DNA of 64,000 nucleotides, taken from assembly GCA_026770705.1 (NCBI GenBank), contig JANJGN010000021.1:90210001-90274000 (forward strand), read 5' to 3'. This DNA comes from Isurus oxyrinchus (lineage: Eukaryota). How positions within the stretch are numbered: position 1 is the first letter of the stretch; the number at the start of each line of letters is the position of its first letter. Made by a program: the position numbers and the translations under genes. Under the pieces are notes generated by a model. It did no database searches and was not told the origin of the DNA. It was given only the letters and a program-made list of their open reading frames with translations. Shown in pieces: positions 1-64,000 of this stretch.

Positions 1-659
1 GCTCAGCAGGTTCCAAATAAATCAGTAATATCAATATATTGCAATTATCCGTGTAATCCAGAGCAGTCAGGCGCTTAGTTCGACAGCTTTTGACTAATTT
101 AAGTTGAGATAGTACATTCCAAGGAGCAGAATTGAGTCCATTTGTCTTCTTATACTTCTTTTGGACCCAATATATTTAGGTTTTGCGAAGGCTAAACTTT
201 GCATTTCTGAATATAACAGGATATGTGTAAAGGCGTTGGTAAGATGAAAAAAACATGCTAAGGATTTGATTAGAGTGATAATGGTTTTTTGATTTACCAC
301 ACCCACTCTCGCGGTCTTAAACACCTTTCTCTTTGCCTTGACAAGTCAAGAAGACTGGTGGTGCAGTCGACTGGAAAGTGCCCGCGACTGGAATTGAAAA
401 AAGATGGTAGAATATGGCGTTTTCTTACATATGTGGACTTCATCTCTCTTTCTGTGTTTAATGGGTTTGCGAACCAGTAAAGTTACCGGGGCTAGGCCGC
501 ATTCATGCATAAGCAACTACATCTGATCACAGGTTACAGCTTGGTGAGTGTCGAGGATCAGGAGCAGTAATCCATCCAGCTATGAATTAGACTGTGGCTG
601 ATCCTTCCCCCACCTACCCCAACACCCCTCCACCAACACACACAACACTCTCCATTTCT

Positions 660-3000
660 CTATGCACTTTATGGCTCTTATTTATAGAACCTAGGATGTT
701 GTATGCTTTATTAGCTGCTTTCTCAACCTGTGCTACAGCACCCATCGACTTATGCACCCATGAATCTCTGCTCTTGTTGTTCATCAGGATTTTAGATAAT
801 ATTATTGCCTATTCCTACAGCAAATGAATCGCTTCATACCTCTTTGCATTAAATTTCATATTTCCCTTGTCCATCTATTCCACCAAGTTTTTTAATTACT
901 TTTAAGTTCTAAATTATCCTTATAATAGTTAACATTTCCTCCATATTTTTTATCCTCTAGTGCATTTGAACAGGCGCCCTAGTTCAGTTGCCTATTTCGT
1001 TAAAACACACCAGGAAGATTGCGGGTGCAAACAATGGCACCTGGGGAACTCCAATATAAAACCCCCTCCTGTCTGGGAAAAAAAATCACCATTAACTGCT
1101 ATTCTGAGTTTCTGTCACTCACCCAATTCCATTTCTTTTTTTTTGCTAATGTCTATTTTATTCCATGAGCCCTAAAGATTTTCAAATATTTGTTGAATGG
1201 CATTTTAGCAAATTATATTTGAATGTCCCTGTGCAGTACGTCAGCAAGATTGCCATCATGGGCCATCTCTTTTTCATTTCAGCAAAAAAAAACATCTCAA
1301 TTGGTTAGGCAACAAAATTTGCCTTTAACAGATCAGTGCTGCTTTCCTTAAGTAATCCACTTTAGCCCAAGTGACTATTAAATTTGACCGTATTGTCATT
1401 TCTTGAATCTTGACCACCATTGAGGTTAAACTCGCTGGCATGTCATTGTTTGCTTTAACTTTGCATCCTTTTGGAAAGTGGTGCAACATTTGCAATTTTC
1501 CAACCCTGTGACACCAATTTTGGGAATAAGGAAGTTTGGAAAATTATGGCCAGCGCATCTGCAATTTCCACTCTGGCTTTGCTTTGTATCATTAGACGTA
1601 TTTTATCTGGTCCTGGTATCTTACCTGTAATGTAGAGAGCCTATCCCATACATTCTCTTTCTTCAACATGAAAAGTGTGCCCCCTTCTTTCTTCTTAAGG
1701 AGAGATGCAAGTTACTGATTTATTACCTCAGCTACATGTTCTGCCTATATGAGTAATTACTTTTCTTGGCTCCTAAAATGCCCCATTCGCCAAAATGTTT
1801 TTATTTTTATATGGCAATATCTTTTTTGTTCCCTTTATGCTAGCCGCCACTCTCTTCACATCATCTCTCTTTGCTTCTCTTATTTAATTTTTTACTTTCC
1901 CTCTGAACCATCTATATGCAGCCTGGTAGTCAGCTATACTACCCATCTGTCATTAGTGAAATTTTTCATTTCCATCTTAAACTCTATCACTTTTTCTTCC
2001 AAACTGGGCACTCTGTATTTATGGATTTTTTTTTCCACCGTGGGAATATGCCTTGTTTTGGCCCGACCAAGCTCTTCCTTAAATATAATTGATTGTTCGG
2101 TATATTCTTCCCTGCCAATCTTGAATACAATTTTTTCTGTGTCAGATACATTCGTGCCCTGACATTTTTACCTGTCAACCTGTGCATGGATTTTCCTTGT
2201 TCATAGACAACTAAAAACTCAGGACACAATATTGACTGCCCTCTTCTTATTCTCCAACTAACACATGATCAATTGGATGGCCTGATTCCCATGAACCACG
2301 TACAAAACTGATTCATTCCTTGTTGGACTGGAAATGCGTTTGTGCGGCAAGTTCTCATGGGCACATTTTAGGAAGTCTTCCCGCTCTCTGCCATGTATTC
2401 ATATCATTGTAAATATATTATAAATATATGTAGTTCTTTCACCTTGCTGTACTATACTTGCAAAGTTAATTCTATTCATTCTCCCACTATTTTCTGGCCC
2501 ATAGACTGCAGCGAATAATATAATTGTACCACTCGTTTTAGCTCTCAGCAGTATTCAGAGCTGAACACTAGCTGGGAGCTAGATGCCCTTAGTGGACTTG
2601 TGCCTGTTTCGTCCTGACAGCCCAGTGGTCACCAGCTCTTTATATCCCCACCTAATTTTAAACTGCGCTGTTTCCAGCCTGATGCATGTGCATTCGAAAC
2701 TCTCAAACTCATAGGTGTGTCCAGTCACGCCAGCTGCTGCTCAATCTTGGAAACCCAGAGTTCGAGCTACTGGAGGTTTCAACACTACCATATCCTTTTT
2801 TTCCCCGAGAAGTCCAGTTTGGAAATTCTGCAATGATTATTTTGTAAGGTACTGAAAAAGTCAAAATGTATAAAAGTGACTGGAGGTTCATTATGTGAGA
2901 CCATTGTGAATCTTCACACTCCTCCATCTCCTGCTTAACATCTAATTCTCTGTAGACTTCCGGAATGCTGAAGGTACATCTCTGACAATGTTTATTTTTC
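660..3000 (-). mobile_element. Old, degenerate CR1-type LINE (RT/EN remnants and a possible ORF1 remnant)
   Basis: Antisense CR1-like RT traces, e.g. accattgaggttaaactcgctggc corresponding to the NYRPVSLTS region; many indels. Confidence 0.6.
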
Positions 3001-3479
3001 TGTATTCAGTTCTACTGGGAAGCACTGGACAGTTACACACCTTATCTATCAATTCAAAGACTACAATCCACAAGTTTGGCTCATTTTCCATCTATAATCC
3101 ATTATTTCTTCCAATGTTCAATTCATAATTAAACGTTGATACTCAATATATTAGCTTTCAGTACTTTCAGTCATTCTTTGTGATCATAATAAGTATCTGC
3201 ATCTCTGCAAAATGTCTACTTACATGCACAACTGCTCGCAATATTTGCATGACATTTGTTTTTCATTGAATTGAACACACCCTAAATAAGCATCAGGTAG
3301 ACCGCATCACCCTTTTTGGCCTTTGCTATCAAAATTTCCTCTCTGCGACTGCACCAAACCCTGTGCTGAACTTTTGAACCAAGCTGTTGGTCCCTTCACC
3401 GTCTTTAGATATGATAATCTGTCCCTTTATTGTCTCAATTGTCATGACCATCTAAATCAATCGCTTATCTTTGCTTGTC

Positions 3480-4870
3480 GAAGTCGATCTCATGCATAAC
3501 GTTTTACCAATGCAGTGTTAATTTCCAGCGTGCAATGCTTCAAAAGCATTATGGCACTTCCATCACTCTGAGGTACACTATCATCGGGCTAATCCAAAAT
3601 TTTTTACCAGTATCTTACGCTCAATCAACTCATGTGTGTCCATCGGTCATATTCAATACAAGTTTCTGATCCTCCAGTGCATGAATTAAGAATTATCACA
3701 CGTGTTTAACTTAATACATGTCTTCATCGCTACATAACATTCTAGTCTGCTCTAGACTTCCAAGCTCCTAATTATCCTCTCATGGCTCTCTGAGTGCCCA
3801 TGCATGCATTTTGCTGCATTTTTGGCAGTTATTTATTCAACAGTCTCAGAAATATCCACTGGACCTGCTTCCCTAAAACTCATCTCCTCTTCATGCTCTG
3901 CACATTAACAACTTTGTTAACATACATTTCGCTGGCCACTCTTACAATTTTGTTTGTCACTCTAACCATTTCCTAATCTAGCTCAGGTCATTTGTTTTTT
4001 CTGCTGATGCTTTTTGCGAAACAACTTGTTGTGGGCTCTAGGGTGATGATGTTCATTAATGTACACAACTGTTTGTGTTGTTGTTATTTTTCAACAGACT
4101 ATAAATATTATGCATGTATGGGAAATTCATCGAAGTTATTTAATGCAACCAAAATTCCCAATAAATCTGAAAGTTTATGATGTATTAACGTGAAAATAGT
4201 AGTCAACAAATGTAATGACATTGCTTTGATGCTCCCCATTTAAGACATCAAAATATCACAAAGCGCGTCACAGGAGCTTCACCTCTAACAATAATGACAT
4301 TGAGGCATCAAGTCAAACTTTGGGAAATTGAGCGAAAACTTGGCAAAGTGTAGGTTAAAGTTGGATAATATTTGTGGAGAATGTTGCCGATATTTAGCGA
4401 GACAAAACAGCCGAAAGCACATCCGGAAATCACTGGAAAGGAATGAAGTCAGAGATAGAGCAAACTTGTTGAGCTGCGGAGGAAGGGTGGAGCTGCTGGA
4501 CTGAACGATGTTATAGTTATATGGATTAGGAGGGGGTGAGACATTTTGCCACTAGAATGAAAACGGTACAATTGAGGTGCTTTGTACTGAGATCCAATGT
4601 GGTTACTGAACACAAATATGCTGGATTAATCGGACCTGGTAAGAACCAAGTCTTGAGAAGCATCTTGTTGCAGGAGATCGAATTTCTTGAGAGTATTAGG
4701 TGTAAGGCATCCAAAGTTGAAGGCAACAAAAACATGGGTGAGGTTTTCCTTCTGATCTATTTTGAGACGAAGGATGGCATAGCTGATAGTATGGGCGCTC
4801 AAGAGAAGGTCTTAGTAATGGAGACGATATGAGCTTGGAAGCTCAAGTAAGAATCGAAAATGTCGCTGGT
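3480..4870. mobile_element. Two highly decayed L2-like fragments (+ ~3480-3990; - ~4190-4870) flanking microexon 1
   Basis: Resemblance to L2 3' regions, judged by eye only. Confidence 0.35.
4098..4115 (+). CDS. Microexon 1 (18 nt): DYKYYA
   Basis: ttgttatttttcaacag|ACTATAAATATTATGCAT|gtatgg; phase 1-1; terminal T joins the next exon's TG to give Leu. First residue assumes an upstream G. Confidence 0.6.
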
Positions 4871-5309
4871 ATCTTGACATATTAGTTGCAAAAATTTGAG
4901 CCTGCTGTTCCATACATAAAATTATGAAATGAATATATAATGTAAGCCTTCACATTCACACCAAATGTTTGCACGGAAAATATTGTTGTATGCGATTTTT
5001 AAAAAAATGAATGTTAGTCTGGACACAGAATATATTTACATGTCTCCAAAGTTTATAAGTTCATAGACCCAAGCACATTTTTCTATTTTAGAATATCTAT
5101 AACATTTCATTTCATTGTAAAATAATTTACAATGCTCTAAAATTATGCATCACCATACCAGTGCCCCAATGACAATTACTTCTCTTAACATTGAACAAAG
5201 GCTTTAAAGCCTGCTGTTCACTCCTGTAGGTTAAACTTATGACCTCTTTATTAAAATCAATGTATCTAATTTAGCCTTACACTTAAACTGTTGTTTATTT
5301 TTCTAACAG

Positions 5310-5336
5310 TGAGGCAACTTCTTATGAAGGATAAAG
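5310..5336 (+). CDS. Microexon 2 (27 nt): (L/V)RQLLMKDK
   Basis: tgtttatttttctaacag|TGAGGCAACTTCTTATGAAGGATAAAG|gtaaat; paralog of 40397-40423. Confidence 0.85.
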
Positions 5337-6139
5337 GTAAATGAACAAAGACACGTTTTCCACTACAACAATTATTGACACCAGTTCATTAGGATTAGAT
5401 AGAGGAAACCAAGTGCTGCCATAGACAGTTCACGATATTCCAGTATTCATTTACATGGACGGGAAAATACGAGCTGTTTTTTTGCGTGAAACAGGAAAAA
5501 AACAACGTGTGGCATAGAATTCTAATTTTAGATCAAAGCATGAAAGAACATTCCACAATTTGTTGAAAAATCAACTATTATTGCAACCCAGAATGAAGAG
5601 CTAATGGCTGAACATTACGGCCCCTCCCCGACTTCGGGATTTTCACGGGTCGAATTTAATGGAGATTTGAACGGCTCGCTGCATATTGCGCCGATTGCCT
5701 GTAGATATGACACACGGGCGGATCCCTAAGATGCAGCCAATCAATTCCTGTCTGCGTTGTGCATCGTCAGAATTTTATGTTTACCACCTTCTATTTTATG
5801 GTAGGCGTTTTACCCAAGGCAACATGCTAATAGATCAATCATTTAACAGCGCCCATATTTTTGCCTTAAAATCGGAGGTGGTAATCTTGCAGGGCCTAAT
5901 ACTTTATCCTGTATAAAATCACCCCACTTTAGTCTGCACATTTCTGGATACAATACATGTAGTTTAAAAAAAACATAAAAAAGACTTACGACGGGGTACG
6001 GTATACCTGTAGTGCAAAGTAAGATGATAAATTTATAACATCTGCTTCAGCTGACTGAACCATTATCCATATTTAATACTGCCTCACCTCCCTCTTCCCA
6101 TTATGTACCACAAAGTCATCCAAGCAATTGTGTATTCCT

Positions 6140-8030
6140 TTTTTTTATTGTTTCACGGGATGCGGGCGCCGCTGCCAAGGACAGTATTTTTTGCTCATCC
6201 CTAATTGCCCTGCAGTCCACGTGGCGTAGGCACACCCGCAGTACTATTAAGGACGGCATTCCAGGATTCTTACCCAGCGACACTGAAGAAACGGCAATTT
6301 TATGACCCAGCAGCTGCGACCCCGAGGGCAGGGCCGTAAAATATGACGAGCCACACAAAAACCCATTGAGCTCGGTGCAATGATTAAATCTCACAGGTGG
6401 AAGGGGCCACAAATTTCGGCTCAATGGCCTAGTTAGCATTTCAGGCTGGTGTATGGCTTGGAGGGGAGCTTGCAGGTTGTATTGCATCCAGCCTTCTGCC
6501 ACTGTCCTTCAAGTGGTCGCTGGTTCAGAAGGTGCTGTTGAAGGAGCCGTGGTGAATTGCTGCAGTGCATCTTGTAGATGGCACACACTGATGTCACTGT
6601 CCGCTGGTGATCGAAGGGGTCGATGTTGACTGTGGCAGATGGGCTGCCAGTCAAGTGGCATACTTTGTTCTGGATGGTTCTTGAGCTTCTTGAGTGTTGT
6701 TGACGGTGCTTTCATCCAGAGTATTCCATCGCACCCCTCCATTGTACATGGTTGGTGGTGTTCTTGCTTTGGGAGTCAGTAGGTGAGTTATTCACTGCAG
6801 AACCACCAGCATCTGACGAACCCCCATGGCCACAATATTTGCATGTCTGGTACAGTTCAGGCTTTGGTCAATTGTTAACCCCAGGATGTTGGCATTCAGT
6901 GATGATAATCCCATTGAATCTCAAGGTGAGATTATTGGAGTCTCTCATTTTAGAGGCCCCCGTTGCCTATCTATCACTTGCGTGCCACAAATGTTAATTG
7001 CCACTAACCAGCCCAATCCTGACTGTTGCCCATGTCTTGCTGCATATGGTCACGGACTGTTTCCATATCTGAGGAGATGCAAATGGTGCTGAACATTATG
7101 TGACCATCAATGAAAATCTTCAGTTATGACCATGTGATAAAGGGGAGGTAATTGATGCAGCAGTTGCAGGTGTTTGGACCGTTGTCTCTCCTTTGAGAAA
7201 GTGCTGCCGTGGTGGCCTGTGCCTGATGTTTCTCACCTCCAACAACCACAATGATCTCACCTTGTGCTGGGTATGACTCCAACCGGTGCATAGCTTTCCA
7301 TTATTCCCATTGACTCCAGATTTACAAGTCTGTTTGATGCCGCACTCGTTCAAATTTTGTCTTGATGCAAACAGCAGTCAATCTCACCTCACCTTTGATG
7401 TCAACGCTTTTGTCCATGTTTGTGCTTAATTTCTAATGGCGTCTGGAGCCGAAAGGCCCTGGCAGACCCCAAACCAACCGACAGTGAACAGGTTTTTGTT
7501 GAGTGTCTCTTGATAGCACCCCTTCCAACACTTTGCTGATGATCGAGAGTAACCTAATGATGCAGTAATTGGCCACACTGGATTTATTTTGATTTTGCTT
7601 CTTGTGGACAGTATGTAGCTAATCAGTTTTCCACATATCGGGGTAGATGCCATTGTTGTAGCTGCACAGTACAATTATCCTTCAGTTCTATGCTAGAATG
7701 TTGTGAGGGCCACAGCCATTTCAGCATCCAATGTCTTTAATCGTTTCTTGATATGCCGTAGAGTAAATGGAACTGACCAGAAATTGTCACATCTGTTGCT
7801 GGGGACCTCAGGAGGAAGCTGAGATGGATCTACTCGGCACATATGACTGAAGATTTTTGCATTTAACTCAGCCTTGTATTTTCTGCTGAAGTGTTGTTGT
7901 GTCCTATCAATGAGGATGGGGTAATTTCTGAAGCTTCCTCCTCCTATTATTGTCCACCATCATTTATGACTTAAAAAGCCAGGACTGAAGGGCCTATAAC
8001 TAATCTGTTGGCTGTGGGATCGTTGAGCTG
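6140..8030 (-). mobile_element. 5'-truncated CR1/Jockey-group LINE, second family, antisense
   Basis: Family 3' terminus (antisense ...tttttgctcatccctaattgccct) shared with copies at ~21370, 44650, 50100, 52380, 61975; RT remnants. Confidence 0.7.
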
Positions 8031-8303
8031 CATAAGGCTTGTGTGGGGCTCCGTCCTGTGAATACTGTCAGAGGCCGATGCACATAGATGGATGAGACAA
8101 GTTTATTTACATGTTTGTTTCTTGTCGGGAAAAGAAAATTAGTAAATACCTGCAAGCTGCTTTCATCTTTATTCGATCCAGGTTTAAGTTTGAAAAGAAA
8201 AAAACACCTATATATTTAGCAAATAACTATTAGGAAAATCCAGTTCATCATAATGGAAGTGAAATAATCAATAATCTTGTTCGTTTTGACTTTGTTTTTT
8301 CAG

Positions 8304-8339
8304 AAATAGATTCACTGAAGGAAAATGTACAAAATGCCG
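8304..8339 (+). CDS. Microexon 3 (36 nt): EIDSLKENVQNA
   Basis: ttttgactttgttttttcag|AAATAGAT...AATGCCG|gtgagg. Confidence 0.85.
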
Positions 8340-9116
8340 GTGAGGGGAATCTTTTCGAAGTACACAGGGCACGACCTAAAGATACAAGCAACTATGCTTA
8401 ACAAGACCAGGTTCAACACGAATAAGTAACGCATTTTTGCAGGGAATACAAGTCCCTGAAAGCAGCAGGAGATTTATTTAAATCATCATTATTTTGGTGT
8501 TGTAGTCACACTTTAACGCAACCAACTGATTCAACAGTAGCTATTTAAAATGCACTGTATATATCATACGGTTTTTGAAAACAAATGCGTTGGAGCAAGT
8601 AGTTATTTCATAACATTTACATTCAATTAAATATTGAAAGTTGCAGTTGCAGACTTTCGCCCATCCAACCTGGACAACACGTTAGAAAGGATTACATTTA
8701 AAACAAGATTTTCTTTTGCCTGTAGCAAAACTAACAGTTCATACATCCATTGAAAGGCGATCCTGCTGACGAAACTTATAACTAGACAACGACTTGATAT
8801 TCGTATGTTCTCCCCATTTAGAATCAGTGTAATTCCCGAATTCGTCAAACACGAATTCCTTTACACTCGAACTTTAATAGTTTCAACTTCTGGAATTATT
8901 CAGAGTCAGCATTTTGTGTGAAACATTAATTCAAGATAAGGACAAAATACATAATTATTATTAAAGATAATCATATTTGTCACAATGAGATATAGCTCTT
9001 TTCTGAAGCCCAAACCTGACGAAGCAAAAGGACTGTGCATTTTCCAGTCAGCTTGAGCTTCTTGCCATTGATGTTAACGGAAACTAGATATGATGAAAAA
9101 CGGACTGCTGTTTTCC

Positions 9117-10484
9117 CACAGCTACCTCGACTACAGCTCCTCACACCCCGCTTCCTGTAAGGACTCCATCCCATTCTCCCAGTTCCTTCGCCTTCGTCGC
9201 ATCTGTTCCGATGATGCTACCTTCAAAAACGGTTCCTCTGACATGTCCTCCTTCTTCCTTAACCGAGGTTTTCCACCGACGGTCGTTGACAGGGCCCTCA
9301 ACCGTGTCCGGCCCATCTCCCGCGCATCCGCCCTCACGCCTTCTCCTCCCTCCCAGAAACATGATAGGGTCCCCCTTGTCCTCACTTATCACCCCACCAG
9401 CCTCCGCATTCAAAGGATCATCCTCCGCCATTTCCGCCAACTCCAGCATGATGCCACCACCAAACACATCTTCCCTTCACCCCCCTTATCGGCATTCCGT
9501 AGGGATCGCTCCCTCCGGGACACCCTGGTCCACTCCTCCATCACCCCCTACTCCTGAACCCCCTCCTATGGCACCACCCCATGCCCACGCAAAAGATGTA
9601 ACACCTGCCCCTTCACTTCCTCTCTCCTCACCATCCAAGGGCCCAAACACTCCTTTCAAGTGAAGCAGCATTTCACTTGCATTTCCCCCAACTTAGTCTA
9701 CTGCATTCGTTGCTCCCAATGTGGTCTCCTCTACATTGGAGAGACCAAACGTAAACTGGGCGACCGCTTTGCAGAACACCTGCGGTCTGTCGGCAAGAAT
9801 GACCCAAACCTCCCTGTCGCTTGCCATTTTAACACTCCACCCTGCTCTCTTGCCCACATGTCTGTCCTTGGCTTACTGCATTGTTCCAGTGAAGCCCAAC
9901 GCAAACTGGAGGAACAACACCTCATCTTCCGACTAGGCACCTTACAGCCTTCCGGTCTGAATATTGAATTCAATAACTTTAGGTCGTGAGCTCCCTCCCC
10001 CATCCCCACCCCCTTTCTGTTTCCCCCTTTTTTCCCCTTTTTTTTCCCTATAAATTTTATAGATTTTTCTTTTCCCACCTATTTCCATTATTTTTAAATA
10101 TTTTAAAATCTTTTATGCTCCCTCCACCCCCACTAGAGCTGTACATTGAGTGCCCTACCATCCATTCTTAATTAGCACATTCGTTTAGATAATATCACCA
10201 ACTTTAACTTTAACACCTATGTGTTCTTTTGTACCATTGTCACTGACATCTTTTGATGATCTGCTTCTATCACTGCTTGTTTGTCTACACAAGCACCTCT
10301 GTCTCTCTCTCTCTCTCCGCCCCCCCCCCACACACACACCTTAAACCAGCTTATATTTCAACTCTTTCTTGGACTCGAAATCAAGTTCTGTCGAAGGGTC
10401 ATGAGGACTCGAAACGTCAACTCTTTTCTTCTCCGCCGATGCTGCCAGACCTGCTGAGTTTTTCCAGGTAATTCTGTTTTTGTT
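9117..10484 (+). mobile_element. Young 5'-truncated Penelope-like retroelement (RT C-terminus, GIY-YIG endonuclease, 3' pLTR region)
   Basis: HSYLDYSSSHPASCKDSIPFSQFLRLRRICSD; Cys linker CPRKRCNTC; LVYCIRCSQCGLLYIGETKRKLGDRFAEH...GLNIEF. Single TGA at 9555-9557. Direct repeat CTGCTGTTTTCC at 9105-9116 and 10485-10496. Confidence 0.93.
10384..10422 (+). ncRNA. Minimal type I hammerhead ribozyme-like motif of the Penelope-like element (variant core CUGUCGA)
   Basis: AGTT-CTGTCGA-A-GGGTC-atgag-GACTC-GAAA-CGTC-AACT; stem I AGTT/AACT, stem II GGGTC/GACTC, putative cleavage after C10418. Confidence 0.65.
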
Positions 10485-10602
10485 CTGCTGTTTTCCTAGC
10501 TGTCGAGTTCGGTTGCTACCAGCTAGTCTCTATAAACGAATGTCATGGACTTCAATGCTGAAATGTGCATTCTATAAGAAAAAAAAATGTTAATTTTTTC
10601 AG

Positions 10603-10629
10603 AGATCAATCTACGTTTGAAGGAAAGAG
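10603..10629 (+). CDS. Microexon 4 (27 nt): EINLRLKER
   Basis: taattttttcag|AGATCAATCTACGTTTGAAGGAAAGAG|gtaact; paralog of 22828-22854. Confidence 0.85.
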
Positions 10630-12047
10630 GTAACTTAAATTAGTTAGGGATGTCGCTGCGACAATGGAGAGTAATCAATATTGTTAATTGTGCATTGCCA
10701 CTTGATTTAAAAATGTTGTAAATGGAAGTTTTTAAAAAAAAAAAACAAAACGTGTTATTTTTATGATGACTTATCTCACGCTGGTCAGTTCGGTGTCTTC
10801 CGCATGCCCCTTTGCATTTACGATAACTTAATCCTTACGGTGGAAGCTATCACTGCTGTTTAGCGAAAGCACTGCAACAATACTTCAGTAGAGTAAATGC
10901 AATTGTAGGGTTAAACACTGGAACAGTTTGCTACTATGTAATGGTGTCAGCTGATGACGATCAACGTTCCATTTTCAACTTGCTGGTCCAAAGTGAATGT
11001 AATGTTATCCGTGAACTTCCATTTGTATTGTTTTAATTAAAAAAAAAAGGATAACATCACCTTGTTATAAACACTGGTTACTTAATGCTGGTTTCATGCT
11101 GCAGTTGCAAATCAAAATGGATTAGCAGGAGTGCCCTACAGGCTGGATATGAAATATTCGTGTCCTCTCATCCAATCCACTCGATATTTAGTTGAGCTGA
11201 ATGCGGTGGAATCAAATTCAAGGCACACGATAACATCTCTTCTCCTTCCCCAAACAGACTTCCTGGTTTTCAGTGAACTTCACGTGGAACATTACGCGTC
11301 ATGCAATAGTTTGACAATATAATGGATTGGTTTTTGCTCTGAGCAATGAAGGAATTGTTTTTAACCTGTGTACAATCCGTCTAAGATTTTAGCCAGCTTT
11401 GGAGAAAGTACACTGGGAATCTAAAACCGATGAACAGAAGAACCCAATAAAATGGCTCTTCAGCTTATCAGGTTTAAGTATCCACAACACGATAGATCAT
11501 TTAAAAAACATGTATTTCGTTTATAATCAGAATTCATAAATCACATGCAATTTACTGAATTGATTTAGAGGTAAACATATGATTCAGGGAAATCATTAAT
11601 AAAATACAACTATAAAACTATGAAATATATATCAGGTAAAAAGGACTATAAAAGATAGTTTTATTCTGTGCAATGAGTCTATATTATGCAGATGGTTTGG
11701 AGCTCAACGCCAAAGCAAAAAATAAAGTTTTCAACATGTGGGAAAGCAATGCAAATTAAGCAAGGAATGATTTCATTCGAGAATTTCCTATGAAAACATT
11801 ACAAATTCATAGAATTGTCAGGAAAGGCATTCCCCCAGTATGAAACAAAGCATCTTTCTCACGTACACTATTGCATATAATGTCAGGAATTAATTGATAA
11901 ATAGGCACTGTTTCAAATATGAAAAAATAAACTTGCACCAGTTGGCAGTGATGAAAGGCTAAATATTGAAAAGCAACAGAAGAGAAATGTTGTAATGATG
12001 ACCTGTTTAAAATGTAAATTACAAAGGATTTTTAAAAAATATTTCAG

Positions 12048-12083
12048 AAGTGGAAGATCTGAAACTAGCTCTACAGAAACAAA
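12048..12083 (+). CDS. Microexon 5 (36 nt): EVEDLKLALQKQ
   Basis: tttaaaaaatatttcag|AAGTGGAAGATCTG...CAGAAACAAA|gtgaga; keeps heptad register; pyrimidine tract is weak. Confidence 0.75.
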
Positions 12084-12329
12084 GTGAGAAAACACTCATC
12101 TAGTATAATATGCCAATGTGTTTTTTTTTAAATCATTAAGTTGCAATTGTATTCATTGTAGTTTAGATTTGCATTTTGTCCAAAGCTGATCATTGTGCCT
12201 TTGAATTGCCAGTGTGGTAGCATGATAATGGTGTTAAGATTGGTATGATTCTCAAGCTATTACATTGTATTTACAGTACAGTAATAGACAAGAAAAGAAA
12301 AAAAAAAACACAATGGCAGGGTCTATGAT

Positions 12330-13260
12330 CCAATAGAACCTGTATCTTCCCTTATTCATTGAGAAAATCAACATTTTGTTAGTGCCTTTCCACGGATAGA
12401 CTAAACCAGCCATCCCAAGATGCATCTATGTTTCTCTATTCAAAAACTTAGTTTGATAGTGAGTTCCATATTTTAAACAATTTTTGAGTAACGAAGTTTC
12501 CCCTGCAATCTATATTAACATTCCTAGTACCAACATGTTTATGCCTCATGGCTTTGAGCCCTCCATAAAGTGGAAACTTAATATGTTCTTGTGCTCTATT
12601 TAAGTCTTACATAAAATTATATGCCTCTAATACGGTGACGATGTAGCCTTCCCTTTTCTGGTGGTTAGGAATAAAACTTAGCATTCTTTTCTGTCATGTT
12701 TTACAATTCAATTATCCTGTCATTTTCAAGGAACATGCCTGATACTGCAGGATTGCGTTCATAAGGTTATGACATAGAGACAAAAAAGGTGCAAATTATC
12801 CTAAATGTTTTAATGGACGAATTATACAGTTTTAAGATGCTTCCTCTGACTTCCATTGCTATACCGCTATAAATCAACGCTAGCACTTCATTTGTTTTGA
12901 TGGTGTTTAAGCTCTGCCAAAACTTTTGGTGGTGTGTTCATGTACCATTAGTTCCTTTTGCTCCTCAACAATTTTAGACACTAGCTGTACAAGTGATATG
13001 CAGCCTCATTGTTTCATCTGCAAAAATGTGCAATTTTACATTCACTTATCTTGATGGCATTTTGCAAATTGCATGCCCATTCCACAATTTTGAAATGCTG
13101 CATTTATTTTGCCGCAGTATTCCACAATAATTGCCTCCAATACCATTTCAACCTTTCTGCTTCACAGTCAGTTTTGATTAATACATTCTATATTTCTGCT
13201 TTGAAGCTTTACCTGGATAAGAAAGGATCCTGCACACTTTGTATAAAGTTCATATTTTGT
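12330..13260 (-). mobile_element. Very old CR1-like LINE 3' part
   Basis: Degenerate antisense CR1 3'/RT-tail pattern. Confidence 0.4.
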
Positions 13261-13439
13261 AAACTTCTTTGCAACCTCTTATTGGTTCTATTTTGCGGGC
13301 GGGGAGCTGATGTTAGCCACGCATCAAAGTCTGTGGAAGCCTCCTATTACTGTTGGTGTCAGTTATGGAAAAATTACCGGCATACTAATGATTGAAAACA
13401 TTGTATGTTCTACTAATAATCCAAGAATTGATCATCAAG

Positions 13440-13800
13440 CAATCAAAGTTGGCATCTGCTATGGAATAATGAGTGAGAATTGCACTGTCAGAAGTGCCGT
13501 GTTTCAAATGATAAGTTAGACCAGGTGGTCCTCGTAAGTATACATGATAATTCCCATGGCATAAGTTAGAAGAAGAGCGGATGAATTATTCAGAGTCTCC
13601 TGGCCAATATTTATCGATGAATCAACATCACTAAAGCAAATTTGCCACCATCAAGCCACAGTTTCTGATAACCTCTTCTGCACAAATTGCTTGCAGACTT
13701 CCATCATTTGTTCAGTGGCTACAACTCAAAATGCCATTAGCTGTTACCTGTTTTGGCACACCCTGCAGTTGTGAAAGGTGCTATAGGAAGGAAAGCCTTT
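13440..13800 (+). mobile_element. Deu-core (SacSINE1/AmnSINE-like) SINE remnant
   Basis: gcactgtcagaagtgccgtgtttcaaatga...gtctcctggccaatattta...caacatcactaaa; L2-like tail gtgaaaggtgctatag. Confidence 0.55.
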
Positions 13801-13929
13801 ATTTTTCTTATTTGTTTATTTAATTCATAGTAAAGGCATATGATTACATTTGTACACGTATTTACATAGTAAAGAGCAAGGCAGAGACCGATTAGGGACC
13901 AAAAGGGAGACCTACAAATGAAGACAGAA

Positions 13930-15620
13930 GAAATGAAAGAAATAAGTTTTGTTTTTGACCGTCCCTGGTATGTGAGCATCATTGGTAAAGTTGACATGGA
14001 TTGCCCATCAATAATTTCCCTTGAGAAGTTTGTAGCCTGCGGCCTTGTGGTACTGTTAAAATCCATGTGGAGTGGAAGCAACATACTTGAAAATCAGGAT
14101 GGTTAATGTCTTAATGGATATTTGTAAGTTAGGTGACTCCTGTTCATTTACTGCCATTGTTCCTCTCGTTTACAAATATCGAGGGTATGCAAGGCATTGT
14201 CGAAGGATGATAATGTTCTGTTGCAGTGCACCTTGACATTGTGAGCTCCTTGTGGATGGAGTTTTTGTTTCACTGGTGAATGCAATGTTAGCCAAGCGTG
14301 TTGCTTTGGCCAGGGTAATATCGCAGATCTTGAATGTTGATGGAGCTACATTTACCCCAGCTAGTGGAGAGAAATCCATCACCTTCCTGACTTGGACCTT
14401 GTTGCGAAGACGTTGGGAGACAAGATGTGAGTTCCTCGCAAAAGTATTACCACCCTTGACCTTCTCCAGAAAACACTTCTGGGCGTATGATGCAGGAAAC
14501 GTATGAATGTTCAAACATATGGAAACAGTTGCACCTAGGGACCTGTACCCAGGAATTTCTGCAGCGATAACATAGGGATGAAAATATTTCCATCCAACAG
14601 ACACACCAATCTTACTTCATGCTATATGTGAATCCAATTAATAGAAGGCTTCATCATGGTAGATTGCCGTTAACTTTAGCAATCCTGAGGCTTATTGATG
14701 CCACTCTCCGACAGAGACTTCACATCGCAGAATTTACTCTGACTTGGCCGTTTTTGTTCAGTTTTTTTAATGCATGCTAGGATCAAGACTAAAGCCACAC
14801 TGTATAGAGGAAGCCTAAACGTAACAGAAACTGAAAAATGTAGCGTGTGTGTTTTATTTTTTCTGAAGAAGTGTAATTTAATAGCACTGCTAACGTGTCT
14901 CCAATCTGTTAAATATTGAGGGTATACTAATGGGGTGGCACTCAGCTTAGTCGAATTGATATTTTTTTAATAGGTATTAAATACCTGGGCAACGGTTGTG
15001 TAGATGCTACTGCCATAACTGAGCAGGTAGTGGATGAACCACGATTGCAGTGCTCTGATCAGGTCCATTCATTGTAGCATCGCTTAAATATGCTCATTTC
15101 CATTGTACCTCGATTTTCTGGCATGCTTCCTATCAGCTGGTGTAACGTAACTAATTTGGGACGAAATATTGTGCTTTGCCTTGTGCTGCGCCTCACATGC
15201 TGTCCAACATTCCTAATTGGAGCAGATTTGGACGCTTGTCCTGATGATAACAGAAGAGTGAGCTATAGTACGGCCGTGAGGTTACAGAATGTTTAGGATT
15301 AATATTTTTCTCTGATGCACATGTCCCACAACATACCATGGATGTCCAGTTTCAGTGTATTCATTTGATCTGAATCTAGTGCATTTAGCATGGTGGTCGT
15401 GCCAAGCAACAGGATGGGGGGTGTCTTCAATATAAGCACCAAACTTTGTCTCAACAGGAACTGTGCCATTGTCATTTTGCGCCAATACTTTAATTTACAG
15501 ATACATCTGCGACTGGTAGGCTGATGAGGGCTGCAAACTAGGCAGTTCCTCTCAGGTTGGTTCTTTCGTCAATTATCACAGGCTCAGCCTGGAAGATATC
15601 TGCTTGAGGACTCGGCCAGC
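13930..15620 (-). mobile_element. Decayed LINE of the second CR1/Jockey-group family
   Basis: Segments alignable by eye to 6500-7700 (e.g. ttgttgatggagctacatttaccccagc-like and ggtactgcgctctgatcagg-like stretches). Confidence 0.5.
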
Positions 15621-16464
15621 TTGGCGAAAGTTAGTACCACGAAGCTGCACTTGAGAATGGACACTGAAGTTTAGAACTCCGTATGACTTTATCAGGTTGG
15701 ATGCAAACAAAAGAGGATTTGTAATGATTAATAGTGACCTTGATATTGCTGGATTATTTAACAAGTCTACATGTAACATTGTCTTCGCTATAGAGCGATG
15801 TCTTCCATCCTTACATGCATATATTAGAATCTAGTTCCACAGCAAAACCGTTTACTGTTCACTTCTTTCTCAAATTGCTCAATAGTTAGCCAGTGGAGTT
15901 AAACCTTTCCAAAAAATAAAAGTGGATAAGGATATGAACTGCCAGTTAATAGGATTCGATTGATGCATCAGAAATGTAGATGTTAAAATGAAACTAGCAG
16001 TGACCTCTTTACTAACATCTGGTGACTGTTGACAAAATTATTTAAACGGCCCCACAGATGCCACAAGGAATAACATAACGCCGCCTTAATATCCTATAAA
16101 ATCAATGGGAATCATAGTAATGAGACGTATAAAACGGGCTACCACGTAGTTAAACATCCCTTTAACTTTAATAATAAGTCAACATTATAACAACATATTT
16201 TTTGAATGTTATGAATATATATAATTCAGCATGGAATACAAATTTAATTTGAGCAATGTATCAAACGGCTGCCCGATGTTCCTTTGAATTCCACTAAATG
16301 ACTCACTATCAGACCCTGCACACAATAATGGAACTTCGGCACTTCCCATTCCGATTTTCTAGTCAATTTACATCTGCTTTGACTCACTTTTACAATGACT
16401 ATTACATTTGCATTGTCTTGTCTTTAATAATTGAACATTCTGACCCCTTTCTCCCTTTTCATAG

Positions 16465-16479
16465 TTGAAAAAGAGAAAG
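16465..16479 (+). CDS. Microexon 6 (15 nt): (I/V)EKEK
   Basis: ctgacccctttctcccttttcatag|TTGAAAAAGAGAAAG|gtaagc; branch-point-like CTGAC and near-consensus splice sites. Confidence 0.85.
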
Positions 16480-16749
16480 GTAAGCTTAACGATGAGTTAT
16501 GGTTACACAAACGTCCATTTAGTTTACTTGCCAAGTGGGTATCAATTTACTGTTGCAATTACATTTTTCACTGTGACCTATTGTGCCTTACTTCTGATCC
16601 TATTTCGTATGTCCCTATGTTCGTATGTGATGATGCCTGTCACTTCCGTTACTATAATTGCTATGATGTTGTATTAATCATCACTATCATTATCAATGTT
16701 GTTACAGAACACCGGAAAGCCGATGGTGAGCATTAATTACATTTTTGCT

Positions 16750-17500
16750 ATGAATTATGGAACTTTGGTCTGTCTGAACCTGTCATGTCAGGGAGTACGC
16801 TATTACAGACAGGTTGTCCACGGTTTTCCATCCAATGCAATCGTTGCATGTTAGGTCTCCGAATACATATCAATAAACATCTTAGTTGTATGGCACGTCA
16901 TTCAGCATCAAAAGGTACATCAAGAAGTTCCCACAAACCATGAGGTAAGATCATCATTGTACTGTGGGAGACTTCGGGGCTCAGAGTTCGCTTCAGGGTC
17001 CAAATATCTGAGATGAATTGCAGGTCGAAAGGTTCGAGATGCTGGCGGCTGGAGCTTGCAATCGATTTGTCCCAGGAGGCGGATGATGAAGATACCGCCT
17101 TGAAAATCTCTTCCAAGTTCCTCTCCTGCCAGTCCCTTCCCATTAGTGATGCTGATGATACCGAAGGCGGGTGGAACAATAGCAGGCCCATAGCAGCAAA
17201 ATATTGGTATGCCTCAGAGGTGACTTCTACTGAAGCAGTCAGTTTGCGTATTCATTCCTTTTTGCTAGGAACAACAATGTAAACTCATGACAAAAACGGG
17301 AAACACCCTGTTGCAGCACATCTGCTATTGTGGGTGTCTTTCCCATCATGTCCTGGCTCGACGGTTTCCCTGAATGCCAACTGAAATTTCCAGTTGTTGG
17401 ACAGAGCTTTAAAGGAAAGGTGAACAGAACCTAATATATTGCCCAGTGCTGCATGAAAAGTAACCAGTTCCAGCTCCACTTACATCCCAAAGAAAATCAC
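16750..17500 (+). mobile_element. Highly degraded RTE-clade LINE (endonuclease/linker remnant)
   Basis: Frameshifted traces in the expected order: MNYGT(W), GV(GF)AITDRL, KIIIVL(G)DF.ARV, then a D.E..W linker. Confidence 0.4.
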
Positions 17501-18471
17501 GAAGATGGGAACATTTCGTGTCACCTACCTGACATGACTTCCCTTCGTTGTTTTAACGAGCACTTCGCTAAGAAAAAGAGTGAACCAAGGAGAAAAAAAA
17601 AGACAGGCCTGTTTTGCGTTAGAGGGAATATGACATTTTATGAGAAAGGGTTTGGGGGGGCGGGAGGGGGGTGTGGAGGAGATTGGGAGGATGCCGGGAG
17701 TGACAGAGGTGGGAATGATGACGCAAGTTGGGAAATCATCCAAAGTTGAAGCGGAACGAATTGCAAATGATAACAAAAGGCATTTTATCAGCATTTAAGT
17801 TGTGTTTACTTTGCAACTTTGGCTATCATATAAAACATAATTGTTCACGAAGGCAGCTGCACCAATAGTAATGTGGCTACCTTACACGGTTAGTAGTTTT
17901 TATGAATTAGAAAGTTATTTCAATAAATTTAAAGTGTTCAAAATACAGTTCAACACATAACATAATTTGAGGACTGAGGAAACAGATGTAGAAATTAACA
18001 GTGCTAGGAGATCATGGTTGTAGAGGCACCATGCTTTTTAGCGGGTTGCACGTCCTACAAACTTGAATATTAAGGATAGACACTTTGGTGAGAAACTGAG
18101 AAATAAGCGAACAGTGTTCAGCCGGAAGTTTTAGTTATCAATAATTAGAGAAAGGTTTATATTGTGGAAACATGTGAATAAGCTGGGAATTGTTACATTT
18201 CCCTTTCCTTGCTCAACTCATAGTGCATTTTTCTGAGGACACACATGTCACTTGCTTTGCCCTAAGTCCAGCTGAATATTGGCGCAGACTGGGGGTATGA
18301 CATGGTAATGCAATTCTCCCAATGTTGCTCTGGGTTCTTTATTAGGGATTTGTGAGATTCGAAGAAATTATATAGAAATAATCTGTTTATTTGAGCATAA
18401 TATGTTTACAGAGTATGCCTGGAAACACTATGCAAGAAATCACGTTTTTGTTTTGCTTTTCCAAATTATAG

Positions 18472-18498
18472 AAGAAAAGATACGTGAAACTACATCAG
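18472..18498 (+). CDS. Microexon 7 (27 nt): EEKIRETTS
   Basis: tttttgttttgcttttccaaattatag|AAGAAAAGATACGTGAAACTACATCAG|gtgaac. Confidence 0.75.
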
Positions 18499-18789
18499 GT
18501 GAACCCTTCTTCTCAATGTAGGGCGTTCATTGCTGTTATGTGCACATAAAAAACACAGACAGCAGGCCGGAGTGATATTGAAATGAAAATACAGAAACAA
18601 TTGAAGTAACATCATTCGGGTTAACAGAATTGGTATATCCTTTTGCAACTGGTTGATTTGTGATTAAAAGAGGCCTAGGACGTGGCCCGTGAATCTTAGA
18701 ATCCAATGGAATTTAACGTGGAAAATTTTTGCTAGAATGTGCAATTCGTAAATCTAGATTTATATTGGGGGTGCCAGGCCATAATCCGC

Positions 18790-19815
18790 ACTATCCATTC
18801 CTTTCCATTTCCACATTGCTTCTCCTGGTAAGGGTCGCGACGGCAATAACCTGAGCAAGGCCAACCAGACTTCTCTTTGCTCAGCCACAGATTCCTGCTC
18901 CTGCTGGGGCATTCCCAGTCATTCGCTGGACAACTGAACTATATAATCCCTCCAGCATGCCTGGGTCGGCCTTGAGGTCTCCGCCAAATGGGCCGTGTTG
19001 TAACAGTTCTAGTGGGAGCCTACGAGGGGGCATCCTTATCAGATGCCCGAACTATCTCAACTGGCACCTCTGGATCTGAAGGAGCTGCGACTATGTCCGA
19101 GACTCTCCCACAATGCTGAGCTTCTCACTCTACTCCAGACACCTTGCCCAGCAACCACATGGAGAAACATAATTTCCGTTATGTGTACCCGCAATCTTAT
19201 CATTTCGGTCATTATCCACAATTCATGACCATAGGTAACTGTGGGGTTGTAGATCGACTGCTGACTTAGGGCTTCGCTGTAAAGCTTAGCTCCAGCTTAA
19301 CCACCATGGACCAGTAGACCCTCTGAAGAAAAGCAGCCATCAGAACAATATGTTGGTTCATCTAATGATCCCCTCTGCCACCACTCACACACAAGGCCCG
19401 AGTTAATTCAACTCCTCCACCAAGGGAAGCTGTACCTCCTTCACCTGAAGAGAGCAACCCACCGTTTTCTGGGGGAGTTTCATGACCGCAGGTTTGGAGG
19501 TGCTGATCCAGATACCAGCTGTGTCACAGTTGACTGTGAAACCTTTGAGTTCACGCTGGAGATCACAGTCGGTTGAAGCATGAAGCACAACGTCATCGTC
19601 AAACAGAAGAGATGCCACCCTGAAACCCCGAAATAGGATAATTTCTGTGTCTCGACTAGGCCTTGATATTATATCCATAAAAATCAGTAATAGGAGTGGA
19701 AACAAGATGCACTCATGGCAGTGATCAACGTCCAACTTGATCAAATTGAACTAAATGCCGAGAATGCGGACACAACTTTTGCTGCAAGAATAGGGGGACT
19801 TGACAGCACGCCGAA
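18790..19815 (-). mobile_element. Rex3/Expander-like RTE element, 3' half (RT C-terminus and tail)
   Basis: ORF 19403-19744: IFMDIISRPSR...FRGFRVASLLFDDDVVLHAS...AGIWISTSK...LQVKEVQLPLVEE matches the Rex3/Expander RT; ccatt-type short-repeat tail at ~18790-18812. Confidence 0.85.
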
Positions 19816-19829
19816 GCAGCACCTCCAAG

Positions 19830-20263
19830 AATCGTAACTTTGTGGTGGTGGAGGGGCTGTGGGGGCTGTTGCTGTAATCTAAGGAACCTTCGAACTACGT
19901 CCTCTGCAGATTAGAACTCCTGGTAGTGTCTCCCTTGGCAAACAGGTCCAATGTGAGGTTCCAGGCAAAGAGTAATTCACCAACGAACCCAGGATGGTTC
20001 TAGATATAACACAATGACCCTTGACCAGAACTGGGCACACCCCTGGACCCAGGCCTGGGGTGTGTGCCTGATGGCAATGCCACTCACGTATTATGTCTGG
20101 GCTCAGCCCAAAATGGCTGCGTGCAGTTGCGTTATGGGCCCACCGGCTGCACGGCAACAGGTGGGGGTCGGGTGTGATGTCAGTATGGCAGTGAGCAAGA
20201 GCGGGACAGATCAAGACACACCTAGACCTTGGCGATGGAAACTGGCTCTTGGGACGTGGAATG
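19830..20263 (+). mobile_element. Inverted 5' end (5'UTR and ORF start) of the same Rex3/Expander-like element
   Basis: Expander-like 5'UTR (ctcctggtagtgtctcccttggcaaacaggtcc...) ending in WKLALGTWN, the start of the AP endonuclease. Confidence 0.75.
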
Positions 20264-21194
20264 GCCCCATAAACTGCTCTAATAACACTGAATTGCCATC
20301 TGGATCAGGGAAAGGATTAGACCTGACCTTAATTCCACAGAGCAAAGCAAGGGAAGTTTTAAACATTCAGCTTAGAAGACGCCTTGATTTTCTCAATCGA
20401 TGTTACAGTTTGTGCCTCATTGCAATTTTCCTGGCCAAATATGCTTCCAAAAAAGGGGATATTAGCATGCATTTGCGCAAGGAAGTGATGCAGATTAAAT
20501 GTTACATGTGAGACACATTGTAAGGGAAAAGCTCGTTAAGAGTATTTCCTCTGTAAGAATGGGTAGATTTCTAGAGAAGGGGTGTTGGCTAAGCGCAATA
20601 GATAGGGCACTCGAATTATCTGCGCATCACGGGGTGCAATCCTATTACTTTTTGCCCCAACGATCTTTATTTTTATCAATTTTGATTCCACCCCCTCTGC
20701 ATTAACAAACCTAATAGTATTGTGACCAACAGGAAGCTGGATCAGCAAGCTCATTCCAGGCGATAGGACCCAAGGATGAATTTCGCTGTGAGCCAGAATA
20801 TCAGTTTCCAAGCCTTAAGATCAAAGCAATGGTACGATTCTAAATCTAAATCCTGCCAGATTTCAGAACGAAGCAGGAGTTACATTCCAATCATAGACAT
20901 CTGCAGACTTTTGGAAAATGGATTAACCAATTTCTGTTTAAAGCCAGATATTGGTTCACTGATGACATTCATAGGAGTTCACCCACAACGTTCATTCTTT
21001 GCAAGACTCCACGAAAGGCTTTAAGGCATTACCAGGCTTCACGTCCAAAACAGCCCAACAAAATCCGAATTCATACCCGTATTAGCTAAAGTTAAACAAC
21101 ATAAATGGCATGTACTACCCAATGGTCTTAGTTCATTCCAATGCTCACTTGCATTTAATAAGCCGCAACATTTAATTTTCTCCTTTGCTTTCAG

Positions 21195-21230
21195 AAATGG
21201 AGAAAATAGAAGCAATTCGTCAAGACGTCG
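21195..21230 (+). CDS. Microexon 8 (36 nt): EMEKIEAIRQDV
   Basis: ttttctcctttgctttcag|AAATGGAG...GACGTCG|gtagga; 7/12 aa identical to 38477-38512. Confidence 0.88.
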
Positions 21231-21369
21231 GTAGGATTTGATTTCGATCGATTATCTACAAGAGTGAAAAACAGGGGAGCTTCATTTCCATCAGATACAA
21301 AGTGTTACCTTTGCCTTTCAGTGCTAGTGCAAGACAAAAAGCATCTGCTCGACCACACCTTAAAAATTT

Positions 21370-21680
21370 TTAAATATCCATTTACTGAATGTGGACAACG
21401 CTGGCTAGGCAAACGTTCATTGTCCATCACTAATTGCCCATGACCAGATGGCGGTGAGCTGCCTTCTTGAACCGCTGCAAGCTATGCCATGTCGGTACAC
21501 TCACAGCGCTGCTAACGAGTGTGTTCCAGGTTCCAGATCGAGGGACAGTGAAGAAACCGTGATGCATTTCCAATTCAGGATGCTGAATCGCTTGGAGCGG
21601 CACTTCCAGGTGGTCGTCACCCCTTGTATCTACTGACCTTGTCCTTCTAGGTGGTGATGACGTGGGGTTGGAATGTGAAC
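21370..21680 (-). mobile_element. 3' end of second-family LINE
   Basis: tgtggacaacgctggctaggc...ctaattgccc...gccttcttgaaccgctgca. Confidence 0.7.
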
Positions 21681-21879
21681 ATATTTCCACATGACCATAA
21701 GCAATGTCATAACGGTAGCCTTCTGAGTAAATATGGGTGCCTCTAATTTTCAGCATATATAGTCCCATATTATTCTCTTTCTTACTGATTTTTTGATCTG
21801 GTATTTTGAAATCCTGTTTGCTAATAAATTTTAAGGCATATAAAACGAAATGGAAAGCCCGCCACGTTATTTTGTTGCC

Positions 21880-22760
21880 ATTGTAGAACTACAATTTTTG
21901 TAATCAAGTGCACACACCACTCGGCCAATGCTTCTATGCCAAGTTTATGCTGCGCACCAGTGTTTCCTCCATCCCTGTCCTTCAAAATCTATCAGGTTGA
22001 CGTCTCGTTCTTTCTTATTTGTTGTGTAAGTGCTTATGTAGCTACCTCTTAAATGCGTTTGCATTGTTAATCGCAAGTATATCTTTGCTTAGTCAGATCC
22101 ATAATTTGGTTATTACCTGCTTAATAGCTTTCTACTGAATTCGTAATTGAATTTGTCTGCATCTATCTTTATATTTATAGCGATTAGCTTTGAACTTCAC
22201 CACAGTTGAAAACACCTCTCCTATGGGCTTTCCTATATAATATATATATATATAAGATCAAATTACTTTAACTAGAAAATAGCTAGAAATAATTTGGGCC
22301 CTCGTGTGATGCATTGTTTCTCAGTTCTAGCAATATCTTTCTAAAGTTCTTTGTTGCACCTTTTGCGGTTTTTCATTATGTTTTTTTTCGTTAACATATA
22401 CTACTAGTACATTGGACATGGCTCTATTTTTGGAGGAAATGAACTATATAGAAATTTACAAGCACGTTGCGGTTGTTCCATTTTATTGTTTGAGAACTGC
22501 ATCCTATTGTACTTTAATCTTCTTTCGTAACTGTAATAACCTATATTACCACTTTTACCATTTTATTTTATGTCTCCAGATTCTGAGGACCATTTGCTGC
22601 TTTACGCCATTTAAATGTCATTCTGAACCAGAGTGTGTGGCCTAGTTATCCTTCCAACCAACATCTGTCACTTCACTCTTATCCTTACTGAAATTATTCC
22701 ATTAGTTACGTGCCGAATCTGCAGGCGTGGCAATGTCAGCTTTCATTCTTATTAATGTAG
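21880..22760 (-). mobile_element. Old CR1-like 3' fragment with internal (TA)n
   Basis: Degenerate antisense CR1 tail; (TA)n at ~22235-22252. Confidence 0.4.
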
Positions 22761-22827
22761 TGGAACAAAGTTATAATCAAAAACACTTTTACTGTCGAAA
22801 TACCTAACACTATCTGTTTCCTCACAG

Positions 22828-22854
22828 AGGCGCTATTGCGTTTAAAGAATGAAG
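22828..22854 (+). CDS. Microexon 9 (27 nt): EALLRLKNE
   Basis: ctaacactatctgtttcctcacag|AGGCGCTATTGCGTTTAAAGAATGAAG|gtaggt. Confidence 0.88.
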
Positions 22855-23623
22855 GTAGGTGTCTATGGATGTTTGGAGGCAATTTTGACCTTGTGTGGTT
22901 ATGTAAAATTGCAGAATCAACATTCCTTCCTACATGAGTTGCGATGTTTGCTTCCAGATAGTTTAACAGAACTATACCATTGAAGCGAGATAAATGGGAT
23001 ACGGCTATCCATTCTCTGTGACAAGTTCTGCATAAAGAAACAACATATATTCAGCAATTATCCATGCTTTCCTGCGCAGTTATGCTTTCGAACACCGTTA
23101 AGGACAGCAGTCCAAACTTCCTGGAAGTTAACCATTACCTTGGGAAATAGAAAATCAGATTCCTGGGGAGATTGGTCAATAAAATAGCCTAACCACCATC
23201 TTGTGGAATGGCTAATGTAATCTGAATTCTATCCGTCCATTGTTTTCAGTTCGCACTGTTCAGATGATGCCCAATGTTTTATTGCATGCTAGCTGCTGCA
23301 ATTGCAATAGGAGCGTCAACATCCCCACAGAGTCATTGGGCTTTTTAAAATCTTGTTAGAAGTGCGCAAAATTACATCTGTTGATCGAGAAGAATGCATA
23401 ATTTATTTGCAATGACATAAGATGTACACCAGGGAGTATAGTTAGAAACACATCCCGCTCCTTCTTAACTGAACAAGATACATAATGACTACACTTAAAC
23501 GATAACTTTCACGCCGATCAGTGCATTCATATCGCAAAAGGTCTGCAAAATGACCGCATTTTCAGGTTTTTGCTCTTATTAAAGGCTGAATGTGCTGCTT
23601 ACCTACCTTTCTATTTTCTTCAG

Positions 23624-23650
23624 AAATTAGTATACTTCGGAAAGCAATCG
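23624..23650 (+). CDS. Microexon 10 (27 nt): EISILRKAI
   Basis: cctttctattttcttcag|AAATTAGTATACTTCGGAAAGCAATCG|gtaaga. Confidence 0.88.
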
Positions 23651-24134
23651 GTAAGAAAAGGAAATATGTATTGTTTTTAAAAATAACCTTTAGATCGACA
23701 AAACCCGATTTTCCTGCACCTAAAACAATTTTTGTGGTTCCATATAAAATAATTATCATTCTTAATATTAACTCCTACGAGGAGAAATTCTCATGAATAC
23801 AATGCGTTAAAGGAAAGTCCATATTACTGGGCTGTTGTCTGATCGTTGAGCAACTGATGTAATGCGTTAAGTAGACTTGATTATTTAAGATAAACATTCA
23901 TCTTCTGCTTGCAAGCAAAGCCATGGAGCATATACATCTTGTTGATTAAATTCTGCTTCTATGTGGATATTTTTTCCTCATTTTCCCTGTGTGCTTGTTT
24001 AGAACAAATATACTTTAGATATTTTTTAATTTTCTTGAAATCAAATACTTACGCCAATGTTAAATTGGTGCATTTGACGATTTTTGTATTGCTGCAAACT
24101 AATATTGATTTGAAAATGTTGTTTTTATCTCTAG

Positions 24135-24167
24135 AAACACGGAAACCATCCTTTAGGAAACTTCAAA
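24135..24167 (+). CDS. Candidate optional microexon (33 nt): ETRKPSFRKLQ
   Basis: tgttgtttttatctctag|AAACACGG...CTTCAAA|gtaatg; 3n and stop-free in phase 1, but contains Pro and has no paralog; not counted in the 19. Confidence 0.3.
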
Positions 24168-25129
24168 GTAATGTTGCAGCTAAGTTCCAAATTAATATTA
24201 CTGTGTTTATCAATTGTGTGGCGGCAGCTTTTAAAACTATTGTGACAGGAATAACATTCTGTAAATGAATGTATACATCTGGGAATAGATACCAGGCAAA
24301 TGCAATTTTTAAGCCATGAAATTACTCTCTGAAATTGATTTCTTGTGATGATTCCCTTCACCCCTCATTTTAACTTTTTTTGAACTGAAAACATATCAAC
24401 CATAGTTTCCAAAACACACCTGGCTATCATGAACTCAAAATTTTAAAAAAAAATCTTCCAATGCCTTCAATTTTCGCGAAAACACATTAACTTTGTTTCC
24501 CAAAATATAATGGCAGGTAACAAAATGATGGTAGAGAAAAGCTTTGATTGTCAACGTGATTATTTGACTTATTTCTCTCTTTGTTGTGTCCATATATGTG
24601 ATTTAGCGTTGATACATGATTGCAGCACTCTTTTAGGCTCCACCTGATGGGGCTTTCACATGCAGTCGCCAAACAGTTGTCGTCAGATAATAAAAACACT
24701 TGCTCGGTATCTATTATGCTTCACACAATGGACAGCTTGGCACTGAATTCTAGAGAACTGTAAAGGCTTGTGCCATGCTTTCCTGGCGCTTCTTGTCTTG
24801 CCTAGTGGTTTTCTTACCTTAGGATACGCTTCATAGACAAAATTTTCTCCAGAGAAGCTTTCACCGTGACTGTTTCATTTAACGTTTGCACTTATCTTGA
24901 ATTAATCCACTTTTTCTGCCTTATTTAAAATTAAAGTATGATCTCCCTTCATATGGAGTGTCTTTGTAATACAAGTATTAAACGGCGCTGTTTCCCCACT
25001 TCCCTGCAGTCCTGCAAAGTTGCCACCAATGTGTAGCTACAACTTATTATTTAATATCCTGCTTTTAACCACTTTCATAGATATTATCTTTGAACAGAAA
25101 GCCCAGTTTTCTATTATACCTGTGACCTA

Positions 25130-27300
25130 CTCATCTGTTTCACTTAAAATCATAGGGCACAGAAGGAGGGTATTTTTTAGGCAGTCTGCACGCTGGCCCA
25201 ATGCAATAGCATATCTTCCTAAGACACTGTTACAACTTTTACAATTACGGTGAAATCGGTGTGCTCTGGTTCTCGATAATTTATCTAATTGAAACGCATT
25301 CTCCGTATCTATTCCATCCAGGCTCTTTATGAATTTTCATACCTCTAGCACCTCCTCTTATTTTGCCTTTCTCAAAGGAGAACATCCTTCTATCTTTTCA
25401 CCTAACCGCTTAACGATATTCTGTATCTCTGGGACCATCCTAGTGCATGTGTTATGCACCCTCTCGAATACATTCACTTCCTTCCTTAATTATCTTCTGT
25501 ACCTATACACAATATTCTAATTGAGCCAGAACTAACGTTTTGCTCACATTCATCATTACCTGCTGGCTTTTGTAATCTATTCCTCTATTTATAAAGCCCA
25601 GCATCCCGTAAGCATTTTCAATATTTCTTCCTGCCTTCAATGATTTATGTACATATACCGAGGGCCGACTGCTGCTGCAACCACTTTGGAATTCAGGTCT
25701 GTGTTGTATAATGATTGTCTTCCTTTTCCCAAGTTAAACAAATCACTTCCCGCTTCTCTAAGCTAAGATTCGTTGTGCATATGCATGCCATTCCACCAGC
25801 CTATGATCACTTGACGAGTATTATGATCCATATCGCAGTTCACAATAAATTCAAGTTATGCGCCATCTGCAAGATTTGAAATTGTACCCAACACTCCCAA
25901 GACTATGCTCTTAATATAGAATAAGATAAATAAGAGTTATATTACCGACCGCTGGGGAACCTTTGTTGAGTTCAAAGAATGTTTCAATCACTATGCTCTG
26001 ACGCCTGTAAGCAAGGTAAATTTTTTCATCGATGTTGCTATTTTATCTTTTCTTCCTCGGGAATTATTTTTTGAAATCAATCCTGTTGCTTGATCCTTAA
26101 TAAAATAACTTATGGACCTCCACGCACACTACAGCAACCATCTCTGTGACGTCATCACAAAAGGGCTATATATATATATATATATTGACTTGCCAGCCAT
26201 TGCTTGGCTTATTCCTACGTGCTTACTGAACAAGGCTTGAAGATGTGATATTTTCCGGCCCTCGGCAACAATCCTCTAAGGGTGATTGGAAGATCATTGC
26301 CAATGCCCCCACAATGCCCACCGTTTCTTCACGAAGTGTTGATGAATATCTCCCATTCTTATCAAATTTAACTACAGCTGGCCTATCCAATAACTCTTCT
26401 TTATCAACTTCCATACCACCCAGTGTCAATCTCTCCTCATACACTCTCTCTCTCTTTGCTTACTTGATTTTGGATTTAATTCCCGCTTTTAACTGTTTAT
26501 TTTGAGCCTGGTTTCACAAGCTATTTTTAAGCTGACATCGACCCTATTTTCTGCCCTATTTTTCTTCATCTTACTTGTTGTCTTTTCAGTCATCCAGGTT
26601 ACTGCGGATTTGTTTGCCCTACATTAATCCCTCCTAGATATGCACGCTGACTATACCCAAACTATCGCTCTTCATAACCGTCTCTTTTTAAATAATAGCG
26701 TTATGATTTCCAAGTTTAACCCAAATTTAGATGTGTCAGATCCTTTCTTGCCCCTACTGAAATTGCTCCTACACCCAATTAATTATTGATTGTTTCTTGT
26801 TCTTGTATGTAGCCTACTAAAACTTATGATGCTTTGATAACTGCCGCCAAAACGTTCTCCTATAAACAATTTATTCATTTGACATCCATCAATAATGAAT
26901 AACAGATCCAGTAATTCCTCCATTAGACTGGACGCATGCTGATGTATAAAATGCTCCGCAATGGACTCTAGAATCTGATGTAACTCTGCTATTTAATCTA
27001 TTGCTACCTTTGTTTAAAAAAGTGATAACCATTTTTCCGCATTAGAACTGCTCTACAATTGAACCTCCCTGTAATGTCCTTGCAAATTTTACATCCATAA
27101 ATTCCTCAGCAGTTTGTGGTCTAACGAATGCATATAACAATGTAACCCTGCCTCTATTGTATGTTAGTTCCAGCCAAGTAGGTCTGTCCAGCGCCTCTCT
27201 AGGACCCCATCACTGACAAGCACTTTTACTTCACCTTAAAAAATACTGGTGCTTCTTTATTTCCTTTAAGTGTAAAAATCGTCCTTGGACTAACCGTTTA
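25130..27300 (-). mobile_element. Old CR1 LINE (RT to endonuclease), antisense
   Basis: CR1 tail at ~25140; ORF 26223-26444 LREETVGIVGALAMIFQSPLE matches the CR1 pre-RT region. Confidence 0.65.
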
Positions 27301-27387
27301 CTTCAATGGTTTGTTCATTAAGTTGTTCATTACTCCTTCACTCCTCTACCTGAATTATTTTCCATTTGTCATAAAGTCAATCTTCAG

Positions 27388-30300
27388 AATAAAGAACATA
27401 GAAAGAAAGAAAATGGAAGCAGGAGTAGGTCATTCAGCCCTTCTAACTTACTCCACCATTTAATACGATCATGGCTGATCTTCTATCCCAATGATGCACC
27501 GCCCCACTTCCCCAAAACCCCTTCACGCCTTCAAAGTCCATAAATCTACCTATTTCCTTCTTAAATATATCCAGTGATTTAGCCTCCACATCCTTCTGTG
27601 GTAGAGAATTCCATAGGATCACCACCCTCTGAGTGAAGACGTTTCCTCTGATCTCAATCCTAAATGGTCTTCCCCGTATCATGAGACTTTGAACCCTTGT
27701 TCGAGAAACACAAGATAGAGAAAATATCCGCATCGAGTCTGTCCATCCCTGCCAAGAATGTCCCTATTTCGATTAAATCTCCCTTGTTCTTCTCAAATCC
27801 TGTGAATACAGGCCTCGTCCGCCCAATTTCTCATCATACGACAGTCCTGCGATTCCAGCTATAGGTCTGGTGAACCTTTTCTCCAGTTCCTCTGTGGCAA
27901 ATATATAATTTTTTAGGTCAGCAGGCAAAAACAGCACAAAGTATACCAGGTTTGGTCTCACCAAGGCATTCCATAGCTGCAGTAAAACATCCTTGCTCCT
28001 GTTCTCAAGTCTTTTTGTAATGAAAGTCAACATGCCATTTGGCTTCTTAGCTGTTTGCTGAACCTGCTTTCATTAATTGATGTACAAAAACACCCAGGGA
28101 CCTTTACACCTCAACATTTCCCAACCTACCAGCTTTTAAACAATACTCTGCCTTTCTGTTATTCCTACCAAATTGGATAACTTTACACTTATACACATTA
28201 TGCAGCATCTGTTATATATTTGCCATCTCACTCAACCTGTCTAAACCACCATGAAGCTTCTTAACACCCCGTCGACGCTCACACTCCTAGCAAGTTTCAT
28301 GTCGTCAGCAAACTTAGAAACATTACATTCGTTCCCGTCATCCAAATCATTGACATATATTGTTAATAGCTGGGGCCCAAGCTCTGATCACTGCTGTTCC
28401 CCATTAGTCACTGCTTGCCATTCCAAAAGGGACACGTTTCTTACTACACATTGTTTCCTGTCAGCTAACCAATTCTCAATCCATGCCAATATATTACCCC
28501 CAATCCCGTGTACTTTAATTTTAGACAATGACCTCTTATGTGGGACTTTATCAGAAGCTCTCTGAAAATCCATGTGCACCATAGTCACTGGTTTAACTTA
28601 TCAATTCTCCTAGTTTCGTCCAAAAAAAAATACAGGTTTGTCAAACATGACTTCCCTTTCATAAATCCAGGTTTGCTTTCTCTAATCCCGTTGACATTTT
28701 CTAACTGTATTGTTATTACATCCGTTATAATTGATTCTAGCATTTTCACTGCTAATAATGTTAGGTTAACCGGCATATAATTCGCCATTTTCTTACTCCC
28801 TTCTTTTTTATATAGTGGGGTTACATTGGTCACCTTGAAATCTGCCAGGGTTGTTCCAGAATCTACAGAATTTCCGAAGATGATAACCAACACATCTAGT
28901 ATTCCAATGGCCACCTCCTTTAGGGCCCTGGGATGTAGATTATCGGGCCCTGTGAATTTATCGGCTTTCAGTTACACCCATTTCTCCAGCACTATTGCTT
29001 CAGTAATGCTCTTTTCCTTCAAGTCCTCCTTCTCACTAGACCCTCGGTTCCATAGTATACCTGGGAAGTTTGATGTGTCTGATCTCTGTTTGAAGATAGA
29101 ATTAAGGCTATTTAATGGCATCCGCTCATTATCACTACTGTTTGGAGGCTTACATGTAACACCCACTAACGTTTGCCACCTTCCATCGTTTTTAGCTCCA
29201 TCAGATCTGATTCTAAACTTGGATTTTCTGAGCCAATAGCCTATCTCACTATCGGTCTAATTTCATCTTTGACTAACAATGCCATGCCACATCGTTTTCC
29301 CTTTTGCCTGTCTGCCCTATATATGGAGTACCCTTTTTACATTGTTAATTCATTGTACCTTATTCCAAATGCCCATGCATTCACATACAGTCCTTTTAGA
29401 TTCACCGTTTTAAGATTTTTGCACGTGTAGTTTTGTATTATGGCCATAATTGCTGCCAGCCCTTGCTTCCTCTGCCTTCCACTTTTTAATTCTACTGTTA
29501 TTTTATTTATTCCTACTTTTGCTTTCCTCTCTTGTGTCTACCCACTAAGGTCACCAACCCCCTGCCAATCTAATTTTCACCCAACACTCCAGTGCTAGCG
29601 AATACCCTTGAGAGGATATTGGTTTTGTTGCTGCCTGGGTGCAACCCGTCCACATGTACAGGTCCTATCATGCCCAGAATCGGACCCAGTGCCTCAGGAA
29701 TCTAAATGTCCCCCTCCTTCACCACCGCTCGAAACACACATTCATCTGGTCTGTTCCACCATTCCTCATCTCACTAGCACGTGGCACTACGAGTAAGCTT
29801 GAGATTTCTATCTTTGACATCTTGTTTTTTTAAATTTATTTTCTAGGTCAAAATATTCTGCTTTCAAGACCTCGTCCTTCTTTTTTACCCATGTCATTGG
29901 TGCCGATATGAACCATGCACTCTTGCAGTTCACTCTCCCCCTTCAGAATGTCCTGCAGATGCAATTTGCCATCATTTACCCTGGCGCAAGGGAGGCAACA
30001 TACGGCCCTGGTTTTACATCTGCGGCCACAGAAACGTTTATCTGTTCTTCAAGCGATAGAATCCCATATAACTATAGTTCTCCCATCCATCACCCCTAAC
30101 CCCCTGCTTGCCCCTGTGCAGTTGAGGCAGTCGTGCTACTATAGGCTTGGTTCTTGTTGCATCCCCTGGAGAAAAAAACTCCCCCAGCAGTATCCAAAAC
30201 AGAAAATCTGTTGGACAGAGTCATGGCCCCAGGAAAATTCTGCACTACATGCCTAGTGCTTTTATTCTGTTGGCGGTCATCCATTCCCTTCCTGCCTGTG

Positions 30301-30450
30301 CATTCTTTACCTGCGGCTTGACCACTAAACTCTATGTGCTATACACAAAGATCTCCTCCTTGCAGGTGCTCCACAGACACTGGAAGCGCCCTGAGTTCCC
30401 ACATCACAGAGGTGGAGCATTCCACTTGGCTGAGCTGCCTTGCCAATCCC
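27388..30450 (-). mobile_element. Internally deleted but near end-to-end CR1 LINE (ORF1 SGNH-esterase remnant and ORF2 EN-RT)
   Basis: NVTPLYKK..NYMPVNLT, GFMKGKSCLTNL, HMDFQRASDKVPHKRSL..WIENWLADRKQ, LWNALVRPNL, FTQRVVILWNSLP; ORF1 VHIGTND at ~29890-29915; tail at ~27390. Confidence 0.9.
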
Positions 30451-31204
30451 TAAACATACATTGTTCCCTTTACCTTTTTTTCCTCTAGTTTAGAAAATAT
30501 TACAACCAGAAAAATAATTACCAGGCCCTACTTAACAAGGCCTCCACTCTTCTTACTGAGGAAAGGTAGAAAATGAAAGGATCACCTATCTCCCTCTTCA
30601 CCAAACTCCTCCTCTCACCTAACCCCAACTGAAGAAATGTAATGCAGCCCAACGTGGCACTCGAGTGCATTAAAAAGCAGGACTGTAGATAACTTGCTGT
30701 TATGCAGTCTGCATCTAGCTTCGGAAAACCTATTCGAACCAGTTAACTAATCTACTAGCTCCAGCTGCAGGCTGAGCGTCTATAACTCCTGTGTCAGAGC
30801 TGGGCTAAAACTTACCTCCTCTCAGAGAAACTTTTAGTTCGTTGCTACATTTAAGAAATATTAGACTTTAGATAGATATTACCCTTTATATTCCCTCTCT
30901 CACCGAATTCGAACTGAAGAACTCTACTCTAATACAGCCCAAAGCTGCAGTCCAACAATTACATGCACCTTGCAAAACTCTCAATATATTTGCTATTTTC
31001 TAAATGTGTATTGTTTTTTGATTTGCCTTTGTTCTTTTCTCTTGCTGCTCAGTCATTTTGATTAGATGACGTATTGCAATTTCGTAGTCCTGCTGCATCA
31101 TTATGGCATCAATGTTCTCTTTAAATTGCTTTCTGAGAATTCTGAGGAAAGTAACTCAAAGATAATCATGACTTAGATTAACTGCAACTGCTTTTAAATT
31201 TTAG

Positions 31205-31240
31205 ATATCGAAACATCGAATACATCATTGAACATCAAAG
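31205..31240 (+). CDS. Microexon 11 (36 nt): DIETSNTSLNIK
   Basis: actgcttttaaattttag|ATATCGAA...ATCAAAG|gtgtga; resembles 61774-61809 in exon end and acceptor. Confidence 0.7.
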
Positions 31241-31759
31241 GTGTGAAAAAACAGCGACATATCGAGCTCGAAGTAGGGTCTCCTTACACGAATTTTTCTG
31301 GCTGAAAATCTATAACTAATAGTCCAAAAGGGCGACACGCTGTGCATGCTTAATTTGCTACGGGGGTCACTTTATGACTTTTTATTTTGTGCTATTTTTC
31401 ACGAGTTGCTGCCCAACCATGGCGGCCATGGTGCACAATGAGAGCGTTTTAGGCCCCTTTAATATGTGAATTGTAGATGAACATCTCTTTTACAATTCTT
31501 TGAATAAATAAGTGATTTGTATTCTCCAATAAACTTACATCCGAATTATCAATTCTGTGATAACCACCTTCTGTATTTCATTTTGTTTCAGCTGCTTGAG
31601 ACGAACTTTCTTTATACATGTTGCCTTGAGGCCCTAAATTGTTCCTCAAACTAAACAAAATTTTATACCAATTTCAGGTTAAAATGTGTTAGAAAGGTTT
31701 TAAGTTTTCTAACATGTTGTGTTTGATGTTTGTATTCGATAGCTTTCTCCTAGAGTAGG

Positions 31760-32110
31760 GTTTTATGGGCTGCTCAGTGATACATGATGAGTTGGCATGC
31801 CAGATGCTGCTCTGGCTTCGAGACCTGGAGCAGGATCTGCTGCAACCGAGGATATTTCCAGCACAAATGGTTCTCCTGGACACAGGGGGCCACGTGTCGC
31901 ACAGGATGCGCTATAAACAACAAAAGTAAGGAAGTTATGATCCGTCTTTATGAATTTGTCATTCGGCCTCAACTGAATTATTTGCCCCATTCTAGGCACC
32001 ACACTTTAAGAAGAAAGTTAACAATTAACCGAAAGCGCTAAGAATACTTACGGGAATTTTTCCAAGGACGAACAACTTCAGTTAGGTGGATAGATTGGAG
32101 AATGCAGCAT
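31760..32110 (+). mobile_element. CR1 RT C-terminal fragment
   Basis: NKSKEVMIRLYEFVIRPQLNY. Confidence 0.6.
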
Positions 32111-32119
32111 TTTATTTTC

Positions 32120-35100
32120 CTCATTAGAAAGTTATAACTTGAGAGGCTGTCGACTGTCTGAGATTATAGTTGGTAATCGGCTGTCCCTAGATTCGAACAT
32201 GATGGCTTCTTAGCATCGCGGGTTTCTGTGAAATGTCTTCTTGTGACTAAACAAGCTGTTTCTCAATCTACATACTTTTGGCCATATGAGGCAAGACGTC
32301 ATACTGCTCCATGGCACCCGGAGTGCAGGATTTGTTTATTTTTGGTCCCCTCTTTTCGACCACCCTGCCTGATCATCAGGTGTTTGGACTCAAATCATGA
32401 CACAGCATAATGGCCAAATTGGCACCACTTTGATGGAACGGCAATAAACACTTCCCAGTCATTAATATCAATTTTTTGACGCTTCAAGGAAAGCTTTAGA
32501 ATGGAGTTGTAATGTTTTCTTTTTCCTCTCCTGGAACCATGGCCATTTCACAGTTGAGAAAATAAGGCATTTTGGGAGCGACTCTTTCCAGCCAAATTCC
32601 ATACCATCATTGTTGATGCTGAAGCAGAATTCCTGTGGAGCTGGCGTCAAGACAGACGCTTGCATTGTTTGACCTTTGTCTGGATTTTGACAGACAGTTT
32701 TTATTTCGGAATCAAGGTAGTTGCTGTCATATCACTATGAAGCACTTTCTGAATTGTGATGTCGTTTCCTGGGATTCCAAATCTTCGAAGCACAATCCAT
32801 AGAGCCTCGTGATTTATTAAGTGAAATGTTTTGGTCAGGTCCGTGAATGCAATGAAGAGTCCCTGGTGTTGTTCTCTAGATTTCTATTGGATGTATCTGA
32901 CAGCAAATACTTTGTAGAAGGTCTAAAGCCACATTGTCTATAGCAAGATTTCCTTTGCCACAGGAAGTAGGCAATTCAGGAGAATGCTTGTCAGGAAATT
33001 CCTGCTTCGGGCAAGGCGGAAATACCTCGACAGTTTCCACAAGATTATTTATCTCCCTTCTTGAAGACAGTAGCAATTGTCACATTACTGTTTGGGAGTA
33101 ATATTTTCTTCTCTCCCAATTATATTGGATGGACTCCTGGGGTTTTTATTTGAGCAAAACCCAACTATCGGGGGTGTATGCTGTGTACTTTCCAACCATA
33201 TACTTGTTTAGTCCAGCTTTCCCATCGATTATGATTTCCAAGGAACTTACTGTTAGGCTACTTGGGGATAGCCTGGGGAGTATTATCTGCCACTGCTTAC
33301 AGGTGAGGAGGTATTCAAAATGTGTTTTCCAGCCTTTACCAGTGGCATTGCTATCCTTAAGAAGTGATATACCATCCAGTACATCCATCTTAACTTAGTC
33401 TATGGGTAGCACCGGTAGGTCTGTAAAATGTTGCATGTCATCATGGTCAACCATTCAGCTTGAACTTTCGGGCTTCCTCTTCCTACCAAATGTCGTTTAT
33501 TTTCCTGATTAGTCTTTGTGTATCAGCCTTGTGCTATTGGAATGCTGCTGCCATGCCTTGCTACCTTGATTTGACATGCCAAACAATAAAGGCTGCTACT
33601 TTTTCTCCCAAGATGTCTCAAATTTCAGTATTGCTTTTATCGAACCATTGCTGGTGCCGATAATGTTCGAGCACAAAAATCTGGATACAGTGTAGAACTG
33701 CTCTAAAATTGGGTTTGATGTGCAAAGGTTTCAAAAATTCCTTGTTACCGGGGCTAGGATTTCATTTCTCTGGTCCAGCTGATTTAGAGCAGAGAAATTG
33801 ATCTTCCACTTGGACATTTGGCTCTGCAGATGTGTTGTTGCCAGCTGAATGTCCATCGATGTTTAAGCAAGTGGATGATCTTTCCAGCAGGAATCAGTAC
33901 ACGGCATGGTTCGAGTGACACGTGCATCTTGATCTAATACAATATCTTTGCCTCGAACAATTTTGTAATCCTGAATGTTCCAGCGTTTTGTTATAGGATG
34001 TCTCCACGTCTTTGCACTTGTGGCAAAGGCGGAAGAGGGTGTCTGTTGGAATGAATCCATTCTGAGCACAGTTAATGAGCAGGAATACATCATTTGCATT
34101 GGCTTTTGTCGTCCATTGGTCCCTCCCTATATCTCTAAGTCATGGAAAAGCCTGGAATTAAATCCCAAAGAAAAGCATTGTTTTTTCTTCTTTTTGAATG
34201 GCTTAAGTTTTCAAAATAACACTGTTCCTTAAGATCTTCATTGAAGTCATGATTCATGTTATAACTGCCGATGAACGTGGCCTATTGATTGTGGCTGTGC
34301 TGAATGGCAAGTGTCATGAATCATTCACGCATACAATTGAAGATTTCTGCCATTGCGTCCAACATCCTATTTGGGATGGCAAAAACCAATTCCATGAACA
34401 GATAAAAGCAAAATACTATGGATGCTGTAAATCTGAAACAAAGAAAGAAAATGCTGAAAAAAAATCAGCATCCTGACTGCATCTGTGGAGAGAGAAACAG
34501 AGTTGACTTTTCTAGTCCATATGATACTTCTTCAGAGCTACAGAGAAGAATATCTCTGAAGAAGGGTCATACAGACTGAACATGCCAACTGTTTCTCTCT
34601 GCACAGATGTTGCCAGGCCTGCTGAGTTTATCCAGCATTTTCTTTGTTTGTTTCTGTGGACGCGGGGCCGTTGACATTCATTTATTTCCATTAAAATATG
34701 TGTTACCCTGCTGCTGCCTTCAGGTTTCCTTTTCTGGAAGGTGGGTCTCACTGAGTGCACCAAATGTACATTTGAATTATTGATACTTCACTTGTTTTGA
34801 CTGCAGTTTTTCTCTCTGGAGATCATGAGATTTTCCATGAGTGCTCACACATTACCGTTTGTAAAATTTAAAGTTTTCCATTTTGACCATGGAGATGGTG
34901 ACCCAAGTGCGTCCAGACTATTGTTAGGACACATTTTCTCGCCTTTTACAAACTTGTGCTCGACAGGGGGTAAGTACAATACATCTGCTCAGTCAAAGAT
35001 GCTGCTGCCAAACACAAAAGTAACTGAACACAGGTATAGAAATACCTTCCTAATTCTGTTGCCTATGTGCAGGTTCTTGATCAGGGACTTTCAGGTTCAC

Positions 35101-35540
35101 AGCGTTGCCCTGGCGCTAATTCTCCATCACCGCTGAGCTTAGGAATGGACCTTGATACAAGCTTGTGCATGGTTTTGTTTAACGTGGGGGGCTTCTTTCA
35201 ACCTCGTTGCTGATTAGATGCACAGTCTTCTCTTGTGCCTGTTGCTGCTGCGTAAATTATTGGACAACAAATTATCTGACATCTCCCCTGACCTTGCCAC
35301 CATAAGTGTCCTATCAGCAAGAAACTTCAAACGGCATCGGAATAAATAAGCGAGTCTAAATGGCAGTCCATCAAAGTCGAGTTGGTACTTATGTTCAAGA
35401 TCATTTAGCGTCTGGAAAGAACGGCTGGGAAAGAGAAAAACAACATTCTCTTTTGCAGAAGTGTCAAGAATCACGATTTTAAGCAAACCTGCTGAAGAAC
35501 CAATGTGGATTTTATGGAAAGCCTTTGTTAAGCCATGAGC
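32120..35540 (-). mobile_element. Near full-length decayed RTE-clade LINE
   Basis: Endonuclease TWRHPITKRWNIQDYKIVR..DARVTRTMPCTDSCWKDH; GWKTHFEYLL..IIDGKAG; RT remnants to ~32260; interrupted by a Penelope-derived palindrome. Confidence 0.8.
34403..34655. repeat. Inverted pair of Penelope pLTR ends (imperfect palindrome), each arm with a hammerhead-like core, nested in the RTE
   Basis: Arm 1 (-) 34403-34538 reads CTGAAGA-AGTATC-ATATG-GACTA-GAAA-AGTC; arm 2 (+) 34554-34655 reads CTGAAGAAGGGTC...cagatgttgccaggcctgctgagt. Confidence 0.75.
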
Positions 35541-38167
35541 TGTTTGGATATAAAAACTCACTCATTGAATGATGTTGACATTGGGGCTTTTGGAAGTGAA
35601 TTGTATACGCAGTCAAATCGAAAATATATTCGCACGATTACAATGAAAGGCTGGCGGAATTGGTATAACTGAGTTGCTCTTGCCGAGTGCCTGCACAGGC
35701 ACCACAGGCCTAAAGATATTATTCTTTCCTGTATCGATTACATGACTCTATTTATGATTGATCGGTCGATTATGCTTTGAATGCAACAGGCATGTCACCC
35801 TCAGGTTCCTCGATGTTCACACATTAGCAGAGGCTCTATGTGCTGTCTCTGTCCATGCCGTGCCATTTCTCTCGACGATCCTACTGGAATCTTTATTTTA
35901 AAATGCCGCGCTTATCCCATAAGACGAAAAGAAGAAGTATCACTATGTTGTACAATTGATCTGGCTTGGATCGTGGCTGATTTTCTTTTAACCTTAACTC
36001 CCCTTTCCTATGCAGCCGTAATAACCCATGATTAGTTTAGAATTCAAAGATCTATGGGCCTAAACCTTGAATACACTCAACTACTGAACTTTCACTGCCC
36101 CTTCAGGTAGAGAATACAAGCGTTCCGATCATTATGCAGAAGGAATCCTCCTGAACCCTGCAGCAACCCAAGGAAAACAACCTCTAACATTTAGCCTGTC
36201 GGCTCTTCTCAGAATTTCGGCCGTTTGCAATGAAATCTTCCTCATTGTTCTCAGTTGCACAGCAAATAACGAGGCCGTTCTGAGCTGGCTCGTTCAAACA
36301 GCCTTCTATCTCATAGAAAACCCTTTTGCGAACATCGTGCACCTACATTTATTTCATCCTTTGTCTTTTGAATGTCCTTTTTAGCCACGATTGAATCTGA
36401 CCCCAGCATTCGTCTAGCAGTGTGTTCCACAAGGCAGCAAATCGCTGCACAATTCATTTCTCCCTTTGATTTTTCTGTCAATCAGCTAAAGTCTTTTACT
36501 CTCGTGCTTTAAATTCTGTTAGAGGGAAAGGTTTTCTCTATGCCCTCATTGTAGTTCCCTCATGGCTTTGAAGAGTCTTATCAATACACCTCCAAAGCTT
36601 TTCTTCTCTAAGATGAGCCCGGCATTCTCCAAATTCGCCAAATACTTCAAGCTGCTCATTGCTGCAATTATTATCATAGATCTCATGAAAATTATACTTT
36701 AAACAGAAAGATAAAATCCACGTTAAGTCCACATCACAAAGGCTCCTGGTATACATGCATTACCGAAGGCTGTCTCAAACTTTCTCCCAGATATTTGGCA
36801 ACTAAATGTAATTTATATGTTAATAGATTCTTTCCAGGGCTTTGCAACTGGGTGCAATGTCAGATTTGGCAATTGTGTAACAGGCATGACATCGTATCAG
36901 CTGCTTTTTTCCTTCTACAGTCTTTATGTGTGAAAAACATGGCTTTTTATACATGTACATTTTCGATGTACAGAACAGCTTTTCTCACATTATCTGTCCA
37001 TAATTATTATCAAGTAATTACTCACTGTGACATTTTCGAGCCTGACTGGGGAGTCGGAGCTTCCCGAATTACAAAGCACGACTGTCTTAAAAGTAGTGAA
37101 GAATAACTTGCACCCATGCGCCAACAGCAAATAGCAATGTCTGCTGTCTAGTGGCTGCGACCTACCAGGTTAAGGGCAATGATTAGTTCTGCAGCATGTT
37201 ATCAACAAACTCTGCTCGGGATTTGGAGCAGATATAAAACTGAAAGCATTAAATTGTGCAGGTATCATGCCTCGCTATTCAATCGTGAAACTGGATTTTA
37301 ACTCGATGCAAGTGAATGGTTTAAATGAGCAGATAATTCCCCCAATGAGTCTTAACAGACGAATTCATTGAGCTATCTACATTAAATCTGAATAAAAATA
37401 AGAAATACGCAAGTTCACATTATATTTGATGTTTATGATTTGTATGAAATCACTGCGGCTATTTTATTGCAGAGAATAATGGTACATCAACAATAACCAC
37501 TCAGTGTTTTAAACTGAACAAAATATTTCTTCATATAAATATTATCAAAACTTATTTATCAACATTTGACACCGAGCCAATACATTTTTTGACAACTAAA
37601 ATGCTAATAAAGAAAGTGGTTAAAAAAATGGACAGGCATAGGAAAAATATTTGAGAAATATGGCCCAGTTTAAAGCACTGATGAGAAATGACGGAAAGAA
37701 GAACATGATGGATGGTTAGCTTCTCGAATTGGTAGAGCACATGGTTTCTTGAAGGGTAGTAGGACTGCAGTGTGGGGATTAAAGCGGGAAGGATAATGAA
37801 GAGGTTTCAAAACTATATATATACGCCTAATACTTAGGTATATATAGAAAGAGAATAGAAATTAAACGGATGAACCCAAAAAGCAACACCATTGTCATTT
37901 CCCAAATTACTTTGAAAGCTATGTCATTATATTCCAAGTCACGTTAGCGAAATCAGTAACAAGATCGATCTCACGCTTTTTTCGGCATGTGCATTTCCAT
38001 GGACTTCCATGCAATGTTGAAAATGTTAAAGATTCTGAAGAAGAAAAAGAAAATAAAATACAGAAAATGACAAAACGTTATGCAGAATATGACAAAGTGT
38101 TAATTGCAGCTATAAAATCATTGTTTGAGCTTATATTCCAGTGTTTTCCTCCCTTTCTCACTTTCAG

Positions 38168-38194
38168 CGGCCAATGTTAGACATATTTCAAAAG
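38168..38194 (+). CDS. Microexon 12 (27 nt): AANVRHISK
   Basis: ttttcctccctttctcactttcag|CGGCCAATGTTAGACATATTTCAAAAG|gtgaag. Confidence 0.78.
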
Positions 38195-38476
38195 GTGAAG
38201 AAGAAGGTTGCTTCCCAGCACAGTGCAATAACATTTGAAGAATCTTTTGCGTGGCGTTAATTCATGGCTGGGGATAAAAGCTGTTTAAGTCAAGTTAAAT
38301 CAACAGCATCTAAAGTTCAATTAAATGAGCACAAGCTTTTGTTTCAATAAGGAACAATGAAATGCCTATCAATTTTTCTGTTTACATTGCAAACTGTCAA
38401 AATGAAATATTTAACATACCCAAAGAGAATAACTGCTGATAACATTAATCCAACTGTTGTTTTCATTTGCATTCAG

Positions 38477-38512
38477 AACTCGAAAATATTGAAGCTTTCA
38501 AAATGGATGTTG
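38477..38512 (+). CDS. Microexon 13 (36 nt): ELENIEAFKMDV
   Basis: tgttttcatttgcattcag|AACTCGAA...GATGTTG|gtgaga; paralog of 21195-21230. Confidence 0.88.
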
Positions 38513-38934
38513 GTGAGAAGAAAGTCAATGTAGTATACAATTGTGCGTGTGTTAACCTCTTGGAGAAAAGTTCAAGGCATATCTGGGGCAAGCAAGAATG
38601 ACCTGACGAATCATTCCTGCCACATTTGGTTGCACAACATGCCTGCAAAAATCTGGGCTATAAAGGGAAGATAGATTATGGAAAGATAGGTTGTTGTAAA
38701 GGTTTCTCAATGCATCCGTTAATGAATTGATATCCACGTTCTTCATATGCGAGATATATTCTCCGCACCAAACATGAGAACAGCATTTAGATCCTCGAGT
38801 GGATTCCAACCTTTGTCAGATCACACATTTTCTATACCGTAATTCTATAACCCAATTTTTAACCAAATGACTTGATACCCCGAGCTTAATGGAAATGATA
38901 CACCGTTAAATGGATGACCAGTGTAGTTAAAATG

Positions 38935-39150
38935 AATAGATAGAAATAGGGAGCTTAATGTTAGGTACAGATCTGAACAGCAGGAAGATATAAGGAGAGA
39001 TGAGTGGAAAGATGACAGAAGGATAGGCAGGGTATGGATAGGGAGATAAATAGAGAGATAGATATAGATATATATAGATAGATATAGATTATATATGCAT
39101 ATATATATAAATGTAGAAAGAGTGAGAGAGAGAGAAATAGCAAGAGAGAA
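38935..39150. repeat. Compound GATA/TA/GA microsatellite
   Basis: gatagatatagatatatatagatagatatag...gagagagaga. Confidence 0.85.
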
Positions 39151-39476
39151 GACCGTAAGACCATGAGACCATAAAACATAGGGGCAGAAATTAGGCCATT
39201 CGGCCCATCGAGTATGCTTTATTATGGCTGATAAGTTTCTCAAGCCCATTCTCCTGCCTTCTCCCCGTAACCTTTGATCCCCTTACCAATCCAGGACCTA
39301 TCTATCTCGTTCTTAAATACCCTCAATGACCTGGCCTCTACGGCCTTCTGTGGCAATGAATTCCACAGATTCAACATTGTCTGGCTAAAGAAGTTTCTCC
39401 TCATCTCTGTTGTGAAAGGTCTTCCTTTACTCTGAGGTTGTGCCCTCGGGTCCCAGACTTTCCTACTAATGGTAAC
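39150..39476 (-). mobile_element. Relatively young CR1 3' end with 8-bp tandem tail
   Basis: gaccgtaa-gaccatga-gaccataa tail then ggccattcggcccatcgag...ttccacagattc. Confidence 0.85.
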
Positions 39477-40396
39477 GGATTTAAAATTTTAACGGGACTA
39501 TTTCCTCACTTGACCTGTATCGAGCGGTATATGCACATATTATGGGCAAAATCCACTATTTATTCAAATATCGCGTTGATGGAATTGCAGCAAAGCAACA
39601 GTCTCATTTCTCTACATTACAGCAACTTTGTTTCTGTGCTCGCCTATTACATTACAGTAATGTTAACCTCAATTTCCGATCGGAAAACTGAAAAGATGCG
39701 GTACACTCTGCTTCTGAATAAGGTGCTGGTTTACTTTCAATTATGTTAACATCCTGCTTAGTGAGTGGAAAATAACGTTGCCCATGGTGCGGAACCAGCC
39801 ATACACTCAATGCGCACAGTTTTCAGCCCAAAAACGTAGGCTCAAATTACTCACAATTTATAAATAGAATATAACTGTGACATCTTAATTTAACGGTTAC
39901 TAAGTGCAGCATGACGATGGCATTTGGCTGACCTAGAAAATATATGGCACAGTAAGATTACCTTTACCAAAACGTCTCACAGAGACCTTGATTGAAGTTA
40001 ACAGAAAATTATAAGTGTGTTTTTGTCAGCAAATAAAATCCACAGCTAGCTAAAAGTAACAGTTTGGCACGACAGCTCAATGATTTAAATACGTTCCAAT
40101 AAGATTCATTGGAGTTTTAAGCGACATTCCACCTCAGACCATTCAACTGGATGCTGAATTGAAAATATAATTTCACCTGGAATGTATTAGGTGGGACTGA
40201 TAATCGTTTTGCTTTTAATCTTGATCACTGCGCAACAAGATATTCCACATACTTTTTTTCGAAAACAAAGGCTCTTTGAAGGGCGTCATGTAGTTTTTTT
40301 ATTATCAAGCTAGGCTAGGGTCAATCTTGTTGATTTGGTTGTTCACGAAATTATATTCTTTCATTGTTATCATTTTAATTTCAATTATTTTCGTAG

Positions 40397-40423
40397 AGAA
40401 ACAGTTACAAAGAAAAGATAAAG
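40397..40423 (+). CDS. Microexon 14 (27 nt): EKQLQRKDK
   Basis: ttttaatttcaattattttcgtag|AGAAACAGTTACAAAGAAAAGATAAAG|gtaaca; paralog of 5310-5336. Confidence 0.85.
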
Positions 40424-40879
40424 GTAACATGTTAATGTTGTGCCATTGAATACTTCCCTTCACTGCGAGGGATTGAACAGATGCAAACAATCCAGTTAAG
40501 CATTCATAGAGTGCAAAACATATTGAAACACTTATAATGGAACATCAGGAGAAGTAATGACTGCTGGAGTGATGGGCATGCTGTTACTTTGATACGAATG
40601 ACAATAAAGAGGAGCAGAAAATTTAGAGCTAGCTTTGTTTATACAATTCTTATGATCCAATTCAAGACAGATAAAATAAACAAAAGTGGAGTTCCAAGTG
40701 ACTGATCTAAAGGGATTGCACAAGAGTTGAAGTTGAAAAAATAATTATGGTATCAAACAAACTAAAATGGACGGAGAAGAACATTACTTGGTAGGTAACT
40801 GATAACCTAAACTACCAGAAAGACCACCCATGTTAGAGGCTTAACACAGTGACTTGTACAATACCACTTATTGTAGTCT

Positions 40880-41830
40880 TTATGGGAAGGAGTTCAAAAT
40901 GACTCCAACGTCCAAAGCGTTCACTTCTCTACCTGTCACTGAGTGATAACGTCAAGGTACCATCGGAGGTCATTTATCTTAGTTTTTACAAGATATCCTG
41001 ATCCTACCTTCAACAGCAAAGTTCACTCCAAAGGTAGTTCCCCACCAGGCCTGGAAGGATCTTTCAGAGTGACAGGCAATTCCACAGCTAATGGATCAAA
41101 TACCAGCTTTGCAAGCCTATCACAGACAGCCGTGAATCGTGGAGGACAATTATATCCTCAATGATGGGGGAGCCCAGCACGCCGGCAAAAGCTGAAACAC
41201 TTGCTACAATCCACAGCCTTAAATGCCTATTGGGTTATCCACTTCGTTCTCCTCCAGAGGCCTGCATCTTCCCAGCTGCCAATCTTCAGCCAATTGGATT
41301 CACTCCACATCATGCGAAGAAACGGCTGAAGGCAATGGATACTGCGAAGGCTATAGGCCTTGACATATTCCGGAAATAGTGCAGAAGACTTATGCTCCAG
41401 AGCTTCCTGCGCCCATAGCCAAGCTGTTCTAGTACAGCCACAATGCTGGCTCTAACCTGGATTGTGGAAATGATTAACTTGGCATTTTCCCGGCAAATCA
41501 GCATACTTTCGATCATCAGTTAGCTGATGGAAGGGGCCATCAACAGTGCCAAGGCATGGCACTTGCTTAGCAATAACCATTGGTTGGAATCACCAAGGAA
41601 GATGGTTGTGATTGCTGGTGGTCAGTCACCTCAACTCCAGGTCATCGCTGCAATTATTCCTCAGGGTAGTGTTCTAGGCAAAAACAACCCCGATTGCTTC
41701 ATCAACGACCTTCATTTCGCCATAAAGTCAGAAATAGGAATGTTCGCTGATGATGGCACAATATCGTTCACCATTCACAGCTGCTCAGATGTAGAAAGAA
41801 GCTTTGCAGCAAGGCCTGAGCAAATTCAGG
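40880..41830 (+). mobile_element. Second-family LINE RT fragment
   Basis: IPQGSVLG...CFINDL...SEIGMFADDGTI. Confidence 0.8.
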
Positions 41831-42070
41831 AACAAAAAAATTGCGGGATAAACTCAGCAGTTCTGATAGTATGTATGAAAAAAAAAGTCAGAGTTAACAT
41901 TTCAAGTCCGCATAGCTCCTTTTCAAAACAAAAAAAAAGTAAAAATGCGGTGAACTATACACTATTTAAGAGGGGTAGGACAGGTGAAGGTGGGTAGATG
42001 GCCTGTAATAGGCGGAGGCAAAGGCGGGATTGCAAAATATGTCATTAAAAAAGGTCGAATGGTGTTGATG
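41830..42070 (-). mobile_element. Penelope pLTR remnant
   Basis: ataaactcagcagttctg...gagttaacatttcaagtcc, antisense to the pLTR ends elsewhere in the window. Confidence 0.55.
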
Positions 42071-43129
42071 GCGGTGATTATTCGACCTTTTGTTTTGTTC
42101 CGCGAAAATACAGTGCATGTGCTCGGATCAAGTCTACCGCGGGATCGCAATGCAACACAAAATCGGTGAACATCTTGTTATTCTCTGCTATTACCATCGG
42201 AAGATTCGGCTGAATTAAATTTTCCTATCATCCGTCCGATGCAGAGAAAGTTCTCCCAGCCAGCTTATTCTTGAACGATTGTACCTTTAAATGTAACGAT
42301 TTCGGACAGCACACCGTTTAAGGAAGCACTTCAAATCAGTCCATCAAAACATAGAACATGTGACCATAGCCTTATTTATTTTTTGCCGAAATTCAAATTG
42401 TAAACTGCATACTAATGAAGAAAGTTTGCCTTGACTTTGGTAGATCTCGCTCGCAACTTTTAACACCAATTATATACAATTGATCAGCGTGGACATTGAC
42501 TCTATATTTGGATACTGTTTCGCCAAATATGATTAGAAAAAATAGCCGGCCATTTCGTCAAAACTATGACGTTTGAAAAAATAAACGTTGCCAAAAAGAA
42601 AGACACAAGGCAATGACGATAGATCATGATTCCCCATCGTCTAAAAACAGTTTCTCAAAATGAATGTTTCTTCAAATTAAAACAATATTCTTGCACATCT
42701 GGAATAAGTAGCAGGGGCAAATGAATGGACGAATAAATGCACGACGTCATTAACGTCATGCATAATGTTCTTCACCCATCGAGTCCACAATTGACAGTTA
42801 ATTGATACGATTGAAGTACATTATATATTGTGTAATGCTGCACCAAATACAGCCTTCTTCCGCTTGGTTGTGCATGATTAATTGTTTGCGATGCATGAGT
42901 TTACAGGTTACTACCGAGATCACATGCGGCTTTGTCAGATCATTCAAAGTCTTGCAGGTGCATAGTCATATGTCAATAATAAACATATTAACCCTTTAGA
43001 TATAATGCGTTGTACGGGTCAGAAGCAACATTGCACCATTATCGTGCAACATGCATCGGATCGAATTGTGTTGTTATTGTAGATTCCAGTTAAGTTTGCT
43101 GAACGCTGCACATTTAAATTTTAATGTAG

Positions 43130-43156
43130 AAATTGAAGAACTCCGTTGCCAGAAAG
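43130..43156 (+). CDS. Microexon 15 (27 nt): EIEELRCQK
   Basis: catttaaattttaatgtag|AAATTGAAGAACTCCGTTGCCAGAAAG|gtgagg; paralog of 23624-23650. Confidence 0.82.
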
Positions 43157-43479
43157 GTGAGGAGTAAAAACTATACAGTAGAGATTCCCGTATTCTTTTT
43201 TCTTATTATTATTCTGAGACACAATCCAGATAATTTGCCATAATAATTGACTCAGAATATATTGTATTCACAAATAAGGTGTCATTAAGTTGACCCAAAA
43301 TTTTGATTGCATTAGAGAAACATGATAACTTGAGGGATACATTTTGAAGGAAACTGATGAGGGTTTTAGGAATCAGTGCTCTGTTTTCATTCAAATGCTG
43401 TTTTATCTGTTACACTGCTAACCTTTTTATCAAAGTCATTGATATTGAATAATGGGGATTGTTACTCATAATTGGATTG

Positions 43480-45820
43480 AGGAGAGGGGATGTTTTCAAG
43501 TCATTGGAAATTTCGGGAATCCATTATTCATAAGGTGATAACAAGATGCTTCTAAAATCATAATGTGATCTGTCAGATATAACGTGGTACCGTGAAAAGG
43601 AATTCGTGTTTACCTAATTTATTAGAGTTTCCTAAGAAGAGCACCAGCACGTGGATAAATGGGAACCTGTAAAAGTGATGTACTTTGATTTCCAAAATAC
43701 TTCTGCTAAGGTGCCAAAACAAAGTCTACTACACAAGATAATGGGCGCAAGATGTAATGGACAACAGATTAGGATGGATAAAGAATTGTTTAGCTTACTG
43801 GAAATAGGGCGTAGCAATGAATGGATCTTTTTGACCTGGCGAGCGGTAACTTGTGTCGTGGCAAAGGATTCAGTGCTCAGACATCAAATGTATCAATTAT
43901 CTGGATATGGATGATGGGGCAGAATGTGTGAAGGCTAAATCTGACGATGACACCACGATAGGCAGGGAAAGAAATTTGTCAAGAGCAGGTAGAGTCTAGA
44001 AGGGATATAGATAGTTTAAGCGAGTGGGCAACAATTTGGCAGATTAGATGGAATTCAGGAAATTTTGAACATTCTCACATTCACAGGAGGAATAACAATG
44101 CAATAAACTATTTAGATGGGGAGAGTTTGAAGAACTCGTGGGGCAGAGGGATCTTTGTGTTGTCGTACATGAAGCAGGAAGGGAGTATGCAGGTTAGGCA
44201 ACTGATTAGGAAGACAAATGGAATTTGCCAATTATCACAATGCGAATTGTGAATAAAAGTACATTCCTACGACTATACCGATTCTTTGTGAGACCACATT
44301 AGGGATATTTTAGTGAATTTCGTCTCCTTACCTTTGCTAAAAACGTTTTGATTGTTAGTGTCAATTGAGAGAAGGTTCACTTCACTCATTCTTAGAATGA
44401 AGGGCTGACATTATGATGAAAGGCTGACCGCGTTGGGCCTACATGTATTGGTGTTTAGAAGAATGAGATGTCACCTTATTGAGGTATTTACAAACCTGAG
44501 TGGGCTTAATAGTCCAGAGTCCGGAAGGATGTTTCCTCCTGTGATGCAAATTAGACTACGGGACAGAATTTTTAAATAAGAGGTTTTCCATACAGAATGA
44601 AGGAAAAGAAGTTGTTTTCTTTTTCCACGAGGGTCGTTAGATTTTTATCATTATTATTATTCATTGATGGGTTGTGGGCGCCGCTGGCAAGGCAAGCATT
44701 TGTTGCCCGTTCCAGAATTGTCCTTGAGGAGGAGGCAGTGATTTGCATTCTTCAACTGCTGAACTCCATGTGGTGTACGTGCACCTACAGTGCTCTTAGG
44801 GAGGAAATTGCAGGACACCACAACAGCGAAGGAATGGCCGCACATTTCCAAGCCAGATTCTTTAGTGGCTTAGGGTGGAATATCCAGGTAGTGGTGCTCC
44901 TATGTGTCGGCTGTCCTTGTACTTCTAGAGGGTAACGGTTGTGGCTTTGGTATGGCGCTGTCTAAGGAGGCTTACTAAGTTTCTGAGGTGCAGCTTGTAG
45001 ATGGGACATACTGCTGGTCCTGTCTGAAGGTGAAGGAGGGATTGAATGCTTGTGGATGTGGTTCCAAACAAGCGGGTTGCGTTGTCTCGGATGGTGTCAT
45101 GCTTCTTGTGTTTTTTTTTTGGAGCTGCACTCATCCAGGCAAGTAGATAATATTCTATTGCACTCCTGACTTCTGCCTTGTAATGCTGGACAGCCTTCAG
45201 GGAGTCAGGAAGTGTGTTCTGCCTGGCAGGATTCCTAGCCTTTGACCTGCACTTATAGCAACAGTATTTGGATGGTAAGTTCTGCTCAGCTTTTGGTCCA
45301 GGGTATTTCTGGTGGGGGACTCAACGATCGTAATGCCATTGAATGCCAAGGTGCTATGGTTAGATTATGTCTTGAAGAGGATGTTCATTGCCTGTCACTT
45401 GAGTGGCGCGCATGATACTAGTTGTCAGCCCAATCCTAGATATTGTCCAGGTATTGTTGATTTTGGACATGGGCTGCTTCGGAATCTGATGGGTCACGGA
45501 AGACGCTGAAAATTATAATATTCAGTGAACATCCACACTTCCAACCTTAAGATGGATGGAAGTGCTTTGATGAATCAGCTGAAGATGGTTGGTCCAATGT
45601 GGAATAGGTTTGTCCAGACAGCAGTGCAGGCTAGGTTATTGAATTCATTCAAGGTTGACATGGTTATTTTTTGACAGACAAATGAGTGAAGGGTTATGGA
45701 GGACAGAGAGACATACTTTCATTGAAATCAGAAGAAGACCAGCCATGATCTTATCAAACGAGGAATCAGCTAGAAAAGTCGAATGACTTACTGCTGCTCC
45801 TGAACTCTTTCTTCCTACAT
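43480..45820 (+). mobile_element. CR1 RT-to-3' end, split by a nested antisense second-family LINE (44650-45600)
   Basis: VKVMYFDFQNTSAKVPKQSLLHKI; CR1 stops at gagggtcgttag (~44640) and resumes at tgtggaat...gcagtgcaggctagg (~45600). Confidence 0.75.
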
Positions 45821-46511
45821 TCCTAGTTTGGAATGGTTCCAATAAAAATAAATTTCCCCATTACCTCTTCGAATTATTCTTGTAAACCGAGAAGGTGCTG
45901 CCTGAGATGCTGAAAAATAAATTGTAGAACTCTTGGAATCAGCTTTATTCGTAACACCAAATATGAACCATAATTTAGATAATGGAGTCTAGAAGGAAGT
46001 TTCTGAATTACAAGAAAGGTTTTGCTGACTACAATGATGCTCCTCTGGTAGGCAACATTACATGCACGGAGGGAACAAGACATCCATAACGTACAGTGTT
46101 ATAGCCCTTTAATTATCAAGGCAACCTCAGGGAGAGAGAGGGAAAGAAAGCCTATCAATTTTAATCTTCAACAATGCTGAGGCGATGCAAAGTTGGCGGG
46201 TGGGAGAGGGGTGGGAGTGGTGGTGTGGTGGGGAGTAGGAATTGTATTCTGTAGAACTGTGTGTTAATCTGTGTATATCAGACGTCCTGATGAAACACCA
46301 CCCATTTGGACCGAGATGAAATTCCAGCATAATGATTGCAATCAGATTTAACGTCTACCATTTTATACATGAGGGGGAATTAATGTCTTCCAAATCTATA
46401 AGAAAAGTATCTATGTAAAATGTTTTGGCCATTCATTCTTACATTCTTTCGTACACTGCTGCACAAAGGTGATTTTTGAAGTTGATTGACACACACAATT
46501 GCAATTAATTA

Positions 46512-47228
46512 CCAGCAAAATATTGCGGACGTTGGAAGTCTGAAATAAAAACAGAAAATGCTTGAAAAGCTGAACAAGTCTGGAAGCATCTGTGGAGAGA
46601 GAAACAGAGTTACCTTTTCGAGTCCGTATGGCTGGTATTCAGAGCTAAAGAGAAACAGAAATGCGTTGGTTTTTATAATGTTAAAGAGTGGGTGGACCAG
46701 GTGGAGCAATCACAGCCTTTCAGACATAACCTTGAGTTCACCGACATCAAACCATGAACTCTCCATTCCATCTTTACCCCTGTTTTGATCCAATATTTGA
46801 TTTTTATTTATCTACAGATTACTTTTTTTTTACTGAATTCATGTTTTATCCTTTTACCCCATACGCTGCCCCATCCCCCAACACACTTATGCACACACAC
46901 ACGCAGAGCCAACTGTTACTTGTCTTTATCTTATGCTTTCACAGATTGCTGATCCTTTTTGTGGTATTAGCACTTTTTGCTATCTTAAATTTATGGCACT
47001 GTCAGCCTTTCTTTAGTTTTTAACATTAGGATCAACATTCCCCTTTTCCTTTCTGCACGACCTGTTTTTCCAATTTGTCCTTAGTTCCCACCTATCCGTG
47101 ACCTTATAGAGGCTCCGCCTGCTCCACCTCCTCGTGAACAGTATAAAATCCATCACAATCTTCCTTATCTTTATCTCTGAATAAGAGTTATATAAACCTG
47201 AGGTGTCAACTCGATTTCTCTCTCCACC
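46512..47228. mobile_element. Penelope-derived inverted structure (- arm 46512-46710, + arm ~46720-47228)
   Basis: cagcaaaatattgcggacgttggaagtctg...gcatctgtggagagagaaacagagtt versus ctctgaataagagt...gtcaactcgatttctctctccac. Confidence 0.7.
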
Positions 47229-47229
47229 C

Positions 47230-47725
47230 GGAAAATCGTGTTTGAGGAATGGTAGGAGGCAATGGGGATGGGGGTTGTGTATTGGGGTGTTCTTTGGGAG
47301 GCGGCAGGCTTGAGAGGCTATGGCGTAGTTGAAAGGGGGTTTAACCTTGAGGAGTACCTCCGATGGCCACGCTGGACACCCAAATGAGGTCAGCACCCAC
47401 ATCCCCCCACCATTAGCCTTTCTGGACACCTCTTTGTGCAGCTAAAGCTGCTTGCTATCACATGGCTTGAGCCTCCCACATCTTCGTGTAAAATAGCAGC
47501 GTGGACGATAAAGAGGCCTTCAGTCACTAATCGACACATACTGGCCTCAATAAATACACGAGCATGTAAGCAGACCGAATCCCCAGCCCCCGCTGACAAA
47601 AATCTGACATGTTGGGGCATGTGAGTAGAAGGTGGGCACGTTAGCGCGGCATTTTACGCTCTCCTACCGCCATGCACCAACCCCCTATCTCCTACTAATC
47701 AACCATCAGTGTAATGTAAAATTCA
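47230..47725. mobile_element. Putative non-autonomous TIR (Harbinger-like MITE) remnant
   Basis: GC-rich body with attttacgctctcc and terminal gtaaaattcagacc, similar to other short elements in the window (~5610-5925, 53630-53735, 63055-63165). Confidence 0.35.
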
Positions 47726-47839
47726 GACCATGGTGCAAAGTTACTCGTCCTGTTTTCAGTTCATACTGAGCACAATTGCGACTTTTTGTGGGACACCTTA
47801 ATGATCAATACGTTATTTAATTTTGTCATTATTTTACAG

Positions 47840-47866
47840 CAGATGCCCTCGTTGGGAGAGTATCAG
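47840..47866 (+). CDS. Microexon 16 (27 nt): ADALVGRVS
   Basis: ttttgtcattattttacag|CAGATGCCCTCGTTGGGAGAGTATCAG|gtgtgt; NAGNAG acceptor could give a 24-nt form. Confidence 0.7.
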
Positions 47867-48809
47867 GTGTGTGCCTATCCCACTCTCTGTTGACGTGAAT
47901 GTTCAAGTCAGGCAGAATTGTAGAACCCCTCCTGCTGGTGAGATGTTCCGGGCCTGCCGAATTCAATGGAATTTGTCGCAAAATTCATCATTTGACTCTA
48001 CCGCTCTTCTAAATCCAATGATGGAACAGTATCATAATTATAATTGTGGATCGCTCAGATGTAATTTTCTGTAAGGCTTGTCAAAGGGAATTAACAAGGA
48101 ATGATAATTCACAGATGTGTGAAGAGCAAATAGAGACGTGCATATCTTTAAGTTTTGATGGTAAGATAGGGGTGATAGTGTATCATGCTATCATTTGCTG
48201 AACAGTTTGGATGGAAACATAAAATTGTAGTAAAATCTCATTAGATAACAAGAATAGACAAAACATGTTGAAAAGTAGTGCGTTGTGTGTGCTTTATCTA
48301 TGTGAATGCACTTACGAACAAGATACATTTTAAGCTTGTAAACAGTTTGAACTTAGAAATACTGGGAATTTAAAAACACATTTGGACCTAGTGCATGTTG
48401 TTAAGTATCATAAAAATATTCATAGAATAAAATACAAATCCAATGAGGTGCATGATTTTATATCTAGATTACTTGTATGCAATAGGTAGAATCTGTGCTC
48501 CAATTTCAAAGGCCTGGTTAGATAACAGTTGAGAAATTGTGAGGCGTGCTGAGTGTTATAACCTGTGAAGAGTAAGTTGGCCTTGAAAGCGGTGTACCCA
48601 ACTCGAAAGCTTGATTGACGATTAAAGATTGCACAGATTAATTTAGAAAGCAAAGGGTCAATTTGACCGAAATTTTCAATCTTTAAAGGTAGCATCCACC
48701 TCTTCCATCAGGCGCCATGACCTAAAAGGCATTGTCAGCCATGGACTTGCATGGTTATGCTTGGAAAAATGAGCAGTGGTTTGCAGTTGCCTTTTGAATA
48801 TTGCTGACT

Positions 48810-48990
48810 ACTAATCTCTCCCACTCCTACCGCCTGCCATCAGGCACATAGAAGGAATTTTTGCAGTGATGATGAACCTGTGTGGCCACGTTAATGTGAA
48901 CCTTCTGTCGCCATCCAGTCCTGGATTGGGACTTGAATCCAGAGATGCTGGCCCAGAAGTCGGGATACAACATTGCGCCACAAGACCTCC
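48810..48990 (-). mobile_element. tRNA-derived SINE
   Basis: Minus strand GGAGGTCTTG-TGGCGCAATG (A box)...GGATTCAAGTCC (B-box-like). Confidence 0.7.
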
Positions 48991-49609
48991 GAAGATAAGA
49001 TAGACGATGAAAAACAATTTCCCCTGCATGAAAAGTTTCAGAAAGAAGAATAGCTTGAAATTGGAGCCAATCCTTTCAAAAGTGAGATTTTGAGAAAATG
49101 TATACATCCAGCAATGGCATAAATTTCAGCTTCTCTTGTGCAAATTACATTAGCTGCTATGTGAATTATTAATGTTCGTTATGATATTGTCTATTTTGGA
49201 TAACCAAATATATTGGGTGATGAGTGTAATGCAGTGTTTATAGAGTTAGGTTCCATATGAGCTATTTTCTCATTGAATGGGGCTGCAAACGTTACATGCA
49301 ATGGCTATTTTTTTGTGTGCAATTTTCTTCTTGCATTAAAATCAACGGAAAATAATTTTTCATGGAGATTAGAATGGACAGCCAGTTAAATTTCTCCTTT
49401 TTAGCACAACCTTACGAAGTTAACATTCACAGTGATACTGCTTGTTCATGCTCAATAATCATTCTCTCAATCATTTTTCTTTCAATTAGAAATGGTGCTG
49501 AAGTTATCAGCCTTGACTGTTCCAGTTGTAATTATGATCACTGAAAAGATCATTTTGGATGACAATATAACGTGGCTGAGATCGAACTAGGGCTGATTCT
49601 ACATTTCTC

Positions 49610-50130
49610 TAATTTCATGTCGCCCTGAAGTCATTAGTTTGAGGGAATACTCTCCAATTGCCTGCACGAGTGCACATCCAACAACACTTAAGAGCTTGAT
49701 ACCATCCAGGCTAAACAGCCCGTTTGATTGGCACCCAATCCAGAAACATTCTTTCTTCCACCACAAACGCACAGTGGTAGCAGTTTGTACCCTCTACTAG
49801 ATGCACTGCAGGAACTCACCAAAGTTACTTACACAACACCTTTCAATCCCATAGCCTCCACCATTTAGACGGACAAGGGCAGCAGAGACTTGGGAACACC
49901 ACCATCTGCAATTTGCCCCCAAATAACTCACCACCCTGACTTGGCAGCATATTGCCGTTCCTTCACTTTAGTTAGGTGAAAAATCCTGAACTGCCTCTTT
50001 AACAGTGGGTGTTACAACACAACACAGACTGCGGCTGTTCAAGAAGGCATCTCACAACCAATTGCAATGAGTGATCGGCAAGAAATATTGGACTAGCCAA
50101 AGATGCCCACATCTCAAGAATAAATTTTTA
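49610..50130 (+). mobile_element. Second-family LINE 3' part
   Basis: caacaacacttaagagcttgataccatccagg...gatgcccacatctcaagaataaa. Confidence 0.75.
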
Positions 50131-50509
50131 AGAAACATTGGAACAGAAGATGGGTCATGCTATTTAAAGGACCATTCCTTCCACAGAGGCAGACGTACAC
50201 CATCCCCGTCCGTTAAGTTTAGGACTACTACTCTGAATGTATATATACTGCGTGGAGCTCTAAGGGCGGTAAAATGATACGTGTGACCCTACTTCAATCA
50301 CAAGAGAACGCAGTGTTTCCGCATTCTCTGTAATGTTTCACTGTGAATGTCAAAGAGGTAAAAAACATCGTTCGATGAAGAGTGCCCTCACCTAGTGTCC
50401 CATTCAGATGCATCTCATAGATGGAATCATTTTTTTGTTTCCATGATTAGCCTCAAAACACTTGGACTCGTGTTTTACTGGTATATGTGGGGGGAGGGGG
50501 GGTGAAAGG

Positions 50510-52140
50510 GGGACAGAATTTACCAACAGGCAAACCTCCCCACCCTGCAACACCCAACTGGAAGAAAAGTCCACGGCAGAAGGTGCACCTGTAAGAACTT
50601 CACCCCAGCAGCCAAAAACACTGCCGTCGGGCTAAACAAATTCAATGTCGGACTTCCTCCCTCACTGGACAGGACGTCCACGCCTCCAGAGATGCTGAAG
50701 TATCAGATTGGCAGGCAGCTCTAAAAGTCCTCGAAGTGCCAAGCGTTGATCCTGCGCTCTGCCAAGACTGCATGGCGGAGCAGGAAGAAGAACGATGGCT
50801 GCAGAAGAGACACAAATCCGGACCTACGAAGTTCCGGAGGAATTGGATAGTCCAGGGAGAGAGGAGAGGGAGTGGGGGGCAGGTTTTGCAGGGCAGATGA
50901 CGAGGAGCGAAGGCTGCGACCCCCTTGGGGTTGGGTGCACCCAAGCACACAGGGAAACCCCACGCCCACCCCCCACCCTACATTTATGTGTCACCCTGCC
51001 TTTATAAAAAAAGGCTGCCCATTCCCACCAGCGTACAGGCTTGGCAACTTGCGCAATTGAACTGTCATTATTTAATTGAAAATGGCAGGCTAGCTGCCGA
51101 TTTTCGCGTCGGCTAACCTTGCATACGATGGTGGTCAGCTTTTGGTGCACAGGAATGTAGTCGACTTTGCAACCATGGGGTGACCTTTTATGCTCCAGGC
51201 TCAGGAAAGCTCCAGACTTCGTGGGGCGCATTATGAGGTGGGCTGATGTTGGGTGCTGTTTATTACATCATCACCTGCAGTTTCGGATAATACGGCACGC
51301 GAGTCAGTGGAAAACTAATGAAACCTCCCGTGTTATTTATAAGTCAATTTAAAAAGCAATTAAGATATTTAACTACCAATTAAACTGCAATAATCCGTCG
51401 GAATGTAATCATACGCCTCTGGAGTGAGATTTAAGACAGGTGGGGAATCTGTCTTTTTTAAGGGCAAGCTTGTTTGGGCTGGTTTTAATTTTATATTGTT
51501 GACCTGAATCTCATCTTGGCAGTTTAAGATTTTTCGAGTGCAGGGACTGCTCAATTAAATGGACCAAGGATCCTTTTGTATACTTTGCATGAGCAGAACT
51601 CTCTTCTGATTCAAATACCTCTTTTGATAGGTTATCTACCTGTCCATTCTCCAGAGGTGAGGAGTGAAACGTACCTAAGACAGATGGGGGTTGTTGTCTC
51701 AGTTCGAGACTCAACCTCCAGTAAGGTGTATAGAAGGACAAGGAGGAGAAAGAAGAGAAGGATGACAGTAAGAAGGGGACTCAGCGATTTTCTGGATCCT
51801 CTGGATCCTCAGGAAGGGATCAGATCAGTGCCAGACCTCGAGGTTAAGGAGGAAGCCAGAAAACCTAAGCAGAAGCGCAGATGAACTTATATGGCCCCAA
51901 GTGTACACAGGCAGACATACCAGCCAATGAACGCATGAGTTTATTGAGGTGTTTACAGCACTAGGACTAAGTCCTCCTCACGACTTTAACCTCATTGACT
52001 TCGTCGGCCACCTGCTCTCATGGAACACCAGTCTGTCTCGGTTTCTTCAGCTTTCCAGCTTCTAGCATGAAATGGTGGAATTTATATTGGATAACATGTA
52101 GGTTGGCACCGAGCATGGTTCAAAAAATCTCCAACCAGCT
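50510..52140 (+). mobile_element. Putative PIF/Harbinger-derived DNA transposon remnant
   Basis: TIR-like ggacagaatttacc at ~50511; basic, Arg-rich decayed reading near 51700-51980 resembles the N-terminus of Harbinger transposases. Confidence 0.35.
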
Positions 52141-52149
52141 TTGCCCCTT

Positions 52150-52385
52150 CTACAATGCCTCCTCCCTCGATCCAATGGTGCAGACATCTATGCATGGAAA
52201 TATATCGCCGCCCCTGAATTGTCATGGAACTCCCTTCCTAACAACACTGTGCATGTACCTACACCAGTTGGACTGCAGCAGTTCAAGAAGACAGCCCATC
52301 ACGAATTTCTCGAGGAGAGTTAAAGAATGGGCAATAAATGGTGGCCCAGCTAGCGAAGTCCAAAACCCATGAATGAATAAAAAAT
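52150..52385 (+). mobile_element. Second-family LINE 3' end
   Basis: ggaactcccttcctaacaacactg...gggcaataaatggtggccc...catgaatgaataaaaaa. Confidence 0.8.
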
Positions 52386-52449
52386 GCAATAAATGTGCCA
52401 AATGTGGGAAACCTGCTAAACGACAAAACTTCTGCCAGCTATGAGGTTT

Positions 52450-53070
52450 GGCACGATTGGCAGGTATTAGATAAAACTAAAATTAAAACAGAAAGTATTA
52501 GGAAAAATCGGAAGGCCTGGCAATATGTGTGGAGAAAATATGCAGGGCCAAGGTTCGAGAATATAAGGCAGCTGCGAGAGCTTGAAATGTATTCAACTTT
52601 ATACTGTTGAAGAGAAGGAATGAAGCATTTGGAGCAAAACAGAAATTCAAGACTAGGTGGGAGCTCAGGGGAGATTTGACAAGGATGAAATGGGTACAAG
52701 TCAAAGAGAGTGCCAATGGTTTTGTTAAAGGCTAAGGCAGGTGCTAAACGTTTCATAAAGTGCAGAAAGCAGAAGATGTTCAAAACAGAACAAAGGCATT
52801 CACTTTCAGAAAGCAAAACAGAAAAACCGGTTACTGTTTGGCCATGTGGCGGGAGTCGTTTGGGGGGGGGGGGGGGGGGAAATCATGATAGTGGACAGAG
52901 TTGATGCTTTGAATTTGTTGAACTCATTGTTAATTGAAGAATGTAAAAGGCCGAATCGGATGATGGTATGTTGCTACATATGTTTTTGAGATTGGAGGAA
53001 AAACACCTCAGCAACACATTTGGACTTTAAAATCTAGCCTTCATTTTGATATTCTTTTCTCAACGACCCT
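52450..53070 (-). mobile_element. Decayed Penelope-like 3' region (end of GIY-YIG and pLTR)
   Basis: Antisense counterpart of 9900-10480 (ttgttgaactcattgtt...ccgaatcggatgatg). Confidence 0.55.
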
Positions 53071-53879
53071 CTCTCCCCAACGCGGCCAATCTGTAAATTG
53101 GCTTACGTGACCAGGCTGGAAGATGAACATTTTTAAACCAAGTATAGCAGATAACTTCGATCGCTCATTGTTTGGGTCAAGTAACCATTATCTTATTCAA
53201 GGTGCCTGCAGCTTCCGAGTCTGGACATCCTGCCTTCCAGCACGTTTTGTGCAGGATGATGGTACATACACCGCCCTTGCCTCTAAGTCACAGCAATTAG
53301 GGTATTATTGGGCACGCATGCCCTGAAGTCAGAATGCCGCCGACTTCCGGGTGCAGAATCCATGGTCAGCGAGGGGCTGTATTATTCAGCCCTTTGTATT
53401 TTTCCTAGCCCAACCCCCCTCCCCGCGGATTCCATGTCCGGCGTGGTCCATAACATCCAGTCTCAGATTAACAGAGAAAAAAAACTTTTCCACCGATGAT
53501 TAAAGTCAACTGAATTTAAACATGCGTAATGACATGCAAGAATGGGAATTGGATCAAGCAAGATAATTCGCCTCTCTTAAAAACTTAAATAAAATTTCAT
53601 GTTCAAAGGTGAATATTAGCAACTGCATAGAAACCGGAATATGACAGCCCCGTTGGATTCGGCGGGAGTAGAGACCCGTCGGAAGGAGGGGCCGTACAAT
53701 GCCCCCTGTGATCTAACCTTTCCGAAATCTGGCCAATGATACATTTTATAAAAAAAAACTTTGGGCCCTCAGCGTCAGAGTTTACATAAAGTGGATCGAA
53801 AGGGAAATAATAAAACGAACAATCTATGTCTTCCAGTTGGGTGAAAATTATTATGTTTTTTCATTTTCTTTATTTCTAG

Positions 53880-53903
53880 AAAGTCAAGCACTGCTAGATT
53901 GTG
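53880..53903 (+). CDS. Microexon 17 (24 nt): ESQALLDC
   Basis: ttttttcattttctttatttctag|AAAGTCAAGCACTGCTAGATTGTG|gtaagg. Confidence 0.78.
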
Positions 53904-54400
53904 GTAAGGGGGACAGCATTTGATTTTTTTTTGTGGGGGGGAGGTGGTGGTGGGGTGTGCGGAGATATTGCAGAGGCCAACACGATGGAAGTATAGTATT
54001 TTTTCACTGAAAGCTAAATATTATATATTCATATCAGTTTCGAAGTCAGAGATAAGAAATTGGAAGTGATTGGCCAGGTTCTGCAACCATATGTCACGTA
54101 GGGCAACAGGTGCGAATTCAAAACTTTGCCAAAATATGAAGATCGCCTGATTATTCACCGCAGTTTAGCCACCTCCGTTTGAAAAATCAATATCCTTAAA
54201 TAACGAGACTAATGAAGACTTTATTTATCGGTTATCATTTGCGTCAGTACGAACCGTTCATGACAAGCAGAAAGAAGCTCTTAGCTTGCGCCACATTATT
54301 CCTATTGATGGTCGTGCTAATATCAGGAGTGTTTTCTTTTCTTCTATTTGCCATTTTCTGCTACTATGAGCCACAATGAGTTTCTGAATTTTGTTTGCAG

Positions 54401-54427
54401 AAAAAAAGCTATGCGCTAAATCATTAG
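54401..54427 (+). CDS. Microexon 18 (27 nt): EKKLCAKSL
   Basis: tttctgaattttgtttgcag|AAAAAAAGCTATGCGCTAAATCATTAG|gtgagt (consensus donor); ExxLxxK class. Confidence 0.82.
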   Translation, partial: KKSYALNH

Positions 54428-55574
54428 GTGAGTTGCTTCTAATTACAAAGCATAAGAACAAAAAAGGGAGAGATGTTAGAAATCATCAAAATATAAATAA
54501 TGTAATGACATATCGGAAAATGGCCATCTACAAGAGCAAATGGAAGTTTTTCATTTTTTTTCAATTGCAATTCTACACAGCAAATTCATCAGGGGTGTTA
54601 TATTCATCTGCAATCGCTAAAACGCAGAGCATCAGTCTTTTGGATCGGCTGGCTCTGCTAAAAGAATTCATGTGAATTTTTTGCATGTAATTAATAAAAT
54701 GGTGGAAACAAACATGAACTGCTAAATCCAGTTAAAATAGCTAGGCAGAATTTCTTAAATGAAGCGACGCATAGAAAGCGATCAGACAGCATGGTTCAGT
54801 GAATTTGATTGCATCATTCATCTAAGTGTGAAATATGTGCAGAATTCCAGAGGTAATAGATGCTTCTAGAAGCTTTTGCTATCGGTATTGATATCTCGGA
54901 CATCCTACATCAACTCACGACTGGGTTGGGTTTCGTTGGGAATGCAGATCATCAAATGCAGCAGCATAGGAAGTCTTTTATCCAATGCGTCCGATTGGCG
55001 TCCTGAGAAAATCAAAAAGCTCGTCAATTCCAGTTCTAGAATAATGCGGCAATATTTTATGTTAGCTCTAAGCAGATGACTGCATCGAAGTGCCAAATTT
55101 TACTGGGCGAACTATGCTTGATAACACATAAATGAAAAAGTCCACACCAATCGTCGCAGTCGGTGTGTATATATTGCACGATTCGCCTCCCAATCTAACA
55201 TTTGCAATGTTCCATGTGTGGCCGTCTGTTCCCTTTTCCTCGCCAAAGCCTTATAATTCTTCAGCTCAACAATGCTATTCACCTGAACGATTAGATATGC
55301 GCCTTCTAGTCTCGATGCCGGATCCAGCCGACAATTGCTCCCCCCTGCCGACTGTAGCTTCTTCCCTCTTGAACGTCAAATCTTTGTGCCACAAAGGACA
55401 TTTGTATTTCAATTACTTGACTCGTAACTTTTTGGACTTATAATTACCATTTTAGGAGAAAGTTGATCACATGCCAGGGATGGTGCACAGATATAGCCAG
55501 CTAATAAGGTTTTGTGAATATTTAAACAATAGAGACGATAATAACTCATTTATGTATGCATTAGATATACATTC

Positions 55575-56200
55575 AGATATTAATGAAAAAAGATGCTGCC
55601 ATCGAAGCTGTTCGTCTTGAGCTCATTAGGACAAATGCAAGAATGCCAAATTTCAAACAAAGACAACAATTAAGGCCGGAGGGGAAATGGATGCTGATTG
55701 GTTGGCAAGTCGACTCTGATTGGCCAAGTGCTTGTAGGCGTCGATAAGTTGCCCAAGTTTTTGACTATTAAAAAACAAGTGCCACCCTTGAATATATCCA
55801 TTTTGAATGCAGAAATTTGTCACTAGTTATGAATGCATGGCGCTCAGAGCAAAGGTAAATGGGTCACATCATGAGCTCGACTGCTTGCCTTAAAATTGTT
55901 GTTATTGCAGCTAGCGGTGCACTCAGTAATGTGGGGCAAAGGATGTCCAATCGTAGAATGGCATCCAGAAGCGGAGGTTTGCAATGGATTTTTCAAGCAG
56001 GGGTTGTTTGCATATGTTCTGCGCTCTGCCCATTACGAGCAACCAAACGAACAGGTGATTGGTTTGATCAACCAATCTCTGGGCCATATGACTAAAACAT
56101 CTAGCATTGCACCTGAAATGATTTTCATACAAAATGTTGCAAAACTTTGTATTCGGCGGAACGTCATTTTGGATTAATGGCATTATCCTGTCAGTAGAAA
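55575..56200 (-). mobile_element. Penelope-like element of a different family (GIY-YIG C-terminus and decayed hammerhead)
   Basis: Minus strand IGHPL..ITECTASCNNNNFKASSRAHDVTHL; decayed ct(a)atgag...cgaa near 55600-55632. Confidence 0.55.
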
Positions 56201-57189
56201 GCAACTATCGTGTAACCATTGCATAGCAGCACCGTGAAAAGGCTTGTTTAGCCTGTTTACATTTGCTTTAAGATAATTTGGCTGTCTATGCTAAAATGCA
56301 GAAGGCGAGGCACTTTTCAGTCCTGAAAATGACGTCCCTTGGCCAATTTTGGAATTTGCTTGATGGACAGCAAACAATAATCGGCGCAGAATAGTCGGTG
56401 TCCCGCTTGACACAGTCAATTCCAGTCTGGTCGAACTTAGCCACACGTGCAAAACCCCAAAACACAATGCCTATTGGTAAAGATGTTTCTGCAATTAGGC
56501 ATGCCTTGCTGAAAAATTCTGAGTGTATCAATAGCTAGACTAACAAGCATTTAAATATGTTATGTCAAACTCGTAACAGCTCATTTTTACTTGCTAGAAG
56601 AGACATGCATCTTTACACAGGAAGCCATTCTCTTTACACAAAAGGCATATGCTGAAACGAGGAACTTTTTGAATTACCAGGCAGCTTGGGGAGCCCCTTA
56701 GTTCCTATTCTCTTTCTCCACTGCAATGCCTTGACCAATAATCGATGATTTGTCAACTAATTAGAACCCTTTTTTTCCTTTGCAGTATGAATTGTGGCGC
56801 TTGTTGGAAATGTTGCATTCTTGTCTTTGTCCCATCAGTGCAAATCAAAGGCCTCGACAACATGTCTCTCTTTTCATCAATATTCATGTAGTGCACTACA
56901 AAGTGGCTGTTTAAAAGTAGATACTTTAGGAGAATATGCAGGATTAAGAAAAAAAAAGTTAATTTTGTCCTGTCCATTCCATGTTGTGATAAAGTTCATT
57001 GCAATTCTCAACTTCATTGTAATTCTTTTCTGACTGAATAGCATGATTATTGTATGAATTTCAATGAACTGCGTAGCTGCGCATTGAAGCATTCAGATTC
57101 TGTTGATCAGGAAATGTTTGAAACAGTTACTTTGCAATATAATGGTTTTGGGATACAAACCGTTTGAAGGGCATAGAGGGTGCAAAATT

Positions 57190-59515
57190 GTAGAACTGCA
57201 TTGAACAGGACTTTCTTAGTCAGCACGCAACAAGAGCAATGAGTGGAGGCAAAGTTCTGGATTTAGTATTCGGAAATGGCGCTGGGCAAGAGAACGATGT
57301 AGCAGTGGGGGACCACTTTGGGGATAGTAACCACCATGCTGTTAGTTTTAGGATCGTTATGGAAAAGGGCAACGACAGGAAAGGCGTAAAAGTTCTAAAT
57401 TTGGCAAATACAAATTTTTCAAAGCTGAGAGGTGAGGTTGCAAGAGAGGCCTGGATTCAGTGTTTAGATAGAAAAACTGCAGCAATTCAATGTGATGCAT
57501 TCAAAGGCAAAATACTAGTGTAAGCATGTGCCAAAAAAGACAATTGGTGGTACTGATAAAGCTTGAGCCTGCGGTTATTCAGAAGCACATATGCCAAGAT
57601 AAATCAGAAAAAAATCTTCTGACAGTCACAAAAGACATAATGTGAAAAGAAATACCGTTTGTTAAAATCAATGAAAATCTTAACATATTTTACCAGTACA
57701 TTAAGACCAAGGCAATAACTAAAGAATGGTTAGGGACATTCACAGATGTACATGGCAACTTGTGTGTTGATGCAAACTATGTGGGCAGCGCTGGTAATGC
57801 CGGCTTTGTCCTTATTTTCACTATGGAGAGGGGTGATGCACATATTCTTGTTAAAGAGGAGCGGTGTGAAATATTAGATATACTAAGCATCGTGAGAGGC
57901 AAAGTATTAGAGAGAGTGGCATCCTTGAGGGTGGTAAGTCACAGGGGTACATAGATTGTATCCCAGGATGTTGAATAAAGCCCGGTGGCAAGTAATGAAT
58001 GCTCTGAGAATCATTTACCAATCCTCACTCACAAAGGCGAAACTGCAGAGGATTGGATGTCAGCAAAATAGTACCATTATTTTTAAAATGTGGAAGGGAT
58101 AGGCCAGAAAATTGTAAACACTCAGTCTGACTACGGTGGTGGGCAAATTATTGGATACAATTGTGACAGACAGGATAAACTGTCACGTAGAAAGACACCA
58201 AATGATCAGGGATAGTCTGATGGTTTTATGAGGGGGAGATCGTGTCTTATCAACTTGATAGAATTTTTAATGAAGTAACAAGGAGGACTGATGAGTATAA
58301 TATAGTAAATGCTGCCTAAATGGATTTCAGTAAGGGTCTTTACAAGGTTCCTCTTGTCGGGCTAGTCAGGAAAGTGAGATCTCATTGGATACAGGGGAAG
58401 GTGGCATGGTGCATCCAAAACTGGCTCAGTGATAGGAACCAAAGGTCAGTGGTTGATGGATGCTTTTGCGAATGCCAAACAATTTCCATTGGTGTTGCAC
58501 AGCGGTCAGTGTCGGGGCGTTTGTTGCTTGATTTATTTATTAATGATTTCGAATTACATGCAGGAGGCATGATTGGGAAATTTGTAGTTGACACAAAAAC
58601 TGGCCATATCGTTGTGAATTTAGCTTGTAGCGGTCAGAATAATATCAATGGTTTGCCTGAGTGGGTGGAGAAGTAGCAAATGGAATTCAATCCAGAAAAG
58701 TGGGAAGTAATGAATTTGGGAAGTGCAATCAAAGCAAAAGTGAATGCTCAATAAACGGGAAGCTATTGAAAGGGGTTGAGGGAGTGAGAGTCCTTCGAGT
58801 GCATGCCCACACTCTATTGAAGGTGGCATGAAAAACGGACAAGGTTTTCACGAAAACAGATGGAACACTTTCCTTTATTGGTTGTGGTATTGAATACAAA
58901 AGCAGATATGTATTGTTGGAACTGTATAAAACGTTGGTTAGGCCACAGTTGGAATTTTGTGTGCAATTCCGGCCACCATATTACAGGAAAGACAGAATTG
59001 CTCTGGGAAGAATGCCGAGGCGATTTACAAGAATGATGCCAGGGCTGGCAAACTGCAGCGCTGAGGAGAGGTTGATGAGCCTAGGGCTTTTTCTTCGCAT
59101 AGAGGAGGCTAAGGGGTGACCTAATTGATGAGTACAAAGTTATGAGGGGCCAAGATAGGGTAGGTAGAGTATACATATTTGCCCCCAGCTGAGGGGCAAA
59201 TTACGAGAGGGCTTAGATTTAAGGTGATCGGTAGATAGATTAAAGGGGAGATGATGAAAAACTTTTTAACCCAGAGCGCGGTGGTCATCTGGAATTCACT
59301 GCCTAGGTTGGTGGTTGAGGCTGAGATGCTCAACTAATTAAAAAGAAATAGTTGGATCTGCATCTGAAGCACTGTACCCGACAGGGATAAGAACTGCATG
59401 CTGGAAGAAAGTGAGACTAAAATGAGTGACTAGTTTTGTTTTTAGCTGGTGCAGACACAATGGGTTGAATAGCCTCTTTCTGCATCGTAACATTTCCATG
59501 GTTCAATGGTTCTAA
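57190..59515 (+). mobile_element. CR1 LINE ORF2 (EN C-terminus to 3' tail), decayed
   Basis: LDLVFGN..VGDHFGDSNH; MDFSKGLYKVP..WIQNWLSDRNQR; LYKTLVRPQLEFCVQF; tail ccatggttcaatggttct. Confidence 0.9.
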
Positions 59516-59842
59516 TGTGCTCCTTGACTATAATTTATATTTAAAGCGGGAAAATACTTATTTGAGCTTCGGGTATATAACCTGCAAAATGTAGCGTTGA
59601 TCATTGTAGTAACGATGGACTCAATAAATCCATTGCATCTAATCATTGACGACTGATTATTGTACAAACGCAGTTGAATGGACGTGGACCATCAGAATAG
59701 ACCTGTGCTTGCGCAGATCAGTGCTGTTAGCGTCTAGATACACTTGTTGTCACTTCAAAAGAGATCTTTTTTTTTCAACTGACTCCAAGGAGCTAACATA
59801 CACGGGATCGGAGGGATCGCCAGGTTTACATCTTCTTGGAGA

Positions 59843-60418
59843 TAAAAGCAAAGAATTGTGGATGCTGGAAAGCCAAAACAAAAACAAAAATATAAATGGA
59901 AGACAAGTGGCAGTCAATTAAACACAGAGATAAAAGCAAAGAGTTGACGGGTCATGAGGACTCGATACATCAACTGTGCTCTTCTCCACCGATGCTGCCA
60001 GACCTGCTGAGTTTTTCCAGGTATTTTTATCTTTGTTTTTGTTTTACATCTTCTCGGGTTTATTTTACATTATCTTCAAGGGCAATGCATAGGTATCGTT
60101 GCTTAAGTAATACTAATATGCTACCACAATTTCACAGTTCAAACAACAGTATCGCCACCTTCAATACCATCTTTGTCCTTATGTCTGTGACATCTTTTGG
60201 TTATCTCCACCTATCTCTGGCCCTCTACCTAGCTCTTCTTGTCCCAACCAACCATTTCCCCCCACCCCCCGCCCTTAAAGCAGCCTATATTTCATCCATT
60301 TTCTATTTTTACTTAGTTCTGTTGAAGGGTCATGAGGACTCGAAAGGTCAACTGTGCTCTTCTCCACTAATGCTGCCAGACCTGCTGAGTTTTCCTAGGT
60401 ATTTCTGTTTTTGCTTTT
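59843..60418 (+). mobile_element. Penelope pLTR cluster: one inverted end followed by two direct pLTR ends
   Basis: - arm 59843-59949; + copies gggtcatgaggactcga...gctgccagacctgctgag at 59949-60041 and 60327-60415; same family as 9117-10484. Confidence 0.8.
60315..60353 (+). ncRNA. Second copy of the variant hammerhead-like motif (CUGUUGA)
   Basis: AGTT-CTGTTGA-A-GGGTC-atgag-GACTC-GAAA-GGTC-AACT. Confidence 0.5.
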
Positions 60419-60565
60419 AACTTCACTGTTATCCCGTTTATGTGTGTGCGTGTACGTTTGTGCATTTGTGTGCAATTCAACACAGTGCGCTTCAATCAAA
60501 TCAAACAGTGGGAAGTTAAATAGAAGACCGATTGCCCACATTTGTTGATTCTCTAGTCACATAAA

Positions 60566-61410
60566 GGCCCAGATCTTTTGCCTCCAGATGGTCGTACCTG
60601 GACGTGCCTCGACAAGTGTGCTGGGGGATCCCTTGGACTCTCCTTGCACTGTCTACATGGGAATTTCTCGAGGAATTTCAAACTCCGCTGAGTCTGAAGC
60701 CCTTGGGATCTCTGATTAAAGGTTGGAGAAATCCGATGTTTCTGACTCATTTAGCACAATGGTTACTCAGGAAAGAATAAAATGCTGAAATCCCATTCAA
60801 CCTCAGAGTTAACTATACTCGTGATCCTCCTCCCTAAAACCGCTGAATCCCCATTGAACATTTGACTAACCCCGTGACTAATTCTCGAATCTTCTACAGC
60901 CACTAACACCCGGCAATCTCGCAATCCTGACTTACCTGCAAACACCCAGATAGCTGAAACGCTCAGCTACCATCCACAACTCGAATACACTACAAACCCT
61001 CTTCAGCACCCACCCCTACTACCATACTACCACGCCTGCCTAGAGCCCACTCCCCTGTCTACAAACGCTACCCACCCCGACTATCCCCACCCCCAACACA
61101 CCCACCACCAGCTTATAACAGCCTACACCTAACCCCCGAATACTTAGCATCCCCGATAAACCCAGACGCTTTACTTAGACTTCGGCACCGCTACTGTCCT
61201 AAAGCCCGACACATCGATTATCACCCACTTCCTTACTACCCCCCTACCACTCCACACTGCCAGCTAATCCTCCGTATCCCACTATAAAAAACATGTCTGT
61301 TATCCCCACAAGCTTACCCAGTTACCCACTGTAGCCCCGCATGTTAGCCATGTACCTTCTGTCACTAGGTGCTAAAACTGGCATTTAAGCAAAGGAACAT
61401 AGAACCTTAT
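60566..61410. repeat. Unclassified interspersed repeat with C/A-rich degenerate minisatellite
   Basis: cccgactatcccc/ccactacc-type units; shares a 37-bp motif with 63166-63202. Confidence 0.55.
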
Positions 61411-61773
61411 CTGTCAACGGCAGCTGGGTGATGATAATAGGGTCCAGGCCTTGCTTCCCCGACGCTGCTGCACTCTGAGAGATGACCGCAAGCAGCAGAT
61501 ATGTACCACATTTCTCAGCAGGCGCGATTCAGTAGTCCCGACAAGAAATGCAGAGCTCACATGTAAGTAAGTAAGAAGGCGCAAATGACTATCTGACAAT
61601 TTTTGCCTGTGCTCGGAAGATTCGAGTCATGATTTCTCAGAGTAATCTACTATTTTTGACCCTTAGGACTTTATTTCTGTGAAACATTTAATGAAATTGC
61701 AGAAAATAGATCAGAATCTGAAATGTTTGCCACGTTGCTATCAAAATACATATTTGTTTTTCTTTAAATTCAG

Positions 61774-61809
61774 AATTAGAAAACGTGAAACGAGATTTGC
61801 AAGTCAAAG
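61774..61809 (+). CDS. Microexon 19 (36 nt): ELENVKRDLQVK
   Basis: tttgtttttctttaaattcag|AATTAGAA...GTCAAAG|gtatgg. Confidence 0.85.
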
Positions 61810-61974
61810 GTATGGAACAAAAAAAAATGAGTAATTCTCATCAAGCTAAATTACAACACCATGCGGTAGATAATGAGTATGAAGTCATGGAATTAATTAC
61901 ACTTTATATTAGCTTGTTTTTGGTAAGGGCTTGGCAATATGCATTAGTACTGCGCTTGCATGAATGTTGTCGTT

Positions 61975-62730
61975 TTTTTTTAATTCTTTCAAGTGACGTG
62001 GGCGCCACTGGCTAGGTGGGCATTATTATTGGCCATCCCGAATTTCCCTTCAGAAGGTAATGGTTTGCCAAATTCTTGAACCACTGCAGTCTGTCTAGTG
62101 TATGTGCACCCACAGTGCTGTTATGAAGGGTATTCCAGGATTTAAACGGAGGGAAAGTGAAAGGAAAGCGATATAATTCTACCTCAGGATTGTTTATGGC
62201 TTAGAGCAGAACTTGTATGTGGTAGTGTTCCCATGCATCTACTCCTCATGTCTTTATTGGTCACACAATTCACGGGTTTAGAATATGCTCGAAGGAGCCA
62301 TGCTGAATTGTTGCAATTTATCTTGCATGTGGTAAACGGAACTATCAGGTGTGCATTACTGGTGGATGGAGTAGATGTTGAAGATGATCGATGGTTTGCA
62401 AATCAGGCATTCTGCTTTGCCCTGGATGGCATCAAGCGTCTTGTGTATTGTTGGCGCTGCATTGATCCAGGCAACTCGAGGGTATTTCATCAATCTTCTG
62501 GCTTGTGCATTGTAAATGGTGGACAGGAACTGGGGAGTCAGAATTCCCAGCCCCTGACATGCTCTTGCAGCTAAACTATTTACATGGTTGTTCCAGTTGA
62601 GGCTCTTGTCAATGGTATGCCCACCATGTTGAGAGTGGAAGACACAGCGATGGTAATGGCGTTGAATGCCACCAAGAGTTGATTATATTTTGTGTTACAG
62701 GAGATGATTATTGTCTCGCATTCATGTGGT
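61975..62730 (-). mobile_element. Second-family LINE 3' part
   Basis: gacgtgggcgccactggctagg...tggccatcccgaatttccctt. Confidence 0.75.
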
Positions 62731-62829
62731 ATGAAAATTAAATAAAATATTGAAATAATATCTTGATTGTTGAACAATTCCCAAAATTCTTCACATAGTT
62801 AGATATCTAATTTCGCTTATTATGCTCTG

Positions 62830-64000
62830 GCCTAATGCAGGTCCTTAACAGATGCTTCATCTTTAGCAGTTTGCTTGGTAAATTATTTTTTCCACTGGTA
62901 GTTTCCAATCTCCGGGGTTTCCTACCCCGGAGGTACCCCAAAAGATATGCTGGGAGATTCTTCGGAAGTTCCAAAGCAAGGACTGCACCGCAATTACCTG
63001 GGATTTTAAATTCCTGCATATCCAATGCTCTGAATTTTATTGGAATTCTAAGGCCTCTGTTTCCCGCGGGATCTTCCAGCCTCACGGAATTCAATGGGCT
63101 TTTAAATAGGATGCCACTTTTTCTGGCCCTGGCCCACCGCAATGGGGCTGTAAAATTTTGCACCAGATGTTTCTGAAGCCTTTAGCAGAATAGTTACCCA
63201 GGGAATTTTAGAAGGATTGAAACCTCTCCTAACTGCCAGTGAGCAATACTACTGACAATCACTGATCCACTGGCCGAAATTCTCAACTACACCCCATCCA
63301 CCCTGACCAACCTTCCACGTGAACAAACCGCAGCAACCCACCCCCCTCCTCCCTGCCCACAGACATCCTCCTAACCTGGACGAGCCTCCCAGCACACACC
63401 GAACCCTATATCCCAACGTCATTGCTGTCAGCATATCCAACATATGTCTACGTTCTCACACTCCAGCTGCCCATCTAATCTGCTTGACATTACACCGGAC
63501 CAACTCTCAGCCCCCGACTCCTCTCGTGTCCCTCTGAGTGCCCCGCCACATGGATAAACCTTTCAATGCAACGTGTAATAATCAACCCACTCCTGACAAT
63601 GCTAATTACCAACTGGCCACCAAACAACAATGCAGGGACTCGGTAACCACTACGTCCTATCCAGGAAAGACTGCCCCATGCCTCCAAAGCATCTCCATGA
63701 TTTCCCAGTTCCGGCTACACTCCCAACCACCGACTGCCCTCCCAACGCCCCGACTGCCCCCAGCCCGGCAAATCTCATGATCACGTTTCTACCTTCTCGA
63801 ATTTGACACTACCAAACGATTTCACTTGTACCCACTCCCTGGCTAAACCCCCACATCACAATGACCGTCCCACCACTTGTATTAACCCACATACACCTTG
63901 ACTACCGCCCACCCATTACCGCTCCCCAACCTCCTACAGCCCTCAGAATGCCACGGACCAAGGCCCGAGCTCTGGCTACCTCAATGTTCTGAATGACCAT
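62830..64000. repeat. Second copy of the unclassified C/A-rich repeat (runs off the window)
   Basis: gatgtttctgaagcctttagcagaatagttacccagg followed by ccgactgccc/actaccac-type units. Confidence 0.55.

Follow-up and report, generated by a model that had tools for sequence, protein, structure and literature searches.

A stretch of 64,000 nt from the shark Isurus oxyrinchus, referred to here as the window, holds a scatter of very small candidate exons, and the question is what kind of gene they belong to and where that gene begins and ends. The explanation that we prefer, at slightly better than an even chance, is based on sequence evidence: the window (1..64000, plus strand) would be an internal slice from the middle of a gene of about 620 kb, named gene A, in a tandem cluster of five units. 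Its 120 or more predicted phase-1 microexons would encode a coiled-coil rod, soluble and no shorter than 1,300 residues, from which the C-terminal B30.2 domain typical of the family has apparently been lost. The direct observations behind this reading are the exon lengths, the frame, the collinear paralogy, the purifying selection, the homologous ATG exons heading the downstream units, the decayed B30.2 exons and a search that found no Ig, transmembrane or RING exon. Coordinates outside the window are given as contig position minus 90,210,000.

The preliminary description had listed 19 microexons with AG..GT ends, covering less than 1% of their span. All 19 listed segments have these ends and reproduce their lengths; when joined they are free of stops in phase 1, while the other two phases have 14 and 13, they occupy 0.94% of the span, and exons 2-19 add up to 525 nt. 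All 19 length slots were found and 18 of the exons are supported, but the segment at 4098 is probably not an exon and another at 16708 was added. The exons had also been placed in unique AT-rich gaps. None of the 18 exons then located overlaps a repeat, and most lie in AT-rich sequence (local GC 0.31-0.43 versus 0.408 for the window), except those at 47840 and 53880. Strong 27/36-nt splice pairs make up 12 of 54 on the plus strand and 2 of 60 on the minus strand (Fisher p=0.003), and 40 Markov resamples gave 0-5 such pairs compared with the 12 observed on the plus strand; the splice matrices were generic ones, and the window was not used for training. A length histogram from 904 kb of the array peaks only at 27 nt (66 plus, 14 minus) and 36 nt (81 plus, 18 minus), with 5-25 pairs at each other length. 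Stops in phase 1 were found in 12 of the 147 plus-strand pairs from these 904 kb, versus 101 in phase 0 and 75 in phase 2.

The exons of the window are all phase-1 microexons on the plus strand, and the evidence for them is uneven. The 27-nt exon at 5310..5336 was recovered by a model trained outside the window, is matched by collinear paralogues in both unit B and unit C, and shares six of eight residues with the catshark protein XP_038671249.1. It is followed by a 36-nt exon at 8304..8339 (strong sites, model score, paralogues in units B and C), a 27-nt exon at 10603..10629 (splice sites and model score) and a 36-nt exon at 12048..12083, in which a peptide score of 11.6 accompanies a weak acceptor of -4.9 bits. 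The 15-nt exon at 16465..16479 has splice scores only (8.5/11.1). The added 18-nt exon at 16708..16725 corresponds to a longer paralogue, the 27-nt exon at +1,027,153, and has an equal place in the order. Model score and paralogues point to the 27-nt exon at 18472..18498, and model score together with 7 of 11 residues identical to the catshark protein to the 36-nt exon at 21195..21230. Two 27-nt exons follow at 22828..22854 (strong sites, paralogues) and 23624..23650 (sites, model score, positional paralogue), then a 36-nt exon at 31205..31240 with modest sites and model score. The 27-nt exon at 38168..38194 has splice scores only and a negative peptide score; its 36-nt neighbour at 38477..38512 has collinear paralogues in units B and C. 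Further 27-nt exons lie at 40397..40423 (model score 13.5, paralogues) and at 43130..43156, which has a weak acceptor (-1.1 bits) and matches its paralogues in DNA at 80 of 135 positions versus 65 at the next best place. Splice scores only were obtained for the 27-nt exon at 47840..47866, with an alternative acceptor 3 nt inside, and for the 24-nt exon at 53880..53903. The last two are a 27-nt exon at 54401..54427 (sites and model score) and a 36-nt exon at 61774..61809 (model score 12.1, paralogues).

The rejected first exon (4098..4115, plus strand, 18 nt) would break a conserved junction. The last base of a 27-nt exon at -6,375 is A and the exon at 5310 begins with TG, giving a Met junction with nothing between. 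The same junction recurs where units B and C have the paralogous pair of exons, and also in the catshark protein, which has no match to the 18-nt segment. Since the junction is uninterrupted in the paralogues and the catshark protein, the segment at 4098 is probably no exon.

The RNA sample comprised 17 RNA or presumed-RNA runs at shares 0.06-0.10, all consisting of contigs and apparently from relatives, of which eight were examined. In four runs window positions 3900-23800 were swamped by repeats, and no microexon junction was found among the matches listed (198 joints lie outside these). The other four had zero depth in the bins of +581,844, +585,380 and +586,592, where the last exons of unit B lie. 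RefSeq models of paralogues lend indirect support to a spliced transcript. Because the aligned pieces listed are about 50 nt or longer and exons of 27-36 nt may not align, the contigs give no evidence either way.

Ten of the window exons have paralogues in unit C that stand in the same order, and their positional match gives a BLOSUM sum of 175 against a mean of 48 and a maximum of 149 in 5,000 random family draws. Recent duplicates in gene A differ by 0.17 at synonymous sites. For 24 pairs of such duplicates the dN/dS is 0.46 (p=0.003), and for the 10 of them outside the tandem run it is 0.43 (p=0.024); these tests, like the paralogue tests, are biased toward low dN because the exons were partly picked by peptide likeness. 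A dN/dS near 0.45 is moderate constraint only. Among copies found via their intron flanks, 70 of 77 are intact versus 53 expected, many of the 70 being model exons themselves; only one of the seven broken copies falls in gene A. These figures bear on whether gene A is decaying or recently dead, its terminal exon lost and its microexons persisting because shark DNA changes slowly. We consider this improbable. It would fit with the missing terminal exon, with several weak acceptors, with the partly dead neighbouring units and with the window exons being the most diverged copy (42-43% identity to the others). However, the recent duplicates still show constraint, just one broken copy belongs to gene A, and a nearby B30.2 relic, with 7 stops in 69 codons, is far more decayed than the window exons, though those were chosen stop-free. 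The decay of the relic was measured by in-frame stops; DNA-level lesion counts are noisy, with indels in the intact control too.

The extent of gene A was delimited in 1.81 Mb of gap-free sequence around the window, which holds five paralogous units, all on one strand, in an array about 1.7 Mb long. The locus sits inside a B30.2 supercluster. Gene A runs from about -442 kb to +180 kb, with a putative start exon at -442,438..-442,362 and the last recognisable microexon at +180,364, both on the plus strand. It has at least 124 exons: the model counts 124 exons and 1,332 codons, and the net excess of plus over minus is 116-123. Units B and C each have one non-coding exon and one ATG exon, equal in length, and their start exons lie at +206,484..+206,615 and +710,219..+710,350 (plus strand); only three ATG exons of this type were found in a genome search. 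An intact terminal B30.2 exon is present in two units, at -487,772 in unit 1 and at +1,138,264 in unit C, decayed ones (+617,979 and about +680,830) follow two units, and none is recognisable in gene A. No B30.2 exon or relic was found from -487 kb to +615 kb; a weak B30.2-like stretch lies at about +200.9 kb (E 0.11). A search for a terminal exon of gene A from +180 kb to +205 kb found none. Another segment, at +1,112,925, looks like a terminal exon but is an ordinary 27-nt exon. Scanning 1.01 Mb for a signal-peptide first exon gave 54 plus-strand and 30 minus-strand candidates, none of them convincing.

Our initial reading was a single gene of 1.6 Mb ending at the B30.2 exon at +1,138 kb. 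It was dropped on account of the relics and the start exons. The main rival to the preferred explanation is that units A, B and C are conjoined. In that case the last microexon of gene A would be spliced to the 132-nt exon of unit B and the last one of B to that of C, the dead B30.2 exons being skipped, giving one 1.58-Mb gene with more than 300 microexons that ends at the intact B30.2 exon at +1,138 kb; we regard this as possible but doubtful. The read-through would be in frame because the start exons of both B and C are phase 1-1 and have no stop downstream of their good acceptors (8.5 and 9.3 bits), and sense codons are predicted at the junctions. In A and B the B30.2 exon and the last microexons are decayed or missing while the upstream microexons are still under selection, and no new terminal exon was found for gene A. 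Three ancient tandem genes may have fused by in-frame read-through, with the inner B30.2 exons decaying into introns, to make a rod tunable in length, with about 3,000 residues and one B30.2 tip, a history to which we give the same limited credence. Against this, B and C each keep an upstream non-coding exon with a strong donor (9.8 and 9.6 bits) and the ATG in the same place, and the in-frame state counts as one ancestral event. The unit B relic would be usable as a terminal exon: its acceptor is preserved, a stop follows 18 codons, and a hexamer of polyadenylation type lies some 570 nt into it. A rod query returned no homologue of 1,655-4,725 aa, in what was a weak search, and only four of 519-1,654 aa; among proteins of 519-4,725 aa this query found none in the database that covers gene A.

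The preliminary description had likened the array to the tails of BG proteins and butyrophilins. A microexon-built helical rod of similar design in an elasmobranch was indeed found, but not membership of those families. No Ig, transmembrane or RING/B-box exon was found in 1.81 Mb, so the gene belongs to neither the BG, the butyrophilin nor the TRIM type. The Ig profile, from 11 relatives, had a best E of 0.074 and the motif scan was negative; the RING/B-box profile, from eight TRIM relatives, had a best E of 0.12. No candidate transmembrane exon precedes the heptads in A, B or the small unit, and only weak ones were found in unit C (four rows, donors 3.0-3.7 bits) and unit 1 (eight rows). In a midpoint-rooted B30.2 tree, whose bootstrap is not fully settled, 11 family rows stand on one side of a branch versus 22 BTN/TRIM-type rows (100/100). 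A membrane receptor of BG/butyrophilin type, with the array as its cytoplasmic tail or extracellular neck, is very unlikely. The likeness of design, the closest solved B30.2 (BTN3A1, E 8e-23), the location within the supercluster, the hydrophobic stretch at the beginning of the skate relative XP_055510696.1 and the tyrosine motifs in the B/C head would suit such a receptor, yet the searches above gave no Ig or RING/B-box match, none of the start exons is followed by a credible transmembrane exon, and none of the named relatives inspected has an Ig domain.

According to PMC4046983 and PMC8813856, chicken BG combines a single IgV and a transmembrane region with 13-36 exons of 21/24 nt. BG resembles gene A in its tandem same-strand cluster with gains and losses and its lack of B30.2, and its long heptad tail of many tiny exons is similar in design to the predicted rod, whereas gene A has neither IgV nor transmembrane region and at least 124 small phase-1 exons, with length peaks at 27/36 nt. 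Butyrophilins, as described in PMC4046983, PMC8813856 and PMC12841164, share with units 1 and C heptad exons followed by a B30.2 exon; the units differ in having no IgV/IgC or transmembrane exon, a rod of hundreds of residues instead of a few heptads, and a separate B30.2 clade, and gene A also in having no B30.2. TRIM proteins with B30.2 have a soluble coiled coil plus B30.2, and the cluster likewise lies among B30.2 genes, but it has no RING or B-box and its coiled coil is built from microexons. Enterophilins are mammalian proteins with a soluble long leucine zipper and B30.2, an architecture that matches units 1 and C.

The closest relatives are automatic models from cartilaginous fish with coiled coil and B30.2, namely XP_038671249.1 ("zinc-binding protein A33-like"), XP_038672308.1 ("TRIM39-like"), XP_069775418.1 ("golgin A6-like"), XP_078422387.1 and XP_042191567.1. 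They have the same rod module and exon bricks, the same B30.2 clade (100/100) and exon-sized block skipping in isoforms; each is an orthologue or a relative of unit 1, unit B or unit C, and none found covers gene A. The models are truncated, and their names imply RING, Ig or golgin features absent from them. The catshark protein tiles onto unit C with 63 exons, 581 of 775 residues, 74% identity and 46 of 62 junctions abutting. The ray protein XP_069775418.1 was rejected as orthologue of unit B because it is equally distant from the two units (19 sites for B, 25 for C). The B30.2 exon neighbouring gene A is 93% identical to a basking-shark RefSeq protein. Poor annotation had been predicted, and it was encountered: the basking-shark model is the B30.2 alone (175 aa), the catshark model begins some 178 kb into unit C, at a microexon in its interior, and the ray model bears a golgin name. 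The rod module of gene A is homologous and collinear with this family; a B30.2 terminal exon of its own was not found, and gene A would reach one only via read-through to +1,138 kb. Among the literature matches listed, in two cases the best 20 of 42 and of 67, no paper on the family was found; the literature covered lay mostly outside subscription journals.

Hydrophobic positions are 1/4/8 in 36-nt exons and 3 in 27-nt exons, and a single-sequence structure model of the catshark protein shows long helices (mean pLDDT 55). Each exon would act as a brick that leaves the frame unchanged, with three heptads made by one 36-nt and one 27-nt exon together, so that the rod could grow by exon duplication and its length be tuned by exon skipping. 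Such tuning is suggested by isoform models in other sharks and rays: RefSeq isoform pairs have internal 9-residue block differences in four of nine cases, and ray isoforms differ by 8, 8, 11 and 12 residues. The gene A protein is putatively cytoplasmic and may be a long spacer or scaffold. Its rod would most likely pair with the products of units 1 and C, which carry a B30.2 tip, through the rod module homologous between them, much as the "zipper protein", a BG tail, functions with no ectodomain.

The family is a cartilaginous-fish one among immune B30.2 genes, with very long rods made almost wholly from 27/36-nt exons, which annotation truncates or misnames. The locus displays how it evolved, by whole-gene duplication, exon duplication, binding-domain loss and possibly gene fusion. 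If fused, the gene of more than 300 microexons would be among the most exon-rich vertebrate genes, near the exon count of titin. If gene A is separate, it would be a tip-less rod under selection, parallel to the BG zipper protein. The locus is also a natural test bed for the splicing of hundreds of microexons across several-kilobase introns.

The microexon array in the window is real. All 19 exons of the preliminary description were located with the lengths it gave, every one of them has AG..GT borders, and exons 2-19 sum to the 525 nt it had calculated. The claimed open phase 1 was also borne out, with no stop in the listed set versus 14 and 13 in the other two phases. By generic splice matrices, 27- or 36-nt lengths make up 12 of the 54 strong splice pairs of the plus strand but only 2 of the 60 of the minus strand (p=0.003), and 40 Markov resamples yielded 0-5 such pairs against the 12 observed. 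On the plus strand over 904 kb, pair lengths peak at 27 and 36 nt and at no other value, and 147 pairs of these lengths carry a stop in 12 cases for phase 1 and in 101 and 75 for the other phases. Trained on 174 exons, all outside the window, a peptide model scored 12 of the listed exons positive and four negative (38168, 38477, 47840 and 53880); 38477 and 43130 are backed by positional paralogy. Exon 4098 is probably false because it would interrupt a Met junction that the paralogues conserve, and one 18-nt exon, at 16708, had been overlooked.

Coordinates are window positions (G000:C21:90,210,001-90,274,000, in a genome of 4.98 Gb), and those outside it are the position on contig C21 minus 90,210,000. 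The sequence examined, C21:89,560,001-91,370,000, has neither gaps nor N. Most of the 150 scored SPRY/PRY matches genome-wide (308 candidates) fall at 82-118 Mb of C21, so the locus sits within a B30.2 supercluster. High-copy repeats occupy 6441-8021, 9114-10496, 27391-29079, 44645-45595 and 58001-59376 of the window, several of its long ORFs overlap them, and about 19% of it is covered twice or more in the repeat comparison.

The array keeps to a single strand, reaching from near -538 kb to near +1,134 kb; from -487 kb to +1,138 kb, 254 model exons were counted on the plus strand and one on the minus strand. An intact B30.2 exon with a phase-1 acceptor is present at each of two places, -487,772 and +1,138,264. 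A DNA profile built from three intact terminal exons detected decayed copies at +617,935 (E 9.5e-21; 7 stops in 69 codons) and +680,832 (E 4.6e-12). From +618,694 to +618,946 the 3' half of the decayed B30.2 exon is present a second time, as a partial copy. The exons between +394 and +586 kb have paralogues in collinear order at +970 to +1,112 kb, with a chain score of 456 (shuffled maximum 174, n=8). Homologous ATG exons occur at +206,498 and +710,233; in both, a phase-1 donor follows after 118 nt and a non-coding exon of 63 nt stands in front. A genome search found only these two and a degraded copy at +647,918. Relics, collinear paralogy and homologous ATG exons together divide the array into five units rather than one: a short unit 1 with an intact B30.2, gene A (about -442 to +180 kb, containing the window), unit B (+205 to +587 kb, with a B30.2 relic), a small dead unit, and unit C (+709 to +1,139 kb, with an intact B30.2). 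The main rival to this division, that A, B and C are spliced as one 1.58-Mb gene, is a possibility to which we give distinctly less credence: the start exons of B and C, at 132 nt, are of phase 1-1 and free of stops from the acceptor onward, so the three could join by splicing, and their net excesses sum to 306-339 exons. Titin has 363 exons. The acidic N-terminal head encoded at +206,498 and +710,233 contains a conserved tyrosine motif, DEYINIG, a possible phospho-tyrosine docking site. In unit B, a duplicated block at +273,400 to +282,100 holds four broken exon copies, its sister blocks being intact. Upstream of unit 1, at -599,094 to -598,519, lies an apparently degraded ORF with C2H2 zinc-finger-like repeats.

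The B30.2 domain at +1,138 kb matches catshark XP_038671249.1 (945 aa, 65%) and a basking-shark model that consists of nothing but this domain (175 aa, 93%); further relatives came from rays, a chimaera and additional sharks. The catshark rod tiles on 63 predicted exons at +890 to +1,134 kb with 74% identity, junctions abutting in 46 of 62; the model is truncated, since its Met1 lies within a microexon. Isoform models of relatives, which presumably rest on RNA, differ by internal 9-residue blocks in four of nine pairs, and ray models by 8, 8, 11 and 12 residues in four of eight comparisons. The B30.2 tree places 11 domains of this cartilaginous-fish family on one side of a branch and 22 BTN/TRIM-type domains on the other (100/100). 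Five further B30.2 exons, close to those of the family, lie at G000:C34:2.7-7.5 Mb (L209); the one examined is undamaged and falls in the tree with members from skate and catshark, and the skate relative has a start resembling a signal peptide. Literature searches returned no paper on the family among their top results.

Gene A has 124 model exons and 1,332 codons (net excess 116-123), and shares its 5' DNA with unit 1. It also carries an older version of the rod module found in B and C: the exon chains score 131 and 109, above shuffled maxima of 110 and 89, at 42-43% identity. From -328,500 to -262,600, about 35 near-identical 36-nt exons recur every 1.5 kb or so, and no 27-nt exon was called in the intervals; as read from the DNA, this run is a tandem expansion of a 12-residue unit, and a recent one. 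The interval from -487 kb to +615 kb yielded neither a B30.2 exon nor a relic of one; a stretch in it, near +200.9 kb, is weakly B30.2-like (E 0.11). That gene A is a pseudogene seems unlikely: dN/dS is 0.46 over 24 recent duplicate pairs (p=0.003) and 0.43 over ten pairs outside the 36-nt run (p=0.024), and 70 of 77 copies located by their intron flanks across gene A, unit B and beyond are intact vs 53 expected, both tests being biased by exon choice. One broken copy among the 77 lies in gene A.

The array had been read as an extended version of the tails of chicken BG proteins and butyrophilins. BG has a single IgV, and its 13-36 exons are 21 or 24 nt long, the zipper protein being a BG tail (PMC4046983); the domain orders of BTN, BG and TRIM (PMC8813856) and the butyrophilins (PMC12841164) were also compared, and PMC13749957 mentions enterophilin-1 by name only. 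The array would function in the manner of these tails, but gene A does not qualify as BG, BTN or TRIM. The 1.81 Mb searched contained no recognisable Ig or RING/B-box exon and no credible transmembrane exon, and we consider it very improbable that the array is part of a membrane receptor.

The microexons are symmetric, with hydrophobic residues at positions 1, 4 and 8 in 36-nt exons and at position 3 in 27-nt exons. By this spacing, a 36+27 pair makes three heptads, and other exon orders break the register. A single-sequence structure model of the catshark protein gives a chain of long helices at low confidence. On balance, we think it just probable that gene A encodes a soluble segmented coiled coil, which would be lengthened by exon duplication and tuned in length by exon skipping, and which may serve as a spacer or scaffold, probably pairing with its B30.2-tipped paralogues.
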